Source: a virus
Taxonomy: Duplodnaviria > Heunggongvirae > Uroviricota > Caudoviricetes
IMG/VR virus record: IMGVR_UViG_2698536687_000008
Span: 1-40,799 of that record
Reading direction: 5' to 3' (one strand)
Length of the DNA stretch: 40,799 nucleotides
Shown: one piece after another, positions 1-40,799 of the stretch
How the letters are laid out: the number at the start of each line of letters is the position of its first letter
Position numbering within the stretch: the first letter of the stretch is position 1
The notes under the pieces: model-generated
What the model saw: only the letters and a program-made list of their open reading frames with translations
Told to the model about the DNA's origin: nothing
Databases searched by the model: none
Made by a program: the position numbers and the translations under genes

Positions 1-933
1 ATGGACAACGACAAAATTGATCAACACAGCGACGAAATTGAAGTTGAGAGCGAAGAAAAAGAGCGCGGCAAAAAAATAGAAATAGATGAAGACCGACTCC
101 CCTCCCGGGCGATGGCAATTCATGAGCATATCCGCCAGGATGGTGAAAAAGAGCTGGAACGCGACGCAATGGCGCTACTGTGGTCAGCCATTGCGGCGGG
201 TCTGTCGATGGGCGCTTCGTTACTGGCAAAAGGGATATTTCAAGTCGAACTGGAAGGTGTGCCGGGCAGCTTCTTGCTGGAGAATCTCGGTTATACCTTT
301 GGTTTTATTATCGTCATTATGGCCCGCCAGCAATTATTTACCGAAAATACCGTGACTGCGGTACTACCCGTCATGCAAAAACCGACAATGAGCAACGTCG
401 GCTTACTTATACGGTTATGGGGCGTCGTGCTGCTGGGTAATATTCTCGGGACAGGTATTGCGGCGTGGGCATTTGAATATATGCCTATCTTCAATGAAGA
501 AACTCGCGATGCATTTGTCAAAATCGGCATGGATGTGATGAAGAACACCCCCAGCGAGATGTTTGCCAACGCGATCATTTCCGGCTGGCTGATCGCCACT
601 ATGGTTTGGATGTTTCCTGCAGCGGGTGCGGCAAAGATTGTGGTGATTATATTGATGACCTGGCTTATTGCCCTGGGTGACACCACCCATATCGTGGTCG
701 GTTCTGTTGAAATCCTCTATCTGGTGTTTAACGGTACGCTGCACTGGAGCGATTTCATCTGGCCCTTCGCACTACCTACTTTAGCGGGGAACATCTGCGG
801 CGGCACCTTTATCTTCGCGTTAATGAGTCATGCACAGATTCGTAACGACATGAGCAATAAGCGTAAAGCAGAAGCACGCCAAAAAGCAGAACGTGCGGAA
901 AACATTAAGAAAAATTATAAAAACCCGGCATAA
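1..933 (+). CDS. yfdC: Formate/nitrite transporter family inner membrane protein YfdC
   Basis: Complete 310-aa ORF from ATG at position 1; multi-TM protein recognised from memory as E. coli YfdC, the chromosomal gene flanking argW. Confidence 0.88.
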   Translation: MDNDKIDQHSDEIEVESEEKERGKKIEIDEDRLPSRAMAIHEHIRQDGEKELERDAMALLWSAIAAGLSMGASLLAKGIFQVELEGVPGSFLLENLGYTFGFIIVIMARQQLFTENTVTAVLPVMQKPTMSNVGLLIRLWGVVLLGNILGTGIAAWAFEYMPIFNEETRDAFVKIGMDVMKNTPSEMFANAIISGWLIATMVWMFPAAGAAKIVVIILMTWLIALGDTTHIVVGSVEILYLVFNGTLHWSDFIWPFALPTLAGNICGGTFIFALMSHAQIRNDMSNKRKAEARQKAERAENIKKNYKNPA

Positions 934-968
934 ATGGCGAGGGTTTAAGCAATCGAGCGGCAGCGTAC

Positions 969-997
969 TTACCCCGCACTCCATTAGCGGGTATACT
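969..997 (+). promoter_or_regulatory. Putative sigma70 promoter for argW (-35 TTACCC, 17-bp spacer, -10 TATACT)
   Basis: -10 TATACT at 992-997 lies about 11 bp upstream of the mature tRNA 5' end; -35 is weak. Confidence 0.4.
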
Positions 998-1008
998 CAT
1001 GCCGCATT

Positions 1009-1083
1009 GTCCTCTTAGTTAAATGGATATAACGAGCCCCTCCTAAGGGCTAATTGCAGGTTCGATTCCTGCAGGGGACACCA
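1009..1083 (+). tRNA. argW: tRNA-Arg (anticodon CCU)
   Basis: 75-nt cloverleaf GTCCTCTTAGTT...GCAGGGGACACCA with anticodon loop CTCCTAA and encoded CCA end; matches argW from memory. Confidence 0.95.
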
Positions 1084-1244
1084 TTTATCAGTTCGCTCCC
1101 ATCCGTACCAGTCCGCAAAATCCCCTGAATATCAAGCCTTCCGTAGATTAGCAGTTCGTCATGGTTCGCGTCAGATCGTTGACAGCCGCACTCCATGACG
1201 GGTAAAAAGTGGATAAAATAATTTTACCCACCGGATTTTTACCC

Positions 1245-2402
1245 ATGCTCACCGTTAAGCAGATTGAAGCAGCAAAGCCGAAAGAAAAACCATATCGCCT
1301 TCTCGATGGTAATGGCCTGTACCTTTATGTCCCTGTATCCGGGAAAAAGGTATGGCAGCTTCGCTACAAGATTGACGGTAAGGAAAAAATACTGACCGTA
1401 GGAAAATATCCGCTAATGACTTTGCAGGAGGCAAGAGATAAAGCATGGACCGCGAGGAAAGACATCTCGGTTGGCATCGATCCGGTAAAAGCGAAAAAGG
1501 CTTCGTCTAACAACAATTCCTTTAGTGCGATTTACAAGGAATGGTACGAGCACAAGAAGCAAGTCTGGTCAGTAGGCTATGCAAACGAACTTGCCAAAAT
1601 GTTTGACGACGACATTTTACCCATCATCGGCGGCCTTGAAATTCAGGATATTGAGCCGATGCAACTGCTGGAAGTAATCCGCAGATTTGAAGATCGCGGT
1701 GCAATGGAGCGAGCCAACAAAGCCCGCAGAAGATGCGGAGAGGTTTTCCGTTACGCTATTGTCACCGGAAGGGCTAAATATAACCCGGCACCTGACCTTG
1801 CAGACGCCATGAAAGGATACCGCAAGAAGAACTTCCCGTTTCTTCCTGCAGACCAGATCCCGGCATTCAACAAAGCACTGGCAACATTTTCAGGAAGTAT
1901 CGTATCGCTTATTGCGACTAAAGTTTTACGCTACACCGCCCTAAGAACGAAAGAACTTCGTTCCATGCTATGGAAGAACGTCGATTTTGAAAACAGGATT
2001 ATCACCATCGACGCCAGTGTGATGAAGGGTCGAAAAATTCATGTGGTCCCGATGTCAGACCAGGTGGTTGAACTTCTTACTACGCTAAGCTCAATCACCA
2101 AACCAGTATCAGAGTTTGTTTTTGCCGGACGCAACGATAAGAAGAAGCCAATCTGCGAGAACGCGGTGCTACTTGTGATCAAACAAATCGGCTATGAAGG
2201 TCTGGAAAGCGGTCACGGATTCAGGCATGAATTCAGCACGATTATGAACGAGCACGAATGGCCTGCTGACGCTATTGAAGTGCAACTAGCACATGCCAAC
2301 GGCGGATCTGTGCGCGGTATTTACAACCATGCTCAGTATCTAGATAAGCGCAGAGAAATGATGCAATGGTGGTCGGACTGGATTGATGAAAAGGTGGAGT
2401 GA
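1245..2402 (+). CDS. intS: Tyrosine recombinase, P4-type prophage integrase
   Basis: ORF track frame opens at GTG 1209; first ATG at 1245 gives MLTVKQIEAAKPKEK..., 385 aa, recognised as KplE1/CPS-53 IntS; tRNA-adjacent position. Confidence 0.9.
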   Translation: MLTVKQIEAAKPKEKPYRLLDGNGLYLYVPVSGKKVWQLRYKIDGKEKILTVGKYPLMTLQEARDKAWTARKDISVGIDPVKAKKASSNNNSFSAIYKEWYEHKKQVWSVGYANELAKMFDDDILPIIGGLEIQDIEPMQLLEVIRRFEDRGAMERANKARRRCGEVFRYAIVTGRAKYNPAPDLADAMKGYRKKNFPFLPADQIPAFNKALATFSGSIVSLIATKVLRYTALRTKELRSMLWKNVDFENRIITIDASVMKGRKIHVVPMSDQVVELLTTLSSITKPVSEFVFAGRNDKKKPICENAVLLVIKQIGYEGLESGHGFRHEFSTIMNEHEWPADAIEVQLAHANGGSVRGIYNHAQYLDKRREMMQWWSDWIDEKVE

Positions 2403-2554
2403 TCCACCTTAACCACTATCGAAGAGCACAAAGCCTTGCAATCCAGCGCAAAGCTTTGTTTGTCTCAGTTTTGTCTTATCAACCACAGCAAGTATCGATC
2501 GTTTAAGATTTGGATGATAGACTTCATGCCTTTGATTATTAGCTGATAGAATAA

Positions 2555-2917
2555 ATGTTAAAGCTATTTGCAAAGTACACCTCGATTGGTGTGCTGAACA
2601 CACTTATACACTGGGTGGTTTTTGGTGTATGTATCTATGCCGCGCATACCAATCAGGCTCTGGCAAACTTCGCAGGTTTCGTTGTGGCTGTGAGTTTTAG
2701 CTTCTTCGCGAATGCAAGATTCACATTCAAAGCATCGACTACAACGATGCGCTACATGTTATATGTCGGGTTCATGGGAACACTGAGTGCTACTGTTGGA
2801 TGGGCTGCTGATAGATGTTCACTTCCTCCAATTGTCACTCTTGTCACCTTCTCCGCCATCAGCCTGGTGTGCGGTTTCGTCTATTCAAAGTTCATTGTCT
2901 TTAGGGATGCGAAATGA
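2555..2917 (+). CDS. gtrA: Bactoprenol-linked glucose translocase (flippase) GtrA
   Basis: 120-aa four-TM protein of the GtrA family; first gene of a gtrABS operon. Confidence 0.88.
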
Positions 2918-3840
2918 AGATATCTCTTGTAGTTCCTGTCTTCAATGAAGAAGAAGCGATACCAATTTTTTATAAAACGGTACGAGAGTTCGAAGAGTTG
3001 AAGCCATATGAAGTGGAAATTGTTTTCATAAATGACGGAAGCAAAGACTCTACGGAGTCAATTATTAATGCTCTGGCTGTTTCAGATCCCCTAGTTGTTC
3101 CGCTGTCATTTACGCGCAACTTTGGTAAAGAACCAGCATTGTTTGCAGGATTAGACCATGCAACTGGGGATGCTATAATCCCAATTGATGTTGACCTGCA
3201 AGACCCGATTGAGGTTATTCCTCATCTTATTGAAAAGTGGCAGGCAGGTGCTGATATGGTGCTTGCTAAACGATCTGACCGCTCAACGGATGGTAGACTG
3301 AAGAGGAAAACCGCCGAGTGGTTCTATAAGCTGCATAACAAAATCAGCAACCCGCAGATCGAGGAAAATGTTGGAGATTTCAGGCTAATGTCTCGCGAGG
3401 TGGTAGAAAACATTAAGCTCATGCCTGAGCGCAACCTTTTCATGAAGGGTGTTTTGAGTTGGGTTGGTGGTCGCACTGATATCGTTGATTATGCCCGCGC
3501 AGAACGTGTTGCTGGCAGTACCAAGTTCAACGGATGGAAGTTGTGGAATCTTGCTCTTGAGGGAATTACGAGCTTCTCGACTTTTCCGCTACGTATGTGG
3601 ACTTACATCGGCCTTCTCGTCGCTGGCTTAGCATTTACATATGGCGCATGGATGATTCTGGACACTCTGGCGTTTGGAAACCCGGTTAGAGGTTATCCAT
3701 CCCTGCTGGTATCGATACTTTTCTTGGGCGGGATTCAGTTGATCGGTATAGGGGTACTTGGTGAATACATCGGAAGGATTTATATCGAGGTTAAACAGCG
3801 TCCAAGATATATTTTAAAGGGTAAGAATAAAAATGATTAA
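2914..3840 (+). CDS. gtrB: Bactoprenol glucosyltransferase GtrB (GT2 family)
   Basis: 308 aa with N-terminal GT2 domain (VVPVFNEEE...DGSKD...DVDLQDP) and C-terminal TM helices; start overlaps gtrA stop. Confidence 0.9.
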
Positions 3841-5287
3841 CAACTCAAAACGTTACTCGTATGTTATTTTTATATTTATATTGCCAATTATCCTAGCAAA
3901 TCAATTTTATGTTGATGATATTGGGCGAACGACTGTTGGTTATACTAAATGGGGTGTGGACGGGAGGCCTGTAGCTGATATAGTAATGTCAGTTCTCAAT
4001 CTTAGCTCCAGAATCGTCGATCTTGCACCTCTACCAATCATTCTTGCTTCTGTGCTGCTTGCAATATCTTTTGCATGTTACAGAAAGAGGTTTCTTGATG
4101 GGGGAAAATGGAGCTTTATTATACCTCTGGCATTCATGGCGAATCCAGCTATTATATCAATGTTCTCTTATCGGTTTGATGTTTTAACTTTCAGTTTCTC
4201 CATTGCATCTGCATTTGCTCTCTTTGCAATTAAGTGCAAAAGACTGGCTCATGAATTAATAATAGGCACCGCATTTGTAGTGATAGTGCTTGGCACTTAT
4301 CAGGCAGTCATTAATGTCGTTGCGATTTTATTAATATGTGAAGTAATAGTTAACATGGCCAGATTTACTGACCCGCAGTTAATACTTAAAAGGGTTGCAT
4401 TACGTATAATGCAGGTTTTAGTAGGTGGTGTGATATACGTGAAATTCATATTACCCATAACTTTTAGCGGGCATTATTCATCTAATCACCCAAGAATATC
4501 AAATGATATATTTGGTGCACTAAAGAATAACAGCTTAAAGTATTACGATTTTGCTTCTACAAATTTTTACAGGGTTATCGGTGGTGAATTATTACTCCTG
4601 TCAGCTTTAGCTTGCATTATTATGACGGCGTTTCTGAGTTACAAATACGTTAAATGTAAAGGCCTAAACTGGAAAGTATTTAACGTTATAACTGGAGCGA
4701 TACTCGCAACAGCAATCGCTATGCCAATGACTATGGGGGCATTGCTGGTTCTCGCCAACCCATTGGGAGGAGTTCACTTATACATGTCGGTTGGAGTTTT
4801 TTATGTCCTCATGAGTACATTGCTATATTATTGCTTTAAAGAACATAGATACGTAACATCAATTACATTAATACCCGTATTGTATTCTATGATTTTAATG
4901 TATGCATACGGAAATGCTTTGAAGGCTCAGGAAAGGATAAATAAAGTAGTTCTTTCTGAAATTATGCAATCCATTCGCGACGCTGGTAGTGATAATGTTA
5001 GCATTGTGTTTACCGGCACAGCACCAAGATCCGAAGCTGTAAAAAATGCAGCATTAAACTTTCCTTTGATAAACTATTCAGTCACAGATTACTTCTGGAA
5101 CTGGTATTGGGGAAGTGCGTACATGTCATTTAATGGGATAAAGAATACATACATGCCAGCAAACAAGGCTAAAAATTACATTTCTCATAAATGTGAAGGT
5201 AACCTATCCTTTCAGGGGCAATGGCTAAATTCCTATATCAAGGATAGCGTTTTGATTGTTGATTTTGATAAAAAATCCTGCCAATAA
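3833..5287 (+). CDS. Serotype-specific O-antigen glucosyltransferase (GtrS/GtrC-type polytopic membrane protein)
   Basis: 484-aa multi-TM protein directly after gtrB; strongly AT-rich coding sequence typical of horizontally acquired gtr type-specific genes. Confidence 0.75.
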
Positions 5288-5301
5288 AGTCTATTGGCAG
5301 G
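5270..5301 (-). terminator. Rho-independent terminator ending the late (tailspike) transcript
   Basis: 10-bp perfect stem CCTGCCAATA/TATTGGCAGG with 5-nt loop, followed on the minus strand by ATTTTTTAT; overlaps gtrS stop codon. Confidence 0.6.
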
Positions 5302-5322
5302 GGTTTCCCGGCCTAAAATCCA

Positions 5323-7482
5323 TCAATAGGTATAAATAGGTTGATCTTCTACAGGCACGCACTTCATTCTGAAGAATGAATAATAACCTGAATTACCTGT
5401 GAAAGTAAGAGTTAATGTGCTACCAGTGAATGTTGCTGTGGGTGCTGGTATTAATGTGGTCCCAGCCTTCGAGCGTCCCTGGTAGCCAGTAACAGTTGTT
5501 GTTGTTCCTACCAACACTGTAAATCTTAAATCCTGCTGTACAGTGGATGCGGTGTTTCTCATCAAAAGCCTAACGCTATACTCACCTCCATCTGCAATAT
5601 TTCCAATCTGGATACTAAAGCTCACTGTACCATTTGCAGTTACAGTAGGAGTTCGCATTGTATACTGGTCTAGCAATCCAACAAATTGAACTGTAAAAAG
5701 CCTCTGCGCTGAAAGTGTAGTCGATAAGCTATCTGTGATAGGGTGTTGGTTTTTTATGACAATATTGTAGGAGCCATATCCTAAATCTTTAGTAAGATTC
5801 TGGAATTTTGTTACCACTCTTGGATTTTCAATTATCACTCGTGATCTTTCAGATGGGAGGTATTCTCCTGAAGTAGTGTCAAAAACATTCCCTGACTGCA
5901 CCGCCAGATCTTTAATGTCGTGATTAAAGTATGTCCCTGTTGAATAAAACTCTGAGGCAACACCATGCACAAAAACACGATGCCCTGTCTCGCTTGCAGG
6001 TACTCCAATCCATTCTGTATACCCACCAAACATATTAACATTGCCGCAATAAAAAAGAGCAAACTCTCTGTTGTACCCTTCTATTGTTACGCCATACAGG
6101 TCTATATCGAAGCTATTGTAAGCATACATAAATGTAGTTACATATGCGATATTCGGTCTATTAGAATCACTTATGCTTCGATGGAACCATTGCTGAGTAC
6201 CATCAGCAAAAAGGAAAGAAGTGTTACCTGTAAAATAACCAGCATCTATGCGTATAGCGGTGCATTGATACACAAGAAATGTTGCGTATTTAGCACCAAA
6301 AGCAAAGCAATCGCGGATAGAGATATCCCATGAACCATTCAACCAGTACCCAACCTTGCAATTATACACCGCGACTTTATTAAGTCTGGAGGCTGGCACG
6401 CGCCAAATTCGAACACCGCATTGTGTATCTGCAAGACCGATAAATACTATGTTTTCCAGGGTAGCCCCGTAATACCCATCACTTTCAGTACGACCGTATA
6501 ACATTTCGTCTGTTGTCGTATACCGCTTAGAGTTATCCTTTAGCCATGGAGCTGTGTCAAACATTATCTTTGAGGTTTCCATAGTTGGCATAGCCACAAT
6601 GCAGGCGCATCCAGCCCGGGAAAAACGAAATCCTGGACTGCCGCCGGTTCCCAAAATTCGCACATTAGGTGCACCATAGATGGTGTCATTGATGTAGAGT
6701 AGCCCCGCTGGAATTACCACATCACCCCCCTGATGGCTATCCATATCCTTATCTAAGTATGGGTTTAAGTAGGATATCGCGGCGTTAAGCATAGGTGCGC
6801 TATCAAAAGTGTTGTCGTTAATTTTAGCACCAAACTCCAGAGGGGATACTGTGCGATTAAGATACGCGGCTACAAACTCTCTCTTCCAGCGTCCGGTTCC
6901 GACATTGCCTGTTGGGTTAATGGTATAGCCTCCGTCATCAGTATCAGTGCTGGTTGAATTCCAGCGGAAATATCCTCCGCCATAACCAGCTCCAAGGTGA
7001 TAAGAATCAACATAGACTCTTCCATTTTCCTTAACTGATGAGTATGCAGTAAATGCTCGTAGATCTGCTATTGATGAGAATGTACCAAATAATGCATAAG
7101 AATCAGGCGCAGACATCTTGGCAAGCCATTCTGCAGAAAACTGATCCGGGTCATACTTCAGCACATTAGGAAAATAGAACTGCTGCACACCGTATGCATC
7201 ATAAACAGCCATCGAATGGCCTTGCACAGTTACGAACTTGGCAATCTGTCCGTTATATACCGGGTAACCAGCCGCATTAATGATGATTGGTTGCGAAACA
7301 GGAACGTGAGAACCGTCTTCGTTCTCCACATAAACCTGAATCTGGTTTTCAGGATTTACCGGGTCAGTGTCAATTTTACCGATATAAATTTTGCCATTGG
7401 CTACGGCTTTAAAAGAATGAGCCATGGTGAAGAGTTGCGAAGGCATGCTGACCACAACATTGGCATTTATTGAATCTGTCAT
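5323..7482 (-). CDS. Tailspike protein (P22 gp9-like head-binding domain plus divergent beta-helix receptor-binding/O-antigen-cleaving domain)
   Basis: Start ATG at 7482 gives [18 protein letters not shown]...; first ~110 aa match the P22/Sf6/HK620 tailspike N-terminus from memory; rest is divergent. Confidence 0.9.
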
Positions 7483-7569
7483 TTTAATTTCTCTATATGT
7501 TAAGCAAGCAATATTCATTGCTAGCATGTTTTTTGTATAATGAGTGCACTTTATTTAAAGGTGGTTAAC

Positions 7570-8078
7570 ATGAACTGGAACGAAGTATTCGTATTAAAAG
7601 ACGATGGACTCCTGTACTGGAGTGACCAATATCTTTCAAGACCCAAAATGTTCAATATCTCTAAAGAAAAGCCTGCAGGACATATATTCAAGGACAAGAA
7701 CAGGAAAACCTCTTATATAATTATTAGGTATCAAGATAAAATATACGCCGCCCATAGGATAATATGGGAAATGTTTTATGGTGAAATCCCTTCCGGAATG
7801 CAAATTGACCATAAAGATGGTAACGGGTTAAATAATTCAATAGACAACCTGCGTCTAGTTAGTCTCGGTGAAAACCTAAAAACAAATCTAAATACACAAA
7901 CAATACATCTGGGTGTGCTGGGGTTTCATGGCATAAGACCCATAAAAAGTGGGTGGCATATATTAGCGACGCAGGGAAGCGCATTAATCTCGGATACTTT
8001 AAGAGTCTCGATGATGCAATTGCTGTAAGGCGTGAGGCTGAAAAGACCTATGGTTATCATGAGAATCATGGTAGGTGA
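7570..8078 (+). pseudogene. HNH-AP2 homing endonuclease, reading frame broken in an A-rich tract
   Basis: Frame A (7570-~7880) carries the HNH motif IDHKDGNGLNNSIDNLRLV; the AP2 domain GVSWHKTHKKWVAYISDAGKRINLGYFKSLDDAIAVRREAEKTYGYHENHGR continues in the -1 frame to a stop at 8076-8078. Confidence 0.6.
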
Positions 8079-8209
8079 TATCTGACATTTCATTGCTCCA
8101 GACGAATGATATGATGCAACCATGATGTGATTGCATACCGAAATGGTACTATTGAGTATTTATCCAGTAGGTTACGATGCCATTCCACCCAACTGGTGAG
8201 GCATCAAGG

Positions 8210-8470
8210 ATGTACAGCAAATACGACGAGGCGAAGTTTCACTTGAGACTTCCGCATGAACTCCACGCGAAAATTAAGCAGCGTGCGAAGATGAATAACA
8301 GGTCGCTGAACTCAGAGATAATTGCAGCGATTGAAGAATCATTGGCTAAACAAAGCTCTGCACCAGTTTACATTGACGATGCAGAGCGTATGGCAGAACA
8401 ACAATCTGATATGGTTAAGAAAATTGTCTTTGATACGCTCAAAGAGATATATAAAAAAGACAGCAGTTAA
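8210..8470 (+). CDS. Mnt-like ribbon-helix-helix repressor (Arc/MetJ superfamily)
   Basis: 86 aa from ATG 8210; KFHLRLPHELHAKIKQRAKMNNRSLNSEII RHH motif and C-terminal DAERMAEQQSDMVKKIVFDTLKEIYKK resembling P22 Mnt. Confidence 0.75.
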   Translation: MYSKYDEAKFHLRLPHELHAKIKQRAKMNNRSLNSEIIAAIEESLAKQSSAPVYIDDAERMAEQQSDMVKKIVFDTLKEIYKKDSS

Positions 8471-8490
8471 CCATCAGTTACGGAGGATTT

Positions 8491-8568
8491 ATGCAAAGAG
8501 ATATGCTGAATATTGCGTTCTACATATTTGGTTTTTGCACGTTCCTGGTGTTTGCGAAGCTATTCTGA
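8491..8568 (+). CDS. Hypothetical 25-aa hydrophobic peptide
   Basis: ATG preceded by RBS ACGGAGG; encodes MQRDMLNIAFYIFGFCTFLVFAKLF; very short, unverified. Confidence 0.25.
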   Translation: MQRDMLNIAFYIFGFCTFLVFAKLF

Positions 8569-10557
8569 CAACGCATCAGACTTGGCACCCTGAGTAATGG
8601 CGTTAATGGCCTTTTGCGCCTGCTGCATGGCTTTCTCAAACGCTGTTGATCCGCGTGGGGTATTTGCCATTCGGAGCATTGCATTTCTGAATGGCTCGCT
8701 CTCATAGGCGCGAGTAAGAAGTCCGTAGCTTACCGCTGCGCCAGTTGTCGCCGGGTTCATTGCCGTCCCATACCCAATAATGAACGGGATGGTTTGCTGC
8801 CCTGTTGGTGTTGTTACTGCTGCTTTTGCAGCCTGTTGCGTGGATTGCAGGTAGTTTTTCAATCCTTTCAGATAAGCAGCATCCTGACCTTTAAATGTGA
8901 TGCCAGTCTGGTTTTGCAGGATGTTAAGCTGTCGAAGGAACTGGTCAGGGGAACCACCTGATTTCTCCATCGCCTTTCCAATGATGCCATTGCGCATTTG
9001 CGCCCTGCCAACACGACCAACTGAGTTATACAGTGTCTTAATTTCAGATTTGTTCTTGCTGAATAGCATGTTATTGACAACTTCCGGCGTCAGATCGCCT
9101 TTCATGAGAACATTCTTCAGCCTGGTATTCTTGAGTTTCGCCGCTTCGTCAGCGTAGACGGCATTGGCCTGCTGATATTTACGGAGAGTATCGTTGCCAA
9201 GATTCTGACCAATGGCACCATTGATATCGTCGGTCATCGCCTTGTAAACGCGCTGAATGGCGGCATCGGAACGGTTTGGTAACACTGGTCGCTCACCCTT
9301 CACGTCCATTCTGAACTGGCTGCGCAGATCGCTTAATTGCTTCAAGTCCAGATTTACCGGACCATCAGGGCCAGCATTGCGAACAAGCTCATCACGATAT
9401 GACTGAAGTTTTGAAATAGTCTCGTTATCAGCGACCTTACCAAGCTTCTGCAGATTAGATATCTCGGTATCAATCTGCTGAATTGCTCGCGCAGGCAGGA
9501 TATTGACTCCCGCCATTGCATTCTGAACCTGCTCAAGACGGTTCCCTGCAGCGCGACGAATTCCTGATGTTTTCGCTTTAAGGCTGTCAATAATAACCGC
9601 TGGATCATACTCACCGAATTTATCAGCAAATCTCTGCACCAACTGGCTTCTCGCTTCCTGTTGCGTTGCTCTCATTCCGCTTGTGCCAGCCAGAGGGATA
9701 TTTTCTGCTGTAGTCTGCGCCATTTTTCCGACGCGGGAAGTGGGTTGTAACAGGTCTGTGGTGTGCAGAGGAACTCCTTCACGCTCTGCAAATCTGATAG
9801 CCTGCTGCGCTTCTGGCGCGATAGCACCACGAACGCCACGATAAGCAGCACCTAATCCACGTCCAGCGGCGTTAATAGCACCGCCAGCAAGTACACCAAC
9901 GCCTAAATCGGTGGCGAGTGCTTCCGCATCATCTTTCGCACTATTTGCAGCAAGTGATCCAACTGCGTTTTCTGCTAGAAGGCGAGTTGCCCCCTGAGCA
10001 ATTCGACCAGCAAGTGTTGGTGCCTGCGCTGCCGCTCTCTCAACGCCAGCAGGAGTGAGGTAAGGCAATGCTTCAGCAAATACCCTTCCCTCTGTCGTTT
10101 GTGGAGTCAGCGCGCCTTGCTGAAGGCCAAAGTCCTGCTCTAATCCCTGCGTTGTTACTCGTGGCGCTGGTTGATATGTACCATCGCCAATGCCGAGTTT
10201 ACCGCCAGCCCAAGCCGCCGCGCTTGTTACAGCATCGGCAACTGATGCAGGTATGTTTGCCACGTTCACGCCAGCCTGCACCAGTCCGCGACCAGTCTCT
10301 TTTACTGCTTCGCCAAGATCAGACATAAATCCACTTTGCTGTGGTTGTTGCTGTGCAACTGGTTGCTGTGTCTCCACTTTCTGCACAGATGGCAATGGAT
10401 AGGCAGCATAGAAAGCTTGCTTAGCCTGCTCTGCATTTTCTCCGGCTTGCGGGGCCACGACTTCATTGAAGTATTGCTCCTGAGCCTGCGCTTTTTGTTC
10501 TGGTGCTAACGCCTGATACTGTGGAGAGGCGATAACATCTTTCCATGCTTTAGCCAT
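8560..10557 (-). CDS. Ejection (injection) protein, P22 gp16-like
   Basis: 665-aa Ala/Gln-rich protein in the gp16 position of P22 gene order (last of the 7-20-16 ejection set). Confidence 0.8.
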   Translation of the reverse strand: MAKAWKDVIASPQYQALAPEQKAQAQEQYFNEVVAPQAGENAEQAKQAFYAAYPLPSVQKVETQQPVAQQQPQQSGFMSDLGEAVKETGRGLVQAGVNVANIPASVADAVTSAAAWAGGKLGIGDGTYQPAPRVTTQGLEQDFGLQQGALTPQTTEGRVFAEALPYLTPAGVERAAAQAPTLAGRIAQGATRLLAENAVGSLAANSAKDDAEALATDLGVGVLAGGAINAAGRGLGAAYRGVRGAIAPEAQQAIRFAEREGVPLHTTDLLQPTSRVGKMAQTTAENIPLAGTSGMRATQQEARSQLVQRFADKFGEYDPAVIIDSLKAKTSGIRRAAGNRLEQVQNAMAGVNILPARAIQQIDTEISNLQKLGKVADNETISKLQSYRDELVRNAGPDGPVNLDLKQLSDLRSQFRMDVKGERPVLPNRSDAAIQRVYKAMTDDINGAIGQNLGNDTLRKYQQANAVYADEAAKLKNTRLKNVLMKGDLTPEVVNNMLFSKNKSEIKTLYNSVGRVGRAQMRNGIIGKAMEKSGGSPDQFLRQLNILQNQTGITFKGQDAAYLKGLKNYLQSTQQAAKAAVTTPTGQQTIPFIIGYGTAMNPATTGAAVSYGLLTRAYESEPFRNAMLRMANTPRGSTAFEKAMQQAQKAINAITQGAKSDALSE

Positions 10558-11852
10558 TAATCACCCCATAGTGAAGAAAAATTACTGCCAGTAGTAGGTT
10601 GTTGCGCTGGCGTATTCTGTACTGGCTCCTGATAATCAAACTGTTTTTTAACAGTGCTCAACTTGCTTTCAAGCTGATTTCTAATCTTTCCGATAGAGTC
10701 ACGAAAAGCCTTTTCACTCATTTTGGGGCTTAGGGCACCAACCGCATCGGATAATTTTTTACCCTCAGCATCTGAAAGAGCCCCCATCCCCTTAAGGGAC
10801 TGCACCATAGGAAGGAAAGTTTGAGCTTTAAAGGTGTCGAGCCTTGCTTCAAAGTTAGCCGCATCAGAGCCAGGAACTGTTGGAAACGCTGAGCGAATTC
10901 CTACTGCTTTTGAAAGGCCGGGGCTTTGCTCTATCTCGTTGAGAGAATCAAGCGCTGTGCTGAACGTATCAACTGCACCCTGAGCGGCGGCCTGCCTGTC
11001 AGCGCGGGCTATGTCAGCCTTTTGCCGAACATCTGCCTGTTTCTGTTTTAGCTCTTCAAGCTTTAACTGATTGCTTTCTCTGGCTATCTGTCTGTCCAGA
11101 GCCTTTTCTTGTAATTCTGCTCTTTGTATTTCGCGGGAAAGAGCAGCATTCTGTGCGCTGATGTTCTGTCCACGTATCTGGATGTCCTGACCACGCGCTG
11201 TTAGTGCTTCTCCAGCCTGATTGCTGCGGATTGTCTCTGCCAGCCTGCCTCGGTCAATTTCACGACCAGCCATCTTGTCCTGAACATTGAAGTAATCAAT
11301 CGGACCAAGAGCAGCCATTCCAAGGTGATCAACAAACTCACCAAATCCCGAAGGGTTCTGCTGATACATCCGAGCAACGCTGTTGGGGTCAACACCGACG
11401 CGAGTCAGTTCCTTGGCGTTGTTTTGCAGCCATGATTGCATTGCTTCTGGAGACGATGACGCAAGGCGTGCGCCAGCCGCTAAGGTGCCGATAGAATTAC
11501 GCTGATCTTCATCAATGAATCCCATGCCTTTACGAACGGATTCAATCTGGTCTGGATATTGAGTAGCCAACTGACGCAAAGCACCGCGATCACCAGACGC
11601 ATAAGCATTAGCGTATGCCTGCTGAAATTCTTTCTGCCGCTGAGCCTGCTTTTCCTGCTGAAACACCCCCGCAATACCTGAAAGGCCTTGCAAAGCAGTC
11701 AGCCCAACATTGTTAGCGCCTGAACGCTCAATATCATTGTTCTGCCTGATAAGCTGAAGCGTATTGCCGATGTCATTTACGCTCGGAGCGTTTGAGTTGA
11801 CGCCGCCGATACCAGCCAACAATCCGCCATTTGATCCTTGCCAAGTAGCCAT
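10557..11852 (-). CDS. Ejection protein, P22 gp20-like
   Basis: 431 aa; position and composition consistent with P22 gp20. Confidence 0.8.
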   Translation of the reverse strand: MATWQGSNGGLLAGIGGVNSNAPSVNDIGNTLQLIRQNNDIERSGANNVGLTALQGLSGIAGVFQQEKQAQRQKEFQQAYANAYASGDRGALRQLATQYPDQIESVRKGMGFIDEDQRNSIGTLAAGARLASSSPEAMQSWLQNNAKELTRVGVDPNSVARMYQQNPSGFGEFVDHLGMAALGPIDYFNVQDKMAGREIDRGRLAETIRSNQAGEALTARGQDIQIRGQNISAQNAALSREIQRAELQEKALDRQIARESNQLKLEELKQKQADVRQKADIARADRQAAAQGAVDTFSTALDSLNEIEQSPGLSKAVGIRSAFPTVPGSDAANFEARLDTFKAQTFLPMVQSLKGMGALSDAEGKKLSDAVGALSPKMSEKAFRDSIGKIRNQLESKLSTVKKQFDYQEPVQNTPAQQPTTGSNFSSLWGD

Positions 11853-11861
11853 GATTACCCC

Positions 11862-12554
11862 TTAAAACAACGAGCCAAGCAATCCGATACCAGCGCCAAT
11901 GCCAGCGCCCCAAGGTGTTGATGTTCCCAAAAGGCTGGCAAGACCTGCACCGGCAATCGCACCAGACGTTCCGCCACTAATTGCTGTCTGAAGACTTGAT
12001 GGTTTGTTGGCATTAGCAGCGGCAAGAGCTGCGCTTTGCTGTGCAATGCTGCTCATGTTGTTGGCGTACGTCTGCCCGGCGTTTGCCTGACCTTGCAGCG
12101 CACCAAGCCCAACGTTTGCCAGATTGTTGTAATTGCTCATCTGGTTTGATAACCACGACTGACCGAGAGTCGGAGCAATCGTAGCCAGTTGATTGCTTGT
12201 AGCTGTCGAACCAAGTCCGCCAGTCGCCTCCGCAGCAGCAAGACTCTGGTAACGAGCCTGACCTGCAAGGTCTTTATACTGCTGAGAATTGTAATACTGA
12301 TTAAGTGCCTGCCCCTGACCTTCTAAACTGGAAAGATTCTGAAGCTGGTTAACATACTGCTCCGCAAGCGGCGTGAACGTAGCAAGGTTTTTCATGATCG
12401 TCTGCCACTGCTGATTTTGCAGGTCTGCGGCATACTTCTGAGCTTCTGCTGCATACTTTGCGCTTTTATCAGAGCTGCCACCTTTCCCGCCTTTTTCAGG
12501 GCAATAAGGTTCCTCGCCGCGCAGTTTTCTGCCCAGCTTAAATGCATATAACAT
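11862..12554 (-). CDS. Ejection protein, P22 gp7-like
   Basis: 230 aa (P22 gp7 is 229 aa); Gly/Ala-rich C-terminus; syntenic. Confidence 0.8.
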   Translation of the reverse strand: MLYAFKLGRKLRGEEPYCPEKGGKGGSSDKSAKYAAEAQKYAADLQNQQWQTIMKNLATFTPLAEQYVNQLQNLSSLEGQGQALNQYYNSQQYKDLAGQARYQSLAAAEATGGLGSTATSNQLATIAPTLGQSWLSNQMSNYNNLANVGLGALQGQANAGQTYANNMSSIAQQSAALAAANANKPSSLQTAISGGTSGAIAGAGLASLLGTSTPWGAGIGAGIGLLGSLF

Positions 12555-12556
12555 GG

Positions 12557-13012
12557 CTATCTCCCGTGATTCAGGAAGTCGATTAGTTCTTCGCGTGTGG
12601 CGCTGTAAAAAGTCACGTCATCCACGCCTTTGAAGTATTTCTTGATGGTTCCTACACGCTTAAGGCCAATCATCGCGCAATACATCTGACCGTGGCGGAA
12701 TTTGCGTGCAGCGAACGATGTGACGCACTGAACGGTGGTGTTAGTCAGAATGTATCGCCAGAACGCCAGACCGATTTCCTTGCTGAATCCGCGAATCTCT
12801 GGCAGGTACATGGCGTGGCAATCGAATGTCAGCGGCTGAATCTCCTGATAGTAAACAATGCCGCCGAACTGCCCGTGCACGTTCACCTCAAAGTAACGGC
12901 ATTCAGGCTTGTAGTCGTATCCATCACCGTTGTTGCTCCCGGCAATAATGTCAGGGTGATTTCCGACTGCTTCGATCAGGTCGATGTTTCGCGTTGGTTT
13001 GAATGTAATCAT
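12557..13012 (-). CDS. Head assembly/ejection-associated protein, P22 gp14-like
   Basis: 151-aa ORF between the tail needle and gp7 homologues, matching P22 gene order 26-14-7. Confidence 0.7.
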   Translation of the reverse strand: MITFKPTRNIDLIEAVGNHPDIIAGSNNGDGYDYKPECRYFEVNVHGQFGGIVYYQEIQPLTFDCHAMYLPEIRGFSKEIGLAFWRYILTNTTVQCVTSFAARKFRHGQMYCAMIGLKRVGTIKKYFKGVDDVTFYSATREELIDFLNHGR

Positions 13013-13713
13013 CAGTCAATCAACCCATGAGTCCGTAATGCATCTTCCAGAGCTTTGATACGCTGCCGCGCCTGCTGCAATCCTGTAGCCATAGCCGACA
13101 CCTCAGACCGTGTGTATGTGGCACTTACCGTGTATGTCTGGTTAGCGTTGAATGAGCCGCGAAGAGCCGTACCTGTAGCCGCTGTCCACCCTGTCTGACG
13201 AGCACCAATAACCTTGGTGCCGCCGACCGAATAGGATGTTGTTACATTGAGGGGAGATGCCAGCGATTGTGTTGCAGTGGCTGTTTTCGATACATAGTCG
13301 TCCTGTAATGCAGAAATGTTGCTCTCAGCAGTCGTAACCCGGCCATCAAGAGCGCTGACGTCAGCCTGTAAGGTGACTATTTCTCCTTCAGCCGTGGTTA
13401 GTCTGACATCCAGCGCTGCAATTGCCGCAGTATTCGCAGCAATACGGATTTCATGGTCATCTACTTCAATGCGGAGCTGACGAATTCTTTCTTCATGATC
13501 GACCAGAATCACATCCTGCTCATCGTTCCTGACCTGTGCATCATAAGCGCCCTGTCCGGCCTCGTTGGCCTTGTTAGCCACGTTACCAACATCAGTGCCC
13601 TGTGCGATAACGTAAAGCAGATACGACTGCGAGAAGATATTGCGTGGAAGGATTGATGTATCGAGCCGCGTCGCCTGAACAATAACAGGTGTGTTGAGAT
13701 TCGAATCCGCCAT
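13012..13713 (-). CDS. Tail needle protein, P22 gp26-like
   Basis: 233 aa, [25 protein letters not shown]...ends HGLID; near-colinear with P22 gp26 from memory. Confidence 0.9.
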
Positions 13714-15131
13714 TACTCAATCCTTATCTGGCAGCCAGACAGAGTGACAGGTGACTTCGTGATAACGCGCAATTTGAAACCGACATTTTTCCTGATGCGC
13801 CCTACTCGCTTCCACAAAACGCGTTTGTCGTAAACGAACGGTTCATTCTGCTCAATCATCTGCTCACGCCCGTAATTGATTCCGTCAGTGGTTGCAGAGA
13901 GAAAAAGGCGGTCGGCGTACTGCGCAACGCCAGTTGAAGATTCAACTTCAAGGTCGAAAACTCTGGCGTTATCTGCTTTGAACAACGGAGTAAACAGCAG
14001 GTGTTCCTGTTGCTTGTCGTACTGGCTGCTGATATCGAACTGCAATTTCCCGGTCACGGACTCCAGCTTATCGCCGCACGTTATCTGATTGCCTTCATAA
14101 ATGAAGTCGATAGCGCGGTACACATCGTCATACAGGCCTGTTTTCAACACACACCATTGCGGACCATTGGCGCTTGAAGATGCGTCGTACACGAGAACAT
14201 GGCGTGGAAGGTGGATAATCAGCAACTCATGAGCATCAAAGCGCAACGATTCCATCACGCCATCAGCCAGTTCATCAGCAGTGTAGGAGCGGAGGATTTT
14301 CTCAATGCTCGCGCTGGCAATTGGTGACACCTGACCAGAGCCGATGATATACACAGACGGCGCACCCGTTGCCGGATTGCTGATGAACGCATACGAATCA
14401 GCAAACGGCGTTTTGCAGTAAGTCCCGGCAATGCCTTTCTGCACCATCAGCGATGGCTGTGCGACATACAAAGCAGCACCAACGGTGGTTGCACCAGTCA
14501 GGGAGAAATATTCAATCGTTGATGAACCAAAGCATACGATGAAGTCTCGCCATGTTCCGATGCCGATGATGCCGTCAGGCTGCGATTCTGCGCGATATTG
14601 TGCGCTGTAGCGGTCAGGGTGTGTTTCGTCTTCAAGGTCAGTGATAAACCATGAATCAGTACCGTCTTTTGACCACGCATAACGCCCACGTAAGCGCGTA
14701 ATGTCACGAACCGAACCTAGCTCATACTGAGTGAATCCGCTATCTGTAGGCCAGTTTGAGACGATTTTAACCGCGCCATCATAGCGGTATTCGACCAGTT
14801 GACCATTAACGCCTACCGCCTGTGATGTCCGCCCATGCGCCATTGATACGCGACCACTTCCGGCAACATCACCGACTTCGCTTTCGCCTTTGTAGAGCTT
14901 GCCGCCACACACACGATAGACAGCATTCTGCGCCATGTTGTACTCGACGCCTCGAGATACACCGTTCACATCAGAACGTTTGGCAATGCCCGGGAATGAG
15001 CGAAGATATCCGCTGCTGTTCAGGATTTCTTTGGGTGTAGCCAACATATTCGCTGGCAGATAGTCGATATAGTCGGCGTTTCGGAAATCTTTGCCGACAC
15101 CTTTCATAAGCGGAAGTTGCTGAATCGGCAT
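13713..15131 (-). CDS. Tail accessory factor, P22 gp10-like
   Basis: 472 aa, same length as P22 gp10, syntenic between gp4 and gp26. Confidence 0.85.
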
Positions 15132-15608
15132 TATTCGCTCCCGTTATCGCAAGGATCCTTTCGGTGGAAGTAATTCCAACCGTTCCACTTCGCCAACTGG
15201 TTACCGCTACCAACAGGCATGCGGTTTGGATAACCGGACTTACATTTAGCGGCTTTTGCTCTGTCCATTGCAGACAGTTTGACGAGTCGCTCTTTCCCGT
15301 ATCTGGCAGTAGTTATAAGTTTTGCAGAAGCTTCCAGCGCATAATCTGGAGCAATGCGGCAGGCAAGGTTGAAAATGACGGCATTGATAGCGTTATTTGA
15401 TAAACCGTGCTCATCTCCCGGATCCGGAGCGACATCTGCATCAGCAAAAATGTAGCCAACGTTGATACCAGGTGACGCATCACCGCCAAGCCATTCAGCC
15501 ATCATCATTTCAAGGTCGTTGACGCCGTCTTCCATAGACTGCGGTTCGACATCGGTTAACGTGGCATTTGATGCCACACCGAGCTTACGTAATGCCGCAA
15601 GAACTAAA

Positions 15609-15631
<23 letters not shown>
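15131..15631 (-). CDS. Head completion/tail accessory protein, P22 gp4-like
   Basis: From Met at 15631: [33 protein letters not shown]... matches the P22 gp4 N-terminus; the ORF-track extension (SQSQ repeats) is upstream non-coding frame. Confidence 0.85.
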
Positions 15632-15875
<244 letters not shown>

Positions 15876-15919
15876 GCTTGTCTCCAGATAAAAAAGGGAG
15901 CCGAAGCTCCCTCTGGTTA

Positions 15920-17215
15920 TCACGCGGTCTGGTTAGGCAGACCAACACCAATTGCCTCTGGTCGTACAGCACATGCTGAATACCACACAGCAATACGGCA
16001 CTTACCAGACAGAGTGTTGATATCACCCTGCGTTGCGAAGATGCCGTTAACACCAATACCAGGAATGCTGAAGGAAGACGTTTTCATGCCAGCAAACAGT
16101 TCATGGGTTACCGGGATCGGCTGAGACAGCAGACGGATTGAGTCATCAGCCCAGAACACGTTAGCGGTGGTTGTTGCCACGTTCAGAACGTTTACCGGAG
16201 TGGTATCAGCAAGAGAGGTGTTTACGTTAGCGTAAGCCTTCTCTTCTTTTGTCAGTGACGCGTCATCAAGCGCAATCGGCTTCGGCGTGATTTCGATGTG
16301 AGTACCATCGATCACACGGGTGATTGAGAAAGTAGCATCATCAGTCAGCACGTTCTTCGCCATCTGAGACAGGAATTTCACACCAGTGAAGCTGATTTTG
16401 TCGCCGCGCTTAAATCCGGTGGTGGAGGATACGGTCACCGTTGCAACACGGTTGTCGACGTTCTCTTTGTTACCATCGGTATCAAGAGTGTATGCCTGCG
16501 GCTTAAACTTCTGCGCACCAGAAACAGTTACACCAGTAGCGGTTGACTTGGTAACTGCCGGAAGTTTCGGTGAGCGAAGAATTTCATCAAAGCCAGCAAT
16601 CTGACGCTGAATAGTACCGTTGCGATACGCTTCTTCAGGAACGCGCCCGAAGATGTCACCATCTACAAGATTGCGGCCTGCTTTGCGGTAATCGTCAGGG
16701 TTCAGGAAGTAACTGATACCCATGTCGCGGTTGAGTTCGCGGGAGAACATCAGTCGCTCTGCATCAGACACAAAATCCCAGCCAGACAGGCCAGTAGATG
16801 GACCAATTGCGCGGGTATCGTGAACAACAAGCGAGCCCATTTCAGTTGCCTGTTTGGCAATCGCTGACTCAATGTTATTCGCCAGTTTTTTGGCGGATGC
16901 CTGGATGCGGCGACGGTAAGAACGCTCATCACGCAGGTCATCTGCACGAAGCTCGAAGAAATCGTTATCCGGATCGCCCATGTTGCATTTCACGGACAGC
17001 TCCAGAATCCCGGTTGCGTTGCCAGTTAAATCCCAGCCAGTCTGAGTTGGCGCTTCCTGCTCAACAGGCATCCACACGGTGTTGCTTGAACGTTGCATGG
17101 ATTCTGCCGGAGGGGTGTATTTTGTCACTTTGGACGCCATTGGCGTCAGGTTCTGGACGGTTTCGATGATTTCATCCAGAGCATACGTGACCAGTTGACC
17201 TTCATTTAATGCCAT
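15920..17215 (-). CDS. Major capsid (coat) protein, P22 gp5-like (HK97 fold)
   Basis: 431 aa, [20 protein letters not shown]...GVGLPNQTA, colinear with P22 coat protein from memory. Confidence 0.95.
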
Positions 17216-18126
17216 TATCGAATTCCTTTATTCAGTTGCGCCTTGAGCTTGCGGTACGTCTCTACATCCCCTTTGTTTGCTGCCGCCTCCATCTGCTTTT
17301 CAATCGCAGAGATATTTGCAGCAACAGCGTGTCCCTGAATGGGCTCATCAGGTAACGGGGCTTCTGAAACAGGCTTTGCTCGAGGCTTGAGAGTTAAACG
17401 TTCTGACAGTCGAGTGAGTTCAATCAGCGCGGATTGCCCGTCCATCGCCAGCAACTGGCGTGTTTTCTCAGGATTAGCACCAAGGTGATACATGAGAGCA
17501 GCGGATTTCTCCGGGAAGAGGCGCATGATGTCGGCACCGACTGCTGGCGGCACCAGTTGCATGAATGCATCCTCTTTCTCCTGATAGTCAGGGATATTGA
17601 GCTTTTCCGCTGCGTCGTAGTGCTTACGGGCTGCCTCGACGTATTGCGCTGATTGCTGGGTGAACTCCTGAGTTTTGCGACCCTGCTCGGCGACAGCCTG
17701 GCTTCGTGCGTCCATAGCCTTGATCTGCCATTCACTATTTGCCTGCTGGAAGGCAGCCAGTGCGCGGCTCTGGTCATAGTCGTACTTAGCCAGTGCATCT
17801 TCGGAAAGATAATCGTTAGGGTCTGGTTGTTTTGGTAACTCAGGGTTCACCCGCAGGTGCTCCGGCAACTCTCCACGCTTAACCGCTTCCATCTGTTGCT
17901 CAAGCTCACGCTGGCGTTTGCGTTCGATGCGGCGACGGGCAAATTCAGCATTAGTTGCCGGGTCTTGTTTTGGTTTCTCATCGTCTTTCAGGACAATCTC
18001 GAAGCCTTCTTCCTGACCTGCGTTGTCGTTGGCATTATCGACAACTAAGCCATCAGCAGATGCCGCTGCATGATTGCCGGGCAGGGTTAATTCTTCAGAA
18101 GCCTGAATGTCGGTGGTTTGGTCCAT
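17215..18126 (-). CDS. Scaffolding protein, P22 gp8-like
   Basis: 303 aa (same as P22 gp8), acidic helical protein immediately upstream of coat. Confidence 0.9.
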
Positions 18127-18139
18127 GATTAACTCTCTC

Positions 18140-20305
18140 TTATTGAGGTGTCTCGGCTACTCCGCCGGAGGGGATTTGAACTTGACGCATAAGATTCGCG
18201 AAATCCATGCGTTGTGAATGAGTCTGGTCTGCATCTTTAAGAAGCAGCTCAGCGTTAGCACGAGCATCTTTGCTGCGCTGTTGCTGGAATTGACCTACGA
18301 GCTTGAGGTACTCACGCAGTTCTGCCTGCTTGTCGAGGTCCATATTGTTGAAGATTTCTGCAATCTTCGCGGCGTTGAGTTGGTTTTGGGCTTCAACCTT
18401 GGCGGCTTCAACCTGAATCTGCGCCTGTTGGTTCTCTGCCTTGAGCAATTCAGCCTGACCTTGCAGAAGGATACCCTGCGCCTGAATTTGCTCTGCTGAT
18501 GGCTGCTGCGGCTGTTGTTGTGCCTGCTGCACCATCTCCATCTCTTCAGGTGTTTCTGGTTTCTTCAGCCCCATCATCACCAGTTGCTTGTTCGCGTACT
18601 CTCGCATCATCTCGACGCCTTTACCGTCAAGCAACGTGAAGTATTGCAGCATCAGCATCTGGAACTCTGGAGTACCTTGCGGAACCTTGGTTAGCAACTC
18701 CTGAATCTCTGCGCGATTCTGTTCCTTCATGCTCTGGAAGGATGGCCCAACGTCTGTATAGCACTCATAGCGACCGCGAATGTCGTTGAGTGTGACCACA
18801 TTACCGGACTGGTAATCTACAACTTGCGCGTAGAGTTGAACGTCTTTCTCGCTACCATCTTCAAGTGTCAGCGTTACATGACGAGGAACGTCATAAATAT
18901 CGTTGACCATTGAGGCATAAATCTCGCCATCACGTCGCATTGCGGTAGCCAGGTTATCCTGAAACACGTATGTCTCAAGGTCTGCCCGCATGTTCAGTTG
19001 ATTGACGGTATCGAAAGCTACCTGACCATTTGCCGCCTGCGCATCCACGCCAAGACTAGCCACCTCTTTCACTGCGTTGGTGGCAGCCTCAAGCATGTAA
19101 GCGTTGGCCTGCGGTACTTCAGGGTTTTCCATGTAGGAGATTGGACCAATCGGCAGGTCGTTACCGTTTTCATCGGTCTTGTTCTGCAGATAGTACGGAT
19201 AGTCGTCATTTCCACCGTACATGTATTCGTAGCCTTCGATTTGCTCAGGTAAGAAGGTCGGTTTCTTCTTCGGTGAGCGAGCAACAATATCGGCGTTGAA
19301 TGACATGATCATGTTACGAAGGCGTTGACCGTCTTTCGTCAGCCTTACCACTCCTTCGTAGCACTCCTTGTCACCAGCGAATGACCATTCGCCATACACT
19401 GGAACGATTGGGATATGCTCTCCAGCTATCTTCTCGCGGTCTTTCAGTATCTGCGTGCAGGTGATGATCGACTTATACACACGCCGACGCTTGACCTTAC
19501 GCTCTGCTACCTTAATGAATCCACGATTAGCCAGGTCGTCGATGACGTCTTTGATATCCTGCTGGTAATAGCTGACCGGCTCACCTGTCAGCGGGTCGCG
19601 GTAGATGAAGACCTTCTCCTTCTTCTCTTCTACCTCGTAATACTCAGCGACGTAGACGACATCATTCGATACCCACGGAAACAGCCATGTATCGTTCGGA
19701 TTCTGGAAAGATGGCAAGGTGTCCGGATCAATACCGTAATCCTCTGCGAACTCTTTCCAGCCATTGCGTGACAAAGCGTTAATCACCGTGCAGTGCTTAG
19801 CGTCGCTCTTATCCATCTGCTTGCTGTTGGCGTCCCATATGACGTGTGAGCAGGCTTCATGGATTGGCAGGCGTCGGATTACCTGATTGTTGCTTGTTGG
19901 GTCGTTGTCTTCGTACTGGGTGACCAGACGCCATGCACCAACGCCGGACTCTATCTGCTCACGAACGCCAACGTTAACGGCAATCTTTGCCGTGTTATGG
20001 CGCATATCAGTACGATACATTCCCATCAACACATCGGCAGCATCAGGATTAGCGCCGTCTTTGGGTCGGAAGAGAACGTCGATAGGGTTCCGGCGCATCT
20101 CTGCGACCAGTTTCCTGACCACCGGGCGAACAACATCGAATTGTCCGCGATATTGCAGGGTAGTGTAGTTTGATAGCCAGTCATCCCATTGCGACACTCG
20201 GCTAAAATACAGGTCATTTGTCGCCTCGGTTCTGGCTTCATCGCTCGCCATCCAGTCCGCGTCAAACTTACACAGAATGGAATTGAGTCTGTTTTCGTCG
20301 GCCAT
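18140..20305 (-). CDS. Portal protein, P22 gp1-like
   Basis: 721 aa; between terminase and scaffold; Gln-rich C-terminal barrel region. Confidence 0.9.
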
Positions 20306-21805
20306 TTAAGTTCTCCGTGCGATGGGCCTGATTGGGGCTGGTATCTTTTTCTCTTTTGGTTTTTTGATGTCGCGCATCATTTTGGCGAAGCGGCGCATCA
20401 TGTATGCATAGCGAACGGCTGAGAGAACGTCGTCGTTAAGCTTGACGATTTTCCCGTTTTCATCACGGTGATAGAGGCGGAACTCCTCAAAGAATGGCTC
20501 ACAGGTGTTGAATACTTTGAAGCGACCATCGAGCATCATGTCGCGCAATTCAGTGATGCCAGGCTCCACAGCATTACCGCCATCAGGCCATGTCGCATGC
20601 TCCTGCAACATCATAAAACCAGCATCTGCATACTGCCCTTTGAGCTGCTCACCGCCGCCCTTCTCGTGCTGGTTTCCGTCATGAGGCCATGCGGTTGGCA
20701 CTTTATGCGCCCATGATTTAACAGCTCCCCATGCCTGAACGGCTGTTTTTTCTTTCGCCTTCCACACGCGTGAAACGTAGATTGTGTCTGCGTCCTTATC
20801 CCACCAAAGCTGAACCTGCGCCTGCGGGTGATCCCATCCGAAATCCATCCCGCCAATTACGTAGAAGTGATCAGGACACTCGAACGGCTGACACTTAATC
20901 GTCTCTTCCGGTATCTGGAAGATTCGACCGCTACCCATCGTAGGAATACCGCGAGCACGCGCCTCTCTCTCATGCTCGGGATAGGATGCGATGATTTGCT
21001 CTTTCTGTTCGTCTGTGTAGTGCTCAGCGTCATAGATGGTCATGTTGACCACTTTCTGCGACTTGCTGGGATTCTTCAGGAACTTGGTAACAACGTCAGA
21101 CATCCCCATCAGCGGGGTAAACGTCAGAATTGAGAATTGACCGTATTTGTTGGTACGGGTAAGCCCTTCGCCATAAATGCTGTATGGTGGCTCTTCGTCA
21201 AACCACACACCGTGGATTGTGTCACCCTGCCAGCGAGCGCGGCCTTGCGAGTATGGCTTGAAGTAGCAGATTGAAATGCCATCTTCAACGCCATCAGCAG
21301 TGTGATGTTTAACCAGAAGGTGATCAACAAGGTTCGGAAAGAAAGGAGACTTCTTCCAGCTAATGATGTCTTCTTTCGGTATGGAACCGTAGCCAGGTTC
21401 ACCATTCTCTTCGATACGACCGCACAGGATGCGTTGAGTCGTTTTGGTTACAGTCTCGTTTGTCTCGCCACCAATCCAGAAGACAACAGGCTCATAGAAA
21501 CGCTTACCTTTCCACTCCCCACCATATTTGCCATCAGCCGGATAGCCTTTTGTTCCCGGATAACGTCCGGTAAGGTGAAACGCGACTTCAGCAGCACCAG
21601 TAAATGACTTACCAAGCTGGTTACCAGCCATAAAACAGCGCTCTGGATAGTCATGCCCGGCGTCGATGAACTCACGCTGTTTTCTGTATGGCGTAAATTC
21701 ATATAGCAGGTGTGTGTTCCGGTAGTTCTCTTCTTCTTCGAGTAGCTCGAGCAATTCGATTTGCTCTTCGTCGCTCAGGTTATCAAGAATCGCGTCCAGT
21801 TCCAC
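20306..21805 (-). CDS. Terminase large subunit, P22 gp2-like
   Basis: 499 aa, same length as P22 gp2; ATPase and nuclease domains. Confidence 0.9.
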
Positions 21806-22271
21806 GGTTGAATAGCTCCTTGATACGAGAGCGTCGCTTATCGCGATCTCCCTTATCAGGTGTCACGTCTTCAACTTGCGACTGCTCTTTGAGGCCCAAA
21901 TCACGGGCGATGATGTTAGCGTTGAGAAGGTCAGCGGCTGCGCCAGAGAATTTCTGGTCGTAGATGACCTGCTCTGCTCGCGTAACGACTTCAGATAAAT
22001 CTTCTCGCAGGCGATATGTGCGCCATGTTTCAAGCGTCACATCAATGAACAGAGTGAGACCGGTAATGGTCATCGCTCGCATCTTGGCGATAGGCTCTTG
22101 TATCACTTCCCCCTGATACGAGAACGCCTTCATCTCCCATAGCGGGTTAGCTTCCACCCACTCGAAGTATTCACAACAAGCAGCCCACAGCGCCTCAGGC
22201 GATTCGAATTTAGGATTTCGCCCATGACTACTGCGGGCCTCCCAAAATCGGTTGCCCTTTGGTGCTGCCAT
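21783..22271 (-). CDS. Terminase small subunit, P22 gp3-like
   Basis: From [29 protein letters not shown]..., 162 aa; overlaps TerL start as in P22. Confidence 0.85.
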
Positions 22272-22306
22272 ATTCATCTCACTTAGTTGTTATTTCAGGT
22301 TGAGCA

Positions 22307-22549
22307 TCATGCTCCGGTAGTGAACAGGTCTAACGCTTCCTTCGATTTACGCACCGCTTCGATAGTGCGGGTCGTGATATCTGAATTAGCGCCGCCTGAC
22401 TGGAAGTGAATTTTGAATAGCTCAAGCTTCAGCTCGTCAGTGCCAATGAATTGAAATGCTTCCTCTGCGGCTGCGTTCTGGTTCATGACCAGTTTGTAAA
22501 TCTCTAACTGGAATTTCTGTTCTTCAGTCATGGGAATAATCTCTGCCAT
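22307..22549 (-). CDS. Conserved hypothetical phage protein (80 aa)
   Basis: ORF with good coding appearance between the Rha-like gene and terminase; function unknown. Confidence 0.6.
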   Translation of the reverse strand: MAEIIPMTEEQKFQLEIYKLVMNQNAAAEEAFQFIGTDELKLELFKIHFQSGGANSDITTRTIEAVRKSKEALDLFTTGA

Positions 22550-22652
22550 TGTTGGCTCCGTTTATCCGTTAAAAGGGATATCAGTTAAGTTATCCCGTGT
22601 AGGGTATAAGCCATTGTCAAAGCCACTCTGTAGGGAATGGCTTTTGTAATAA

Positions 22653-23024
22653 CTACTGTTCGCTTAGCTTCTGCTTCAGCAAGTAACCTTCAAGCATCCA
22701 GATTTTGTTTACAGCATTCTGCCGGGCAATCTTCCGACCAATTTCTGCATCAAAATTTTCCGGACTTGCACAGGCACTCTCTCCGGTGACGGTGAAGCCG
22801 TTGCGCAGCACCAGGACGCAGAACGTCAGCAGAGAAAGTGATTCGTGCGGCTGGTAGTTTACCTCTCCGCCAGTATGTTTCGCTTTTATGGCTTTGCCAA
22901 AGGCACCATCCTCTGCTGTGAAATATGCCTCCTGAGCAATAATTCCTTCGATATGGTCTGGCGTAACGCGCGGTGCCGTTTTGCCTTTCTCAACGATTTC
23001 TTTTTCGATTTGCTGGTCGTTCAT
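22653..23024 (-). CDS. Conserved hypothetical phage protein (123 aa)
   Basis: Intact ORF in the late-operon moron region; no function assignable from sequence. Confidence 0.6.
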   Translation of the reverse strand: MNDQQIEKEIVEKGKTAPRVTPDHIEGIIAQEAYFTAEDGAFGKAIKAKHTGGEVNYQPHESLSLLTFCVLVLRNGFTVTGESACASPENFDAEIGRKIARQNAVNKIWMLEGYLLKQKLSEQ

Positions 23025-23182
23025 AATTATGACCCTGTAGAGTGGTTGCTTGATTAGGATGTCTTTCCATCAGTCCGCCACCACAAAGAATCTTTTTTGC
23101 CATAAGGCTGGAGGTTCATCTTTCAGTGGCTGCCAGTGTTATTTCCCCACTTACTGGCTTGGGTTGTTTCGCGGTACTGCTG

Positions 23183-23725
23183 TTAATTAGTGAGTCCGGG
23201 GATTACGGTTTGCCCGTGCTGTTCAAGGCGTTCAATTCTCGCCATTAGCTGAGGCTTCTTAATTTTTCCCCAGCGATTAAGCAGGCGACCTGACATGCTG
23301 GCAACATCCTTCTCTTTCATGTACTCCAGCATTACGGCATTTCTCTCTTCTTCAAATTGACGATGACCAACCTGAAGCATGGCGTACATCCAGTTGAATG
23401 CGTTGATGTAAGCAATTTTGATACGCATTGCTTCTTTTTTGGTGTAGGACATAACCAAAAGCATCAACCCATCCTTGCGGAGACGGTAGAATTTTTGCGG
23501 CTTACCATTCTGTAACTCATTGTTTTTATAGCAAAGCTCAAAGTTGAGCTTTGCATCAAACTCAGGAGGGCAAGCTTCTATGGTTCGCTCAATGTCACGG
23601 ACTACGTTCTTCGGCAGCTTTCCAAATGCTTTTGCCACCATAAAAGAATCTGTAACCGGATCGTTGTTTGCTACAAAAATTAGGTCTCTGAAATCTATAT
23701 CGTTAACAACGGTTGGGTAGTTCAT
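23183..23725 (-). CDS. Rha-family phage regulatory protein
   Basis: 180 aa; N-terminal LIFVANNDPVTDSFMVAKAFGK pattern typical of the Rha domain; P22 has rha in this position. Confidence 0.65.
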   Translation of the reverse strand: MNYPTVVNDIDFRDLIFVANNDPVTDSFMVAKAFGKLPKNVVRDIERTIEACPPEFDAKLNFELCYKNNELQNGKPQKFYRLRKDGLMLLVMSYTKKEAMRIKIAYINAFNWMYAMLQVGHRQFEEERNAVMLEYMKEKDVASMSGRLLNRWGKIKKPQLMARIERLEQHGQTVIPGLTN

Positions 23726-23873
23726 TGCGTCTTTACCTTTTAGAAAGATGAGCCTGTTCGCACAGAAAAGCCGTCCCCGAGATGGTCGCCACCATATACG
23801 GCAATTCTCAGGCTCAGCTTTCTGAAAGACTCGGGATTGTTACGCGCTGCGATGCGCGGTTTACTGCAGATGT

Positions 23874-23897
23874 AAAAAAGCCCCGCAAATGCGAGGC
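23874..23897 (-). terminator. Rho-independent terminator downstream of the lysis cassette
   Basis: Minus strand GCCTCGC-ATTT-GCGGGGC (7-bp stem with one G.U pair) followed by TTTTTT. Confidence 0.5.
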
Positions 23898-24071
23898 TAA
23901 ATCCTGGTATTTGTAATGACTGGCTCTTATCTCAACGCAGCCCCTTACCGCGCGCCAGATGCTCAATATCAAGCATCAGCAATGAGATGTTTAATCTGGA
24001 TTCACTCCAGAAGTGATCACCACCTTGTCTACAGAGCCAGATGTGAAGGATGATGAGTAAAATTATCGCTA

Positions 24072-24509
24072 TCATCGAAGGCATTGCGTCCTGATGTACT
24101 CCTGCAGGTAGTTAACCTGCGCGGTTATCCTGTCGATTCCACTTCGTAGACGGTAATAATTGAGTTCAGCATCTGCTGTAAGTCTTGGGCTTTCTCCATT
24201 GCCCATGCCGCTGGCTCCGGTCGTTGACTTTGCACAGGTGGCGGCGACTTGCAGGCGCTTACGCCCAGCAGAAACATCAGCACGGAGACTTTCGATAGTC
24301 GCGTTAGCATCAGCAAGCTCCTTTGTGTATCTGGCGTCGAGTTCTGCTACATCACGTTGACGCTTCTGCATGTCAGCGATGATGGATGCTGCCTTATCGC
24401 GCTGCTCTTTGTAGGCGATGGCGTTATCGCGGTAATGATTAACAGTCCATGACAGGCAGACGATGATGCAGATAACCAGAGAGGAGATAATCGCGGTTAC
24501 TCTGCTCAT
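24072..24509 (-). CDS. Spanin inner-membrane subunit Rz (i-spanin)
   Basis: 145 aa with N-terminal TM helix and coiled-coil; follows endolysin; contains embedded Rz1. Confidence 0.85.
24125..24310 (-). CDS. Spanin outer-membrane lipoprotein Rz1 (o-spanin), embedded in Rz +1 frame
   Basis: Lipobox LLGVSAC followed by proline-rich [13 protein letters not shown]; entirely inside the Rz gene. Confidence 0.7.
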
Positions 24510-24982
24510 ACCTCAATCTCTCTGACCGTTCCACCTGCTTCTTTGAATTTTGCAATCAGGCTGTCTGCCTTATGCTCGAACTGACCATAACCAGCACCCG
24601 GCAGTGAAGCCCAGATATTGCTGCAACGGTCGATTGCCTGACGGATATCACCGCGATCAATCATCGGTAAAGCGCCACGCTCTTTAATCTGTTGCAATGC
24701 CACAGCGTCCTGGCTTTTTGGAGAGAAGTCTTTCAGGCCAAGCTGCTTGCGGTAGGCATCCCACCAACGGGAAAGAAGCTGGTAACGTCCGGCGGCTGTT
24801 GATTTGAGTTTTGGGTTTAGCGTGACAAGTTTGCGAGGGTGATCGGAGTAATCAGTGAATAGCTCTCCGCCTACAATGACGTCATAACCATGATTTCTGG
24901 TTTTCTGCCGTCCGTTATCAGTTCCCTCTGACCACGCCAGCATATCGAGGAACGCCTTACGTTGATTATTGATTTCCACCAT
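24506..24982 (-). CDS. R: Endolysin, lambda R-type lytic transglycosylase
   Basis: 158 aa, [39 protein letters not shown]..., essentially lambda R from memory. Confidence 0.95.
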
Positions 24983-25289
24983 CTTCTACTCCGGCTTTTT
25001 TAGCAGCGAAGCGTTTGATAAGCGAACCAATCGAGTCAGTACCGATGTAGCCGATGAACACGCTCGTTATATAAGCGAGATTGCTACTTAGTCCGGCGAA
25101 GTCGAGAAGGTCACGAATGAACCAGGCGATAATGGCGCACATCGTTGCGTCGATTACTGTTTTTGTAAACGCACCGCCATTGTATCTGCCGCGAAGGTAC
25201 GCCATTGCAAACGCAAGGATTGCCCCGATGCCTTGTTCCTTTGCCGCGAGAATGGCGGCTAACAGGTCATGTTTTTCTGGCATCTTCAT
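24966..25289 (-). CDS. S: Holin, lambda S-type (dual-start S107/S105)
   Basis: 107 aa, [39 protein letters not shown]..., lambda S with Met1-Lys-Met3 dual start. Confidence 0.95.
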
Positions 25290-25687
25290 GTCTTACCCCC
25301 AATAAGGGGATTTGCTCTATTTAATTAGGAATAAGGTCGATTACTGATAGAACAAATCCAGGCTACTGTGTTTAGTAATCAGATTTGTTCGTGACCGATA
25401 TGCACGGGCAAAACGGCAGGAGGTTGTTAGCGCGACCTCCTGCCACCCGCTTTCACGAAGGTCATGTGTAGAAGGCCGCAGCATAACTATCACTGATGAA
25501 TTCAGGATAGCCAGTGGCTACGGCTCAGTTTGGGTTGTGCTGTTGCTGGGCGGCGATGACGCCTGTACGCATTTGGTGATCCGGTTCTGCTTCCGGCATT
25601 CGCTTAATTCAGCACAACGGAAAGAGCACTCGGTGCATTTAAGCCAAGCCCCATAAGGGAGAATGCTCTTACCTGTTACACAGATAT

Positions 25688-25743
25688 AAAAAATCCCGAA
25701 ACCGTTATGCAGGCTCTAACTATTACCTGCGAACTGTTTCGGG
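25688..25743 (-). terminator. tR'-like intrinsic terminator of the late leader
   Basis: Minus strand CCCGAAAC...GTTTCGGG stem followed by ATTTTTTAT; matches the lambda tR' region from memory. Confidence 0.7.
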
Positions 25744-25870
25744 ATTGCATTTTACAGACCTCTCAGCCTGCGATGGTTGGAGTTCCAGACGATACGTCGA
25801 AGTGACCAACTAGGCGGAATCGGTAGTAAGCGCCGCCTCTTTTTATCTCACTACCACAACGAGCGAATTA
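25690..25870 (-). ncRNA. Lambda 6S-like late leader RNA (pR' to tR')
   Basis: Interval between the pR'-like promoter and the tR'-like terminator, ~180 nt; ends approximate. Confidence 0.45.
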
Positions 25871-25876
25871 ACCCAT

Positions 25877-25905
25877 CGTTGGGTCAAATTTACCCAACTT
25901 TATTC
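25877..25905 (-). promoter_or_regulatory. pR'-like late promoter (Q antitermination target)
   Basis: Minus strand TTGACT-17 bp-TAAATT downstream of Q; sequence context matches lambda pR'/qut from memory. Confidence 0.6.
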
Positions 25906-25957
25906 AAAAAGTCAATATCATGCCGTTAATATGTTGCCATCCGTGGCAATCATGCTG

Positions 25958-26581
25958 CTAACGTGTGACCGCATTCAAAATGTTGTCTGCGATTGACTCT
26001 TCTTTGTGGCATTGCACCACCAGAGCGTCATACAGCGGCTTAACAGTGCGTGACCAGGTGGGTTGGGTAAGGTTTGGGATTAGCATCGTTACAGCGCGAT
26101 ATGCGGCGCTTGCTGGCATTCTTGAATAGCCGACACCTTTGCATCTTCCGCACTCTTTCTCAACAACTCTCCCCCACTGCTCCGTTTTGGCTATATCAAC
26201 CGCACGGCCTGTACCGTGGCAATCTCTGCATCTTGCCCCCGGCGTCGCGGCACTACGGCAATAATCCGCATAAGCGAATGTTGCGAGCACTTGCAGTACC
26301 TTTGCCTTAGTATTTCCTTCAAGCTTTGCCACACCACGGTATTTCCCCGATACCTTGTGTGCAAATTGCATCAGATAGTTGATAGCCTTTTGTTTGTCGT
26401 TCTGGCTGAGTTCGTGCTTACCGCAGAATGCAGCCATACCGAATCCGGCTTGTGATTGCGCCATCCCCATAGCAGCCATCACATCAGTACCGGAAAGAGA
26501 GTCAGAAGCCGTGGCCCGTGGTGAGTCGCTCATCATCGGGCTTTTTGGCGAATGAAATTTAGCTACGCTTTCGAGTCTCAT
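25958..26581 (-). CDS. Q: Late-gene antiterminator Q (lambda-type)
   Basis: 207 aa, MRLESVAKFHSPKSPMMSDSPRATASDSL... with Cys-rich zinc-binding region; near-identical to lambda Q from memory. Confidence 0.95.
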   Translation of the reverse strand: MRLESVAKFHSPKSPMMSDSPRATASDSLSGTDVMAAMGMAQSQAGFGMAAFCGKHELSQNDKQKAINYLMQFAHKVSGKYRGVAKLEGNTKAKVLQVLATFAYADYCRSAATPGARCRDCHGTGRAVDIAKTEQWGRVVEKECGRCKGVGYSRMPASAAYRAVTMLIPNLTQPTWSRTVKPLYDALVVQCHKEESIADNILNAVTR

Positions 26582-26766
26582 GGTCTACCCCTCTTGCCCT
26601 GTTTGACCATCAGGACGCCGTTAACTATTACGTGACGCTCACCTTTGCTGTCTCGGTTGTACTTGAGCACTGTTCCTCTTGCGCAGGAAAGCATCCTTGC
26701 CACTTCGGTCTGATTGCCTCGTGTCTGGATAAGAAGTTCTGGTATCGTTTGAATTGTGGCGTTCAT
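26578..26766 (-). CDS. ninH: NinH-like protein
   Basis: 62 aa directly upstream of Q as in lambda nin region; putative HTH. Confidence 0.7.
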   Translation of the reverse strand: MNATIQTIPELLIQTRGNQTEVARMLSCARGTVLKYNRDSKGERHVIVNGVLMVKQGKRGRP

Positions 26767-27125
26767 ACGTTCTCCAGTTCGGTGATTTTTATTCCAAGCC
26801 TTCCGCCAGGTACTTTCACGCCACGAATTACGCGAATGTCATCGAATTGCTCGTCGTCTTCCGCAAATCCGGCGTGGATAAGGGAGTCGAGTAAACCTTT
26901 CAGGATGTTGTCGAGGTCGCGGCGGCGGGAGTCCGGAACGTCTGCGATTACTTTGATGCGGAGTCGTGATTTGGTGAAAATGTCTAACTTAAGTTGGCGG
27001 ATGATTTGCTGAACGTCTTTTCGGTATTTCTGGCCTTTATCGCTGATGTAGTATTGGCTTCCCCGTCTTCGCCAGTAGGTATTCACCGACGGCGGGTATG
27101 GAAGCACAAACTGATATTCGTTCAT
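26763..27125 (-). CDS. rusA: Holliday-junction resolvase RusA
   Basis: 120 aa, MNEYQFVLPYPPSVNTYWRRRG... with conserved acidic residues; typical nin-region RusA. Confidence 0.85.
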   Translation of the reverse strand: MNEYQFVLPYPPSVNTYWRRRGSQYYISDKGQKYRKDVQQIIRQLKLDIFTKSRLRIKVIADVPDSRRRDLDNILKGLLDSLIHAGFAEDDEQFDDIRVIRGVKVPGGRLGIKITELENV

Positions 27126-27412
27126 GGCTTAATCTTCCCCTCCTTCAGTAGTATCGCCTGCGTCCTGATCACGCCTTCGAGGTGGTAAAGTCTGGCGTCT
27201 TTGTTGTCGAGATTATGGGTGCGTCGGTCGATTTCATCGTGACACGCGCTACAAGCCCATGCGCCGATCAGGTCGTCAGGCTTCATTCCCGTTCCGCAAA
27301 TTCCAGCCATCCGGTAATGTGCCAGAACTGTAGTTTCAGGATTACCATTGCATACGCCGTAAATACGTACCTGGCATTCTCTGCCGCGTGCTTCTTTGCG
27401 TAGATTAGCCAT
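27122..27412 (-). CDS. YbcO-like DUF1364 protein (putative metal-binding nuclease)
   Basis: 96 aa with Cys/His ligand pattern (CQVR...CNGNPE...CSACHDEIDRRTH) resembling DLP12 YbcO. Confidence 0.7.
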   Translation of the reverse strand: MANLRKEARGRECQVRIYGVCNGNPETTVLAHYRMAGICGTGMKPDDLIGAWACSACHDEIDRRTHNLDNKDARLYHLEGVIRTQAILLKEGKIKP

Positions 27413-28134
27413 TAAGCAGCCTCCCCTGTTACTTTCAGCATTCCGTTATCGAGCAGCTTTCTGGTCAGCCACTGTTGACCACGCCCGGTGATTTTTGTGG
27501 TGAACGATATCTGTATTCCGTGATTTGTGTTGACCGCTGTTTCTTTCACTGTGAAATAGCCGCGATCCATATATTCCTGCATTGGCACATTGCGCCGGGA
27601 ACCTGAAGCAATAAGGATTTTGTGATCGCGCATCCACGCAAACAGTTTGTTTGGACCAATACCGACAACCTTTGCAAAGTTTCCAATCAAAATTCCGCTG
27701 GCCTCGCCAACGCGATCGGCAAACTCAACTTTAGGTGCGGCAATTGCAAGCTGGTTTTCCAGTTGCATTTTCTGCTCAGCAAGATCAGCAGCAAGGCGCA
27801 ACGCTTCCGGTAGCGTTTTGGGGATATTAACCGCAGCTTCTTCAAGATCTCGCCAGCGGTCAACAAGGCGAGCGGTGAACTCTGGCGACAACTGGGCAAC
27901 AACAACAATACTATCTCGCTTACCTTGTTCGCCTTCGAAGACGTAATGCTCGTACTGAACATTGAACCCTAAGTTATTGATTCTTTCGGAAACCTCAATT
28001 TGAGGAAGCCGGATAACACCATTTTTAGCCAGCGTTTCGATGGTACGTTTCACATTGTCATGACGCTTACCCACCAACTCAGCGATTTCAATGCTTGTCA
28101 TTTTGATGGCATTGCCATTTATTAACTCATTCAT
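27412..28134 (-). CDS. Antirepressor-like protein (Rha/Bro-type N-terminal domain plus KilAC-type C-terminal domain)
   Basis: 240 aa; domain pattern inferred from sequence, not searched. Confidence 0.65.
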   Translation of the reverse strand: MNELINGNAIKMTSIEIAELVGKRHDNVKRTIETLAKNGVIRLPQIEVSERINNLGFNVQYEHYVFEGEQGKRDSIVVVAQLSPEFTARLVDRWRDLEEAAVNIPKTLPEALRLAADLAEQKMQLENQLAIAAPKVEFADRVGEASGILIGNFAKVVGIGPNKLFAWMRDHKILIASGSRRNVPMQEYMDRGYFTVKETAVNTNHGIQISFTTKITGRGQQWLTRKLLDNGMLKVTGEAA

Positions 28135-28297
28135 CGTCTTCTTCCTCGTACATTGAGCTATTCGGATCGCTCATCAGTTCTGCGCAGCAGTGCTCACACA
28201 CGTGAACTTCCAGCACATGCAGCTTCTGACCGCAGTTAGCGCACGTTAAAGCCCGCTCGACGCTTTGTTGTTCGTAACTTCGATTTGGGTCAATCAC
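28127..28297 (-). CDS. NinF-like small Cys-rich protein
   Basis: GTG start overlapping upstream stop (GTGA); 56 aa with [20 protein letters not shown] zinc-ribbon-like motif and acidic tail; not in ORF track. Confidence 0.5.
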
Positions 28298-28476
28298 CTT
28301 GTTTTCCTCGCACGTTCTCTAAGCCACCGGATATCCCACAGGTGAGCCGTGTAGTTGAAGGTTTTTACGTCAGATTCTTTCGGGATTGGCTTGCGTTTAT
28401 TTCTGGAGCGTTTCGTTGGAAGGTATTTGCAGTTTTCGCAGATTATGTCGGTGATACTTCGTCGCTGTCGTCTCAT
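28294..28476 (-). CDS. NinE-like small basic protein
   Basis: 60 aa from internal Met of the track ORF ([27 protein letters not shown]...); start overlaps the methyltransferase stop. Confidence 0.55.
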
Positions 28477-29000
28477 GCCGCCCTCCTGGCGCCCTGTCCG
28501 ATCGCCATCAATGCCGATTTGGATACGGTAGTAAACATCCGTCGAGGACTGATGAACGGTCGCCAAATCAGCAGCATGGAACCTTTGCTGTTTCCCTTCT
28601 TCTCTAGCCCTGTCGATGGTTCGATAAAATTAATCCGTCCATCAGTGATAATACGAACTTCGTCGACACTCTCCAGAGCCTTGCTGAACCATCCGACTGA
28701 CATATCCTCTGGCACAAGCATCACTACCGTCTGTCGCTGTTGTATGCACTGCTCAGCGGCTTTTTCCACCCACGGCCTGATATTGCTGTACGGTGGGTTA
28801 TTCCAGATTGCACCGTGGCTTACCCACTCAGAATTGAGCGCGTCGTCGGCCTCAGTTAGCCAGTGAGCGCACAGAGCATTTTTGTCGCTCGCTGCCGAAT
28901 CCAGACAGAATCCAAACTCAATATCCAGTGCATCAAAAAGCCAAAGCGGCGTTTGCCAGCAGTCCTTGTCGTGTGCTGGCGTATTTGATTTGATAGTCAT
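28473..29000 (-). CDS. Phage N6-adenine DNA methyltransferase (Dam-like, orphan)
   Basis: From [31 protein letters not shown]..., with NPPY catalytic motif ([10 protein letters not shown]); start overlaps NinB stop. Confidence 0.75.
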
Positions 29001-29437
29001 GCAGCCCGATCTCCCCATCGCGCTTTCCATTCGAGAGCCAGTCGCGCTTCGTCTGACCACTTAACGCCACGTTCTGTACCGAATGCCTGTATAAGCTCTA
29101 ATAGCTCCGCAAATTCGTTTACACGCATCCTGCTGGTTGACTGGCCTATTACCACAAAGCCATTCCCGGCAAGGTTAGGAACAACGTCTTGCTGCTTTAA
29201 TGCTGCGGTAAACACACACTTCCAGCTTTCTGCATCCAGCCAGCGACCATGCCATTCAACCTGACGAGAGACGTCACCAAGGCAAGCCCAAAGCTTTCGA
29301 TTCTGGTCTAAGCTGCGGTTGCGTTCCTGAATGGTTACTACGATTGGTTTGGTTGGGTCTGGAAGGATTTGCTGGATAGCTTGAATGGCGTTCTGCTGAT
29401 GGATGGGGCTTCTTAGTTCAAACATTAGTTTCCTCAT
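28997..29437 (-). CDS. ninB: NinB (Orf-family recombination mediator)
   Basis: 146 aa, near-colinear with lambda NinB from memory (…IQERNRSLDQNRKLWACLGDVSRQVEWHGRWLD…). Confidence 0.8.
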   Translation of the reverse strand: MRKLMFELRSPIHQQNAIQAIQQILPDPTKPIVVTIQERNRSLDQNRKLWACLGDVSRQVEWHGRWLDAESWKCVFTAALKQQDVVPNLAGNGFVVIGQSTSRMRVNEFAELLELIQAFGTERGVKWSDEARLALEWKARWGDRAA

Positions 29438-29654
29438 GGGATGAACTCCAGTTTGTGATGTTAAATTCCCATTTAATTACCTTTGCATACCCAATTTTGA
29501 ACCCATCAATACCTATCCACCGCTTGCCACTCCAATAAGCTGTACCACTTTGCTTGAAATGATGTGGATGCCTAGATTGAGTGGTCACAGTTACAGGTAA
29601 ATATGGCTTCGGGTATTCCCCATTCCCTGGATAACCAGATTTAATTTTGCTCAT
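29418..29654 (-). CDS. Hypothetical protein (78 aa)
   Basis: ATG 29654 with RBS GAGGGTA; overlaps NinB start by 20 nt; no recognisable family. Confidence 0.45.
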   Translation of the reverse strand: MSKIKSGYPGNGEYPKPYLPVTVTTQSRHPHHFKQSGTAYWSGKRWIGIDGFKIGYAKVIKWEFNITNWSSSHEETNV

Positions 29655-29977
29655 TGATACCCTCTCTCACTTAGTCGCCTCCACGCTTCGTTAAACTCTT
29701 CTCGAGTTGCGCCGGATTTTCTTTCTTCAAACATCATGCACTCGCTGATGTCTCCCCATGACTTTGGTCGCTTTTCAGCGAACAGGTCATCCCATTCGAA
29801 TACCCAGCGGCCTGATTTTCGGTAGTGGTAAATGGTCAGCCATGTTGTGCAGTTAGCTGGATACCCATAGAGAACTTCGACTTTTTGATCACGGTCTTTA
29901 TGCTTTTTCAGCAGGATAAAGCCAGCAACCAGCGAAGCTCCGGCAAGAATGACGATTGGAATTTGCCAGTCAGCCAC
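29651..29977 (-). CDS. Hypothetical membrane-anchored protein (108 aa, GTG start)
   Basis: Strong RBS GGGGGAGAGGGAAG then GTG; N-terminal TM helix IPIVILAGASLVAGFILL followed by a charged soluble domain. Confidence 0.5.
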   Translation of the reverse strand: MADWQIPIVILAGASLVAGFILLKKHKDRDQKVEVLYGYPANCTTWLTIYHYRKSGRWVFEWDDLFAEKRPKSWGDISECMMFEERKSGATREEFNEAWRRLSERGYQ

Positions 29978-29992
29978 ACTTCCCTCTCCCCC

Positions 29993-30024
29993 AAATAAAA
30001 AGGCCTGCGATTACCAGCAGGCCT
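29993..30024 (-). terminator. tR2-like rho-independent terminator inside the early-right operon
   Basis: Minus strand 8-bp stem AGGCCTGC/GCAGGCCT followed by TTTTTATTTGG; sits between the helicase-proximal ORF and the nin-side genes. Confidence 0.6.
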
Positions 30025-30049
30025 GTTATTAGCTCAGTGATGTAGATGG

Positions 30050-30319
30050 TCATTGCTTCATCTCCCTTTCCATTTCATCAATGTCAACGTCATCAGGAAG
30101 ATGGGAGCAGTACGCCGCTATACCATGATGATTTATCTCATACCCTTTGAACGTTACCATCTGGTGCGTAATCTCAACTTCACTCAGGAATCCGTCATCG
30201 CATAACTGCCTGGCTATTTTCGATTTGGTCTGGATTATTGGTAGTGCCTGTTCTTTCAAAGCGCATGATATTTGTGCATCCCATGCCTTTTCGAGAATGG
30301 CTAATTGTTTTTTATTCAT
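30050..30319 (-). CDS. Hypothetical protein (89 aa) at the lambda ren position
   Basis: ATG overlaps helicase stop (ATGA); no similarity to lambda Ren recognised. Confidence 0.5.
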   Translation of the reverse strand: MNKKQLAILEKAWDAQISCALKEQALPIIQTKSKIARQLCDDGFLSEVEITHQMVTFKGYEINHHGIAAYCSHLPDDVDIDEMEREMKQ

Positions 30320-31755
30320 CAGAATCCTCCTTTCTTCTTGGACTGCGGTTCCTCGCGTTCACGGCGGCGCATTTCAGCAGACTGTTGGTCTGTGTCATAA
30401 ATAGCGCCATTTGCCTGAATGCAATACACCGTGCCGGTATTGCCATGACGATTGAGACGAAGGATTAGTTCAGTTTCACCAGGTGGAACACTGTCATCAA
30501 AAGCGCCTTCACGATGGATCCCGACCCAATAATCGCAATCCTGTTCAATCTGCCCTGTATCTCGTGAGTCACTTGGTAATGGGCGTTTATTGGTTCTGCT
30601 TTCCAGTGCGCGGTTAAGCTGTGTCAGAAGCACAACAACGCAATCAAGCTCTTTGGCAAGATTCTTCAGTCCTTTGGTGATCATGCCGTAAGCAAGGTCG
30701 TTGCGATCGGCCTTCTCAGCGGTCATTAGTGTCAGGTAATCGACCAGAATCATGCCAACACATCCTTTTTCTCGCTTGATTCGACGGCTTTCGCTGACGA
30801 TTTGAGCCAGAGATAATCCCGGCGTGTCGTCGATGTAAAGCAGGTCGATTTCACTCAAGCGATTGGCTGTTTCGATCGCCCTGTTGAAGTCACCATCGTA
30901 ATCACCCTGATAGCCGTCATCAGCGTCATTTGTCGCCGGAAGGTAAAAAATATTCGGGTTAACACCAGACTTCTGCCCTACCAGTTTTTCCAGTATCTGA
31001 TCACCTGGCATTTCAAGGCTGAACATCAAAGCGGGCTTTTTCTCATGCACTGCGCAATTGATTGCCATCTGGCTGTATAGCGTCGTTTTCCCCATCTTAG
31101 GGCGAGCGCCAATGACAAACAGAGAGCCTTTCACCAGACCTTTCGGTGACAGCATCCTGTCCAGCGATGGGATCCCTGTGCTCATTCCTCGTTGTTCGCC
31201 TGACGGGTCAAATCGCTTCTCAAGGTCGCTAACCCAGTCTTCCATGACCTCACCAAATGAGCGAAGGCCGCGACGCGATCCGGTTTTTGCATGGTCTGTC
31301 AGTTGCGTGAAAATCGCCTGAATAGCTTCGTACTTCTGCGTTGCAGTCATTCCGTTGCGGGAATAGAGCAATTCCGTCGCTTCAGTCATGCGGTTGATGG
31401 CGTAGCGTTCCATTGCGGTTTCACGAACCTGCATTGCATAGGCAACGATGTTTGCTGCGCTTGGCGTGTTCTTTGCGATCTCAGCGATATAAGCAAAACC
31501 GCCAACAGACGCCGTTAACGATTTACGCTCCAGTTCATCGAAAAGCGTCAGGCCATCTACTGGCTTTTGCTCCCGGTGCATTCTGGTTATTTCTTCGAAA
31601 AGGATTTTGTGTGGCCGGCTGTAAAATGAGTCAGGCTTCAGCATCGCCAGAACTTTCTGGACGCGCTCACTGCTGTCATCATCCAGAAGCAATCCACCAA
31701 TCACCGCCTGCTCTGCCTCGATGCTATGGGGCGGCGCATAAAAATTATCGGTCAT
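30319..31755 (-). CDS. Replicative DNA helicase, DnaB-like (P22 gene 12 analogue)
   Basis: From ATG 31755 (MTDNFYAPPHSIEAEQAVIGGLL...), Walker A GARPKMGKTT; N- and C-terminal DnaB domains. Confidence 0.9.
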   Translation of the reverse strand: MTDNFYAPPHSIEAEQAVIGGLLLDDDSSERVQKVLAMLKPDSFYSRPHKILFEEITRMHREQKPVDGLTLFDELERKSLTASVGGFAYIAEIAKNTPSAANIVAYAMQVRETAMERYAINRMTEATELLYSRNGMTATQKYEAIQAIFTQLTDHAKTGSRRGLRSFGEVMEDWVSDLEKRFDPSGEQRGMSTGIPSLDRMLSPKGLVKGSLFVIGARPKMGKTTLYSQMAINCAVHEKKPALMFSLEMPGDQILEKLVGQKSGVNPNIFYLPATNDADDGYQGDYDGDFNRAIETANRLSEIDLLYIDDTPGLSLAQIVSESRRIKREKGCVGMILVDYLTLMTAEKADRNDLAYGMITKGLKNLAKELDCVVVLLTQLNRALESRTNKRPLPSDSRDTGQIEQDCDYWVGIHREGAFDDSVPPGETELILRLNRHGNTGTVYCIQANGAIYDTDQQSAEMRRREREEPQSKKKGGF

Positions 31756-32635
31756 CGTGTTCACCCTCACGAACTTTCAGGTAGGTATTGTCGTTAAGCA
31801 GGAAATCAAATCCCTTTTTGTGCCAGACGGTTCCGCGTTGATGGTTTGGACGCTCTTCGAACATCCATCGGCAATTTTCGCCTACGTAGCTCAAATAATT
31901 TCTCCAGTCCTGCATCGTGAACCCATGCCCGTCAAGCTGGCGGGTTATCACTCCGGCTTTGCGCCAGAACGTTCGGATCTGGTTTTTACGCTTGTCATTC
32001 AGTGCGCGGATTCTTGGCGCTTCAGGAAGGATTTCGTGGTAAGCATCGACAACATCCTGACAGCTAACGGAAGGTTTTTTCTTGTCAGACTTTTTGTCTG
32101 CTGTGGCACTCTCTAATACGTCAGTATTAGAGATATTATTTATATTATTGTTTATGGACAACCGTTGGACAACCGTTGGACAATCTCCGCTGAGAGCCGC
32201 TCCATTACTGGTGTTTTCGTTGGACAACCGTTGGACAACCGTTGGACAATTTTTTGCCTGAAAATCGTCATATTTAACGATTGTAAACAGGCTAAATTTC
32301 TTCCCCATCGAGCAAATATTAAGCATACCTTTCGACTCAAAAGTCCGTAATAAGCTCCGAACTTTGTTGTCGGGGATGAATGTTTCTCTGACCAGCGACG
32401 GGCGTCCAGTTATCATCTGACCGCGATCAACAGTTATCGGACCGATATCCGTATTGACGACAGTAGATTCGTGATTAGCCTTGAGGATTAAGTGAAGCCA
32501 AAGATGTACTGCCTGAGAGTCCTTATAGAGCCTGCTGTCCATAAACTGGCGGTGTATAGAGACATACCCCATACTGGATGCCTCCTGATGTTGTACAGGG
32601 TTATGCCTGTAATCAGCTAACTTAACGACGCCCAT
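31745..32635 (-). CDS. Replication initiator protein (lambda O / P22 gp18-like) containing the origin
   Basis: 296 aa; internal iterons translate as repeated CPTVVQRLS; position between cII and helicase. Confidence 0.8.
   Translation of the reverse strand: MGVVKLADYRHNPVQHQEASSMGYVSIHRQFMDSRLYKDSQAVHLWLHLILKANHESTVVNTDIGPITVDRGQMITGRPSLVRETFIPDNKVRSLLRTFESKGMLNICSMGKKFSLFTIVKYDDFQAKNCPTVVQRLSNENTSNGAALSGDCPTVVQRLSINNNINNISNTDVLESATADKKSDKKKPSVSCQDVVDAYHEILPEAPRIRALNDKRKNQIRTFWRKAGVITRQLDGHGFTMQDWRNYLSYVGENCRWMFEERPNHQRGTVWHKKGFDFLLNDNTYLKVREGEHDDR
32163..32254. repeat. Origin iterons: six near-identical copies of TTGGACAACCG in two clusters, with adjacent AT-rich tract (32140-32162)
   Basis: ATGGACAACCGTTGGACAACCGTTGGACAA ... 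CGTTGGACAACCGTTGGACAACCGTTGGACAA, next to ATATTATTTATATTATTGTTTAT. Confidence 0.75.
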
Positions 32636-32789
32636 GTTTCACTCCTGCTTTGGCTAGTCTGTAAACACCAACAAGGCGCTCTGCGAACGCCCTGTTATTT
32701 GCTGCGGCTACCACTAATCCCTCAGGTGAATCAGGGTGTCGAATCTCTTCTTTTTCCTGGTATTTCTTACGACGTTTTGTCATAATTAC

Positions 32790-32859
32790 TCCTGTGGATT
32801 GATCCAGTCTTTCTACATCAGGCCTCGAAGAATTCGCCGTTCTTCGGGGCTTTTTCTTT
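32790..32859 (+). ncRNA. OOP-like antisense RNA overlapping the 3' end of cII
   Basis: Plus-strand intrinsic terminator (stem CCTCGAAGAA/TTCTTCGGGG then CTTTTTCTTTT) antisense to the last cII codons, as for lambda OOP; -10-like CATAAT at 32780-32785; 5' end approximate. Confidence 0.4.
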
Positions 32860-33096
32860 TGTCAGCATTCTGGCTACTTTCTTAGCCAGTTCCGCCAACT
32901 CCTCGTCTTCAACACCCCATTCAAGAACAGCCAGAAGCATTCCCATTTTTGGGATGAAGCTATCTTTCCATCGAGAAATTTGCGATTCATTAATCCCTAA
33001 CGCGTCGGCAACCTTTCGCTGACCACGTACAGCAATTCGATTCAGGATGTTGCTTGTAATTGCATTCGCTTTCTTGCGAGTACTTGTAAGTTCCAT
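32818..33096 (-). CDS. cII: Transcriptional activator CII (P22 C1-like)
   Basis: From ATG 33096: MELTSTRKKANAITSNILNRIAVRGQRKVADALGINESQISRWK...MLLAVLEWGV; strong similarity to lambda CII / P22 C1. Confidence 0.85.
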   Translation of the reverse strand: MELTSTRKKANAITSNILNRIAVRGQRKVADALGINESQISRWKDSFIPKMGMLLAVLEWGVEDEELAELAKKVARMLTKEKAPKNGEFFEA

Positions 33097-33127
33097 ATGT
33101 AAGTATTTCCTTAACAAATAAGAAGTT

Positions 33128-33147
33128 ATGCGCATCAACTTATGCGC
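33128..33147 (-). terminator. tR1-like hairpin between cro and cII
   Basis: Minus strand GCGCAT-AAGTTG-ATGCGC hairpin followed by a U-rich stretch, in the position of lambda tR1. Confidence 0.4.
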
Positions 33148-33155
33148 GTTGTATT

Positions 33156-33198
33156 CCCGCATTTCGGCGGGAATGAGGACCATGACTGTTAAAGAGCG
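33156..33198 (-). promoter_or_regulatory. nutR (boxA CGCTCTTTAACA plus boxB CCCGCCGAAATGCGGG)
   Basis: Minus strand boxA matches the rrn/lambda boxA consensus, followed by a boxB hairpin; identical elements recur as nutL. Confidence 0.65.
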
Positions 33199-33204
33199 GT
33201 GTTA

Positions 33205-33399
33205 CTATTTGTTTTTCTTGTTGCTTGGGAAAGGACGAACTTCCTCTCCAATCACACTGCCATCAGGCTTTACCGTAACCATGATGTTACGGCCTGCCAG
33301 AATGGCCTTGCTGATAGCGCACTGGATTACACCAAAGTCACTGGCTGCTTTAGCCTGTCCATGGATTTTGGCGTAATCGGCAAGTGTCATTCGAATCAT
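33205..33399 (-). CDS. cro: Cro repressor
   Basis: From ATG 33399: [62 protein letters not shown]; lambda Cro-like; the track start at 33405 is GTG. Confidence 0.8.
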
Positions 33400-33430
33400 A
33401 TGCACTCTCCGTTATTAACCATGAACAAAG

Positions 33431-33470
33431 AATACTACAGGTATTCAAAGCAATCAATACTCAGGGTATT
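33431..33470. promoter_or_regulatory. OR operator region with divergent pR/pRM: two 15-bp palindromes AATACnnnnnGTATT
   Basis: AATACTACAGGTATT (33431-33445) and AATACTCAGGGTATT (33456-33470), 25 bp centre to centre, between cro and cI. Confidence 0.55.
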
Positions 33471-33505
33471 TTTAGTTTAAGTACCTTAGCTATTAGAATT
33501 AAGCT

Positions 33506-34222
33506 ATGGAAAATAAAAAATCACTGACGACAGAACAGCTGGAAGACGCTAAGCGGCTTAAGGCTTTGTATGAGTCAAAAAAGAAAGAATTGGGGATAAC
33601 CCAATACTCAATCGCTGATGAACTGGGTATCACCCAAGGAGCGGTAGGCCATTATCTTAATGGCAGAAATGCGCTAAACGTTGAGGTTGCATCTGGTTTT
33701 GCACGATTGTTGCAAGTCTCAATTGCTGATTTTAGCCAGTCAATTGCTGCCAAGGTTGCAGAACAGGCAGAAAGCCTTAAGAGCGATGCCAACGTAAGGT
33801 ATGCAGGGGAATACAGAGCAGGAAAGAGGTATCCGGTGTTAAGCAGTATCCAGGCTGGCTCGTGGTGTGAAGCATGCGAACCATACACCATTAAAGACAT
33901 AGATGTTTGGCTTGAGTCTGACGCGCATATTCAAGGTAATGCGTTTTGGCTTAAAGTGGAAGGTGATTCAATGACGGCACCGGTTGGGTTAAGCATTCCA
34001 GAGGGAACATTCGTTCTTTTCGATACCGGAAGGGAGGCGATCAACGGCAGCTTGGTCATAGCAAAACTTTCTGACTCTAACGAAGCAACATTCAAGAAGC
34101 TGATAATCGACGGCGGAAATAAATACCTCAAGGGACTTAACCCTGCATGGCCTCTCGTGCCAATCAATGGAAACTGCAAGATTATAGGCGTTGCAATTGA
34201 GACAAAACTAAGGCTGGTTTGA
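33506..34222 (+). CDS. cI: CI repressor (HTH plus S24 LexA-like autopeptidase domain)
   Basis: 238 aa; N-terminal HTH (QYSIADELGITQGAVGHYLNG) and C-terminal GDSM serine motif; divergent from cro. Confidence 0.9.
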   Translation: MENKKSLTTEQLEDAKRLKALYESKKKELGITQYSIADELGITQGAVGHYLNGRNALNVEVASGFARLLQVSIADFSQSIAAKVAEQAESLKSDANVRYAGEYRAGKRYPVLSSIQAGSWCEACEPYTIKDIDVWLESDAHIQGNAFWLKVEGDSMTAPVGLSIPEGTFVLFDTGREAINGSLVIAKLSDSNEATFKKLIIDGGNKYLKGLNPAWPLVPINGNCKIIGVAIETKLRLV

Positions 34223-34239
34223 TCACGCAAGGGGCGCTT

Positions 34240-34608
34240 ATGGTTGGAACCGCTATAGCAAGCTTTTTTGGGATGTTGGCAATCTCGACAATTTACGGCT
34301 TAGCGCATGCTTTTATTGCGAAATCTCTATCAGAAAAAATAAGCCAGGCTTGGGCGCATAGATCAGCTCGTTTCATGATTCTGGTGATCATAGCAATACA
34401 AGGGATATCTGCATTTATCCTCTATGGATCAAGCTTATACCTATTGTATCAAGGCGCGACATTTACGCCTTACACCAGTGATTACGGAACTCTATACGAT
34501 GGTAGTGAAGACATCTCTATGGCTTGGATTGTCTTTGGTTTATCTATGGCCGTGTCTGTTGTAGCAGACATCATTAAGGTAATTCTCGTCTTAACCTTCG
34601 CTGACTAA
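34240..34608 (+). CDS. Small polytopic membrane protein downstream of cI (rex-position moron; candidate exclusion function)
   Basis: ATG 34240 with RBS AAGGGG; about three predicted TM helices; no resemblance to RexB noted. Confidence 0.6.
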   Translation: MVGTAIASFFGMLAISTIYGLAHAFIAKSLSEKISQAWAHRSARFMILVIIAIQGISAFILYGSSLYLLYQGATFTPYTSDYGTLYDGSEDISMAWIVFGLSMAVSVVADIIKVILVLTFAD

Positions 34609-34739
34609 CCCATAATCCCGGCAGCAATAGCTATCGGGATCCACTTCACATATCCCGCATAAAAAGCACTGAACAAGCAGACACCGAAAAAATAAATATC
34701 CTTTGTATTCATTTGCTTATCATTATTTCACCAAAAATA

Positions 34740-34781
34740 AATACCTTGGGTATTTACACAATAAAATACCTACAGTATTCT
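34740..34781 (+). promoter_or_regulatory. OL operators and pL promoter
   Basis: AATACCTTGGGTATT (34740-34754) and AATACCTACAGTATT (34765-34779), same half-sites as OR; -35 TTTACA 34753-34758 and -10 TATTCT 34776-34781, 17-bp spacer. Confidence 0.5.
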
Positions 34782-34826
34782 TTAGCCATCAGCAGGACGC
34801 TGGAAGCCAAACGGAACAGATTGGCA

Positions 34827-34867
34827 GGCTCTTTAACATTGATGGGATTGTCCCGCCGAAATGCGGG
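34827..34867 (+). promoter_or_regulatory. nutL (boxA GGCTCTTTAACA plus boxB CCCGCCGAAATGCGGG)
   Basis: Same boxA/boxB pair as nutR, downstream of pL and upstream of N. Confidence 0.65.
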
Positions 34868-35039
34868 AACCAAAGAGTAGTTGGCTTTGGGGTGTGGTGA
34901 AGGGTTCATGGACGGGAATATGTCGCACGTAAAGCGGCGAGGCCTGCGGGACCATTGCCGAATTGAAGTCGGACGAAGCGGGTCGAAATGGGTCTCCCAC
35001 CTACCACACCACCAAAGCTAATCATCTGAGGAACAGAAA

Positions 35040-35159
35040 ATGTTAGACATCATGACCAACCCAATTCTCGGTGGTTTAGTTACCACATTCGCCATCTGCT
35101 TCGGTTTCACTATCTGGTCTGAAGTAGATGACTGGATGTGGGAACGCAAAAACAAATAA
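35040..35159 (+). CDS. Hypothetical 39-aa single-TM peptide between nutL and N
   Basis: RBS GAGGAACAGAAA then ATG; MLDIMTNPILGGLVTTFAICFGFTIWSEVDDWMWERKNK. Confidence 0.35.
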   Translation: MLDIMTNPILGGLVTTFAICFGFTIWSEVDDWMWERKNK

Positions 35160-35199
35160 TCATCGACACACAAGGATGTGTACCTTCCCGGAGGTCAAC

Positions 35200-35499
35200 A
35201 TGACAGTAGTCATTACATATCTGGCTGACGATAACGCCAGAAATCGCCGCAGAGCACGCAGACAGGCTCAACGTGAGCAGGCAATGCAAGAGCAGCGACT
35301 GGCGCGAAAAATTGCGCTAAAGCTCTCTGGTTGCGTCAGAGCAGACAAAGCAGCATCACTAGGAAGCCTTCGCTGCAAGAAGGCAGAAGAAGTCGAGCGT
35401 AAACAGAACCGTATTTACTACAGCAAGCCACGCAGTGAAATGGGTGTGACTTGTGTTGGTCGCCAGAAAATGAAATTAGGCAGCAAACCACTTATTTGA
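35200..35499 (+). CDS. N: Antitermination protein N
   Basis: ATG 35200 after GGAGG; arginine-rich motif NARNRRRARRQAQREQ; C-terminus ERKQNRIYYSKP...CVGRQKMKLGSKPLI parallels lambda N. Confidence 0.8.
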   Translation: MTVVITYLADDNARNRRRARRQAQREQAMQEQRLARKIALKLSGCVRADKAASLGSLRCKKAEEVERKQNRIYYSKPRSEMGVTCVGRQKMKLGSKPLI

Positions 35500-35577
35500 G
35501 GTGATATATGGAAGAAGAATTTGAAGAGTTCGAAGAGCATCCTCAGGATGTGATGGAACAATACCAGGACTATCCGT

Positions 35578-35778
35578 ATGACTACGACTATTGATACAAA
35601 TCAATGGTGTGGACAATTCAAGCGATGCAATGGATGCAAGCTGCAATCGGAATGCATGGTTAAGCCTGAAGAAATGTTTCCTGTAATGGAAGATGGGAAA
35701 TATGTCGATAAATGGGCAATACGAACGACGGCAATGATTGCCAGAGAACTTGGTAAACAGAACAACAAGGCTGCCTAA
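35578..35778 (+). CDS. ral: Restriction alleviation protein Ral
   Basis: 66 aa, MTTTIDTNQWCGQFKRCNGCKLQSEC..., near-identical to lambda Ral from memory. Confidence 0.8.
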   Translation: MTTTIDTNQWCGQFKRCNGCKLQSECMVKPEEMFPVMEDGKYVDKWAIRTTAMIARELGKQNNKAA

Positions 35779-36004
35779 TGGTGGCCTTTATTTTTGGCAT
35801 AAACAACAGAATAAACACTGCACTGTGTATTCATTCCAACGAGTGAATACACGGAGCAATGTCGCTCGTAACTAAACAGGAGCCGACTTGTTCTGATTAT
35901 TGGAAATCTTCTTTGCCCTCCAGTGTGAGGGCCTTTTTATATGCATACCAATAACGCTTCACTCGAGGCGTTTTCGTTATGCAATCAAATATAAGGAGTT
36001 ACCC

Positions 36005-36139
36005 ATGATGCACTTTCAGCTCGCGGGTAGCGGCGTCATGTCCGCTTTCTACCCGCACGAATCTGAATTATCACGCCGAGTTAAACAATTAATCAGAGCA
36101 GCAAAGAAACAACTGGAGGCGTTATGCGCAATGAAATAG
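36005..36139 (+). CDS. cIII: CIII-like FtsH inhibitor
   Basis: 44 aa from ATG 36005 (RBS AAGGAG); HFQLAGSGVMSAFYPHESELSRRVKQLIR parallels the lambda CIII central helix. Confidence 0.55.
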   Translation: MMHFQLAGSGVMSAFYPHESELSRRVKQLIRAAKKQLEALCAMK

Positions 36140-36276
36140 CCATTAATCACCAGATGCTTCGTGCTGCACAGAACAAAGCAGTAATAGCCCGATTTATTGG
36201 TGATTCCAAAATGTGGCTTGAAGCAAATAAAGCGATGAAATCAGCTATCAACCTTCCGTGGTATCGCAGGAAATGA
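36124..36276 (+). CDS. Kil-like small protein
   Basis: 50 aa, RBS GGAGG; VIARFIGDSKMWLEANKAM resembles the lambda Kil core; start overlaps the cIII-like 3' end. Confidence 0.4.
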   Translation: MRNEIAINHQMLRAAQNKAVIARFIGDSKMWLEANKAMKSAINLPWYRRK

Positions 36277-36357
36277 GTTTTACAGATAACTGGTCAGACG
36301 AAGAATTCATTCGTCAGATGAACAAAATGCTCAATCAGCACAAAGAACAGGAGAAAG

Positions 36358-36669
36358 ATGATGATTCTGACTCTGAATGATAAGCGTGAAATATCGCAAA
36401 TAATCGCAAGTTTTACTGATGAAGATTACGAACGAATCAACAGTGAAGTTGATCGCCTCTGCAAACGTTGCGACCCAATAAGCGAAATGCTTCGCTCATA
36501 TAAACCAGATGAACACACTAAGGACGCTATCGACTGGCTGGAAGATGATGACTGTAACTATCAGGAAAAAGCCGCTGAATGGTTCTGGGATGCAATAACC
36601 GAAAGAGTTAAGGCTGAATATGCCTTCGCAATATTCAAACGCAGACACATTTATGGAGAAGCAGCATGA
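36358..36669 (+). CDS. Hypothetical acidic protein at the gam position (candidate nuclease inhibitor)
   Basis: 103 aa, highly acidic, immediately upstream of recT; no family recognised. Confidence 0.55.
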   Translation: MMILTLNDKREISQIIASFTDEDYERINSEVDRLCKRCDPISEMLRSYKPDEHTKDAIDWLEDDDCNYQEKAAEWFWDAITERVKAEYAFAIFKRRHIYGEAA

Positions 36670-37577
36670 GCAATATCGTTGAATTCGTTAAACAGCAGGA
36701 GCAGTTATTCTGCGGAGCATTGACTGAACAGACGGTGACATGGGCTAAGGAAAGCCAGTTTGCAATTCAGTATTTCCAGAAAAATGATTACCTGGCTAAA
36801 ACGGCACTGGCAAATCCAACCAGCGCACAGAACGCTATCATCAATGTTGCGGCGATCGGCATCACCTTAAACCCGGCCAGCAAACTGGCTTATCTGGTTC
36901 CTCGCGACGGCATGGTTTGCCTTGATATCAGCTATATGGGATTGCTCCATATTGCAATGGAGTCTGGTGTTATCTCATGGGGTCAGGCAAAACTTGTTCA
37001 TGCTAACGATACCTATGAGTCAAACGGGCTTGATAAAGCACCAACCCATAAATACAACGCCTTCGGTGATCGTGGTGATATCGTTGGCGTTTACTGCACA
37101 GTTAAGACGCCAGCAGGTGATTATCTAACGGAAGAGATGAGTCTGGCTGAAATTGAGGCTGTAAGGAAAACAAGCAAGGCAGCATTCAGCGATAAAGGAC
37201 CATGGGTAAATCACTGGAATGAGATGGCGCGAAAGACGGTCGTAAAGCGTGCAAGCAAGTATTGGCCTAAGGCATCACGTCTTGATAGTGCTATTCACGT
37301 ACTAAACGAAGAAGAAGGTGTGTGGACTGAACCAGTTATGCCGCACAAATCAGAGGAAGATATCCGCGAAGATGAACGGAAACGCCAGCAGGAAATAACG
37401 GATAAAGCACAACTTCTTTGTGATGAAATGGCTCAGGCTGAAAACATGGATGATTTGAAGCGATATTTTGCAGAAGCATATCGCCTGACATCTGGAATGA
37501 AATTGCAGCAGAACGTACAAGCCATTTACATAGAATGCAAAGCGAAACTGGAGGTTGCCAGTGAGCAAACTGTATGA
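36666..37577 (+). CDS. recT: RecT-family single-strand annealing recombinase
   Basis: 303 aa with RecT-like core (…LAYLVPRDGMVCLDISYMGLLHIAMESG… GPWVNHWNEMARKTVVKR…). Confidence 0.85.
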   Translation: MSNIVEFVKQQEQLFCGALTEQTVTWAKESQFAIQYFQKNDYLAKTALANPTSAQNAIINVAAIGITLNPASKLAYLVPRDGMVCLDISYMGLLHIAMESGVISWGQAKLVHANDTYESNGLDKAPTHKYNAFGDRGDIVGVYCTVKTPAGDYLTEEMSLAEIEAVRKTSKAAFSDKGPWVNHWNEMARKTVVKRASKYWPKASRLDSAIHVLNEEEGVWTEPVMPHKSEEDIREDERKRQQEITDKAQLLCDEMAQAENMDDLKRYFAEAYRLTSGMKLQQNVQAIYIECKAKLEVASEQTV

Positions 37578-38043
37578 AATAGCCAATGAATACGCAAAGC
37601 TGATGGATTCAGATTTAGAGCCAGAGATGATTGCTGACACAATAGAAGGCATGGAAGGAGAATTTACCGATAAAATAGAGCAACTTCTTTCCGTCATTAA
37701 AAATGAATCTGGTTATGCTGAACGCCTCAAGGAAGAGGCAAAGTCGCTGAATGAGCGAGCCGCAGTAATTCAAAATAAGATTGACAGCATCAAATCATAT
37801 ATAGCGTCATCGCTTGAAATGGTTGGCAAGAAAAAGATTCGAGCAGGTATTCACCAGGTAACAATCCGCAAACCGTCAGAAATTGTAGAAATCATCGACT
37901 CAAGCGCCCTTCCTCCTGAATACGTTGAGTTTGAAACGACAATTAAAGCCGACAAACTGGCAATCAAACACCAACTAAAAGCAGGAATAAATATCCCCGG
38001 CGCTCAACTCAAAGTTGGGAAACCTTCACTTCTTATCAAATAA
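37561..38043 (+). CDS. Gp157-family protein (RecT-associated)
   Basis: GTG start 6 nt after GGAGG; MSKLYEIANEYAKLMD...; typically encoded beside recT. Confidence 0.6.
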   Translation: MSKLYEIANEYAKLMDSDLEPEMIADTIEGMEGEFTDKIEQLLSVIKNESGYAERLKEEAKSLNERAAVIQNKIDSIKSYIASSLEMVGKKKIRAGIHQVTIRKPSEIVEIIDSSALPPEYVEFETTIKADKLAIKHQLKAGINIPGAQLKVGKPSLLIK

Positions 38044-38054
38044 CGGTATCGACT

Positions 38055-38369
38055 ATGAAAAAGACTCCATGGGAGAAATGGGAAGTCGATTTCTTGCGCG
38101 AAGTGGCGGCGACAATGCCAGTTGAAGTTATCGCTGAAAAACTGGAAAGGACTGAAAAAGCAGTAATGGCGAAAGCAACAAGGATTGGAGCTGACATTGT
38201 TAGCCGACTTCGTGGAAGACGCTGGACAAGAGCCGAAGTATCACTTTTCGGTAAGTTCTCCGCAGAAGAAATAGCAATTGCAACCTGCCGCTCAATTTAT
38301 TCAGTAAGAGCTATGCGATACAAGCTAAAAAAACTCGATGAAGAAAGAGCAGGCATACGAATAAATTAA
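38055..38369 (+). CDS. Hypothetical protein (104 aa)
   Basis: Intact ORF in the pL operon; no family recognised. Confidence 0.55.
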
Positions 38370-38385
38370 CAAAGAGGAATTTACC

Positions 38386-38553
38386 ATGAGAGGACTTGCA
38401 TACAATCCCGGCATTCTTCCGGCAGAAATGATTATTCGCCAACGCGTAAAGCCAATGCCATCGAGAGAGGAATTGCTTAAGAGAAATTCTTTTCCATCAG
38501 TGAATAAAAACAAATATCTGAATGCGATGTTGCGCAAAGGAGGCAACCAGTGA
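38386..38553 (+). CDS. Hypothetical small protein (55 aa)
   Basis: ATG preceded by AAGAGGAA; stop overlaps the next start; not in ORF track. Confidence 0.35.
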
Positions 38554-38804
38554 GTAATTCAGCACGACTACAGCTTGGTTTTTCACCGCTATCAAAAACT
38601 ATCATGCTGGCAAAAATGCGCGATGTTGAAGGTGGACGTATGCGCGTTGGCAATGATCCAGGTCGTGATGTTACCAATGAGGCTGCTCAATTGGTGTGGC
38701 GACTGGTCATGGCTGAAGGTGGTGAGATCGCGTGGGAGCTGGAAGATGGTTCTCGCATGGTGTTGAAGGCAGAAAAGCAGGAGGCAACCAGTGAGCGAAA
38801 TTAA
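38550..38804 (+). CDS. Hypothetical protein (84 aa, GTG start)
   Basis: AGGAGG RBS followed by GTG; translationally coupled to flanking ORFs. Confidence 0.45.
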
Positions 38805-39192
38805 TTACCAGGCACTGCGTGAGGCGGCAGAAGCAATAAAAATAGCAGCCACACCACAAAAATTGCTGGCATTTCGTATGAAGGTCACACCTCAGGTTGT
38901 GCTGGCACTGCTGGATGAACGGGAAAGAAACCAGCAATACATCAAACGCCGCGACCAGGAGAACAAGGATATTGCGCTAACGGTAGGGAAGCTGCGTGTT
39001 GAACTGGAAGCAGCAGAGAAGCGAATTTCTGAGCTGGAGGCGCGGGAGGTTGTGCTGCCGAGTACGCAAGATGTTCACCCATTAGGGCCGCAGTCGGCGA
39101 AAATTTTTTGTGAGTTTCACAGAAATATTATCAACAGATGCGCCGATGAGATTCGCAAAGCTGGCGTTAATGTCAGCATCAAGGGGGAGTAG
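38791..39192 (+). CDS. Ead/Ea22-like early protein
   Basis: 133 aa beginning [16 protein letters not shown]..., N-terminal pattern common to Ea22-like proteins of lambdoid pL operons. Confidence 0.5.
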   Translation: MSEINYQALREAAEAIKIAATPQKLLAFRMKVTPQVVLALLDERERNQQYIKRRDQENKDIALTVGKLRVELEAAEKRISELEAREVVLPSTQDVHPLGPQSAKIFCEFHRNIINRCADEIRKAGVNVSIKGE

Positions 39193-39196
39193 GGAT

Positions 39197-39937
39197 ATGG
39201 CTGAACTAACCAAAGAATGGCTGAAGCAAACTATCGCTGAATACGAAGCCAATCGTGATGAATTACCGTTTGGACTGGATATCAACAGTGCCATTGAGCT
39301 TCAGGCGTTCAAGTTGGCGCTGGCATCGCTGGAAGCAGAACCAATAGGTGCATTCCACATTGCTGAACAGCAAGTTGACGGCACAAGTGACTATCTCAAG
39401 GATGGAGAATGGCCTATTGATAATGGGATTATTGAGGTTTACGCCGCTCCGCCAGTACCGGTAGTACCTGCTGCATTACCTGAGAACGACGATGAGGACG
39501 GGCATGACATTGATTATCTTGAGCCATCTGAAGTTTACGCGCTTGGGCGAACAGCTGGCTGGAACGCCTGCCGCGCCGCCATGCTTCAGGGTAAATCCGA
39601 ACAACCACAAAACGCACAACAAAATATTCCGGAAAATATTCCCGGTGGCAACTCTCCGGTAACTCCGGATGGTTGGATAAGCTGTAGTGAGCGAATGCCT
39701 GTAATTGGCGAGCTAAATTGGAGAACTAGTTTTCCTTTACTGGTTACGTGTGAGATCGGCGTTATACCTGCTTATTACGGCTTTGTGAGCGTTAATGGTG
39801 ATAGGCATTATGGCTTTATGGAGAGTCTTAAATACGGAGACGATAACGGCAACCATCCTCAAACTAATGAATATGGTCTGATTAGCAATGTCACACACTG
39901 GATGCCGCTACCAGAACCGCCGCAGGAGGTGAAGTGA
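39197..39937 (+). CDS. Ead/Ea22-like protein with C-terminal DUF551-like domain
   Basis: ATG 39197 after GGGGAGTAGGG; C-terminal GWISCSERMPVIGE...HWMPLPEPP resembles DUF551. Confidence 0.55.
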   Translation: MAELTKEWLKQTIAEYEANRDELPFGLDINSAIELQAFKLALASLEAEPIGAFHIAEQQVDGTSDYLKDGEWPIDNGIIEVYAAPPVPVVPAALPENDDEDGHDIDYLEPSEVYALGRTAGWNACRAAMLQGKSEQPQNAQQNIPENIPGGNSPVTPDGWISCSERMPVIGELNWRTSFPLLVTCEIGVIPAYYGFVSVNGDRHYGFMESLKYGDDNGNHPQTNEYGLISNVTHWMPLPEPPQEVK

Positions 39938-40215
39938 TGGACTCCTTCGCGAAATATACGATTATTGACTGGATAGCATTCCTTCAGGTTTTGCTCATCT
40001 GGTTTTATATGGCTTACAGGAGTGGACAGTGGATTGTCAGTGTAGCCTGTAGCAAGGGATGGCGTTGGTGGAACCGGAAGAATAAAAAAGCACTGGCATT
40101 GGATTCGTTTTACGAAGCATTCAATCTTAACAGCCTTCAGCCTGGTTCTGTCATTGTAGTCACCACTCAAAGCGGCATGACCATTCAGATTCATAAACCA
40201 AAAGAGGAAAAATGA
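39937..40215 (+). CDS. Hypothetical protein (92 aa)
   Basis: ATG 39937 after AGGAGG; hydrophobic N-terminal segment. Confidence 0.45.
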   Translation: MDSFAKYTIIDWIAFLQVLLIWFYMAYRSGQWIVSVACSKGWRWWNRKNKKALALDSFYEAFNLNSLQPGSVIVVTTQSGMTIQIHKPKEEK

Positions 40216-40373
40216 TGTGGCCTATATGTGTTAATTGCGGACGGATGTGCCTATCTGGATGGTGCCGAAAGTGCGACAAATGCACGAAGCAAAGACAATA
40301 ACAATCCTCGCACTCGCGGGGATTTCTTTTATCTGAACTCGCTACGGCGAGTTTTGTTTTATGGAGATGATAA

Positions 40374-40541
40374 ATGCACTTCCGAGTCACAGGTGAATGG
40401 AATGGAGAACCATTCAACAGAGTTATCGAAGCCGAGAACATCAACGACTGCTACGACCACTGGATGCTGTGGGCGCAGATAGCACATGCAGACGTAACCA
40501 ATATTCGAATTGAAGAACTGAAAGAACACCAAGCCGCCTGA
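40374..40541 (+). CDS. Hypothetical small protein (55 aa), last ORF before the terminator
   Basis: RBS GGAG 7 nt upstream of ATG; stop overlaps terminator stem. Confidence 0.35.
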   Translation: MHFRVTGEWNGEPFNRVIEAENINDCYDHWMLWAQIAHADVTNIRIEELKEHQAA

Positions 40542-40554
40542 TGGCGGTTTTTTA
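40533..40554 (+). terminator. Rho-independent terminator at the end of the pL operon
   Basis: GCCGCC-TGAT-GGCGG(T) stem-loop followed by TTTTTTATT. Confidence 0.6.
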
Positions 40555-40563
40555 TTGCCTGAT

Positions 40564-40579
40564 TTGCAGGTTCGATTCC
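40564..40579. repeat. 16-bp exact direct copy of the argW T-arm segment TTGCAGGTTCGATTCC (also at 1054-1069)
   Basis: Exact 16/16 match to tRNA positions 1054-1069; flanks on both sides are not tRNA-like; lies 19 bp upstream of torI ATG. Confidence 0.6.
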
Positions 40580-40598
40580 CTATTCGGAGATAGCACTC

Positions 40599-40799
40599 AT
40601 GCAACACGAACTACAACCTGATTCACTGGTTGATTTGAAATTCATCATGGCTGATACTGGCTTTGGTAAAACCTTCATCTACGACCGAATTAAGTCCGGC
40701 GACCTGCCTAAAGCCAAAGTTATCCACGGTCGAGCAAGATGGTTATATCGTGACCATTGTGAATTCAAAAATAAGCTCTTAAGCCGCGCTAATGGGTAA
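40599..40799 (+). CDS. torI: Excisionase / recombination directionality factor TorI
   Basis: 66 aa, MQHELQPDSLVDLKFIMADTGFGKTFIYDRIKSGDLPKAKV..., recognised as KplE1 TorI; stop codon is the last three bases of the window. Confidence 0.9.
   Translation: MQHELQPDSLVDLKFIMADTGFGKTFIYDRIKSGDLPKAKVIHGRARWLYRDHCEFKNKLLSRANG

Follow-up and report, generated by a model that had tools for sequence, protein, structure and literature searches.

The 40,799-nt window, the whole stretch of DNA that we analysed, holds an intact-looking and very probably intact P22-like lambdoid temperate phage genome (Lederbergvirus type) inserted in the 3' end of Escherichia coli argW. The window is 100% identical to its source, a contig of a draft E. 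coli assembly (LOOY01000011.1), and the host DNA flanking the prophage is identical to that of K-12. Measured from core to core across the window and the source contig, the prophage unit is 39,804 bp, compared with 38.3-41.7 kb for HK620, Sf6, IME10 and P22. A preliminary description had proposed a complete prophage of ~39.7 kb, which is close to this value, and all the genes that it listed were present in the order it gave. It had also placed the element in the argW/KplE1 locus, and we indeed found argW, intS and gtrA/B at the left and torI at the far end. The features of the left end are as follows.

1-933, plus strand: yfdC, host gene of the left flank (933/933 nt identical to K-12)
1009-1083, plus: argW, tRNA-Arg(CCU), the integration target (ARAGORN; Rfam tRNA, 63.4 bits; 75/75 nt as in K-12)
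1069-1084, no strand: attL core CTGCAGGGGACACCAT, 16 nt (phage-record alignments start at 1069)
1085-1244, plus: attL P' arm with the intS promoter overlapping it (157/161 nt as in K-12)
1245-2402, plus: intS, tyrosine integrase, 385 aa (Pfam Arm-DNA-bind_3, Phage_integrase)

The core CTGCAGGGGACACCAT equals the published 16-nt core of KplE1 (PMC2951348). Within the attL arm are five TorI pentamers (GTTCG, GTCCG, GTTCG, GTTCG and GATCG), a TTGACA -35 box and TAAA arm-type motifs, all in agreement with the description in that paper. The IntS protein shares 99% identity with K-12 IntS and 98% with the integrases of HK620 and Sf6. Since the window stops at the torI stop codon, attR lies outside it; the second copy of the core was found in the source contig 74 nt beyond the window end, at 11677-11692 of a locus (L015) with 0 mismatches to the window over 11,603 nt (window-equivalent 40873-40888), followed by dsdC and then dsdX and dsdA. 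This arrangement, with intS adjoining attL and torI adjoining attR, indicates that an IntS-type integration duplicated the 16-nt core. The right end of the window contains the following.

40303-40324, 40335-40354 and 40531-40550, plus: three intrinsic-terminator-like hairpins before torI (terminator-like site search)
40564-40579, plus: argW T-arm copy TTGCAGGTTCGATTCC, identical to argW 1054-1069, 20 nt upstream of torI
40599-40799, plus: torI, recombination directionality factor, 66 aa (66/66 identical to K-12 TorI)

The terminator-like site search returned 5 sites, against 0.4 expected from shuffles, and the stretch 40200-40799 yielded no sigma-70-like promoter. The 16-nt direct repeat 1054-1069/40564-40579 does not mark attL/attR; its second member is the conserved argW T-arm copy upstream of torI. 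This copy is kept in K-12, HK620 and most of 68 IMG/VR loci (the exceptions being four singleton variants), six further genera preserve its inner block AGGTTCGATT(C/T)C, and the published TorI-site pentamer GTTCG falls within it.

The virion and packaging genes follow the P22 plan.

8560-10557, minus: gp16, ejection protein (99% to Sf6 gp13, full length; Pfam Phage_P22_gp16)
10557-11852, minus: gp20, ejection protein (98% to Sf6 gp12, full length; Pfam Inj_translocase)
11862-12554, minus: gp7, ejection protein (99% to Sf6 gp11, full length; Pfam P22_gp7)
12557-13012, minus: gp14, 151 aa, the length of the P22 protein (93% to P22; Pfam DUF2824)
13012-13713, minus: tail needle gp26, 233 aa, the length of the P22 protein (77% to P22)
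13713-15131, minus: gp10, 472 aa, the length of the P22 protein (93% to P22; Pfam Phage_stabilise)
15131-15631, minus: gp4, 166 aa by the source-contig gene call, again the length of the P22 protein (61% to P22 over most of its length; Pfam P22_Tail-4, like the two preceding Pfam matches within the gp14-gp4 block)
15609-15875, minus: small ORF of 88 aa containing a (Glu-Pro)n repeat, located where P22 has ORF69
15920-17215, minus: coat gp5 (99% to IME10, 73% to P22, full length; Pfam P22_CoatProtein)
17215-18126, minus: scaffold gp8 (99% to IME10, 85% to P22, full length; Pfam Phage-scaffold)
18140-20305, minus: portal gp1 (99% to IME10, 78% to P22, full length; P22_portal, E=6e-164)
20306-21805, minus: TerL, 499 aa (92% to P22 gp2; Terminase_6N and 6C domains)
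21783-22277, minus: TerS (protein 100% identical to P22 gp3; 489/495 nt; GP3_package domain)
21983-22004, minus: P22-type pac site within the TerS gene (exact match to the 22-mer GAAGATTTATCTGAAGTCGTTA)
22307-22549, minus: DUF2560 gene, accessory (Pfam DUF2560)
22653-23024, minus: Sf6 gp66-like gene, accessory (Pfam Phage_gp49_66)
23183-23725, minus: Rha-family regulator, accessory (Pfam Phage_pRha and ORF11CD3)

The 22-mer GAAGATTTATCTGAAGTCGTTA, which we take to be the P22 pac site, also occurs within gene 3 of P22, at position 23479. The repeat in the 88-aa ORF consists of a 6-nt unit in 8.7 copies at 15679-15730 (TRF). One example of the module combination is the pairing of a TerS identical to that of P22 with a TerL that shares 92% identity with P22 and 99% with IME10. 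The virion block was covered to at least 80% in 72 of 5,426 complete E. coli genomes.

Lysis, late control and the nin region come next.

24072-24509, minus: Rz (Pfam Phage_lysis)
24125-24310, minus: Rz1, embedded in Rz (lipobox LGVSAC)
24506-24982, minus: endolysin R, lambda-type lysozyme (lambda lysozyme 1AM7, E=2.6e-105, 158/158 residues)
24966-25289, minus: holin S (Pfam Phage_holin_3_1)
25880-25915, minus: late promoter pR' (exact match to pR' annotated in HK620)
25958-26581, minus: late antiterminator Q, 207 aa (PF03589 Antiterm, E=1e-57; 99% to HK620 Q, 96% to P22 gp23)
26578-30319, minus: nin region (protein identities; annotation of homologous genes)

The nin region comprises ninH, rusA, DUF1364/YbcO, roi (KilAC antirepressor-like), ninF, ninE, a Dam methylase (PF05869) and ninB, together with three small ORFs that belong to PHROGs of unknown function. 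Beyond it lie the replication, immunity and early genes.

30319-31755, minus: DnaB-type helicase P (TIGR03600 phage_DnaB, 584 bits, above the family cut-off; 100% identical to HK620 P)
31745-32635, minus: O-type initiator (99% to Sf6 gp43 and IME10 O)
32155-32261, no strand: origin iterons, 11-nt unit TGGACAACCGT, two clusters in the O gene (repeat search; TRF)
32818-34868, no strand: HK620-type immunity region, cII to nutL
32818-33096, minus: cII (98% to HK620)
33153-33198: nutR (exact match to the HK620 annotated site)
33205-33399, minus: cro (98% to HK620)
33430-33495: OR1-3 (exact match to HK620 OR1, OR2 and OR3)
33506-34222, plus: cI (100% to HK620; HTH_3 and Peptidase_S24 domains)
34240-34608, plus: hkaS-like ORF
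34739-34780: OL1-2 (exact match to HK620 OL1 and OL2)
34827-34868: nutL (exact match to HK620 nutL)
35200-38043, plus: pL operon, N through the Gp157-family gene
35200-35499, plus: N (98% to an IME10 region, ORF residues 22-123; 88% to HK620 N, residues 12-88)
35578-35778, plus: ral (Pfam Ral)
36005-36139, plus: cIII (Pfam Lambda_CIII)
36124-36276, plus: kil (Pfam Lambda_Kil)
36361-36669, plus: ORF between kil and recT
36666-37577, plus: recT (Pfam RecT)
37561-38043, plus: Gp157-family gene (Pfam Sipho_Gp157)
38055-40541, plus: ea-type accessory genes (profile/PHROG matches)

As in this element, the homologous initiator gene of Sf6 carries an annotated repeat-type origin. The ea-type genes include a D5-like fragment, DUF2737, DUF7446, Ead/Ea22, DUF551, DUF4752, a 29-aa four-Cys peptide and PHROG 676.

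The region between intS and gp16 contains the O-antigen glucosylation cassette, the tailspike and their neighbours.

2555-2917, plus: gtrA, bactoprenol-glucose flippase (Pfam GtrA_DPMS_TM)
2914-3840, plus: gtrB, bactoprenol-glucose transferase (Pfam Glycos_transf_2)
3833-5287, plus: gtrC-type serotype-specific glucosyltransferase, 484 aa (PF14264 Glucos_trans_II, E=1e-21)
5323-7482, minus: tailspike, 719 aa with Met16 of the ORF as its start (Head_binding PF09008, E=6e-64)
7570-8028, plus: free-standing HNH homing-endonuclease gene (PF13392 HNH_3, E=1.5e-20; PHROG 99; PADLOC homing endonuclease)
8210-8470, plus: Mnt/Arc-family repressor gene (Pfam Arc, Repressor_Mnt)

GtrA is 96% identical to K-12 YfdG and 80% to P22 GtrA, and GtrB is 92% identical to K-12 YfdH and 88% to P22 GtrB. 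The gtrC product is only 26-28% identical to P22 ORF485; its gene has a low GC content (0.37-0.40) and no megablast match in the 5,426 complete E. coli genomes, and its protein cluster includes one member whose record carries the label E. coli O112. The N-terminal ~130 aa of the tailspike are 94% identical to HK620 gp9, whereas the receptor-binding part had no match among 50,697 phage records. The exact tailspike protein (WP_061356608.1) occurs on 2 contigs; among the other protein cluster representatives, the best match has 88% identity. In E. coli genomes that match at the head-binding segment, HNH genes are annotated beside it too. The Mnt/Arc-family repressor is 48% identical to P22 Mnt and is an immI remnant, the arc and ant genes being absent.

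Drawing on what is known of P22, lambda, HK620 and KplE1, we propose the following life cycle. In the lysogen, the HK620-type cI (helix-turn-helix and S24 autoprotease) would keep pL and pR off and IntS would repress its own promoter in attL. GtrABC would glucosylate the O-antigen, so that the lysogen would no longer present the receptor. Upon DNA damage, RecA would trigger cI self-cleavage, and N would antiterminate pL transcription through ral, cIII, kil, recT, the ea genes and the three terminator hairpins into torI. TorI and IntS could then excise a 39.8-kb circle, O would bind the iterons inside its own gene and recruit the phage DnaB-type helicase, and Q would turn on pR'. The P22-type terminase would cut at pac in the TerS gene, with headful filling of heads, and the tailspike would bind and cleave a specific O-antigen on the next host.

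We infer inducibility from the sequence, to which missense or regulatory mutations are invisible, and intactness is in this sense apparent. The element could be a recently inactivated cryptic prophage that looks complete and yields no infectious particles, owing to such mutations or to incompatible modules, and that the host retains because it modifies the O-antigen and confers immunity. Defective prophages are numerous in enterobacteria, and the K-12 element at this site is one of them; the HK620 OL3 and qut strings had no exact match in the window by exact-string search. Moreover, the module combination is unique, with at least 80% coverage of either half in 0 of 50,697 phage records and 0 of 5,426 complete E. 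coli genomes, and this exact combination is not known from any working phage, since IME10, the closest isolated one, has an intergenomic similarity of only ~59%. Such mosaicism is, however, normal for active lambdoid phages. The preliminary claim that the essential ORFs are full length held up: compared with their counterparts in working phages (P22, Sf6, HK620 or IME10), all P22-essential proteins keep their full length and show 73-100% identity. The prophage has neither frameshifts nor premature stops nor insertion sequences, and no search returned a transposase or other insertion-sequence annotation. The integration module with both att cores, the operators, nut sites, pR', origin iterons and P22 pac site are likewise intact. 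Recent inactivation thus appears unlikely. An artefact, in which the draft assembly fused pieces of several lambdoid prophages of one genome, is highly improbable, even though E. coli genomes often carry several that share modules (median 3 matching places per genome), since the canonical P22-like gene order is exact, gene junctions are translationally coupled throughout, both host flanks are collinear with K-12, the contig spans 936 kb and is recorded in two index samples, and a P22-type head accommodates the unit length.

Intact-looking temperate phages of this type are common among prophages and well described, and the element is ordinary in this respect. The earlier reading as a mosaic, with P22-type virion genes and with lysis and control genes of lambda type, gives the layout correctly, but this mosaic is not special to the element: all P22-like phages are built in this way, and P22, HK620, Sf6 and IME10 share the layout. 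Novelty is confined to the particular mix of modules and to the rare tailspike and glucosylation cassette, in which the rarity lies in gtrC and in the receptor domain of the tailspike. Kinship with the K-12 remnant, also suggested earlier, applies to the ends: KplE1 shares only 1-3774 (host flank, attL, intS and gtrAB) and 40549-40799 (torI region), while the interior is unrelated, with no match between. The relationship of KplE1 to complete argW phages has already been published (PMC2951348, PMC3509656, PMC8787464). The same argW IntS/TorI module is found in the published phages HK620, Sf6, CUS-3 and Kapi1, and the same integration site is used by the active phages HK620, Sf6 and Kapi1.

The two ends of the prophage carry an integrase gene and the gene for a recombination directionality factor, set in host sequence identical to that of E. 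coli K-12:

Ends and integration module
1-933: yfdC, host gene, identical in nucleotides to K-12
1009-1083: argW, tRNA-Arg(CCU), identical in nucleotides to K-12
1069-1084: attL core CTGCAGGGGACACCAT
1245-2402: intS, integrase gene, adjoining attL
40599-40799: torI, at the opposite end, on the attR side; protein identical to K-12 TorI
11677-11692 of L015 (the locus in the source contig): attR core CTGCAGGGGACACCAT, outside the window

Integration is in the 3' end of argW and has duplicated the 16-nt core CTGCAGGGGACACCAT, as in integration modules of the KplE1/HK620/Sf6 type, and it is the core published for KplE1 (PMC2951348). Matches to phage records start at position 1069. The layout is also that of the module, with intS beside attL, which its promoter overlaps, and torI beside attR, so that in the circular phage attP would be flanked by torI and int. 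Because the window ends at the torI stop codon, attR falls outside it. The source contig, E. coli LOOY01000011.1 (GCA_001576035.1), was identified through exact matches to the tailspike and the DUF551 protein and is identical to the window across overlaps of 17,482 and 11,603 bases. It carries a second CTGCAGGGGACACCAT about 73-74 nt past torI, followed by dsdC, dsdX, dsdA, emrYK, and evgAS in the gene order found in K-12. From core to core the prophage measures 39,804 bp, in line with the ~39.7 kb of the preliminary description and within the usual size range of the group (38.3-41.7 kb).

The attL arm is identical to that of K-12 at 157 of 161 positions and retains five TorI pentamers, the PintS boxes, and the TAAA arm motifs, as described for KplE1 (PMC2951348). 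IntS and TorI of K-12 excise KplE1 in vivo (PMC2951348), and since the prophage proteins are 99% and 100% identical to them, respectively, we infer that they would be competent for excision. Both host flanks, the left one of 1,083 nt and the right one of 1,109 nt (1109/1109; L015 11692-12800), are 100% identical to K-12 MG1655, but the intS gene is only 95.7% identical in nucleotides to K-12 intS; the strain is thus K-12-like at this locus and carries a different lineage of argW phage.

Gene content was established by comparing ORFs by tblastn with K-12 KplE1, a related E. coli prophage, IME10, HK620, Sf6, and P22, and by adding Pfam, NCBIfam, PHROG, and PDB searches and the precomputed domains of the source contig. 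Every gene named in the preliminary description was recovered in this way, in the order given there:

Gene order by module
Left end: intS, gtrA, gtrB, GtrII-type gtrC, tailspike, HNH gene, Mnt-like repressor
Virion: gp16, gp20, gp7, gp14, needle gp26, gp10, gp4, coat, scaffold, portal, TerL, TerS
Lysis: Rz/Rz1, lambda-type lysozyme (PDB 1AM7, E=2.6e-105), S holin
Late control and replication: Q, nin genes, phage DnaB helicase, O-type initiator with 11-nt iterons
Early end: cII, cro, cI, N, ral, cIII, kil, recT, a run of ea genes, torI

All P22-type virion and packaging genes (13/13) are present, collinear, and full length relative to P22, Sf6, or IME10, and P22-specific Pfam families match them. 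The earlier statement that the essential ORFs look full length agrees with tblastn alignments of the virion genes to P22, Sf6, and IME10, which run end to end. The gp16, gp20, and gp7 proteins align with those of Sf6 over their whole length at 98-99% identity, coat, scaffold, portal, TerL, and gp10 show 99% protein identity to IME10 and 73-93% to P22, and the virion proteins have the same lengths as their counterparts in working phages. Alignment revealed no truncation, frameshift, or insertion sequence in the essential genes, both att sites were found, and no annotation search of the prophage returned a transposase or insertion sequence. PADLOC found no defence systems, its sole matches among ten accessory ORFs being homing-endonuclease models on the HNH gene, and Rfam returned only argW in the window, both at the gathering threshold and at E<=0.1. 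The RecT protein recurs widely in the contig collection, across hundreds of its index blocks. Judged from its sequence the prophage is complete, and we infer that it may also be inducible; the observation in the preliminary description is confirmed and its interpretation supported, with caveats.

The repressor cI equals its HK620 counterpart at 100% identity and contains an HTH_3 and a Peptidase_S24 domain, and the OR1-3, OL1-2, nutL, nutR, and pR' sites annotated in HK620 were all matched exactly; HK620 OL3 and qut had no exact match in the prophage. We predict a repressor that acts on cognate operators and is SOS-cleavable, the cleavage being expected from the Peptidase_S24 domain. As cI and these sites match, HK620 and the prophage should be homoimmune. 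The surrounding layout is lambdoid, with pL and pR flanking cI, cro/cII, O/P-type replication genes, nin, Q, and lysis genes upstream of the head genes.

The 22-nt P22 pac sequence, whose occurrence in P22 gene 3 was confirmed, lies at 21983-22004 with zero mismatches, and TerS is 100% identical in protein to P22 gp3. From the gene content and this exact pac site, a short-tailed (podovirus) virion with headful packaging is predicted. A recombination boundary falls inside the packaging module, where the TerS gene (21783-22277) is identical at 489/495 nt to gp3 of Salmonella phage P22, exact pac site included, whereas the identity of TerL (20306-21805) reaches 99% with IME10 but only 92% with P22; IME10's own TerS is 82% identical.

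From the biology of P22, lambda, HK620, and KplE1, a life cycle can be proposed. In the lysogen, cI would repress pL and pR, IntS would repress its own synthesis at attL, and GtrABC would glucosylate the O-antigen and thereby block reinfection via the same receptor. SOS-triggered cleavage of cI would free pL, with N antitermination required through three terminator-like hairpins upstream of torI. O, the iterons, and the phage helicase would then replicate the circle, Q would switch on the late operon, and the P22-type terminase would package headfuls from pac. The tailspike of the resulting particle would recognise an O-antigen, its putative receptor.

The region upstream of torI contains an exact copy of part of the argW T-arm:

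Features related to argW and torI
1054-1083: segment of argW consisting of TTGCAGGTTCGATTCC directly followed by TGCAGGGGACACCA
40212-40301: ORF for a 29-aa four-cysteine peptide, just before the terminator hairpins
40303-40550 (+): three intrinsic-terminator-like hairpins, within 250 nt upstream of torI
40564-40579: exact copy of the 16-nt T-arm sequence TTGCAGGTTCGATTCC, 20 nt upstream of torI
11776-11791 of L001 and ~1686-1701 of L004 (other torI-bearing loci): further copies of the 16-mer, with related sequence upstream of torI in L101-L111

No sigma-70-like promoter was found upstream of torI. This, together with the hairpins, suggests that expression of torI relies on read-through from pL under N antitermination, which would couple excision to induction.

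The last 15 nt of argW 1054-1083 are the att core, found in the phage about 73-74 nt downstream of torI. In argW the 16-mer and the core abut exactly, but in the phage 294 nt separate them and torI lies in between. The 16-mer is kept in K-12, HK620, and most of 68 IMG/VR loci. In other genera, an inner block, AGGTTCGATT(C/T)C, is located 18-25 nt upstream of torI homologues that are 74-85% identical (Enterobacter, Citrobacter, Serratia, Pantoea, Edwardsiella, and one metagenome-assembled genome); at least seven genera have phages that retain it at a fixed distance from torI, although the flanking sequence diverges. In a Dryocola relative a clean 31-nt block is missing from this position. The block includes GTTCG, the published TorI-site pentamer (PMC2951348). 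A consensus RNA fold in which the block pairs with the Shine-Dalgarno region was weak (-3.2 kcal/mol, one covarying pair), and most of 80 IMG/VR torI loci gave no covariation signal because their upstream regions are identical or nearly so. No mention of the 16-mer was found in the searched papers by a sequence-string search of the literature. We tentatively, and with low confidence, read the copy either as a functional element of the module family (a TorI operator, or a hairpin masking the torI ribosome-binding site) or as half of an ancestral 30-nt attP tRNA homology that torI has split. A cII-activated pI promoter, annotated upstream of torI in HK620, is not supported by conservation, as the second TTGC repeat (a cII half-site) is not conserved across the genera in which the T-loop-like block is. 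The 16-nt direct repeat itself (1054-1069 and 40564-40579) was rejected as attL/attR, since torI lies beyond the second copy, K-12 and HK620 also carry the 16-mer upstream of torI, and the true core is CTGCAGGGGACACCAT, with its attR copy beyond the window.

The tailspike begins with a P22-type head-binding domain (PF09008, E=6e-64), and PDB matches include the tailspikes of Sf6 and P22, in their N-terminal domains. The gtrABC genes stand beside int/att and match Pfam GtrA_DPMS_TM, Glycos_transf_2, and Glucos_trans_II; they form a predicted O-antigen glucosylation cassette that would modify the O-antigen. The third of them and the receptor part of the tailspike are of low GC content:

Low-GC cassette
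about 3775-7140: whole cassette
3833-5287: gtrC
about 5323-7140: tailspike receptor domain

Megablast of this segment (about 3775-7140) against 5,426 complete E. coli genomes gave no match, nor did a protein comparison with 50,697 phage records. Among 5.8 billion database proteins, the closest cluster representative to the tailspike apart from its own has 88% identity, and two contigs encode exactly this tailspike. Similar receptor domains occur on other N-terminal domains, some in Yersinia proteins, which is the usual pattern of tailspike domain swapping. The rare receptor domain and gtrC point to an O-antigen specificity absent among sequenced phages. Related cluster members for this cassette come from records labelled O74:H39 and O112.

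Several smaller features were also observed:

Other features
7570-8028 (+): free-standing HNH_3 homing-endonuclease gene, between the tailspike and Mnt-like genes
8210-8470 (+): Mnt/Arc-family repressor gene, 48% identical to P22 Mnt
15609-15875 (-): ORF between coat and gp4
15679-15730: hexanucleotide in 8.7 tandem copies within that ORF, encoding (Glu-Pro)n
27412-28134: roi (KilAC domain), in the nin region, the sole antirepressor-like gene
38538-38554 and 38779-38795: 17-nt string AGGAGGCAACCAGTGAG (ribosome-binding site and GTG start), before consecutive ea genes

The HNH gene lies on the strand opposite the late operon, and among megablast matches in other E. coli genomes HNH genes are annotated beside the tailspike head-binding segment. 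As arc and ant are absent, the Mnt-like gene is a remnant of immI. The (Glu-Pro)n ORF encodes 88 aa here versus 82 aa in the related prophage CP148366, and AGGAGGCAACCAGTGAG resembles the short conserved boundary sequences annotated at Sf6 module junctions.

The importance of this prophage beyond cataloguing is small: it is one more mosaic P22-like phage at argW with IntS/TorI. Since the host sequence around it equals that of K-12, studies of excision and induction could use it as a natural, full-length equivalent of KplE1, and the expected homoimmunity with HK620 and the P22 pac site might make it handy for phage genetics and transduction in smooth E. coli.

Its description as a relative of the K-12 remnant holds for part of the element. 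KplE1 occupies the same host locus with identical flanks and the same 16-nt core, its attL arm has the same TorI and IntS sites, and its gtrA and gtrB are 96% and 92% identical. It differs in being 10.2 kb long, without repressor, virion, lysis, or replication modules, and it matches only window positions 1-3774 (host flank, attL, intS, gtrAB; 93.9%) and 40549-40799 (torI region; 96.8%). The KplE1 interior (yfdI, tfaS, yfdK to yfdT) is unrelated to the prophage in DNA and has no protein match among the window ORFs. Kinship is therefore limited to the recombination and gtrAB modules, the rest of KplE1 being unmatched. This recombination module is common to KplE1, HK620, Sf6, CUS-3, and numerous argW prophages (PMC2951348, PMC3509656), and close relatives of TorI are encoded on at least 443 IMG/VR contigs.

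Intergenomic similarity, by a VIRIDIC-like estimate, was ~59% to IME10, ~41% to Sf6, ~38% to HK620, and ~33% to P22. ICTV guidelines place the genus at about 70% and the species at 95% genome-wide nucleotide similarity; as Sf6 and HK620 also fail to match the P22-type head genes of the prophage, similarity among accepted members is probably low too, and the criterion does not discriminate cleanly. The prophage would count as a new species. Coverage of either half of the window stays below 80% in every phage record and every complete E. coli genome. For the virion block (8560-22277), coverage reaches at least 80% in 72 of 5,426 complete E. coli genomes, and 1,676 have part of it.

The modules have separate nearest relatives:

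Mosaic map
int: closest to HK620 and Sf6 type
gp16 to gp7: Sf6 type
Head genes: IME10 type, related to P22
TerS: P22
Lysis genes: Sf6 and IME10 type
Q-nin and immunity region: HK620
O and P: Sf6 and IME10 type
recT module: other E. coli prophages

The mosaic of P22-type virion genes with lambda-type control and lysis genes that had been proposed is thus present, but it is not special, being the standard P22-like layout of IME10, HK620, Sf6, and P22. Such mosaicism is the rule for lambdoid phages, and this is an ordinary prophage, already annotated in GenBank, that combines known modules in a new way.

Among the isolated phages compared, IME10 (NC_019501, Lederbergvirus) is the closest. Besides the coat, scaffold, portal, TerL, and gp10 proteins at 99%, it shares O and P (99-100%), the lysis genes and Q (94-100%), and an integrase of the same IntS type. 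It differs in its immunity region, with a P22 c2-like cI that is 42% identical, in gp20, tail needle, TerS (82%), and tailspike receptor domain, in having Erf/SSB recombination genes where the prophage has RecT, and in gtrABC and most ea genes. HK620 (NC_002730) has the same argW attP/IntS/TorI module and, besides an identical cI and the exact operator and nut sites, shares cro and cII (98%), Q-nin DNA (97%), an identical P, and the tailspike head-binding domain (94%). In contrast, its terminase, portal, scaffold, and coat are of the Sf6/APSE type (from no match up to 33% identity), its gp16 and gp20 are unlike those of the prophage, its tailspike is specific for O18A1, and an O-antigen polymerase-like gene stands where the prophage has gtrABC. 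The Shigella phage Sf6 (NC_005344) shares the integration module, gp7, gp20, and gp16 (98-99%), O and P (99%), lysis genes (96-100%), and ral and kil (97-100%), but has head and terminase genes of another type, 434-like immunity, oac (O-acetylase) instead of gtrABC, an IS911 insertion, and two tRNA genes.

The Salmonella phage P22 (AF217253) has the same gene order throughout, an identical TerS protein and pac site, TerL at 92%, Q at 96%, gp10 and gp14 at 93%, coat, scaffold, and portal at 73-85%, and gtrABC beside int. Unlike the prophage, it has a different integrase and excisionase, a full immI (mnt, arc, ant) and sieA, a T4-type lysozyme (gp19), Erf/Abc recombination genes, and a tailspike for Salmonella O-antigen. 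Kapi1 (MT813197), an active temperate P22-like phage from commensal E. coli that uses the argW site, binds the O-antigen as its receptor and modifies it (PMC8787464). It shares only ~42% of the right window half (97.5% identity) and differs in tailspike and in O-antigen modification genes, but like the prophage it integrates at the 3' end of argW, has the same attP between int and xis, and carries a tailspike conserved in the head-binding domain alone.

Follow-up and report, generated by a model that had tools for sequence, protein, structure and literature searches.

Organisation of the conversion region

The window, i.e., the whole analysed stretch of 40,799 nucleotides (IMG/VR record IMGVR_UViG_2698536687_000008), contains the lysogenic-conversion end of an Escherichia coli P22-like prophage integrated at argW. 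The genes follow the order argW, intS, gtrA, gtrB, gtrC, and then the tailspike gene on the opposite strand (Table 1). Positions 1–2500 (yfdC, tRNA-Arg, and intS) are matched in all 5426 complete E. coli genomes. The prophage looks complete because its backbone aligns with phage IME10 at 96% identity across 80% of 24.5 kb, with structural, lysis, and replication genes matched. Identity with Kapi1, an argW P22-like coliphage that modifies the O-antigen, was rejected since Kapi1 has no recognisable gtr genes and the backbone matches IME10. The source labels of cluster members, through which we sought the host O-serogroup, gave only O74:H39 and O112, and an E. coli O-antigen review ties neither serogroup to gtr.

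Table 1. Features of the argW-proximal part of the window.
Feature	Position	Strand	Basis or remark
yfdC, host gene	1-933		adjoins argW
tRNA-Arg (anticodon CCU), argW; prophage integration site, attL side	1009..1083	+	ARAGORN
IntS-type tyrosine integrase	1209..2402	+	Pfam Phage_integrase, Phage_int_M, Arm-DNA-bind_3; annotated intS in matching E. coli genomes
gtr leader/promoter region, SfV/Hf4s type	2403..2554	+	alignments with P22, SfV, Hf4s, and L001 leaders; GATC and OxyR-half-site counts
gtrA, presumed flippase for undecaprenyl-phosphate-glucose, 120 aa	2555..2917	+	Pfam GtrA_DPMS_TM (PF04138), 1e-13
gtrB, GT2 bactoprenol glucosyltransferase, 308 aa	2914..3840	+	Pfam Glycos_transf_2 (PF00535), 2e-31
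gtrC, predicted acceptor-specific O-antigen glucosyltransferase, 484 aa, GT-C fold	3833..5287	+	PF14264, phrog_4829, structure model
Intrinsic terminator of the tailspike (late) transcript	5267..5301	-	terminator scan; top terminator-like site in 2300-8600
Tailspike ORF	5323-7527	-	P22-like start ATG at 7482 gives 719 aa (5323-7482)
Tailspike residues 462-719, distal beta-helix rungs and C-terminal beta-sandwich	5323..6099	-	AF2 model; 99.7% nt identical to L001
Recombinant patch, tailspike residues 177-461, start of beta-helix body	6100..6952	-	sliding identity and breakpoints
Tailspike residues 1-115, P22-type head-binding (virion anchor) domain	7138..7482	-	Pfam Head_binding; PDB sequence matches
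Insertion relative to L001, between tailspike start and mnt	7485..8073	+	BLASTN gap, window vs L001
HNH_3 endonuclease ORF inside the insertion	7540-8028	+	Pfam HNH_3, 1.5e-20; phrog_99 HNH endonuclease
Mnt/Arc-type ribbon-helix-helix repressor, immI-region neighbour of the tailspike as in P22	8177..8470	+	Pfam Arc, Repressor_Mnt

The first-pass annotation of this DNA had singled out gtrC and the tailspike gene as a convergent pair. Both genes are real and lie where they were placed, but gtrA and gtrB directly upstream went unmentioned, and the pair lies where a complete gtrABC operon, itself beside intS and argW, comes to its 3' end. As in three-component Gtr systems, PF04138, PF00535, and PF14264 occur in that order in three adjacent co-oriented genes, and the operon is carried next to an integrase and an attachment site (argW, intS), as in the Gtr systems of temperate phages. 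The gtrA stop and gtrB start overlap in ATGA, while the gtrB–gtrC overlap is 8 nt. Conservation is also distributed as in characterised Gtr systems: GtrA (amino acid identity of 92.5% to SfV, 97.5% to Hf4s, and 80% to P22) and GtrB (89%, 94.8%, and 88%, respectively) are highly conserved, whereas GtrC is divergent. Since GtrB is 88–89% identical to the SfV and P22 proteins, glucose is the probable transferred sugar.

The description of gtrC as an AT-rich gene for 484 residues holds, with a GC content of 36.6% versus 48.6% in the rest of the prophage. Its product matches phrog_4829 over the full length, is modelled confidently with a GT-C fold, has the acidic motif near the N-terminus of the polyprenyl-phosphate-sugar-dependent GT-C transferases, and keeps every invariant residue of its 18-member family; an identical protein occurs on 57 contigs. 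The gene is thus intact and full length relative to its family, and the truncation that would have undermined the earlier reading is not seen. The label "gtrS-type" is apt insofar as this is a Gtr-type serotype-conversion glycosyltransferase, but it is loose: the sole characterised relative found, in a comparison that left K-12 GtrS/YfdI aside, is P22 GtrC (485 aa), with 26% identity over 89% of the protein. BLASTP detected no similarity to SfV GtrV (417 aa) or Hf4s GtrC (410 aa).

In alignment, the gtr leader is close to that of Hf4s, and from window position 2430 onward it is homologous to that of SfV. It contains a single GATC at 2497 (-58) and no OxyR half-site matching at 8/10 or better, and the promoter scan listed no sigma-70-type promoter in it. 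In P22, the gtr promoter switch consists of two pairs of GATC sites, four in all and spaced by 13 bp, which overlap with three OxyR half-sites (PMC2909390). In the alignment, P22 has GATC at -135, -122, -71, and -58, whereas the window has the -58 site only and the A/B region is absent. A P22-type phase-variable promoter controlled by Dam and OxyR was rejected on the basis of the one GATC, the half-site result, and the SfV/Hf4s-type leader.

The gap between gtrC and the 3' end of the tailspike gene (5288–5322) is 35 bp, as first reported. A hairpin at 5277–5301 overlaps the gtrC stop codon and is composed of CCTGCCAATA, a 5-nt loop, and TATTGGCAGG, forming a 10-bp stem (-19.6 and -20.5 kcal/mol; z -2.2 and -2.5). 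The earlier description of it as bidirectional is half right because only the minus strand has a proper T-run: the tailspike transcript runs into ATTTTTTATC at 5267–5276, inside the gtrC 3' end, and makes a good terminator, whereas the plus-strand tail GGTTTCCC is a weak U-tract, and the terminator scan picks out the site for the minus strand alone. In each of the 14 loci folded, a GC hairpin is found at this position, with unrelated sequences; P22 and L018 have symmetric terminator versions.

The tailspike and its exchanged core

The proposal of a P22-type capsid-binding N-terminus joined to a different beta-helix body is borne out. Residues 4–114 match Head_binding (PF09008) at 6e-64, residues 1–114 are 74% identical to P22 gp9, and the PDB sequence matches of the N-terminus are the corresponding parts of the Sf6 and P22 tailspikes. 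The PDB matches end at residue 130, except for WceF, which extends to residue 281, and PHROG matches cover only the first 120–290 residues. No sequence similarity links the body to those of P22, Sf6, and HK620, and it has no Pfam or NCBIfam match; no homologue was found by tblastn among 50,697 phage records, by megablast in 5,426 complete E. coli genomes, or in a metagenome scan with the tailspike alignment. The comparison with typed homologues recommended in the first-pass annotation thus gave no typed match for the body and assigned no specificity, and we agree with its authors' caution that specificity is not readable from sequence. By these searches, the body belongs to a small tailspike family with no characterised member.

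The AF2 model has pLDDT of 75–94 across the strand ladder 340–560 and the sandwich 600–710, and the monomer is poorly modelled for residues 1–133 and 204–291 (mean pLDDT 65). Foldseek gives probability 1.0 to the beta-helix tailspikes and depolymerases Sf6, CBA120 TSP2, Fri1 gp49, WceF, HK620, and K2-2, with global TM-scores that are low because residues 1–291 are poorly modelled. Model and Foldseek together indicate the right-handed parallel beta-helix body of P22-like tailspikes. The invariant acidic residues are E216, D227, D254, D309, E343, E468, E490, and D566, none of them assignable as catalytic.

The closest relatives of the locus are prophage remnants at the same argW site (L001; L003, GCA_001749505.1; and L014, IMG/VR UViG_2558860288_000004), which share the arrangement int-gtrABC-tailspike-mnt-gp16. 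They differ from the window in ending after gp20, in lacking the HNH insertion, and in the tailspike core. L001 retains int-gtrABC-tailspike-mnt-gp16-gp20 only, while gtrA and most of gtrB are lost in L002 and L003. Outside residues 177–461, the tailspike is 99.7–100% identical to those of L001, L003, and L014. Within this 853-nt segment, it is 66% identical to L001 in nucleotides and resembles instead a siphovirus-type tailspike (L006/P0002; 90% in nucleotides and 95% in amino acids). With polarity assigned from segment-wise nearest neighbours, residues 177–461 are a recent recombinant patch. The gtrC genes of the window and of the parental-type locus L001 are 100% identical, so that the swapped core and GtrC may no longer match.

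The HNH insertion is also found in L046, which bears the same tailspike. Its involvement in creating the patch by co-conversion is unsupported, given that the approximately 530 nt between them (6953–7482) differ from L001 only within the gene's first 21 nt.

Co-occurrence of GtrC types and tailspike bodies

The arrangement itself, presented at first as noteworthy, follows the canonical pattern seen in P22, Hf4s, and SfV; it is the standard design for lysogenic conversion of the O-antigen and nothing new. Hf4s (Lederbergvirus, MT833387) has the same order of xis, int, gtrA, gtrB, and gtrC, followed by a convergent tailspike gene and gp16, but its tailspike (791 aa) has a body without BLASTP similarity to that of the window. 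As GtrC and the tailspike body are both unlike those of Hf4s, the host O-antigens are presumably different. In P22, as in the window, gene 9 for the tailspike and gtrC are convergent, with a 58-bp gap in P22 and a shared hairpin terminator; the P22 endorhamnosidase body is, however, unrelated in sequence. In P22, gtrA and int are separated by attP, whereas in the window prophage the two genes are neighbours. The Shigella flexneri phages SfV, SfII, SfI, SfIV, and SfX likewise have an int-gtrA-gtrB-gtr(type)-terminator cassette convergent with the tail-fibre end of the late operon. Their gtrAB genes are 84–85% identical to the window in nucleotides, but in place of a P22-type tailspike SfV carries tail fibres, along with Mu-like baseplate genes.

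Of some value is that a GtrC clade and a tailspike-body family, both uncharacterised, are kept together. A convergent ORF of 680–830 aa lies 35–110 bp beyond gtrC in 24 of the 31 loci with a GtrC homologue. Where GtrC is at least 49% identical and a tailspike is adjacent, all six distinct contexts (the window, L001, L007, L008, L051/L052, and L053) have the same tailspike-body family, at 62–87% identity. They span P22-type (podovirus) and siphovirus-type prophages and come from Escherichia, Enterobacter cancerogenus, and further contigs, so the association extends to two or more named host genera. Where GtrC identity is 45% or lower, the tailspike bodies are of other kinds. In pairwise comparisons, GtrC identity rises with that of the tailspike body (Spearman 0.71, from non-independent pairs and driven by two clades) but not with that of the anchor domain (0.04). 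The GtrC type tracks the tailspike body, not the virion anchor, and these comparisons support a functional pairing.

The pairing is not one-to-one because the same tailspike-body family also adjoins a GtrC of only 23% identity (L042/L043) or an AT3-SGNH O-acetyltransferase (L041). It also occurs with no adjoining modification gene in L006 and in the T7-like L044.

Proposed function and alternative readings

We consider it likely that gtrABC glucosylates the host O-antigen read by the convergent tailspike, and that lysogens are altered in O-antigen and adsorb such phages less well. In this scheme, the prophage would transcribe gtrA, gtrB, and gtrC away from intS; GtrB would transfer glucose from UDP-glucose to undecaprenyl phosphate, GtrA would flip the lipid-linked glucose to the periplasmic face, and GtrC would pass it to one particular sugar of the O-antigen repeat. 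The tailspike, encoded by the last gene of the late operon, would bind and probably cleave the same O-antigen at adsorption through the beta-helix body joined to its P22-type head-binding domain. One hairpin in the gap would end the tailspike transcript and mark the end of the gtr transcript. Lysogens would then display an altered O-antigen, with a change of serotype and lower adsorption of this phage and of others that read the O-antigen. The O-antigen is the probable acceptor and receptor, and the gtr genes are probably expressed in the lysogen. The original suggestion that the phage modifies the O-antigen its tailspike recognises, thereby excluding superinfection, gains from the cross-locus tracking and from the Hf4s and P22 precedents, while its further element, exclusion of the phage's own tailspike, is one that we infer.

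That element is at issue in a reading which we regard as rather unlikely: the O-antigen is glucosylated, but the own tailspike tolerates it, and the benefit is immune evasion through serotype or exclusion of other phages. Hf4s lysogens block DT57C but not G7C or phiKT, which fits such selectivity, and with the core recently replaced beside an identical gtrC, the parental sensitivity need not persist. Against this, Hf4s, whose receptor is the O-antigen, fails to adsorb to its own lysogens, an effect reported for its gtr cluster, and P22 gtrABC is given as one of the prophage-expressed systems that interfere with superinfecting phages (PMC10461980).

It seems unlikely, too, that the adjacency is only positional, i.e., that the slot between the late-gene end and int-att accepts terminator-bounded morons and that co-variation reflects physical linkage in horizontal transfer and shared host range. 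The low GC content of gtrC relative to the backbone and the terminator at the cassette boundary agree with this, as do the O-acetyltransferase and the unrelated GtrC found in the slot beside the same tailspike family. So do gtrABC operons that persist with no partner in chromosomal remnants (L049) or next to a tailspike that is broken (L053). However, in the temperate phages of this data set the slot, where occupied, holds an O-antigen-modifying gene and never an unrelated moron, and the link between GtrC clade and tailspike body persists in two virion types with different flanking genes. In the Hf4s experiment, moreover, the adjacent gtr cluster alters the phage's own receptor.

Decay of the gtr operon or the tailspike into a non-functional remnant is very improbable: although close relatives are decayed (L001 trimmed, L002 and L003 lacking gtrA and most of gtrB, the L053 tailspike fragmented) and the region upstream of gtrA has no strong sigma-70 match, in the window neither the tailspike nor any of the three gtr genes is shortened relative to its family and every invariant residue is kept, the backbone matches IME10 across structural, lysis, and replication genes, and the leader matches that of Hf4s, whose gtr cluster works.

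Because the GtrC clade and the tailspike-body family are kept together across podovirus- and siphovirus-type prophages, they could be typed jointly, and a single biochemical assignment would annotate many prophages. Such joint typing would aid the prediction of O-antigen variants and of phage host range in E. coli.

A more specific reading of the patch, which we hold to be distinctly doubtful, is that the tailspike is a recent escape recombinant, in which a P0001-type spike (argW remnant, E. coli) received a siphovirus-type core while gtrC stayed unchanged. Should the patched spike be able to bind O-antigen glucosylated by GtrC, strains protected by a resident gtr remnant would be open to infection by the phage, which would keep the same conversion operon. 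The locus would in that case record a single step in an arms race over receptor modification, and a partial beta-helix swap, rather than exchange of the whole receptor-binding domain, would be enough to re-tune specificity. With gtrC unchanged next to it, the 853-nt patch amounts to a natural experiment on which part of the tailspike sets specificity, and it can also show whether a tailspike can be re-tuned against the receptor modification of its own phage.

The gtr operon and the adjacent tailspike gene

The window carries a complete gtrABC operon, in which the stop and start codons of neighbouring genes overlap, followed by a convergent tailspike gene whose stop codon lies 35 bp from that of gtrC. 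The first-pass annotation of this gene pair was correct, as both ORFs, the 35-bp gap and the AT-rich character of gtrC (36.6% GC versus 48.6% in the remainder of the prophage) were recovered; the interval it delimited is also correct, although it takes in only the 3' end of the operon.

Main features of the gtr–tailspike region and the window ends (window coordinates)
Feature	Position	Strand or orientation	Details
yfdC	1–933		Host E. coli chromosome, start of window
argW	1009–1083		tRNA-Arg(CCU)
Integrase gene	1209–2402		IntS-type
gtr leader	2403–2554		152 bp
gtrA	2555–2917	co-oriented with gtrB and gtrC	Pfam GtrA_DPMS_TM
gtrB	2914–3840	co-oriented with gtrA and gtrC	Pfam Glycos_transf_2
gtrC	3833–5287	+	484 aa; Pfam Glucos_trans_II, 1e-21
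Hairpin	5277–5301		Overlaps gtrC stop codon
Tailspike gene	5323–7482	−	719 aa
Recombinant patch of tailspike	6100–6952	−	Gene nt 531–1383, residues 177–461
Upstream extension of tailspike ORF	7483–7527	−	45 nt to in-frame ATG (734 aa)
Insertion relative to L001	7485–8073		589 bp
HNH_3 endonuclease ORF	7540–8028	+	Within the insertion
Repressor gene	8177–8470		Mnt/Arc-type
Small ORF	40600–40799		MQHELQPDSLVDLKFIMADTGFGKTF...; resembles AlpA/Xis-type excisionase, read from sequence only

This layout is canonical. In P22, gene 9 and the convergent gtrC-gtrB-gtrA are separated by a 58-bp gap; the Shigella flexneri serotype-converting phage SfV has int-gtrA-gtrB-gtrV, a terminator and convergent tail-fibre genes; and the E. 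coli P22-like phage Hf4s, with xis-int-gtrA-gtrB-gtrC, a convergent tailspike gene and gp16, has exactly the order of the window. The prophage backbone is 96% identical to the P22-like coliphage IME10 across 80% of 24.5 kb. The receptor of Hf4s is the O-antigen, and this phage no longer adsorbs to its own lysogens. P22 gtrABC is counted among the prophage-expressed systems of P22 that interfere with superinfection (PMC10461980), and the E. coli O-antigen review treats side-branch glucosylation by prophage Gtr proteins as a recognised route to serogroup diversification (PMC7685785). The proposal that the phage modifies the same O-antigen that its tailspike recognises is essentially textbook, and it is supported by the comparative evidence and by the Hf4s and P22 precedents. 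The added interest is modest: a GtrC clade and a tailspike family travel together across virion types, and a clean intragenic patch lies beside an unaltered gtrC.

The stretch from gp16 to the tailspike gene contains nothing beyond the HNH ORF and a repressor gene of the Mnt/Arc type. P22 has ant immediately upstream of gene 9, whereas in the window no ORF of at least 95 aa was found at 7485–8560 as an ant or sieA candidate, so that the immI region appears to be reduced. If the small ORF at the window end does encode an excisionase, the window would cover almost the entire prophage, from attL to just before attR.

Co-occurrence of GtrC clade and tailspike body

A convergent ORF of 680–830 aa lies within 35–110 bp of the end of gtrC in 24 of the 31 loci with a GtrC homologue. 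Where GtrC is at least 49% identical to that of the window and the tailspike is still adjacent, the receptor-binding part past the head-binding domain (the body) belongs to the window family in all six distinct contexts, with 62–87% identity. These contexts are the window; the E. coli argW prophage remnant L001; the siphovirus-type prophages L007 and L008, which have a tape-measure gene and a spike anchored through PF18668; L051/L052 from Enterobacter cancerogenus; and the P22-type prophage L053, where gtrABC is intact and the adjacent tailspike is broken into three ORFs. Other tailspike bodies occur at loci with GtrC identity of 45% or less. Across 16 non-redundant loci, pairwise GtrC identity gave a Spearman coefficient of 0.71 with body identity versus 0.04 with anchor-domain identity, the pairs being non-independent and dominated by two clades.

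The link is looser when loci are gathered from the tailspike side. Bodies 58–63% identical occur in three kinds of setting. In L042/L043 and L045 they adjoin a GtrC of only 23–27% identity. In the P22-type element L041 (IMGVR_UViG_2778261676_000003), with a body 63% identical, the slot between tailspike and integrase is occupied by a 630-aa AT3-SGNH O-acetyltransferase (5132–7024) replacing gtrABC. Such bodies are also found without any neighbouring modification gene, in the siphovirus-like L006 and the T7-like L044. In the latter (IMGVR_UViG_3300045988_000065, 5368–7818), a 61%-identical body follows Tail_spike_N and the N-terminal domain of a T7 tail fibre in one fusion protein, with a T7-type terminase gene downstream and O-antigen modification genes absent, so that this body also circulates in an apparently lytic phage. 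One can read these contexts as a body and a modifier matched to one O-antigen backbone, which may be served by several different modifiers, by analogy with S. flexneri. A functional pairing of tailspike and gtr is supported by the comparison of GtrC clade with body family, although this falls short of proof.

Some relatives are in decay. L001 retains int-gtrABC-tailspike-mnt-gp16-gp20, followed by host gntP; gtrA and the greater part of gtrB are gone from L002 and L003; and L049/L050 represent a remnant with gtrABC only, which in L049 adjoins a yfdC homologue. Among the E. coli argW loci (L001–L005, L014), L049/L050 and L053, the gtr genes tend to persist longest.

Fold and mosaic structure of the tailspike

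The tailspike ORF includes a P22-like start at 7482 and runs further upstream to another in-frame ATG; alignment to P22 favours the start at 7482, as does the gene called in L046, a relative with the same tailspike. Residues 4–114 match Pfam Head_binding (6e-64), and past this domain no sequence relative was found among the solved P22, Sf6 and HK620 bodies; sequence matches in the PDB beyond residue 130 were restricted to Pantoea WceF (to residue 281) and Fri1 gp49 (residues 146–279). Neither 50,697 phage records nor, by megablast, 5,426 complete E. coli genomes yielded a homologue of the body, and just 36 relatives were present among 5.8 billion proteins searched. These carry precomputed annotations of PF27114 (Phage_tail_beta), often with PF12708 (pectate-lyase-like), and their N-termini are of two kinds, the P22 head-binding domain or PF18668 Tail_spike_N. 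As a whole the AF2 model is mediocre, with a mean pLDDT of 65, and it is good for residues 300–715, where a strand ladder typical of parallel beta-helices is followed by a C-terminal beta-sandwich. Foldseek matched it with probability 1.0 to Sf6, CBA120 TSP2, Fri1 gp49, WceF, K2-2 TSP, Depo32 and HK620, with low global TM-scores. The different beta-helix body proposed initially is supported, as is the view that sugar specificity cannot be read from sequence. The sole hints to host serogroup are the source labels E. coli O74:H39 in the tailspike cluster and E. coli O112 in the GtrC cluster; the E. coli O-antigen review gave no link of either serogroup to gtr.

From about 3400 to 6000 the window matches L001 at 100% identity, a stretch that spans gtrC in full, the gap and the C-terminal region of the tailspike; the two are identical again at 7000–7460, with 61–66% identity between these stretches. 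The patch bracketed by the breakpoints is 66% identical to L001 at the nucleotide level versus 90% (95% in amino acids) to the tailspike of L006 (P0002), a siphovirus-like contig with a different spike anchor and no gtr neighbours. In this recent mosaic the window protein is the recombinant, because on segment-wise comparison P0002 and the L001 type (P0001) each have coherent nearest neighbours along their full length and the window tailspike does not. Two E. coli contigs carry the exact chimeric protein (WP_061356608.1), and about 30 carry the parental type; assemblies with the window tailspike are GCA_001576035.1 and its twin, and GCA_001749505.1 is among those with the P0001 type. The patch takes in the poorly modelled residues 204–291 and the first beta-helix rungs, the usual substrate site of tailspikes; no functional consequence of it could be called from sequence.

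An insertion relative to L001 separates the tailspike start from mnt. The tailspike gene itself differs from that of L001 over its first 21 nt (MTDSINA versus MSDITA, one codon more), which places the insertion boundary just within this gene. DNA relatives of the insertion in the phage collection amount to only about 65 nt of HNH genes from Pantoea phage PdC23 and Shigella phage Sf12.

Gtr proteins, leader and intergenic hairpin

GtrA is 92.5%, 97.5% and 80% identical to its counterparts in SfV, Hf4s and P22, and GtrB 89%, 95% and 88%, respectively; the GtrB identities suggest undecaprenyl-phosphate-glucose as the donor. GtrC has a full-length match to phrog_4829 ("GtrC-like O-antigen conversion"; 4e-79) and is 26% identical to P22 GtrC across 89% of its length, and BLASTP found no similarity to SfV GtrV or Hf4s GtrC. 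The identical GtrC protein is present on 57 contigs.

The leader aligns closely with those of SfV, L001 and, above all, Hf4s. In the P22 leader, three OxyR half-sites accompany four GATC sites, which lie at −135, −122, −71 and −58 (PMC2909390), whereas the window leader has a single GATC, corresponding to that at −58; no OxyR half-site match was found in it, and the OxyR A/B region is missing from the alignment with P22. It is therefore of the SfV/Hf4s type, without the four-GATC/OxyR phase-variation switch of P22. A simple sigma-70 scan listed no site within the leader. Since Hf4s, with the same leader type, converts its lysogens, we infer that the gtr operon is probably expressed without phase variation in the P22 manner.

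The hairpin between gtrC and the tailspike gene (CCTGCCAATA, a 5-nt loop and TATTGGCAGG) was the best terminator-like site within 2300–8600 in a terminator scan, with a folding energy of about −20 kcal/mol (z-scores −2.2 and −2.5). Read along the tailspike strand, the hairpin leads into ATTTTTTATC, which makes a classic intrinsic terminator with its T-run within the last gtrC codons; on the gtr strand, the tail 3' of the hairpin is GGTTTCCC. The structure, described initially as bidirectional, is indeed common to both genes, but looks like an efficient terminator in the tailspike direction only. A GC hairpin of unrelated sequence occupies the equivalent gap in all 14 loci folded, and several of these are symmetric, as in P22.

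Follow-up and report, generated by a model that had tools for sequence, protein, structure and literature searches.

A putative HNH-AP2 homing endonuclease gene at the tailspike start of a P22-like Escherichia coli prophage, probably broken by the recent loss of a single adenine

According to the account of Magnani et al. (2004; PMC520932) as cited in PMC2248197 and PMC10448857, HNH-AP2 homing endonucleases form an established family with members in phages, cyanobacteria and ciliates. In vibriophage ICP1 (gp115/gp116), an HNH ORF is parted from an AP2 ORF by a frameshift (PMC10448857), and a series of degenerating HNN-AP2 genes has been described in Xanthomonas phages (PMC2248197). The gene that is the focus of this study lies in a 40,799-nt stretch of a Caudoviricetes record (IMGVR_UViG_2698536687_000008), hereafter called the window, and its sequence marks it as a putative, free-standing HNH(HNN)-AP2 homing endonuclease gene. 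With the known family, including the 'IPA-HNH' genes of ICP1, it has in common an N-terminal HNH/HNN nuclease, a C-terminal AP2 domain and a free-standing position in phage genomes, and its lesion is the same as that of ICP1 gp115/gp116. Unlike the ICP1 genes, its lineage resides in P22-like prophages at a single fixed position, where the tailspike gene has its 5' end, and the window gene strongly matches the Pfam model HNH_3, for which the ICP1 genes are too divergent.

Several other systems resemble the window gene in part. I-HmuI, the nicking endonuclease of phage SPO1, shares the DH...N...N beta-beta-alpha-metal motif and the beta-rich region preceding it, but is encoded in an intron and carries a C-terminal DNA-binding module that is not AP2; the two proteins arrange their domains differently, which limits the overall TM-score to about 0.38. 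Free-standing HNH genes of T1-like, Seszw-like and T5-like phages (PHROG 99) have the same length and architecture at 46-49% identity over the full length, and relatives at this level of identity are found in more than 1,500 phage records, T1-like and Seszw-like phages included. These genes, however, are located in virulent/siphovirus genomes at other loci, and none of them is an orthologue. Furthermore, A-rich, shift-prone sequences at the junction of two frames are familiar from IS1 (A_AAA_AAC) and dnaX (A_AAA_AAG). In contrast to these, the two-frame arrangement discussed here is confined to the window and three short contigs (L010-L012), and it offers only a tetramer, no stimulator and an unconserved tract.

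The window represents a P22-like prophage beside yfdC and an IntS-type integrase at the argW site. This placement follows from the left end of the window (positions 1-5287), where the host gene yfdC precedes the IntS-type integrase and an O-antigen glucosylation cassette of the gtrA/gtrB/gtrC-like kind; at the corresponding site, a related prophage (strain Z1323HEC0300) has a tRNA-Arg. A CTCTGG hexamer repeat at 15688-15725, in a small ORF between the coat and gp4 genes, is 18 nt (three units) longer in the window than in the Z1323HEC0300 prophage. The truncated protein of the window is known to RefSeq as WP_432804850.1, 152 aa in length, encoded on LOOY01000011.1 (936 kb) of assembly GCA_001576035.1, and the 18,028 bases that this locus and the window have in common are identical. 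The LOOY01 record stems from E. coli G27, a strain from Belgium (PMC6030559). RefSeq lists the protein under the ordinary name 'HNH endonuclease signature motif containing protein' and does not mark it as a pseudogene with a frameshift. The identical 152-aa sequence is listed for two samples.

The split gene comprises the following features.

7557-7564, plus strand: Shine-Dalgarno-like AAAGGTGG, read from the sequence, 5 nt upstream of the ATG at 7570
7570-8028, plus strand: truncated ORF, 152 aa plus stop, identical to RefSeq WP_432804850.1
7872-8078, plus strand: open stretch of the -1 frame, encoding a linker and an AP2-fold DNA-binding domain, ending at the TGA at 8076-8078
7878-7882, plus strand: A5 run at which the frame breaks; the 22 other E. 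coli-type copies examined all have A6

Translation from the ATG at 7570 yields MNWNE...IDHKDGNGLNNSIDNLRLVSLGENLK, followed by 48 out-of-frame residues up to the TAA at 8026-8028, and the product retains the N-terminal region together with the complete HNH_3 (HNN-type) motif. A start at 7570 rather than at 7540 is supported by the Shine-Dalgarno-like AAAGGTGG and by RefSeq relatives whose annotated start is this ATG. The -1 frame, one base to the left, is closed by a TGA at 7869-7871, is open from 7872 and encodes KPKNKSKYTNNTSGCAGVSWHKTHKKWVAYISDAGKRINLGYFKSLDDAIAVRREAEKTYGYHENHGR. An independent protein consisting of the AP2 part only was considered and rejected, as the first start codon of this frame is a GTG at 7953, within the domain itself. 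The preliminary description had assigned the HNH and AP2 parts to different frames that meet near an A-rich stretch at 7870-7895, and had proposed that a -1 shift would repair the continuous protein. Translation and the Pfam matches in each frame confirm the first point; the coordinates and motif strings proved exact, and the break can now be refined to the A5 run at 7878-7882 (context CCTAAAAACAAA), where relatives carry A6.

When the window is aligned with four E. coli prophage copies (98.3-99.7% identity), each annotated as a CDS of 510 nt and 169 aa, the sole gap within the gene lies in this tract, which reads CCT-AAAAA-CAAA in the window and A6 in all four. In intact alleles, A6 encodes Lys-Asn (CTA AAA AAC) and is the longest homopolymer of the gene, every other run being 5 bases or shorter. 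Addition of one A to the window gives a 169-aa protein that is identical over its whole length (100%) to P0009 (ADR26389.1 and others), a protein found on 321 contigs, which bears out the proposed repair and argues that the HNH and AP2 halves do not adjoin in two frames by chance. The DNA of the repaired gene matches that of strain Tig228 except for one synonymous change.

Comparison with intact homologues, also suggested in the preliminary description, showed an unsplit gene of 169-170 aa in 26 of the 26 other copies examined at the DNA level (L010-L012 apart). These copies come from 15 complete E. coli genomes, six IMG/VR contigs, one metagenome contig, three Salmonella contigs and one Enterobacter genome. 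A 69-base probe across the tract matched every complete E. coli genome with the gene (15 of 15), each time over 70 bases, and this match length means that all 15 have A6. The six IMG/VR contigs and the metagenome contig, searched with a pattern allowing 4-8 bases in the tract, likewise have A6 and an intact ORF of 169 aa, so that A6 is found in 22 of 22 E. coli-type copies. Among the 26 sequences matching the pattern, with the window counted once together with its own contig (L005), the tract has six bases in 22 and five in four, namely the window, L010, L011 and L012; no allele of 4, 7 or 8 A's was found among these matches. Ratios of dN/dS among intact copies are 0.03-0.12 in both halves of the gene, the AP2 part included. 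The intact gene is, judging from these ratios, functional and under purifying selection, and the lesion would therefore be very recent.

The domains on both sides of the break can be assigned with different clarity. HNH_3 (PF13392) matches the repaired protein with 72.9 bits and the truncated ORF with 73.3 bits (cut-off 24.8), and PHROG 99 (HNH endonuclease) matches the repaired protein over its full length (E 3e-59). Among solved structures, the best match by sequence is I-HmuI (PDB 1U3E; E 2e-5), aligned over DH...N...N, with IDHKDG...NNSIDNLR...GEN pairing with DHKDG...NNLSTNLR...KIN of I-HmuI. The D, the H and three N are invariant in an alignment of 48 family sequences, and all lie upstream of the frame break. 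In I-HmuI, we take these residues to be the catalytic Asp-His, the structural Asn and the metal-binding Asn of the beta-beta-alpha-metal motif, and in the alignment the frame breaks three residues past the Asn that pairs with the metal-binding one.

The AP2 domain (PF00847) reaches 23.9-25.5 bits in the second frame (E 2e-5 to 5e-5), which is under the gathering score of 33.3, and a precomputed match to PF00847 is present on about a quarter of the listed homologues. An AF2 model of P0010, an intact relative of 98% identity, was built on 48 homologues (pLDDT 92) and has, in its C-terminal part, a three-stranded sheet (strands at 129-132, 137-144 and 147-154) and a helix at 157-171. With this model, Foldseek ranked I-HmuI first and returned almost exclusively AP2 domains at ranks 2-8 (7ET5, 7WQ5, 1GCC and 3IGM, i.e., TEM1, WRINKLED1, AtERF1 and PfAP2). 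The probabilities were 0.84-1.00, with E-values of only 0.05-0.1, as is expected for a domain of 50 residues, and 1GCC superimposes at an rmsd of 1.2 A over 48 columns. The 'textbook' AP2 domain of the preliminary description is hence upheld by the predicted structure at the level of fold and family only, and its bit scores fall short of textbook strength.

Taken together, we consider it probable that the window gene carries a real, very recent loss-of-function mutation at its main slippage hot spot. One A would have been lost from the A6 run encoding Lys-Asn (CTA AAA AAC) in the prophage copy of E. coli G27, so that translation would leave the conserved frame three residues past the last catalytic Asn of the beta-beta-alpha-metal motif. 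The resulting product of 152 aa would keep the nuclease motif without the AP2 DNA-binding domain, should no longer recognise the homing site and is presumably inactive. Such a loss would be the first step of the usual degeneration of homing endonuclease genes after fixation in a host.

A sequencing or assembly error is the alternative to be taken most seriously, although we judge it the less likely of the two: the strain would truly have A6 and an ordinary, intact HNH-AP2 gene, of which the contig dropped one A. The lesion is indeed the loss of one base from the gene's longest homopolymer, the kind of mistake that typically remains in assemblies from long reads, 454 or Ion Torrent; a contig of 936 kb in a draft genome may be compatible with long-read sequencing. 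Moreover, the rest of the gene is pristine, with a single synonymous change relative to Tig228 and, after repair, a protein identical to a common one, and this absence of further downstream decay fits an error equally well as a very recent mutation. The assembly, however, does not appear to be noisy, since an alignment of about 27.9 kb with the related Z1323HEC0300 prophage shows agreement in homopolymer lengths and the other large genes of the window, those of the virion among them, are all intact. Within this alignment there is no other 1-bp difference in homopolymer length; at 8074-22274 (14.2 kb, 98.2% identity), none of the 25 runs of 5-6 bases differs. The gaps that do occur in the 27.9 kb are the 18 nt due to repeat number, pairs that compensate each other in diverged stretches and a single base between genes.

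Further public copies of the gene bear on this question in both directions. The same change from A6 to A5 occurs on two other haplotypes, P0006 (L010 and L011) and P0007 (L012). P0006 is an EC1515-like allele; along 1.3 kb and about 1 kb, respectively, its two contigs show no second indel, from which A5 alleles appear to exist in nature. P0007, in turn, is a PK8568-like allele whose contig looks noisy: besides the A5 change, it has three indels within about 1.07 kb, of which two fall in homopolymer runs. P0005 and P0008 have extra frameshifts and come from visibly noisy assemblies. Because some frameshifted public copies (L012, P0005, P0008) stem from such assemblies, the recurrence of A5 could partly be recurrent error. 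On balance, the lesion in the window is probably real rather than an assembly error.

A regulatory role of the tract was also considered, in which A6 and A5 would toggle the endonuclease as a contingency switch, or off alleles would be selected repeatedly for their benefit to lysogens. The identical change on three different haplotypes and the length of the upstream T run, which also varies (T4-T6), would be in line with this. A tract of six bases is, however, short by the standard of contingency loci. Alleles of the off type are scarce, a handful compared with hundreds of contigs that encode the intact protein; mutation bias by itself would lead one to expect repeated hits in the gene's longest homopolymer; and the pattern allowing 4-8 bases matched no A7 or A4 allele. 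The long tract and the frequent length variants among close relatives that characterize phase-variable homopolymers were not found here, and we regard this reading as highly improbable. If the A6/A5 difference were nevertheless a functional switch, which is similarly far-fetched, loss of the A would silence a potentially harmful, site-specific nuclease in lysogens, while rare reversion or background -1 slippage, with the exact wild-type protein as its product, would keep the ability to home. Selection, in addition to mutation bias, would then account for the recurrence of A5 on three haplotypes, and the element could home when the prophage meets an empty phage genome.

Slippage-dependent expression, by which a ribosome (-1, tRNA-Lys on A_AAA) or RNA polymerase would slip to make the full-length protein, is hardly credible: A-rich motifs are classic bacterial shift sites and a -1 P-site slip of tRNA-Lys from AAA 7879-7881 to AAA 7878-7880 would restore the exact wild-type ENLKNKSKY, but the split is unconserved (all 26 other copies examined are single ORFs), the zero-frame motif is only the tetramer A_AA.A and no X_XXZ_ZZN heptamer, the 90 nt downstream of the tract fold no more stably than shuffles (z = -0.01) and contain no stimulatory structure, and conservation does not extend to the A run, which in the Enterobacter orthologue reads CTT AAA AAT. 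A GGTGA is located upstream of the tract at a distance of only 6 nt, which is not the spacing that stimulates -1 shifts, and five A's are too few for efficient transcriptional slippage. Trace amounts of full-length protein at background level are possible, since the tRNA-Lys slip would regenerate the exact wild-type sequence, and nothing suggests that they are used. In E. coli, tetramers without a stimulator shift at 0.147% on average, compared with a background of 0.112% (PMC4066793). Of the three causes offered in the preliminary description, mutational decay and sequencing error thus both stand as possible, with mutation favoured, whereas slippage-dependent expression falls with the unsplit relatives and the missing heptamer and stimulator.

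The intact alleles themselves contain an in-frame A_AAA_AAC, an IS1-type slippery motif (equivalent to window positions 7876-7883; e.g., L001:1897-1904). A -1 shift on this heptamer would lead to Q-I-stop and yield an HNH-only protein. The heptamer is kept in Salmonella (CTA AAA AAT; A_AAA_AAT) but not in Enterobacter (CTT AAA AAT), and its role as a programmed source of an HNH-only isoform was dismissed as unsupported.

The gene forms part of a cassette that interrupts the tailspike gene, with junctions defined to the base and the features below.

5323-7482, minus strand: tailspike gene with P22 head-binding domain, its first six codons from the cassette
7465-8073, no strand assigned: cassette of about 609 bp, GC 36.5%, absent from HNH-less P22-like prophages and phages
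7465-7482, minus strand: replacement tailspike start ATG ACA GAT TCA ATA AAT (MTDSIN), joined in frame to GCC AAT GTT GTG
8074-8088, minus strand: ghost of the ancestral tailspike start, ATGTCAGATATCACC = MSDIT, left by the insertion
8210-8470, plus strand: Arc/Mnt-family repressor gene, the only immI-type gene present and the right-hand neighbour of the cassette

The cassette consists of the new tailspike start, an 87-bp spacer and the HNH-AP2 gene, and it separates codons 5 and 6 of the tailspike gene. In relatives that lack the HNH gene (the E. coli W prophage and phage Sf101), the two flanks are contiguous (GGAGCAATGAAATGTCAGATATCACCGCAAATGTTGTGG) and the tailspike begins ATG TCA GAT ATC ACC GCA AAT GTT GTG. 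The complement of the ghost start supplies the TGA stop of the endonuclease, and the ribosome-binding site of the HNH-less tailspike gene corresponds to window positions 8089-8098. From the ghost start, behind this old ribosome-binding site, an antisense ORF of 29 codons (MSDITYHDSHDNHRSFQPHALQQLHHRDS) persists.

Some additional sequence elements lie on either side of the gene. A T run at 7529-7534 in the 87-bp spacer varies from T4 to T6 among close relatives and adjoins a TATAAT at 7536-7541, and its length could change promoter spacing. A scan for consensus promoters and terminators upstream of the gene gave three sites compared with 4.4 expected, with nothing usable. Between the ghost start and the Arc/Mnt-family gene, the inverted repeat ATGCAA-N11-TTGCAT (8114-8136) is a possible candidate for the operator of the Mnt-like repressor.

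Concerning the origin of the gene, the preliminary description had characterized it as an AT-rich, recent selfish insertion between the tailspike and an immI-like region. Its composition (38.7% GC vs. 47.4% in the window) and its position, with the tailspike gene at 5323-7482 on the left and the Arc/Mnt-family gene at 8210-8470 on the right, agree with this account. Its selfish nature and presence/absence polymorphism also stand: the cassette is found in 15 of 236 E. coli genomes sharing the right flank, i.e., it is present or absent at one precise site in otherwise homologous genomes. The attribute 'recent', in contrast, has to be withdrawn. In Salmonella (75% amino-acid identity) and Enterobacter ludwigii (83%), orthologues are found at the corresponding position next to the tailspike head-binding domain, and synonymous divergence is very high or saturated, with dS about 1.4 to Salmonella and not computable to Enterobacter. 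Given these same-site orthologues and the saturated divergence, the element is best described as an old, site-specific resident with presence/absence polymorphism rather than a recent arrival.

The same junction has also received a second gene of this kind. In E. coli VE-T9 (L006:1550-2008), an HNH-AP2 gene of 35% identity is located at the same right junction (…AGGTGATATCTGACAT) and brings a different replacement for the tailspike 5' end; the copy of this second gene in E. coli EC06 (L007:1550-2008) contains an internal stop and is annotated as a pseudogene. The right junction of the tailspike insertion looks like a hot spot for the HNH-AP2 gene family. The first tailspike codons encode MTDSIN in HNH-plus alleles and MSDIT in HNH-less alleles, an alteration that would be expected if the recognition site spans the junction and that hints at disruption of the target site. 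The intact protein would presumably cleave the 5' junctions of HNH-less tailspike genes.

Outside the prophages and contigs described above, a megablast of the locus against 50,697 phage records (INPHARED) returned only the 107-bp right flank, in Sf101 and IME10, and none of these records carries the gene at the DNA level. In the literature searched, no P22-like phage was found to carry an HNH gene where its tailspike gene starts, the only related case being epsilon34, with an HNH fusion at a different locus.

For annotation, the consequence is that the entry WP_432804850.1 probably ought to carry a note marking it as a frameshifted version of the HNH-AP2 endonuclease of 169 aa. Beyond this, the split gene would have little significance of its own: whether a mutation or a sequencing slip, it would represent either the ordinary, already described decay route of homing endonuclease genes, and thereby one more snapshot of their cycle of gain and decay, or a slip in the data. 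The locus as a whole is a tidy natural example of homing endonuclease genes at the mosaic boundaries of phage genomes, and its anatomy could guide a simple homing assay in P22-like phages.

Follow-up and report, generated by a model that had tools for sequence, protein, structure and literature searches.

A lone mnt cassette with a predicted operator and a candidate membrane micro-protein gene in the ant moron of a P22-like Escherichia coli phage

In a P22-like (Lederbergvirus) E. coli phage, the DNA that separates gene 16 from the tailspike gene is best explained, with moderate confidence, as a reduced 'ant moron' holding a self-contained mnt cassette (operator, promoter and repressor gene), followed on the same prophage transcript by what would be a 25-codon membrane-peptide gene. 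In this explanation, a single site in the genome, CATACCGAAATGGTACT (8134-8150), is the predicted target of the Mnt tetramer; this site abuts the -35 hexamer of P_mnt, and by occupying its own operator Mnt would autoregulate a transcript starting at about 8185 and covering both mnt and the small ORF, while the antirepressor-like (ANT) gene of the nin region would stay outside Mnt control. All positions refer to the window, i.e. the whole stretch of DNA analysed (40,799 nucleotides).

Results

Organization of the locus

The following features were assigned between the tailspike gene and gene 16:

5323-7482, - strand: tailspike gene, with its real ATG at 7482
7570-8078, + strand: HNH_3 homing-endonuclease gene (Pfam HNH_3, E 1e-20), inserted ahead of the mnt control region, on its tailspike side
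8074-8088, - strand: relic (codons 1-5) of another tailspike allele (ATGTCAGATATCACC), from alignment
8114-8136, - strand: imperfect 23-bp palindrome ATGCAACCATGATGTGATTGCAT, assigned from its stem and variants as an RNA hairpin in the tailspike leader of the late-operon transcript
8134-8150, unstranded: predicted Mnt operator, half-sites TACC and GGTA(C), from alignment with P22 O_mnt
8152-8178, + strand: predicted P_mnt homologue, -35 TTGAGT (8152-8157), -10 TACGAT (8173-8178), 15-bp spacer, from positional homology (alignment A2)
8210-8470, + strand: mnt, ribbon-helix-helix repressor of 86 aa with a P22-type C-terminal tetramerisation coil
8482-8486, + strand: Shine-Dalgarno sequence GGAGG of the small ORF, 4 nt before its ATG
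8491-8568, + strand: 25-codon ORF MQRDMLNIAFYIFGFCTFLVFAKLF after mnt, for a predicted single-pass hydrophobic peptide
8560-10557, - strand: gene 16 homologue (Sf6-type DNA-ejection protein), sharing 9 nt at its 3' end with the small ORF

In P22, the immI region has the order mnt-O_mnt/P_mnt/P_ant-arc-sar-ant. The initial annotation had seen at this position only a Mnt-like ribbon-helix-helix repressor (8210-8470, + strand) and had considered that immI has been rearranged. Pfam, PDB and P22 queries confirmed the first, and the second holds as well, in the form of a reduced ant moron. The ant moron is a variable, independently expressed set of genes between the gene 16 and tailspike homologues (PMC2629481); in agreement with the definition of Villafane et al. 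(2008), mnt, the small ORF and the HNH gene lie here between these two genes and on the opposite strand.

Queries with P22 Arc and Ant gave no match near mnt, and no Arc-like ORF was present on the - strand from mnt to the tailspike gene, P22 Arc matching the N-terminal domain of mnt only. An Rfam search of 7400-8700 at E<=1 for sar returned just a chance miRNA match. The promoter scan called no - strand promoter at the locus, and in alignment A2 the P22 P_ant hexamers are degenerate, the -10 having become TAAATA. Judged by these comparisons, arc, ant, sar and a usable P_ant are lost from the locus. A sar RNA would have no ant 5' end to pair with here.

This layout is already known and not unusual; it is common and stable. 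Phages Sf101 and IME10 and many E. coli prophages have the same tailspike(-)/mnt(+)/gene 16(-) order, and among 5,426 complete E. coli genomes the full block was found in 141 and the mnt allele of the window in 277 (~5%). The ant moron is described as hypervariable, with mnt-only versions in ST64T, ST104 and L (PMC2629481, PMC8022706). Among the IMG/VR matches listed (113 retrieved through the hairpin palindrome and ~50 more through the operator) no intact arc-ant pair lies between mnt and the tailspike gene, and no complete immI, i.e. arc-ant beside the same class of mnt, appeared among the matches listed from IMG/VR and GTDB genomes. Nearest to it, among the matches listed, come locus L169, with a C-terminal fragment of ant beside mnt, and locus L135, with an unlinked second immI.

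An HNH gene had been noted beside mnt, and it is indeed present, but its frame is broken by a 1-nt deletion in an A-run at ~7877, as compared with six intact 179-aa copies in other loci. It occupies the same place in ~13 of 113 related loci, and it is flanking context, outside the mnt cassette. In HNH-free relatives the tailspike coding sequence aligns with its start at 8074-8088, the relic listed above.

Mnt and its predicted operator

The N-terminal ribbon-helix-helix domain of the protein was recognized by Pfam Arc (PF03869, E 8e-15, residues 7-49) and the C-terminal tetramerisation coil by Repressor_Mnt (PF11423, E 2e-13, residues 57-82), with PDB matches to 1MNT (E 9e-19) and to the tetramerisation domain 1QEY (E 3e-8). 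Identity to P22 Mnt is 47.5%, while Sf101 and IME10 carry the same allele (94-95% protein identity). One replacement, Gln9 to Lys, is private to the window; the position corresponds to P22 His6, a key contact position, so that this change could weaken binding.

In alignment A2 the segment 8134-8150 lines up with P22 O_mnt (AGGTCCACCGTGGACCT) and its SE1 counterpart (AAGACCACGGTGGTCTT) column for column, with a two-fold symmetry weaker than that of P22 (arms of 4-5 bp). Its core, TACC-N5-GGTAC, is constant in all ~144 relatives with the FHLRL recognition strand, including those from Buttiauxella, Serratia and Citrobacter. The corresponding operator type, RTACC-N5-GGTAY, has one perfect copy in the window (8135-8149) and four matches with one mismatch (4871, 16192, 16614 and 30426), and operators of the P22 and SE1 types were found nowhere in the window. 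Three classes emerge in which recognition strand and operator co-vary: PHFNFRM with GGTCCAC (P22, epsilon34), PQFNLRL with AGACCAC (SE1, Gally) and AQFHLRL with TACC.

The annotated P22 P_mnt is TTGAGA-17-TATCAT, and alignment A2 pairs TATTGAG at the -35 and TACGAT with TATCAT at the -10. The spacer measures 15 bp in the window vs 17 bp in JEP4 and VSe13, and since the consensus promoter scan missed the P_mnt of the window, its strength is uncertain. The operator and promoter core are preserved across genera.

Comparison of orphan mnt genes gave dN/dS of 0.24 (window vs locus L120), 0.03 (JEP4 vs VSe13) and 0.11 (SE1 vs Gally), with dS saturated or nearly so. These ratios show purifying selection. 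Some relatives, locus L124 for one, have a truncated or pseudogene mnt; the count among ~150 relatives is 6. Taken together, purifying selection and the co-variation of recognition residues with the operator argue that this is a working, predicted autoregulated cassette and not debris.

The conspicuous palindrome upstream of mnt

A more eye-catching palindrome lies beside the predicted operator, at 8114-8136, in a single copy in the window. As - strand RNA it folds into a stem of 9 bp, all paired, in which one pair is G.U; at this pair the natural variants are U.G, U-A and C-G. Locus L120 has compensatory ATTCAAT/ATTGAAT arms, and other lineages, P22 included, have a GC hairpin at the same spot, before the tailspike ribosome-binding site. 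We considered the palindrome as a Mnt operator and rejected it: it fails to align with P22 O_mnt; it is missing in JEP4, VSe13 and further relatives that share the recognition strand; unrelated hairpins replace it at that spot, including the one before gene 9 of P22; and its variants pair only as - strand RNA, through G.U. By its pattern of variation, the palindrome is an RNA hairpin of the tailspike leader in the late mRNA.

The 25-codon ORF

The initial annotation had pointed to a 25-aa hydrophobic ORF with a strong ribosome-binding site immediately after mnt, and this ORF is there, with the final 9 nt overlapping the gene 16 stop. The same annotation allowed that it may be non-coding, which is the side now less favoured: periodic diversity, pN/pS and a homology boundary at the ATG make it probably coding. 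In our judgement, it is probably a real, unannotated gene of a membrane micro-protein, probably co-transcribed with mnt, no terminator being predicted between the two. The competing explanation, that the ORF is untranslated and that 8491-8559 owes its conservation solely to being the 3' flank of gene 16 in the late mRNA, or to recent common descent, is less probable but has to be taken seriously.

Evidence for translation comes from the pattern of diversity. At codon positions 1/2/3 it amounts to 0.079/0.078/0.193, a three-periodic pattern in exactly this frame (permutation p=0.005), the other phases being negative. Third positions are as diverse as those of gene 16 (0.16 vs 0.14), pN/pS is 0.33 in frame vs 0.7-1.8 in four of the five other frames (0.39 in the fifth, which is antisense and contains a stop), and the replacements are conservative (L/I/M/V/T). 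Against this stand the count of substitution events per codon position, which is not significant (chi-square p=0.10), and the central 30 nt, highly conserved even at third positions (pi 0.03). The frame is intact in 38 of 38 haplotypes (92 loci), which is weak evidence because only 2.8% of single substitutions create a stop.

Further evidence comes from the borders of the ORF. Three unrelated, independent upstream contexts diverge right up to the ATG, at which homology begins, and the block in common with Sf6 runs from 8491 onward into gene 16; the ORF goes with the Sf6-type 3' end of gene 16 and not with mnt. GGAGG precedes it in at least 64 loci of mnt-proximal context, while the Shine-Dalgarno sequence is weaker in the Sf6 and Gally contexts, as would suit an untranslated flank. 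RNA structure was not significant: fold z was -0.3 and -0.8 on the two strands and no terminator was called, so the region was rejected as a terminator or structured RNA.

The ORF is present in Sf6, in strains such as E. coli W and in 269 of 5,426 complete E. coli genomes (~5%), in none of which is it annotated. Pfam, PHROGs and NCBIfam, curated small-toxin families included, gave no match for the 25-aa peptide at E<=1, its exact sequence is absent among 15 billion proteins, and a literature search with the peptide string found nothing; such absence from every protein database and profile library searched counts on the side of an untranslated ORF. The peptide was also considered as a remnant of SieA and rejected, the P22 SieA query having no similarity here. 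Beside other gene 16 alleles (P22, SE1, Sf101, Buttiauxella) no analogous hydrophobic ORF was found by a filter that also missed the known copies of Gally and VSe13.

Discussion

Why mnt is kept

The reason for retention that we prefer is a guard acting in trans, by which Mnt would shut off P_ant in superinfecting relatives that carry a cognate operator, a known activity of P22 Mnt. Counting against it, the guard would have no present-day target among the matches listed, as none is a complete immI with a TACC-type operator and the known full immI regions carry the P22-type operator. In this lineage the cassette may also act as a promoter cassette for the small membrane peptide. This cannot be the general reason, because mnt is also kept where the small ORF does not follow directly, as in Sf101, JEP4, VSe13 and Gally; in the last two the ORF stands elsewhere, after another + strand gene. 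Also speaking against the cassette as best explanation are the 15-bp spacer of P_mnt, Gln9Lys and the truncated or pseudogene mnt copies. A purely trans role needs no conserved cis operator, yet the operator is conserved.

Such conservation fits a role in cis, which we regard as unlikely, though deserving attention. Mnt, bound upstream of the leader hairpin and the tailspike ribosome-binding site, would here be a roadblock or insulator setting tailspike levels, either limiting non-antiterminated (prophage-state or moron-derived) leftward transcription or tuning late read-through. The operator-mnt unit adjoins the tailspike leader in every retrieved locus with an identifiable neighbour, L135 included, although a separate, complete mnt-arc-ant lies upstream there, and in all lineages operator and leader hairpin abut each other; a simple deletion of arc-ant from a P22-like ancestor gives the same adjacency, however. 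An influence of the ant moron on tailspike synthesis is also documented (PMC2629481), as is robust tailspike synthesis after induction when immI-sieA is deleted (PMC10883804, PMC8402733). Neither the scan nor manual comparison with P_ant revealed a leftward promoter overlapping the operator, the HNH gene and the relic start codon put ~650 bp between the operator and the real tailspike gene here, and it is not established that P22 Mnt can block Q-antiterminated late transcription.

A bolder conjecture, to which we give a low probability, joins the two genes. The 25-codon ORF would encode a prophage-expressed inner-membrane micro-protein in the sieA slot, inherited with the Sf6-type gp16 C-terminus, with a minimal SieA-like action on DNA entry (excluding superinfecting P22-like phages or modulating its own ejection-protein channel), and the lone Mnt would serve as an 'anti-antirepressor guard' against the Ant of incoming relatives.

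More doubtful still is that mnt is an inert remnant of a decaying immI with no present function, a possibility raised by the authors of the phage L genome (PMC8022706). The classical target P_ant-arc-ant is gone, some relatives have lost an intact mnt and the copy in the window has a private substitution at a DNA-contact residue. A remnant is hard to reconcile with the strong purifying selection between orphan lineages, where dS is saturated or nearly so, with the cross-genus conservation of operator core and promoter, with the co-variation of protein and operator, and with an allele present in ~5% of complete E. coli genomes.

Finally, the initial annotation had offered control of a distant target as an alternative and had named the nin-region gene as the only antirepressor-like one; there are, however, two such genes:

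23186-23725, - strand: Rha-family gene (pRha), from a domain match
27415-28134, - strand: ANT/KilAC+Rha gene of the nin region, 240 aa (ANT E 8e-33)

Their antirepressor-type domains notwithstanding, Mnt control of either gene is highly improbable, for a search near both, including the suggested one for operator-like palindromes at the nin-region gene, found neither TACC-N5-GGTAC, P22-type or SE1-type operators nor any operator-like palindrome, including one like that at 8114-8136, the four one-mismatch matches all lie far from both, and the ATG of the ANT gene overlaps the stop of the preceding nin-operon gene, which leaves it no promoter or operator region of its own.

Significance

With respect to Mnt, our results mostly confirm what is known, namely that the immI or 'ant moron' slot is a recombination hotspot in which Mnt-only versions are common. 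What is added is a predicted operator for the orphan Mnt proteins of the E. coli class, evidence that selection keeps these orphans and that protein and operator co-evolve as three specificity classes, and a warning that the conspicuous palindrome belongs to the tailspike leader RNA and is not the operator. A further addition is a candidate gene for a conserved micro-protein, found in Sf6 and in ~5% of complete E. coli genomes and called by no annotation pipeline. If translated, the peptide would represent a new membrane factor of the prophage, situated next to the DNA-ejection genes and tractable in well-studied phages (Sf6) and strains (E. coli W).

Comparison with known systems

The small ORF resembles small hydrophobic bacterial and prophage peptides of 19-35 aa, such as the type I toxins Ibs, ShoB and Ldr and the regulatory micro-proteins AcrZ and MgtS, in its size and single hydrophobic helix. 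Unlike at type I toxin loci, no dedicated antisense sRNA locus is evident; an antisense transcript should nevertheless exist, since the late operon runs opposite. Strong toxicity is argued against, as the peptide would be constitutively expressed with the repressor gene.

P22 SieA acts on gp16 and gp20, and its types A-C carry the motif FxRYPxEAxxFNK (PMC10883804). The small ORF sits where sieA does and points the same way (prophage strand, against the gene 16 stop), its product is likewise predicted to be membrane-embedded, and it is genetically linked to one gp16 allele. It differs in encoding 25 aa with one hydrophobic segment, as against ~162 aa and three predicted TM helices. With no homology to SieA, no such motif and no 3-4 TM helices, the peptide does not belong to the SieA family.

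Close counterparts are the Mnt-only morons of Salmonella (L, ST64T, ST104, SE1) and of E. coli/Shigella phages (Sf101, IME10), which likewise have a lone mnt divergent from the tailspike gene; a lone mnt with a retained O_mnt-like palindrome is described for such loci (PMC2629481, PMC8022706). The window adds to them an HNH insertion and the small ORF, the latter being absent from Sf101, and the L/SE1 type, whose cargo is of the orf59a or orf62 type, falls into another specificity class (PQFNLRL with AGACCAC).

With P22 itself the window has in common the two-domain protein (ribbon-helix-helix N-domain and tetramerisation coil, 47.5% identity), the slot flanked by gene 16 and the tailspike gene, and the homologous positions of operator and P_mnt upstream of mnt. 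It differs from P22 in having no arc, ant or sar and only degenerate P_ant hexamers, in the recognition strand (A(K/Q)FHLRL in the class of the window vs PHFNFRM), in the operator (TACC-N5-GGTAC vs GGTCCAC-C-GTGGACC) and in the cargo, where a 25-codon hydrophobic ORF stands in place of orf59a and sieA is missing.

Gene order and identity of the lone repressor

The window represents a P22-like phage of E. coli (Lederbergvirus), in the form of a circularly permuted genome. The closest published relative is IME10 (96% identity over 80% of a 24-kb query), and the late operon lies on the minus strand. The genes surrounding mnt are arranged as follows.

5323-7482, minus strand: tailspike gene, functional start at 7482 (MTDSIN)
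7570-8078, plus strand: HNH gene (HNH_3 homing endonuclease), between tailspike gene and mnt
8210-8470, plus strand: mnt, 86-aa product
8491-8568, plus strand: 25-codon ORF (small ORF), GGAGG at 8482-8486
8560-10557, minus strand: gene 16 homologue, its stop overlapped by the last 9 nt of the small ORF

The 86-aa product matched the Pfam families Arc (E 8e-15) and Repressor_Mnt (E 2e-13), as well as the solved structures 1MNT (N-domain, E 9e-19) and 1QEY (tetramerisation domain, E 3e-8), and is 47.5% identical to P22 Mnt. Neither arc nor ant was found near mnt with P22 Arc and Ant queries, nor sar by Rfam; the lone Mnt-like repressor of the initial annotation is thus real. The HNH gene placed beside it is present, but its frame is broken by a 1-nt deletion in the A-run at ~7877, as compared with intact 179-aa copies in the related loci L121, L089, L091, L055, L040 and L028, which is possibly a homopolymer sequencing error. 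Other loci hold 35-42%-identical HNH genes in the same tailspike-proximal slot, so several different homing endonucleases invaded one site. Adjoining the HNH insertion we noticed the first five codons and SD of another tailspike allele (8074-8088, minus strand, ATGTCAGATATCACC, MSDIT), a relic that seems to reflect flanking sequence co-converted in the course of homing. Between a 397-aa ORF (1209-2402) and the tailspike gene lie three consecutive plus-strand ORFs (2555-2917, 2914-3840, 3833-5287), which by order and sizes alone resemble gtrABC O-antigen-modification genes beside an integrase gene; in the relative Z1323HEC0300 a glucosyltransferase-domain gene is annotated at the place of ORF 3833-5287.

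A lone mnt is a common and already known form of the slot between gene 16 and the tailspike gene, already named the hypervariable 'ant moron' (PMC2629481); mnt-only ant morons are on record for ST64T, ST104, Para1 and L, with their function left open (PMC2629481, PMC8022706). In Sf101 and IME10 the same allele has the tailspike gene and gene 16 as its direct neighbours, while in JEP4, Gally, VSe13 and SE1 mnt is divergent from the tailspike gene with no arc/ant in between. Among 5,426 complete E. coli genomes, 277 carry the window allele, labelled by PGAP as 'Arc family DNA-binding protein', and 141 the whole 541-bp block. The protein itself is a mosaic of a JEP4/VSe13-type N-terminal DNA-binding half and a P22-type C-terminal tetramerisation half, the C-terminus of JEP4 and VSe13 Mnt being unrelated to that of the window.

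Operator and promoter of mnt

When the regions between tailspike gene and mnt from eleven phages and prophages were aligned (A2), the annotated P22 operator O_mnt AGGTCCACCGTGGACCT fell opposite CATACCGAAATGGTACT at 8134-8150 of the window. It is followed by a shared TATTGAG, the -35 element of the mnt promoter P_mnt (TTGAGT, 8152-8157, in the window), and TACGAT at 8173-8178 stands opposite the P22 -10 element TATCAT. The spacer is 15 bp in the window lineage versus 17 bp in JEP4 and VSe13, which makes the strength of P_mnt uncertain. The P22 P_ant hexamers are degenerate in the window, the -10 now being TAAATA, and no minus-strand promoter was called.

Recognition strand and operator co-vary in three classes. 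The TACC-N5-GGTAC core was found in all of the ~144 listed relatives with the AQFHLRL strand, central bases alone being variable, and carriers include Buttiauxella, Serratia and Citrobacter prophages as well as phages JEP4 and VSe13. From this comparison, 8134-8150 is the predicted operator of the window's Mnt class, an assignment that is new, if modest.

Recognition strands of Mnt and operator half-sites
PHFNFRM: GGTCCAC (P22, epsilon34)
PQFNLRL: AGACCAC (SE1, Gally)
AQFHLRL: TACC (class of the window's Mnt)

Codon 9 of mnt (8234-8236) is Lys (AAG) in the window and Gln (CAG) in 143 of 144 relatives listed. This residue aligns with His6 of P22 Mnt, in the DNA-contacting beta-strand, so the window protein may bind the unchanged operator differently. 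An inverted repeat GATGCC...GGCATC with inner CACC/GGTG (8176-8205, plus strand) covers the -10 of P_mnt, the leader and the SD of mnt; in SE1 and Gally the outer arms are retained and the inner stem reads CACTT/AAGTG. This could be a structure of the leader or a second site of protein binding.

A hairpin in the tailspike leader

The 23-bp palindrome ATGCAACCATGATGTGATTGCAT (8114-8136) was rejected as the Mnt operator, A2 having placed P22 O_mnt opposite 8134-8150. Read as the minus strand, i.e. late mRNA, it folds into a 9-bp stem without mismatch, one pair of which is G.U; on the plus strand this pair is a C.A mismatch. Natural variants at that pair are U.G, U-A (IME10) and C-G (L160), more U.G pairs occur elsewhere, and in the arms of an Escherichia sp. 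prophage the changes are compensatory (ATTCAAT/ATTGAAT). Other lineages carry at the same place an unrelated GC-rich hairpin, perfect solely as minus-strand RNA; that of P22 (ACCGTAGCCATGCTGCGG) lies ~30 nt before the gene 9 start (~1585-1605 of the P22 locus, L007). Pairing as minus-strand RNA and hairpins at the same place elsewhere assign the palindrome to the tailspike leader RNA rather than to Mnt, a re-assignment that is new and modest. In P22-like late mRNA a hairpin ~25-30 nt upstream of the tailspike RBS is thus conserved in structure and variable in sequence, with AU-rich and GC-rich versions, G.U intermediates and compensatory changes. It may affect tailspike expression as a terminator, a stabiliser or an element for processing. 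P22 tail-protein expression is controlled by termination, as Berget et al. are said to have reported in 1983, and the palindrome may be related to such control.

Search for a distant target

The initial annotation offered control of a distant target by Mnt as one of two alternatives, the other being a rearranged immI; it counted a single antirepressor-like gene and suggested looking for operator-like palindromes upstream of it. The ANT gene (27415-28134, minus strand; pRha and ANT/KilAC domains) is not alone, a second Rha-family gene (pRha and ORF11CD3 domains) being located at 23186-23725 (minus strand), and near neither was an operator or relevant palindrome found. The only perfect TACC-type operator in the window is mnt's own; the four 1-mismatch matches (4871, 16192, 16614, 30426) are far from both genes, and P22-type and SE1-type operators are absent from the window. 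The ANT gene is translationally coupled to the nin gene before it: the stop of the one and the ATG of the other overlap in ATGA, and no promoter region is left for the ANT gene. A distant target of Mnt was therefore abandoned.

Why a lone mnt is kept

For orphan mnt genes dN/dS was 0.24 (window vs L120), 0.03 (JEP4 vs VSe13) and 0.11 (SE1 vs Gally); saturation of synonymous sites is frequent in such comparisons. Operator and promoter are conserved across genera, and all matches listed in the palindrome/operator retrieval are tailspike-proximal, except nine probable chance matches without a recognisable gene. Low dN/dS, cross-genus conservation of operator and promoter and the steady layout together argue that orphan mnt is functional; this apparent selection for TACC-class Mnt is a new and modest finding. 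Decay also occurs, mnt being truncated in L124 and in 6 of ~150 copies. In L124 (Citrobacter, ~4001) the pseudogene has a stop after codon 4, and an operator-like site with one arm changed and the promoter are still recognisable.

No intact arc-ant pair was found between a TACC-class mnt and the tailspike gene among the matches listed. In L169 (400-860) what remains of ant, the C-terminal third and the terminator, lies between the tailspike gene and a TACC-class mnt, which points to origin of lone mnt by deletion. L135 (7300-10420) has a complete mnt-arc-ant region and, separate from it, an extra mnt of the TACC operator class close to the tailspike gene. Both look like snapshots of ant moron gain and loss.

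We envisage mnt as a self-contained, autoregulated cassette, in which the Mnt tetramer would bind 8134-8150 and control P_mnt; the centre of this site lies ~43 bp before the inferred transcription start, near 8185. Since no terminator was called downstream of mnt, the lysogen transcript would carry both mnt and the small ORF. In a P22 lysogen Mnt represses P_ant of incoming relatives, and our preferred reading, by analogy, is that the lone mnt may be kept for the same trans-repression. Against it, a present-day ant with a TACC-type operator was not found among the matches listed, and conservation of the cis operator makes a purely trans role insufficient as an explanation. The main rival is that Mnt acts in cis at the tailspike leader, which mnt invariably adjoins; deletions of immI-sieA are reported to affect tailspike yield (PMC10883804, PMC8402733, PMC2629481). 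Provision of a promoter for the small ORF is no general reason, as Sf101, JEP4, VSe13 and Gally keep mnt without the ORF directly downstream.

The small ORF

The small ORF with its strong RBS (GGAGG) after mnt is as initially described. It occurs without mnt in Sf6, where homology to the window starts at the ATG; in Gally and VSe13 the gene before it is another one on the plus strand, from the PHROG 6067 family (N-terminal resemblance to Cor/Rz-type proteins weak and insignificant), and Sf101, with mnt and another gene-16 allele, lacks it. The ORF therefore travels with the Sf6-type 3' end of gene 16, not with mnt. Divergence among the three upstream contexts extends as far as the start codon, and where mnt is not the upstream neighbour the SD is weak.

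In 92 loci (38 haplotypes) the ORF always has 25 codons and ATG. Its pN/pS is 0.33 in frame; of the five other frames, four give 0.7-1.8 and the fifth (antisense, 0.39) contains a stop. Nucleotide diversity at codon positions 1/2/3 is 0.079/0.078/0.193 (permutation p=0.005), third-position diversity equals that of gene 16, and the periodicity test was negative in the other phases. Most replacements exchange L, I, M, V or T for one another, and no RNA-structure signal was found to account for the conservation. A cruder per-event count by codon position was not significant (p=0.10), the core 30 nt are unusually invariant, and an open frame of this length is easily kept by chance, as only 2.8% of substitutions give a stop. 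We lean towards a real gene. It is probably an unannotated micro-protein gene linked to gene 16, a new and modest finding: the ORF is present in 269 E. coli genomes and annotated in none of them, and neither a 15-billion-protein collection nor Pfam, PHROGs or NCBIfam contains the peptide. As predicted from its sequence, the peptide would span the membrane once, its polar MQRD leading into ~18 hydrophobic residues.

The peptide has no similarity to SieA, which sits in the inner membrane and acts on gp16 and gp20 (PMC10883804). The small ORF shares the slot and orientation of sieA, and a role of its peptide in exclusion or DNA entry is, by this analogy, only a lead.

What the first reader, a model, noticed from the sequence alone, without database searches (positions are those of the whole stretch)
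29418..30319. Three unknown ORFs and an intrinsic terminator at the ren position between helicase and NinB
Where lambda carries ren, this prophage has an 89-aa ORF coupled to the helicase stop, a strong tR2-like terminator with a possible 27-aa hydrophobic ORF overlapping it, a 108-aa membrane-anchored protein started by GTG behind a very strong RBS, and a 78-aa ORF overlapping NinB. None matches a family I recognise. The P-to-nin junction is a known moron hotspot, and the terminator-then-strong-RBS arrangement suggests expression independent of N antitermination.
Basis: inference. Interest (0 to 1): 0.45.

Follow-up and report, generated by a model that had tools for sequence, protein, structure and literature searches.

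The report
Ordinary lambdoid ren–tR2–ninB gene junction
This is the normal, mosaic junction between the replication genes and the nin genes of a P22/lambda-like prophage. It holds lambda's own tR2 terminator and NinA mini-gene, flanked by three small, real but uncharacterised phage genes that belong to the lytic early operon and are not independently expressed 'morons'.

Summary

- **The terminator is lambda tR2 itself.** A 76-nt block (29978-30053) matches the lambda ren–ninB spacer at all but one base. It holds the NinA mini-ORF, the tR2 hairpin with its U-tract, and the ninB Shine-Dalgarno sequence. The "27-aa ORF" is therefore NinA, and the "very strong RBS" is the ninB ribosome-binding site, reused here by ORF108.
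- **All the ORFs are already catalogued.** They match PHROG families of unknown function and are annotated in published phages: Sf6 gp45 and gp46, BTP1 gp44, ST104 ORF30.
- **New here:**
  - ORF108 is a membrane-anchored protein with no detectable fold relative. Its homologues also occur in virulent-type phages.
  - ORF78 is a real gene (dN/dS 0.15) that PGAP does not annotate.
- **The moron reading is not supported.** No promoter lies between tR2 and ORF108. The genes are chained by overlapping stop and start codons. The BTP1 homologue of ORF89 is silent in lysogen RNA-seq (TPM ≤10).

The site is a mosaic hotspot, but its expression should depend on N antitermination, not escape it. Functions remain unknown. 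Interest is low.

The parts
30319..31770 (-). DnaB-like replicative helicase (context); its TGA shares one base with the ORF89 ATG
   Evidence: Pfam DnaB_C 3e-60 and DnaB 3.5e-31; PHROG 19
30050..30319 (-). ORF89: small acidic winged-helix protein in the ren slot (PHROG 2239; equals BTP1 gp44 and ST104 ORF30)
29970..30053 (-). NinA mini-ORF (27 aa, hydrophobic); the tR2 hairpin lies inside it
   Evidence: PHROG 5907 1.8e-19. Identical to the lambda ren-ninB spacer and to Sf6 gene 45 ('similar to phage 21 NinA'). NinA translation start described as 'not weak' in PMC4824070.
29993..30024 (-). Lambda tR2 intrinsic terminator: stem-loop 30001-30024 and U-tract 29993-30000
   Evidence: Terminator scan. 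Base-for-base identity with lambda and with the Sf6 feature annotated 'terminator, homology to lambda tR2'. Hairpin -15.7 kcal/mol.
29978..30053 (-). 76-nt conserved 'boundary sequence' (NinA + tR2 + ninB-type ribosome-binding site), the mosaic joint
   Evidence: One mismatch to lambda over 76 nt. Annotated as bsq6 in Sf6. The exact 48-mer occurs in at least 120 IMG/VR stretches.
29978..29992 (-). Shine-Dalgarno region GGGGGAGAGGGAAGT: the lambda ninB ribosome-binding site, serving ORF108 here
   Evidence: In lambda the same 15-mer is followed by C-ATG of ninB.
29651..29977 (-). ORF108: bitopic membrane protein (TM about residues 5-27, basic stretch after it, conserved ~75-aa C-terminal domain); equals Sf6 gp46, PHROG 5903
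29418..29654 (-). ORF78: small basic protein (PHROG 29435). Conserved core is residues 4-62; the C-terminal tail is the ninB-overlap linker.
   Evidence: PHROG 7.2e-57. dN/dS 0.15 against the Enterobacter homologue, which sits in the same pre-ninB slot. 53% identical core in Klebsiella phage VLCpiS13c gp65. Shares only the SHEETNV tail with Sf6 gp49.
28997..29437 (-). NinB/Orf recombination mediator (context)
   Evidence: Pfam NinB 5.2e-54

Best explanation
The region is the ren/NinA-tR2/ninB joint of the rightward early (pR-type) operon of a P22/Sf6-like lambdoid prophage of E. coli.

**Shown**
- A 76-nt block essentially identical to lambda carries the NinA mini-ORF, the tR2 terminator and the ninB ribosome-binding site.
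- This block is a recombination 'boundary sequence'. Different gene cassettes have been exchanged on either side of it.
- Here ORF89 lies upstream, in the ren slot and translationally coupled to the helicase.
- A 540-nt cassette, ORF108 plus ORF78, lies downstream. ORF108 has taken over the ninB ribosome-binding site, and ORF78 is overlap-coupled to ninB.

**Inferred from lambda biology and the absence of any promoter**
- ORF89 is made together with the replication proteins after induction.
- ORF108, ORF78 and the rest of the nin genes are delayed-early lytic genes. They are reached only when the N-like antiterminator carries RNA polymerase through tR2.
- None of them is a lysogeny-expressed moron.

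**Protein-level inference, much less certain**
- ORF89 is an acidic winged-helix domain. It is more likely to bind a protein partner, or to act as a non-canonical nucleic-acid binder, than to be a classical repressor.
- ORF108 is an N-out/C-in inner-membrane-tethered protein. Its conserved cytoplasmic domain probably binds a host or competitor factor at the membrane during lytic growth, in host takeover, counter-defence or exclusion (my estimate about 0.35).
- ORF78 is a small basic accessory protein.
- All three are dispensable accessories. Near-identical helicases and NinB genes function without them in Sf6 and lambda-type contigs.
For: - **Identity with lambda tR2, NinA and the ninB RBS:**. 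Sf6 annotation of the same block as gene 45 (NinA-like), tR2 and bsq6, with gene 46 equal to ORF108.
- **Coupling:** overlapping stop/start codons throughout. The nin-region ATGA chains are described in PMC8022706.
- **Survey of 80 IMG/VR contigs:** NinB abuts the block in 61 of 78. Inserts are present in 17, and four of these carry the same 540-nt cassette. ORF108 is the first gene in 10 of the 17 inserts. The upstream gene varies, and in the 77 contigs where the NinA start could be located its stop always overlaps or abuts that ATG.
- **No promoter**.
- **tR2 efficiency** is about 0.9 and is lowered only about 10% by NinA translation (PMC4824070).
- **Antiterminators are present:** N-like and Q-like.
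- **Lysogen RNA-seq:** the BTP1 homologue of ORF89 and the first post-tR2 gene of BTP1 are at TPM <=10.5 in lysogen RNA-seq, like O and P. The five genes highly expressed in lysogeny are elsewhere.
- **ORF108 relatives in other phage types:** DNA-polymerase-A contigs, a Shuimuvirus, a T5-sized phage and the jumbo phage Goslar.
- **ORF78 relative** in a Klebsiella siphophage.
- **Folds and charges:**
- **Dispensability:** the same 483-aa helicase abuts NinA directly in Sf6-type contigs.
Against: - No expression data exist for this prophage or for ORF108 and ORF78. N-dependence is extrapolated from lambda.
- G+C dips slightly over the three ORFs (42-48% against about 50% in the flanks), as can happen with acquired cargo.
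- The promoter scan only recognises sigma-70 consensus sites.
- The functional guesses for the three proteins rest on fold, charge, topology rules and gene neighbourhood. No homologue has been characterised.
- Some ORF108 relatives lack the membrane helix, so membrane tethering is not essential to the domain.
Confidence: 0.8

Rival explanations
1. One reading: the ORFs are morons, that is, cargo expressed from the repressed prophage independently of N antitermination, for example to defend the lysogen.
For: The site is a variable hotspot. G+C dips slightly. ORF108 is membrane-anchored, like many exclusion proteins.
Against: - There is no promoter and no private terminator.
- The RBS and terminator are lambda's own.
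- Stops and starts overlap with the helicase and with ninB.
- The BTP1 ORF89 homologue and the BTP1 post-tR2 gene are silent in the lysogen.
- PADLOC finds nothing.
- ORF108 and ORF78 relatives occur in phages that look virulent.
Confidence: 0.07
2. ORF89 is a functional analogue of lambda Ren: a winged-helix protein in the ren slot that protects the developing phage from exclusion by a resident prophage system (Rex-type).
For: - Same slot, similar size (89 against 96 aa), and the same ATGA coupling into NinA.
- Lambda Ren matches a MarR-type PHROG over residues 1-65, so both are winged-helix proteins.
Against: - No detectable sequence relationship (hhalign probability below 1%; no PHROG 142 hit).
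- Opposite charge: pI 5.2 against 9.9.
- In an Intestinirhabdus prophage the ORF89 homologue sits next to a Ren-like tandem winged-helix gene, so it adds to Ren and does not replace it.
Confidence: 0.15
3. ORF108 is a replication accessory that tethers or organises phage DNA replication at the inner membrane, working like phi29 p16.7 or p1.
For: - N-terminal membrane helix plus a cytoplasmic domain.
- Recurrent placement beside replication genes in unrelated phages: after the helicase in lambdoid phages, between primase and helicase in IME207, and after DNA polymerase A in metagenomic phage contigs.
Against: - In Goslar it sits next to PhuZ, and in the T5-sized phage among early hypothetical genes.
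- Several relatives lack the membrane helix.
- No fold similarity to any DNA-binding or replication protein.
- The soluble domain is slightly acidic.
- It is dispensable in lambda and in most contigs.
Confidence: 0.12
4. ORF78 and/or the 27-aa ORF are not genes, only open frames created by neighbouring constraints.
For: - PGAP annotates neither in the 98.6%-identical E. coli JNE131328 locus.
- ORF78 has only four protein clusters.
- The NinA sequence is constrained anyway by the terminator.
Against: - ORF78: dN/dS 0.15, with 29 of 51 differences at third codon positions; it keeps its position in Enterobacter; a 53% identical core occurs in a Klebsiella phage.
- NinA: substitutions seen among contigs are synonymous or conservative (I to V, M or A). 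A diverged Intestinirhabdus version keeps exactly 27 codons, the ATGA coupling and the hairpin through different bases. Translation is reported in lambda.
Confidence: 0.05

Closest known systems
Phage lambda ren – ninA/tR2 – ninB junction (nin5 region)
   Same: - A 76-nt block holding NinA, the tR2 hairpin with its U-tract and the ninB Shine-Dalgarno sequence, identical but for one base.
- The upstream gene's stop overlaps the NinA ATG.
- Same position between the replication genes and ninB.
   Different: - Lambda has Ren upstream, and ninB starts one base after the block.
- Here ORF89 replaces Ren, and a 540-nt cassette (ORF108 + ORF78) is inserted before ninB.
- The first gene after the block starts with GTG instead of ATG.
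Shigella phage Sf6 genes 44-50 (annotated: gene 45 NinA-like, tR2, boundary sequence bsq6, gene 46)
   Same: - The same type of 483-aa DnaB-like helicase.
- The same boundary block.
- Gene 46 is the 108-aa ORF108 protein, in the same first slot after tR2.
   Different: - Sf6 has no ORF89; its helicase stop abuts NinA directly.
- Sf6 carries genes 47, 48 and 49 where this window has ORF78.
- Sf6 gp49 shares only the seven C-terminal residues, which are imposed by the ninB overlap.
Lambda Ren (PHROG 142, 'Ren-like exclusion protein')
   Same: Same slot, similar size, same coupling to NinA, and a winged-helix architecture.
   Different: No sequence homology. ORF89 is acidic and Ren is strongly basic. 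ORF89 can co-occur with Ren-like genes. Function was not tested.
MarR/PadR-type winged helix-turn-helix regulators
   Different: - No Pfam or PDB sequence match.
- Only 89 aa, so it lacks the MarR dimerisation helices.
- Net negative charge and an acidic C-terminal tail.
- There is a loop where helix 2 would be.
Phi29 p16.7/p1 and T4 Imm/Sp (small early membrane-anchored phage proteins; comparison from my own knowledge)
   Same: ORF108 is likewise a roughly 100-aa early-operon protein with one N-terminal membrane helix and a soluble domain.
   Different: No sequence or fold similarity was detected to any solved structure. ORF108's domain is predicted to be cytoplasmic and beta-rich. The analogy is functional speculation only.

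Membership tests
Lambda tR2 intrinsic terminator | G+C-rich hairpin followed by a U-tract, with sequence identity to lambda tR2 | tested here: met
   8-bp stem (6 G-C) plus TTTTATTT. Identical to lambda and to the Sf6 tR2 feature. -15.7 kcal/mol.
Lambda tR2 intrinsic terminator | Location between the replication/ren genes and ninB in the rightward early operon | tested here: met
   Order on the minus strand: CII, O-like, helicase, ORF89, tR2..., NinB..., Q-like.
Lambda tR2 intrinsic terminator | Terminates transcription in vivo and is overridden by N | not testable with these tools
   Known for lambda tR2 (termination efficiency about 0.9; PMC4824070). An N-like gene is present. No data for this prophage.
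NinA mini-protein (PHROG 5907) | 26-27-codon hydrophobic ORF whose ATG overlaps the upstream stop and which contains tR2 | tested here: met
   PHROG 1.8e-19. ATGA overlap. Peptide identical to lambda NinA except for the last residues.
Moron (independent transcription unit expressed from the prophage) | Own promoter upstream of the gene | tested here: not met
   13 nt lie between the U-tract and the GTG. The only sigma-70-like hit lies upstream of tR2 and is below chance expectation.
Moron (independent transcription unit expressed from the prophage) | Own terminator downstream | tested here: not met
   ORF78 overlaps ninB by 20 nt. The only other terminator-like hit in 28900-30900 is a weak 5-bp stem inside the ORF108 coding sequence (29921-29933); none lies between ORF108/ORF78 and ninB.
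Moron (independent transcription unit expressed from the prophage) | Expressed during lysogeny | tested here: inconclusive
   Only tested by proxy. The BTP1 homologue of ORF89 has TPM 1.6-9.9, and the BTP1 post-tR2 gene 1.2-10.5, which the authors class as not expressed. There are no data for ORF108 or ORF78.
Moron (independent transcription unit expressed from the prophage) | Base composition distinct from neighbours | tested here: inconclusive
   G+C 42-48% against about 50% in the flanks. The dip is small.
Ren family (PHROG 142) | Sequence homology to lambda Ren | tested here: not met
   hhalign probability 0.3-0.7%. No PHROG 142 or 1687 hit at E<=0.1.
Ren family (PHROG 142) | Confers escape from Rex exclusion | not testable with these tools
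   Requires plating assays.
MarR/PadR winged-helix transcription factors | Winged helix-turn-helix fold | tested here: met
MarR/PadR winged-helix transcription factors | Family sequence signature and dimerisation helices | tested here: not met
   No Pfam MarR or PadR hit at E<=1. No PDB sequence hit. Only 89 aa.
PHROG 2239 / 5903 / 29435 (phage protein families of unknown function) | Full-length profile match | tested here: met
   2e-62, 5.6e-75 and 7.2e-57, each covering the whole profile.
Known anti-phage defence proteins (PADLOC) | Profile match to any defence-system component | tested here: not met
   No hit at E<=1 for any of the four ORFs.

The most novel reading that the evidence does not exclude
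ORF108 (Sf6 gp46 family) could be an unrecognised phage effector with a new small fold. A cytoplasmic ~75-aa domain (invariant YGYP…T.YH.R…EW..LF…R), usually tethered to the inner membrane, is shared by temperate lambdoid phages and by unrelated phages that look virulent (a Shuimuvirus, a T5-sized phage, DNA-polymerase-A contigs, the nucleus-forming jumbo phage Goslar). It might neutralise a conserved host or defence factor, or organise replication at the membrane. ORF89 could similarly be a new acidic winged-helix counter-exclusion factor of the ren slot.
Probability: 0.25. Interest if true: 0.45.

Novelty: already known. Interest (0 to 1): 0.15.

Why it matters
The practical value is corrective.

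- **The motif is lambda's own.** A terminator followed by a strong ribosome-binding site at this position is the conserved lambda tR2/ninB leader. It should not be read as a sign of autonomous cargo.
- **The junction is a recombination joint.** Small lytic accessory genes are swapped on either side of it.
- **Three modest leads remain:**
  - ORF89 now has a fold, an acidic winged helix.
  - The ORF108 family is a well-conserved membrane-tethered domain with no fold relative. It spans temperate and virulent-type phages, which makes it a reasonable candidate for a functional screen.
  - ORF78 is a real gene that standard annotation misses.

None of this is surprising to a lambdoid-phage specialist.

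Tried and rejected
- **Family and defence libraries:** Pfam, NCBIfam and PADLOC found nothing for any of the four ORFs.
- **PDB by sequence:** profiles of ORF89 and ORF108 and the single ORF78 sequence gave nothing below E = 0.1.
- **ORF108 profile search of 1.84 billion representatives:** 36 hits, all but two of them small proteins. The two long hits are a repetitive 380-aa sequence and a 3904-aa protein matched only in short repeated stretches, both judged spurious. There are no informative fusions.
- **ORF89 against Ren:** hhalign against lambda Ren, a Ren family alignment, and the 150-aa Ren-like tandem winged-helix proteins showed no relationship.
- **ORF78 against Sf6 gp49:** only the ninB-overlap tail is shared. 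The neighbour of the Klebsiella ORF78 homologue is unrelated to the neighbour in Enterobacter.
- **Rfam scan of the whole window:** only one tRNA.
- **Literature by accession number:** no papers. The lambda ribosome-profiling paper is not held.
- **Ideas I considered and dropped, from inspection only:** a clamp-binding or SSB-tail-like reading of the EWDDLF motif, because it lies at the end of a predicted strand and lacks the consensus; and NinA translation as an attenuator of tR2, because published data show only about a 10% effect.
Full report
**Anatomy**

All relevant genes run on the minus strand. The order is:

| Feature | Coordinates | Note |
|---|---|---|
| CII-like gene | 32818-33183 | |
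| O-like initiator | 31745-32635 | |
| DnaB-like helicase | 30319-31770 | Pfam DnaB_C 3e-60 |
| ORF89 | 30050-30319 | |
| 27-codon hydrophobic ORF | 29970-30053 | |
| Intrinsic terminator | stem-loop 30001-30024, U-tract 29993-30000 | |
| ORF108 | 29651-29977 | GTG start |
| ORF78 | 29418-29654 | |
| NinB | 28997-29437 | |
| Dam-type methyltransferase, NinF, KilAC/Rha antirepressor-like gene, DUF1364, RusA | | |
| Q-type antiterminator | 25958-26581 | |

These assignments rest. An S24 repressor (33506-34222, plus strand) and an N-like arginine-rich antiterminator (35128-35499, PHROG 271, 6.8e-38) complete a standard lambdoid control region.

A tRNA-Arg(CCT) lies at 1009-1083, and the best nucleotide match in the phage collection is Sf6. 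The element therefore looks like a P22/Sf6-like prophage of E. coli.

Junctions are tight:
- helicase to ORF89: TGATG
- ORF89 to the 27-aa ORF: ATGA
- ORF108 to ORF78: ATGA
- ORF78 into NinB: a 20-nt overlap

**The terminator, the mini-ORF and the 'strong RBS' are lambda's own**

I aligned the minus strand with the lambda ren–ninB spacer and with Sf6. A 76-nt block (29978-30053) is identical in all three except for one position. It runs from the ATG of the mini-ORF, through CAGGCCTGC-TGGTAATC-GCAGGCCT-TTTTATTT, to GGGGGAGAGGGAAGT.

In lambda that last 15-mer is followed by C-ATG, the start of ninB. In Sf6 the published annotation calls the block 'gene 45, similar to phage 21 NinA', 'terminator, homology to lambda tR2' and 'boundary sequence bsq6'. 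The next gene, 46, is the 108-aa protein.

The possible 27-aa ORF is NinA (PHROG 5907, 1.8e-19). The very strong RBS is the ninB ribosome-binding site, reused by ORF108. An in-frame TAA in the hairpin loop means GTG 29977 is the first possible start, as annotated in Sf6 and by PGAP.

The literature treats this unit as well studied:
- The nin region (ren to Q) contains ninA-ninH, packed by ATGA overlaps (PMC8022706).
- tR2 lies 30 bp after the NinA AUG and 16 bp before its stop. The NinA start is 'not weak'.
- tR2 terminates about 90% of transcripts, and NinA translation lowers this by only about 10% (PMC4824070).

**A mosaic joint, not a private expression unit**

I scanned IMG/VR for the exact 48-mer (tR2 plus RBS) and analysed 80 contigs.

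Downstream of the block:
- NinB starts one base after it, as in lambda, in 61 of 78 informative contigs.
- 17 contigs carry inserts of 269-1036 nt.
- Four contigs carry the same 540-nt ORF108 + ORF78 insert as this window.
- ORF108 is the first gene in 10 of the 17 inserts. It always uses the shared RBS and GTG, and is followed either by ORF78 or by Sf6 gp47/48-type genes.

Upstream of the block the gene is one of: Ren (96 aa), a second Ren type, ORF89 (three cases including the window), or a replication helicase directly (483-aa DnaB, 458-aa DnaB, or 626-aa Toprim type). In the 77 contigs where the NinA start could be located, the upstream stop overlaps or abuts the NinA ATG.

What is exchanged are promoterless cassettes that plug into the operon's translational chain.

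The exact four-part combination is rare. Only one of 5,426 complete E. coli genomes covers at least 80% of the query. The modules are common individually, with matches in 2,076 genomes.

**Expression**

- Only 13 nt separate the U-tract from the ORF108 start.
- The one sigma-70-like hit in 2 kb lies inside ORF89, upstream of tR2, and is fewer than chance expectation (1 found, 2.6 expected).
- No terminator follows the cassette.
- Rfam finds nothing here.

The BTP1 prophage gene STMMW_03582 (gp44, 95.5% identical to ORF89) has TPM 1.6-9.9 in all conditions listed in Table S5 of PMC7067206. That is at or below the authors' threshold of 10 for 'not expressed', and indistinguishable from the adjacent helicase (0.9-8.9). 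The first post-tR2 gene of BTP1 is at 1.2-10.5. The genes highly expressed in that lysogen are bstA, cI, pid, gtrC and gtrA.

This is proxy evidence. ORF108 and ORF78 have no expression data.

**ORF89**

- **Distribution:** PHROG 2239 (2e-62). There are 25 protein clusters down to about 55% identity in Escherichia, Salmonella, Erwinia, Enterobacter and Intestinirhabdus. It is present in 115 phage records, all but one Escherichia or Salmonella lambdoid phages (Stx phages, BTP1, mEpX2, ST104-like). The annotated rows shown name a helicase or P feature under the edge of the match, except the Cronobacter phage.
- **Not a MarR member:** there is no Pfam or PDB sequence hit. The protein is too short for the dimerisation helices.
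- **Charge:** it is acidic (pI 5.2, net -5), with an acidic tail DDVDIDEMEREM.
- **Relation to Ren:** lambda Ren also turns out to be winged-helix-like. It matches a MarR-type PHROG over residues 1-65 at 1.5e-10. But Ren is strongly basic (pI 9.9) and unrelated in sequence.
- **Co-occurrence with Ren-like genes:** in an Intestinirhabdus prophage the ORF89 homologue follows a Ren-like tandem winged-helix gene. ORF89 is therefore an additional module and not a Ren replacement.
- **Dispensability:** the same 483-aa helicase abuts NinA directly in Sf6-type contigs, so ORF89 is not an obligatory replication factor.

**ORF108**

- **Family:** PHROG 5903, equal to Sf6 gp46. There are 58 clusters. The alignment shows a variable N-terminal hydrophobic helix followed by a strongly conserved domain with 13 invariant residues: Y37 G38 Y39 P40 T48 Y50 H51 R53 E61 W62 L65 F66 R70.
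- **Topology:** acidic residues precede the helix and a KKHKDRDQK stretch follows it. By the positive-inside rule this predicts N-out/C-in. That is inference.
- **Structure:** the model (pLDDT 87.8) has a helix at residues 5-27, four strands and a C-terminal helix.
- **No informative fusions:** a profile search of 1.84 billion representatives finds only 36 proteins. All but two are 73-133 aa, and the two long ones look spurious. Some distant members carry C…H and CxxC knuckles in place of the membrane helix.
- **Contexts outside lambdoid phages:**
  - after DNA polymerase A and an HNH gene in 25-73-kb phage contigs
  - between primase and helicase in the Shuimuvirus IME207
  - among early hypothetical genes of a 112-kb phage
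  - next to PhuZ in the jumbo phage Goslar

Presence in such phages argues for a role in lytic growth and against lysogenic conversion. Adjacency to replication genes recurs but is not universal.

**ORF78**

- **Family:** PHROG 29435, with only four protein clusters. PGAP does not annotate it in the 98.6%-identical E. coli JNE131328 locus.
- **It is a real gene.** Against an Enterobacter ludwigii prophage homologue (77% amino-acid and 78.5% nucleotide identity, same slot overlapping ninB), dN/dS is 0.15 in frame and about 1.3 in the other two frames. 29 of 51 differences fall at third codon positions.
- **Conserved core:** residues 4-62 are 53% identical to gp65 of Klebsiella phage VLCpiS13c, which sits in a small cassette with a DNA methyltransferase.
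- **C-terminal tail:** the tail (…SHEETNV) is dictated by the overlap with the ninB start. That is why Sf6 gp49 shares just those seven residues.

**Verdict**

The architecture is already known, from lambda (1982 onwards) and from the Sf6 annotation. The ORFs are catalogued hypothetical proteins.

What this analysis adds:
- the identification of the block as lambda tR2, NinA and the ninB RBS
- a quantified picture of cassette exchange around the block
- a winged-helix fold for ORF89
- evidence that the ORF108 and ORF78 families extend to virulent-type phages
- evidence that ORF78 is a missed but genuine gene

The functions of the three proteins remain unknown. My best guess is that they are lytic-cycle accessory factors that bind host or competitor components. 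Interest is low (0.15).

Noticed in passing
L135:2140-2275 (E. coli JNE120393); proteins P0001, P0003, P0004 and others of 133-134 aa: In a minority of genomes a one-base net change in the U-tract/G-run (TTTTATTTTGGGG-GGGGGAGG) puts NinA in frame with ORF108. The result is a 133-aa ORF with two hydrophobic helices and the intact tR2 hairpin inside it. Roughly a dozen members carry this, against about 640 members in the 108-aa clusters. It could be a gene-caller artefact, a homopolymer sequencing error or a real fusion.
   Followed up: partly
L006:4273-4356 (Intestinirhabdus prophage): A diverged NinA-like ORF has exactly 27 codons and the same ATGA coupling to the ORF89 homologue. Its terminator hairpin is kept through different bases (-14.8 against -15.7 kcal/mol), and 10 of the first 21 residues are identical. 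The peptide-plus-terminator unit is therefore conserved beyond the near-identical lambda block, which suggests selection on both the RNA and the peptide.
   Followed up: partly
window 29418-29654 (-); L002:3119-3355: ORF78 is under purifying selection but is left unannotated by PGAP in the 98.6%-identical RefSeq locus. It is a small gene missed by standard annotation.
   Followed up: yes
window 34240-34608 (+): A 122-129-aa protein with multiple hydrophobic segments (PHROG 6534, unknown function) starts just after the stop of the cI-type repressor, on the same strand. Lambda rexAB and BTP1 bstA occupy this position. It is a better candidate for a lysogeny-expressed exclusion or defence gene than the ORFs of the finding.
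   Followed up: no
L003:1781-2071 (lambda ren); L004:4093-4545; L006:3549-4004: Lambda Ren matches a MarR-type PHROG (1.5e-10) over residues 1-65, so it looks like a winged-helix protein. The 150-aa genes after the helicase in Enterobacter and Intestinirhabdus prophages align with Ren at both ends and look like tandem winged-helix versions of it.
   Followed up: partly
window 28997-29060 (-): The mechanical ORF for the Dam-type methyltransferase starts at GTG 29060 and overlaps NinB by 64 nt. An ATG at 29000 forms an ATGA overlap with the NinB stop and is the more likely start, which fits the nin-region chain of coupled genes.
   Followed up: no
window 27412-28134 (-): A KilAC/Rha-type antirepressor-like gene (Pfam ANT 7.7e-33, Phage_pRha) sits inside the nin region between NinF and DUF1364/RusA.
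   Followed up: no
window 1009-1083 (+): tRNA-Arg (anticodon CCT) lies near the left end of the window. It may be the prophage attachment site, as for Sf6-like phages (from my own knowledge, not tested).
   Followed up: no
proteins P0097, P0100, P0103, P0105, P0110, P0115: Distant members of the ORF108 family lack the membrane helix and instead carry C-x4-H and C-x2-C motifs flanking the first strands. This suggests an ancestral zinc-ribbon-like version of the domain that the window's protein has lost.
   Followed up: no

Follow-up and report, generated by a model that had tools for sequence, protein, structure and literature searches.

What might a small membrane protein do for a lysogen when its gene lies directly behind the phage repressor gene cI and ahead of the leftward operators and promoter, the position held in phage lambda by rexAB? 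The question is raised by a 40,799 nucleotide stretch of viral DNA (IMG/VR record IMGVR_UViG_2698536687_000008, the window throughout), in which a reading made from the sequence alone had singled out one ORF after cI as a plausible candidate for a lysogen-expressed defence or exclusion factor. The window is a P22-like E. coli prophage with P22-type head and ejection genes and an HK620-type immunity module in its early region (Table 1). Its cI is 99.6-100% identical to the cI of HK620, mEpX2 and HK140, and 52% identical overall to that of phage 434, the latter similarity lying mostly in the C-terminal domain. A promoter scan at pL gives TTTACA-17-TATTCT at 34753-34781, the N start codon at 35200 is preceded by GGAGG, and no credible Rfam matches to structured RNA are present in 33000-36500.

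Table 1. Features of the window, with the immunity region around hkaS in detail (positions in nucleotides from the first letter of the window).
Feature	Position	Strand	Basis and remarks
Integrase	1209-2402		
gtrB/gtrC-like O-antigen conversion genes	2914-5287		
Tailspike gene	5323-7527		
cro	33205-33405	-	Divergent from cI, right side of the immunity switch; ORF and HK620 annotation transfer; Pfam Cro gene here in homologous loci
Operators OR1-OR2-OR3 with pR and pRM	33430-33495	.	HK620 coordinates transferred (offset 31899) and sequence reading
cI repressor, HK620 immunity type, 238 aa	33506-34222	+	HTH_3 and Peptidase_S24 domains
Shine-Dalgarno AAGGGG	34229-34234	+	5 nt upstream of the hkaS ATG, within the 17-nt cI-hkaS spacer; sequence
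hkaS, 122 aa, three TM helices, predicted inner-membrane	34240-34608	+	ORF, PHROG, topology, model
RNA hairpin	34615-34640	+	7 nt past the hkaS stop; folding energy
Operators OL3-OL2-OL1 and pL	34717-34788	+	HK620 annotation transferred
nutL (boxA GCTCTTTAACA and boxB hairpin)	34827-34868	+	HK620 nutL annotation transferred, read in the sequence
N antiterminator	35200-35499	+	PHROG 271, E 6.8e-38; first long pL-operon gene; bounds the slot downstream

The ORF is a real gene with its own start. It runs from an ATG at 34240 to a TAA ending at 34608 and lies directly downstream of cI, so the coordinates given in the sequence-only reading are exact. That reading had also described an overlap of the cI stop with the start of the next gene, and this part needs correction: the two genes are separated by a 17-nt spacer with a Shine-Dalgarno sequence, and an overlap exists only for an alternative TTG at 34219. 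The 129-aa version from this TTG is not conserved, the Salmonella lineage having an in-frame TAA directly before the ATG, and was rejected. The Shine-Dalgarno sequence and ATG are by contrast kept in every lineage, with AAGGA or AAAGGA in the same place in the divergent ones. The product matches PHROG 6534 end to end (residues 1-122 of 122, E 2.9e-79), and homologues down to 52% identity have a length of exactly 122 aa with 45 invariant positions. The gene is under purifying selection, with an omega (dN/dS) of 0.13-0.20 in comparisons with unsaturated dS, and the ORF is intact in all 80 of 80 closely related IMG/VR prophage loci, without a frameshift or premature stop. Codon changes in these loci amount to 20 synonymous and 18 nonsynonymous in hkaS, against 35 and 5 in cI, and hkaS dN is 4-5 times that of cI. 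The gene is constrained, yet its protein evolves 4-5 times faster than the repressor.

By sequence and position the gene can be identified as hkaS of coliphage HK620 (GenBank AF335538, AAK28867; Clark et al. 2001), which is PHROG 6534; annotated since the HK620 genome was deposited, it is not a new feature. The window and HK620 proteins are 97.5% identical, differing at three residues with both 122 aa long, and both genes have the same position between cI and tIMM/OL3. That the protein is uncharacterised, as first described, is borne out by its annotations: 'unknown' in AF335538, unknown function for PHROG 6534, 'hypothetical protein' in HK630, HK140, mEpX2, HF4s, HZ41, two Stx2c-converting phages and others, and 'hypothetical' or 'uncharacterized' for every NCBI and UniRef name read for the family. 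No study of hkaS function turned up in the literature library searched.

HkaS is a strict orphan. Comparison with Pfam, NCBIfam and PADLOC gives nothing above noise, the sub-threshold Pfam lines being TM noise (Cation_ATPase_C at 19 bits, cut-off 27, and TssN), and a PHROG scan returns phrog_6534 alone. A word-indexed search of 5.8 billion proteins retrieves 12 clusters, all of them the HkaS family (E. coli, Salmonella, Enterobacter, Hafnia), and among 1.84 billion cluster representatives an exhaustive profile search yields 2 hits. Neither a scan of one genome per GTDB species nor a profile search of PDB sequences finds a relative, and Foldseek comparison of the HkaS model with PDB and BFVD gives nothing below E 0.1. 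Clear homology to a housekeeping membrane protein, which would speak against a defence role, does not emerge from these searches, nor does an informative fold match.

The strongest evidence on hkaS is its context. When phage records are restricted to those with a cI at least 99% identical to that of the window, hkaS is present in all 16 of 16, and it occurs in no other phage record. In the IMG/VR loci cI is directly upstream in 79 of 80, the exception being a contig that begins at hkaS, and the two genes are found as one unit in 146 of 5,426 complete E. coli genomes (2.7%), O111 strains included. Divergent copies are found in Salmonella, Enterobacter and Hafnia; those of 83%, 61% and 52% identity all lie 18-21 nt after cI genes that are 86-96% identical, and the about equal dS of the two genes (0.72 vs 0.76) indicates that they have been inherited together. 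Co-occurrence downstream of cI, proposed at the outset as a check, is thus found in the phage records, in the IMG/VR loci and in all divergent homologues. The module is carried by P22-like (HK620), lambda-like (HK630), HK97-like (HK140) and Stx2c phages, and around the cI-hkaS pair there is variation in N type, in replication genes and in virion type.

The interval between cI and pL had been described as a recurrent site for exclusion functions, and the slot does prove to hold variable cargo, whether rexAB, Hex, other proteins or none. Among cI relatives of 52-71% identity the occupants are unrelated to HkaS or absent: the slot is filled by a 200-aa soluble protein in Erwinia phage 49, by a soluble protein of about 100 aa common to Escherichia phage Fostie and Cronobacter phage ENT39118, and by Hex in phage 434, and it is empty in Serratia phage OS31. 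Lambda, with rexAB, is outside this measured set. Other cargo, or none, after related cI genes indicates that the slot is a cargo site and hkaS a cargo fixed in one immunity lineage; within the HK620-type immunity module the gene is accessory. The uncharacterised cargo lies at 2530-3132 of the Erwinia phage 49 locus (L014) and, for the protein that ENT39118 and Fostie have in common, at 2621-2983 (L015) and 2664-2957 (L016), and PADLOC finds no match for the Erwinia phage 49 and Fostie proteins.

The gene layout supports co-transcription of hkaS with cI from pRM, and so expression in the lysogen. The rex position assigned to the gene holds in this sense too, as hkaS sits between cI and OL/pL with no space for a promoter of its own and a hairpin after it; neither a terminator nor a promoter fits in the 17-nt spacer by sequence and promoter scan. 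The hairpin has a folding energy of -13.7 kcal/mol (z -3.3), and at this position the Salmonella (z -4.6), metagenome (z -2.8) and Hafnia (z -4.1) lineages have hairpins that differ in sequence. Such retention of structure despite sequence change is suggestive of a functional 3' end of the cI-hkaS RNA upstream of OL3, where the HK620 annotators placed tIMM, after hkaS. As the hairpin has no U-tract it may stabilise the RNA instead of terminating transcription, and in our view the cI-hkaS transcript probably either ends there or is stabilised by it. The cI ATG has a putative TAGAAT -10 element 6 nt ahead of it, at 33494-33499, and no Shine-Dalgarno sequence; read this way, the cI mRNA from pRM is probably leaderless, as in lambda. 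With its good Shine-Dalgarno sequence hkaS could be translated from the same RNA at a level exceeding cI. The sRNA svsR, reported from the cI 3' end in prophage NC-SV (PMC12803456), was considered and set aside, no link to the window cI type being established.

A convergent hydrophobic ORF of 35 aa at 34605-34712 on the minus strand (MNTKDIYFFGVCLFSAFYAGYVKWIPIAIAAGIMG), whose span takes in the hkaS stop codon and the hairpin, was considered as a partner or toxin and rejected. It is present in HK620 and HK140, but its frame is not kept in the Salmonella and metagenome lineages, and the residues that are shared follow from conservation of the hairpin; it is probably not a gene.

HkaS is predicted to be a small integral inner-membrane protein. 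Hydropathy gives three membrane segments (about 3-27, 44-70 and 93-121), in keeping with the earlier estimate of about three TM helices, and the AlphaFold2 model, built from a six-sequence alignment (mean pLDDT 89.5, pTM 0.76), likewise has three long helices (2-29, 41-73 and 89-121), with a short amphipathic helix at 31-38 and a β-hairpin at about 78-86. The loop at 28-44 is basic (K28, K33, H40, R41, R44) and that at 71-92 acidic and aromatic (D81, D87, E90, D91), which by the positive-inside rule indicates an N-out/C-in topology, with a periplasmic N-terminus and a cytoplasmic C-terminus. Conservation is unevenly distributed over this predicted fold. It is highest in the cytoplasmic amphipathic helix 28-44 (mean pairwise identity 0.71) and in the cytoplasmic half of TM3, residues 109-122 (0.80), which hold the invariant motif D110-x-x-K113-x-ILVLTFAD at the C-terminus, and lowest in the periplasmic hairpin 79-92 (0.41). 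The invariant D110/K113 pair is intramembrane, and Q54 is also conserved. Neither sequence nor model contains a soluble domain or an enzyme motif, and there is no partner gene at the locus.

These properties invite comparison with lambda RexB, likewise a small polytopic inner-membrane protein encoded after cI and before OL/pL. RexB has 144 aa and four TM helices, whereas HkaS has 122 aa and three that are predicted, and no RexA-like partner gene or second conserved ORF is found between cI and OL. Identity with RexB was rejected, as Pfam at E<=1 and PADLOC at E<=10 give no match and the hhalign probability against lambda RexB is 0.7%; as a positive control, lambda RexB matches the PADLOC RexB model at 8.6e-61. 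SieB was likewise rejected, as no Pfam or PHROG family of that name is matched at E<=1, and the failure to match either protein by eye in the sequence-only reading is upheld by Pfam, PHROG and PADLOC alike. Position also separates the genes, sieB being in the pL operon next to N and ral and hkaS upstream of pL, while HK140 and HK620 have a separate sieB-like gene beyond N. The hex gene of phage 434 is closer in arrangement, a single accessory gene directly after a related cI (52%) and reported to be co-transcribed from pRM (PMC3564112). Despite the similar cI C-terminal domains, HkaS is not Hex: BLASTP gives E 3.9 over 8 residues, and Hex as re-annotated has 134 aa with an N-terminal segment like a signal peptide and no TM bundle.

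The re-annotated Hex (OL657226; L012 3127-3531) is itself worth a remark. It begins MIRIAALLSILLTTSANSEC, resembling an export signal peptide, and an exported Hex is hard to square with the published cytoplasmic block of RecA-stimulated repressor cleavage, which was based on a different, 158-aa reading; GenBank adds the note 'wrong start codon inferred'.

Class I holins (lambda S, P22 gp13) have three TM helices in an N-out/C-in arrangement and a size similar to HkaS. Though alike in predicted topology, HkaS ends at the TM3 boundary (...ILVLTFAD) and so lacks a charged cytoplasmic C-terminal tail, its gene is in the immunity region and not in a lysis cassette, and no holin family is matched in Pfam or PHROG; a holin identity was rejected on these grounds. 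Proteins that block DNA entry offer another comparison. T4 Imm and HK97 gp15 are partner-free inner-membrane blockers of phage DNA entry, and the mode we propose for HkaS would be like that of P22 SieA, a small prophage-made membrane protein that needs no partner and blocks DNA delivery at the inner membrane (PMC10883804). HkaS has no homology to SieA, Imm or gp15 (the PHROG scan gives its own family, PADLOC none), and while P22 sieA is in the late region near immI, hkaS follows the repressor gene.

A role in defence or exclusion would be a reasonable inference from the position of the gene and the membrane location of its product. Several genes on pRM transcripts, rexAB, the 933W tyrosine kinase gene and 434 hex, exclude other phages (PMC3564112), and together with the SieA precedent this suggests that HkaS would most likely protect the lysogen at the inner membrane. 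We propose that cI and hkaS would be transcribed together, both from pRE as lysogeny is set up and from pRM in the established lysogen, on an RNA that would most likely end at, or be stabilised by, the hairpin before OL/pL, and that hkaS would be translated from its own Shine-Dalgarno sequence. HkaS would then insert in the inner membrane as a three-helix bundle with its N-terminus in the periplasm and C-terminus in the cytoplasm, exposing the fast-evolving acidic and aromatic β-hairpin to the periplasm, with the conserved amphipathic helix and invariant C-terminal motif facing the cytoplasm. Protection against other phages would act at the membrane step as a constitutive superinfection exclusion, blocking delivery of the genome across the inner membrane, and the variable periplasmic hairpin would set the range of targets. 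A single small membrane protein with neither sensor domain nor partner gene is better fitted by such a constitutive block than by a triggered system, and we tentatively favour a constitutive DNA-entry block, its specificity set by the hairpin, over abortive infection. On the same tentative footing HkaS may found a new family of stand-alone three-TM anti-phage proteins without sequence or fold relatives, spread with the HK620 immunity module, in which the periplasmic hairpin would determine which phages are excluded and D110/K113...ILVLTFAD would provide the block. Several observations sit less comfortably with the proposal. Pfam, NCBIfam, PHROG and PADLOC show no relationship to Sie, Abi or other defence families; the variability of the periplasmic loop could reflect weak constraint alone; the conserved parts on the cytoplasmic face would suggest a cytoplasmic trigger or partner, as in abortive infection or regulation, at least as well; and hkaS is tied to immunity type, not virion type, a poor fit to a SieA-like block of phages with the same virion.

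Abortive infection is in our estimate unlikely. In membrane-damaging abortive infection RexB acts with RexA, and SieB as a single protein. By analogy an inert HkaS would be triggered by a superinfecting phage, depolarise or permeabilise the inner membrane and kill the cell before the phage cycle is complete. Occupation of the same slot as rexAB is in keeping with this, as is a polytopic protein whose invariant intramembrane D110/K113 pair and conserved Q54 are typical of conduction or gating sites, and HkaS is most conserved on its cytoplasmic side, where it would meet a phage trigger. There is however no sensor partner, nor a second gene between cI and OL that could encode one, HkaS is homologous to neither RexB nor SieB, and an unregulated pore-former made constitutively would harm the cell. 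A small polytopic protein of the inner membrane, encoded where the lysogen would express it, might also serve a lysogenic conversion unrelated to phage. It could modulate a transporter or sensor of the host, or it could protect against a bacteriocin, a stress or a toxin that acts on membranes, much like the three-TM proteins that give immunity to pore-forming colicins. The presence of hkaS in 2.7% of complete E. coli genomes, O111 strains among them, and in Stx2c phages would suit such a role, and DicB of a cryptic prophage is reported to act on inner-membrane transporters (PMC6832061). This reading seems to us distinctly unlikely, given that Pfam and NCBIfam yield no homology to colicin or microcin immunity families or host regulators, that no toxin gene adjoins hkaS, and that the family is not found outside the phage module among 1.84 billion representatives or in one genome per GTDB species.

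An effect on lysogeny itself, with HkaS tuning prophage stability or the lytic switch in the manner of Hex or Rex, is more doubtful still. The strict co-inheritance of hkaS with one cI lineage, and its absence elsewhere, would fit, as would the resemblance of the window cI to that of 434 in the C-terminal domain. Hex has the same slot (PMC3564112) and is reported to protect the 434 repressor from RecA-stimulated cleavage; RexA and RexB are in turn reported, in a bioRxiv preprint (10.1101/2021.04.19.439022), to assist the lysogeny-to-lytic transition. Yet HkaS has no similarity to Hex, a DNA-bound repressor is unlikely to be partnered by an integral membrane protein that exposes only about 17 loop residues to the cytoplasm, and a physical distance of 17 nt explains the strict linkage equally well. 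It is similarly improbable that hkaS is a passenger with little or no function, retained since it is hard to lose between cI and its operators. The very narrow family could be read in this way, as could the dN of 4-5 times that of cI and the relaxed constraint within E. coli (18 nonsynonymous to 20 synonymous changes). Such a gene would not be expected to show an omega of 0.13-0.20, 45 invariant positions across lineages sharing just 52% identity, or an exact 122-aa length with no disruption in 80 loci, and related cI genes without any gene in the slot indicate that loss is possible.

If the favoured reading of HkaS as a protein that excludes phages is right, a defence missed by PADLOC-type tools would be present in about 2.7% of complete E. 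coli genomes, and its carriers would include O111 strains, Stx2c-converting phages and lysogens of the widely used model phage HK620, with a bearing on host-range prediction and phage therapy. As a defence gene hkaS would add a new sequence family to a type of system already known, and one more case of the cI-pL slot collecting lysogen-expressed exclusion functions; if HkaS has no action on phages, hkaS is an ordinary accessory gene.

Other features of the window deserve mention. Between nutL and N lies an ORF of 39 aa at 35040-35159 on the plus strand with one TM segment (MLDIMTNPILGGLVTTFAICFGFTIWSEVDDWMWERKNK) and GAGG upstream, which matches PHROG 7482 (unknown function) at E 8e-25. The surrounding stretch of about 220 nt is absent from HK620, and a similar small ORF is annotated in HK140. 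The ORF would be an early gene of the pL operon and not a lysogenic one, and it was ruled out as an obligate partner of hkaS because HK620 has hkaS without it. The 34870-35035 interval, between nutL and this ORF, is relatively G+C-rich and non-coding, gives no Rfam match at E<=1 and is in part missing in HK620. At the other end of the window an HNH endonuclease ORF at 7540-8028 on the plus strand (PHROG 99, E 8e-28) adjoins the tailspike gene, where P22 has its immI/ant region.

Follow-up and report, generated by a model that had tools for sequence, protein, structure and literature searches.

The early-left operon of lambda-type phages is a textbook transcription unit in which the antitermination gene N is taken as the first gene, and we know of no cistron between nutL and N in phage lambda. 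Some small phage products invite comparison: lambda Kil and Rac KilR are host-directed peptides made from the pL operon in lytic development only, Kil having to our knowledge no transmembrane helix, and the T4 proteins Imm and Sp (83 and 97 aa) are early small exclusion proteins of the inner membrane. In lambda, the N protein attached to nutL represses the translation of its own gene, acting across a structured leader (Wilson 1997, 2002, as summarised in PMC5725501). According to the same summary, the spot equivalent to the leader helix described below is occupied in lambda by an RNase III-sensitive structure; cleavage of the helix itself would be proposed by analogy only.

The window analysed here is a stretch of 40,799 nucleotides from a virus of the Caudoviricetes. 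It shares with the lambda N leader the order of promoter, nutL, large leader helix and N, and differs from it in that a putative 39-codon gene holds the initiation site by the helix, N following about 160 nt downstream with a new Shine-Dalgarno sequence (SD). Like the morons of lambdoid phages, the segment that carries this gene is a discrete insert, present or absent, with sharp junctions and conserved flanks, whereas it has neither promoter nor terminator of its own and would be expressed from pL in lytic growth rather than in the prophage. The peptide resembles Kil and KilR as a small pL-operon product expected in lytic development only, but Pfam and NCBIfam searches gave no match to this division-inhibitor family and no sequence relation to it. 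Expected early expression, size class and predicted membrane location recall T4 Imm and Sp, both of which are larger than the peptide. AcrZ, MgrB, Hok, Ldr and TisB are similar in size, in having a single transmembrane helix and in binding or perturbing membrane proteins, as may be envisaged for the peptide; no family match links it to them, and no antisense RNA or toxin-antitoxin layout was seen at the locus. A minority of lambdoid prophages carry the frame of a conserved, putative membrane peptide ahead of N.

The early-left region of the window

The immunity and early-left region is P22/HK620-like and lies on the + strand. Its features up to N are the following:

33506-34222, + strand: cI-type repressor (Peptidase_S24 and HTH match)
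34219-34608, + strand: 129-aa hydrophobic ORF (phrog_6534, labelled as of unknown function in PHROG)
34753-34758 (-35, TTTACA) and 34776-34781 (-10, TATTCT), + strand: pL promoter (promoter scan; collinear with the annotated HK620 pL)
34827-34868, + strand: nutL, with boxA CTCTTTAAC at 34829-34837 and the boxB hairpin TCCCGCCGAAATGCGGGA at 34851-34868 (alignment)
35028-35032, + strand: SD GAGGA of the small ORF, 7 nt before its ATG
35040-35159, + strand: putative small gene, 39 aa, product MLDIMTNPILGGLVTTFAICFGFTIWSEVDDWMWERKNK (ATG ORF, family match, coding constraint)
35200-35499, + strand: antitermination gene N, 99 aa (phrog_271, E = 5e-37; weak Pfam N_peptide match)

The pL and nutL elements are collinear with, and nearly identical to, those of HK620, and in the alignment nutL is identical to the annotated HK620 nutL. 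The N product carries the arginine-rich motif NARNRRRARR and its start agrees with that of HK620 N. From the stop of the small ORF to the start of N there are 40 nt, and from nutL to N about 331 nt. In the promoter scan, pL is the sole promoter-like site upstream of the small ORF, and a terminator scan of 34500-35600, which includes the span from pL to N, found no terminator-like site on the + strand.

Much of what the initial annotation had described was recovered. The ORF and its peptide are present exactly as it quoted them, the ribosome-binding site that it mentioned is the GAGGA listed above, and the nutL that it placed at 34827-34867 matches that of HK620 base for base. It had put the ORF on the pL transcript upstream of N, where it lies, and the immediate expression that it proposed fits the absence of a terminator-like site between pL and the ORF. 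Its leader of 330 nt stands as regards length, although not as a plain leader, since 34883-35019 forms a conserved structured helix with a variable apex.

The 129-aa ORF overlaps the stop codon of the cI-type gene and is the positional equivalent of HK620 hkaS. The lysogen presumably transcribes it along with cI, and it is a candidate for an exclusion-type function; the PADLOC models gave no match to it. Near the left end of the window lies a tRNA-Arg gene (cct; 1009-1083; 63.4 bits with Rfam, also found by ARAGORN), which, followed as it is by phage genes, suggests that the window is a prophage adjoining a tRNA attachment site.

A constrained reading frame and its protein family

Sixty-eight ORFs of at least 20 aa overlap one 3.5-kb stretch of this region, so that the length of the small ORF alone is not beyond chance and the case for a gene rests on comparison with other sequences. 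Leaders were collected from complete E. coli genomes, from IMG/VR and metagenome contigs by means of degenerate DNA patterns, and from contigs encoding the matches of a pattern-free HMM search among 1.84 billion representative proteins. The comparison set holds 39 loci, with 12 nucleotide alleles, 10 peptides and at least six N-type proteins downstream. The frame is exactly 39 codons long, with zero indels or stops, in all 39 homologous loci. By the summed Nei-Gojobori ratios, pN/pS is lowest in this frame (0.26); the two remaining sense frames have 1.05 and 1.93 and the three antisense frames 0.47, 0.94 and 1.30. The variable alignment columns are distributed over codon positions 1, 2 and 3 as 15, 6 and 29. 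The substitutions are specific to this frame, most of them being synonymous, out to a nucleotide divergence of about 30% and without indel, and the synonymous excess is found even within single allele pairs (down to p = 3e-5). In five diverged leaders whose flanks otherwise differ, GGAG or GAGG is present 7-11 nt before the ATG. The initial annotation had proposed as a check the conservation of the frame, with synonymous weighed against non-synonymous changes, and the frame passed it. On these comparative grounds, the 39-codon ORF is very probably a translated gene.

The DNA patterns by which most loci were retrieved fixed the last nine codons and left the first 30 free, so that the invariance of these last nine is partly a matter of ascertainment; the same C-terminal tail was recovered by the pattern-free HMM search. 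Two truncated copies (P0005 and P0006) both occur in rearranged contexts, the truncated ORF abutting erf, with N missing, in locus L030 and abutting integrase genes in locus L031. In closely related alleles the 3' half of the ORF hardly varies, synonymous sites included, and behind this there may be an RNA-level role or recent recombination. A 12-bp hairpin with invariant stems and a variable loop is also predicted within the ORF (35107-35141; CACUAUCUGGUC / GACUGGAUGUGG). Its 3' arm consists mostly of Trp and Met codons, and its invariance may therefore stem from the protein.

The peptide matches the PHROG family phrog_7482 (E = 8.1e-25, 87.5 bits), its residues 1-39 aligning with the first 39 of 46 profile positions, and a diverged lambdoid allele matches it at 1e-22. 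Gp86 of Shigella phage Sf18, a virulent Mooglevirus, where it is annotated as "putative membrane protein", scores 1.6e-29 against the same profile, and a 45-aa Avunavirus gene (peg.130) 6.6e-24; the other members include Michonne gp114-like relatives in Mooglevirus. These virulent-phage members are annotated small genes of 45-46 aa that have their own SD and stand in co-directional arrays, no N-type gene coming after them. A PHROG scan of seven neighbours of Sf18 gp86 assigned them all to families labelled function-unknown, so that the context offers no clue. Lambdoid and virulent-phage members have in common the start M-[LI]-[DE]-I-x-x-N-P-I-L-x-G, a hydrophobic helix at residues 9-26, an acidic E..D motif behind this helix and a basic end. 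The lambdoid members differ in being 39 rather than 45-46 aa long, in their Trp-rich tail (WSEVDDWMWERKNK) and in a glycine-rich, less hydrophobic helix; they are located in the N leader of temperate phages, whereas the virulent-phage members belong to small-gene arrays.

When the ORF region was compared with 50,697 GenBank phages by blastn at distant sensitivity, no DNA match was obtained, and tblastn on the same collection retrieved virulent-phage homologues only, at about 35% identity; the lambdoid version is in none of these phage records. A plasmid search gave no match to the small ORF, and among GTDB representative contigs no related locus was confirmed, the degenerate DNA pattern giving 0 matches. 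That phages of two such different kinds share the protein while their DNA shows no similarity is the strongest argument that the product matters. Diverged lambdoid copies of about 70% identity (P0009-P0011) were also recovered. In loci L027 and L028 the copy has a cI-type repressor on one side and on the other the following early-left gene, which in L027 matches Pfam N_peptide; the contig of L029 ends before any neighbour.

GenBank entries for the exact peptide (BCT63437.1 and others) name it "putative membrane protein" or "hypothetical protein"; it is encoded on 800 contigs, and 31 of the 5426 complete E. coli genomes carry the segment. What was already known is a deposited hypothetical protein and a family that had been defined computationally, with its function label unknown; the lambdoid member is new to this family and occupies an unusual position of regulatory interest. 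E. albertii RefSeq has a version of 61 aa extended to a GTG, and in three inspected prophages the RefSeq pipeline left the ORF uncalled, which counts against its being a gene; if it is one, it provides a clean example of a small gene overlooked by standard RefSeq annotation. A literature search on phrog_7482, on a small membrane protein upstream of N and on a tRNA-like element at nutL found nothing relevant. At 90% identity, the peptide falls in a cluster of N proteins (P0018/P0019), a placement that reflects a clustering artefact and no fusion. The representative and most members of that cluster are N proteins of 99-101 aa, and the cluster would hide the peptide from cluster-level searches.

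The peptide is made of a short N-terminal tail with the conserved NPIL-G, the hydrophobic helix and a Trp-rich, charged C-terminal tail that runs to RKNK. Over residues 9-26 (an 18-mer), the mean Kyte-Doolittle value is 1.9 for the window peptide, 1.7-2.0 for lambdoid members and 2.3-2.8 for virulent-phage members; the hydrophobicity of the lambdoid members is only moderate, which counts against a membrane location. AlphaFold models one continuous helix over residues 8-38 (pLDDT 82). The one hydrophobic helix of the peptide agrees in both predictions with the single transmembrane segment that the initial annotation had suggested, and insertion into a membrane is likely on these models. From the basic C-terminal end, a trait of most members, the topology would be N-out/C-in. 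Positions G12, T/S16 and A18 of the helix hold small residues of the kind typical of helix packing. Searches of Pfam, NCBIfam, PADLOC and PDB with the peptide gave no informative relative: at E up to 1, Pfam yielded nothing but a chance-level TrbC match, and 0 families of the PADLOC defence and exclusion models matched. A lipoprotein was considered and rejected, the residues F-A-I before Cys20 forming no lipobox and Cys20 being replaced by Gly in most alleles.

The leader helix and the cassette

The elements that surround the small ORF are the following:

34883-35019, + strand: N-leader structured RNA of about 140 nt (fold and covariation)
35019-35026, + strand: left copy of the 8-bp direct repeat TAATCATC, cassette boundary in this leader type
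35157-35164, + strand: right copy of the direct repeat TAATCATC, overlapping the TAA stop codon
35168-35181, + strand: small hairpin ACACA-AGGA-TGTGT, between the ORF stop and the SD of N
35190-35194, + strand: SD GGAGG of N, cassette-borne in the P22-type N background

The leader is predicted to fold with a minimum free energy of -66 kcal/mol (z = -3.85). Its basal helix of about 17 bp pairs 34883-34899 with 35002-35019, with one bulged purine, and encloses an apex of about 100 nt. This helix was found in six of eight leader types and bounds the N leader of HK620, HK140, 933W, Stx2_EH1904, L003 and L028, with the consensus G[CG]UUUGG-GGUGUGGUG / CACCACACC-bulge-CCAAAG, the upper 9 bp of which covary; compensatory changes on both sides are seen at five of these nine upper-helix positions. 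The apex measures about 40 nt in HK620, 100 nt in the window and about 230 nt in L008, and that of the window is 95% identical in 933W, where it lies just upstream of N, and in more than 180 Stx phages. Rfam models, applied to the whole window at gathering thresholds and to 34600-35300 at E up to 10, gave no family for the leader or the ORF.

A CCAAA[G/C] box at 34870-34890 offers the 5' arm of the helix, [C/G]UUUGG, an alternative partner instead of the distal CCAAAG. The G/C position varies jointly in both boxes across leader types, and the upstream box may be an element of alternative folding. In the L002-type leaders (L002, from an E. coli EC20 prophage, and L018, L021 and L022), the apex is a tRNA gene located between nutL and the small ORF, at 2401-2482 of L002. 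It scores 38.2 bits with Rfam, for a gathering threshold of 29, and is called tRNA-Pro (tgg) by ARAGORN and "tRNA-OTHER" by PGAP, with an anticodon loop of 15 nt and a C1-A72 mismatch. Such an apex could be a processing signal (RNase P) in place of an RNase III site.

Next to this helix, the small ORF, the small hairpin and a spare SD for N form a cassette, which is absent at exactly this site from HK620, 933W and SH2026Stx1. In HK620, CAATCATC occurs once and the SD of N comes immediately after it; in both HK620 and 933W this SD lies 8-10 nt past the helix, a slot that is filled in the window by the SD of the small ORF. SH2026Stx1, which represents the P22-type N background, reads ...CACATGAGGAAAATATC-ATG(N), whereas L002 and L003 read ...CACATGGAGAAAAGAAA-ATG(small ORF), then the hairpin, then GGAGGTCATC-ATG(N). 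Relative to the helix, the SD of the small ORF is positioned as that of N is in all three phages with an empty site. Both independent comparisons of empty and filled sites (HK620 and 933W with the window; SH2026Stx1 with L002 and L003) lead to a mobile unit composed of ORF, hairpin and spare SD, placed so that N stays translated. The small hairpin is kept in all alleles, its closing pair being A-U in three sequences and G-C in three, with both sides changed, and in lambdoid phages the small ORF always ends 38-57 nt before N. Family membership in phrog_7482, the presence or absence of the cassette and the location of the ORF in the slot beside the helix where N originally started had all been missed by the initial annotation. 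The filled and empty sites in two N backgrounds amount to a natural experiment on the way in which N control depends on where translation starts with respect to nutL and the helix.

Other inserts were seen in the same leader. HK140 (locus L046, 650-870) carries between the helix and the SD of N an unrelated insert of about 210 nt, flanked by CAATTCC repeats, that holds an AGGAGG-ATG-TGA mini-ORF and a GC hairpin, and in Stx2_EH1904 (locus L047, 570-825) boxB is separated from the helix by another unrelated insert, of about 270 nt. Judging by these sequences, the N leader appears to be a hot spot for insertions. On the - strand of the window, the cassette hairpin with a T-rich run (35165-35184) is the sole terminator-like site of the region and could halt antisense transcripts arriving from the N side. 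In window-type and L002-type cassettes, 24 open codons precede the accepted start of N in its frame, probably incidentally, with in-frame ATGs at 35128 (in the small ORF) and 35176 (in the hairpin). A longer N isoform starting at either ATG was rejected, the extension being absent in L027 and L028.

Proposed function and competing explanations

We hold it moderately probable that the ORF is a genuine, cassette-borne gene for an immediate-early, single-pass inner-membrane peptide acting in trans. It would be the first cistron of the early-left transcript, with translation starting immediately 3' of the N-leader helix. Because no terminator-like site separates pL from the ORF, the product is expected with or before N, antitermination not being needed; it would be made at once on infection or induction and be absent in the repressed lysogen. 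If made, it and N would be the only phage proteins to appear ahead of antitermination, and it would be a candidate for the first contact of the phage with the host envelope. As modelled, it would be a bitopic peptide of 39 residues with its short N-terminus outside, a transmembrane helix at residues 9-26 and an amphipathic, Trp-rich RKNK tail in the cytoplasm. It would act by helix-helix packing with a host inner-membrane protein, in an early function of host takeover or protection. Action in trans is inferred from the conservation of the amino-acid sequence, from the different setting of the virulent-phage members and from the small-residue positions of the helix. The gene would have arrived in lambdoid phages as a compact cassette inserted between the SD region and the start codon of N.

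The most substantial competitor is a cis-regulatory upstream ORF, of which the translation across the leader, and not the peptide, would matter, by keeping Rho off or by altering the control of N through nutL and the helix. This explanation would account for the position of the ORF in the very initiation slot that N itself uses in HK620, 933W and SH2026Stx1, for its constant spacing of 38-57 nt before N and for the arrival of a covarying hairpin and a new SD of N in the same cassette; it also accords with the repression of N translation by nutL-bound N across the structured leader of lambda (Wilson 1997, 2002, as summarised in PMC5725501). We nevertheless judge it unlikely, since the amino-acid sequence is under purifying selection, the virulent-phage homologues stand alone among small genes with no N-type gene after them, and a pure upstream ORF need not keep a transmembrane helix and the NPIL-G and E..D motifs across about 65% divergence; moreover, 40 nt is a long distance for coupling by termination and reinitiation. 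A role as upstream ORF and a role of the peptide in trans are compatible and not mutually exclusive, and by analogy with lambda the cassette may shift the translational control exerted by N at nutL from N onto the small ORF.

Two further explanations deny the peptide altogether. The frame might be untranslated and persist through youth, spread by recombination or an RNA constraint, such as the hairpin at about 35107-35141 or a processing site, for which speak the near-identical 3' half of close alleles together with the invariant 12-bp hairpin predicted there, as well as the lack of RefSeq annotation and the truncated copies P0005 and P0006. Against this stand the frame-specific, mostly synonymous changes that accumulate to about 30% nucleotide divergence without an indel and the homologues detected at the protein level with no blastn-detectable DNA similarity; the 3' arm of the hairpin, mostly Trp and Met codons, has no synonymous freedom, so that its invariance follows from the protein, and truncation is confined to the rearranged contexts of L030 and L031. 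This makes an untranslated frame very unlikely. Still less credible, to the point of being extremely improbable, is that the real gene is an antisense ORF of 51 aa with a TTG start (35018-35173, - strand), which is open in all alleles with a pN/pS of 0.47-0.57 and has a weak AAGG before the TTG. Its open frame and low pN/pS are the mirror effect expected when antisense and sense codons have their wobble positions in common, and the sense frame scores better (0.26). The scan found no promoter-like site on the - strand, from which such a gene would be read against pL; its product matched none of the families tested, and the counterpart frame of the virulent phages has no conserved start.

To return to the membrane peptide acting in trans, it is somewhat more plausible that it acts on a host envelope or membrane protein than on N expression. 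Any single named role, be it exclusion, division block or counter-defence, is doubtful when taken on its own. That virulent phages of Shigella, E. coli and Citrobacter have homologues points to an early function of a general kind. A broader scenario, in our view rather unlikely, is that of a membrane effector common to Ounavirinae, Vequintavirinae and lambdoid phages which in the latter, by occupying the initiation site at the helix, has also captured control of the N/nutL and RNase III type, rewiring N autoregulation; a single cassette would then combine a trans-acting product with an effect in cis. As for division, an otherwise identical prophage with an identical leader has a separate kil gene annotated further downstream in the same operon, which would make a second division inhibitor unnecessary, though possible.
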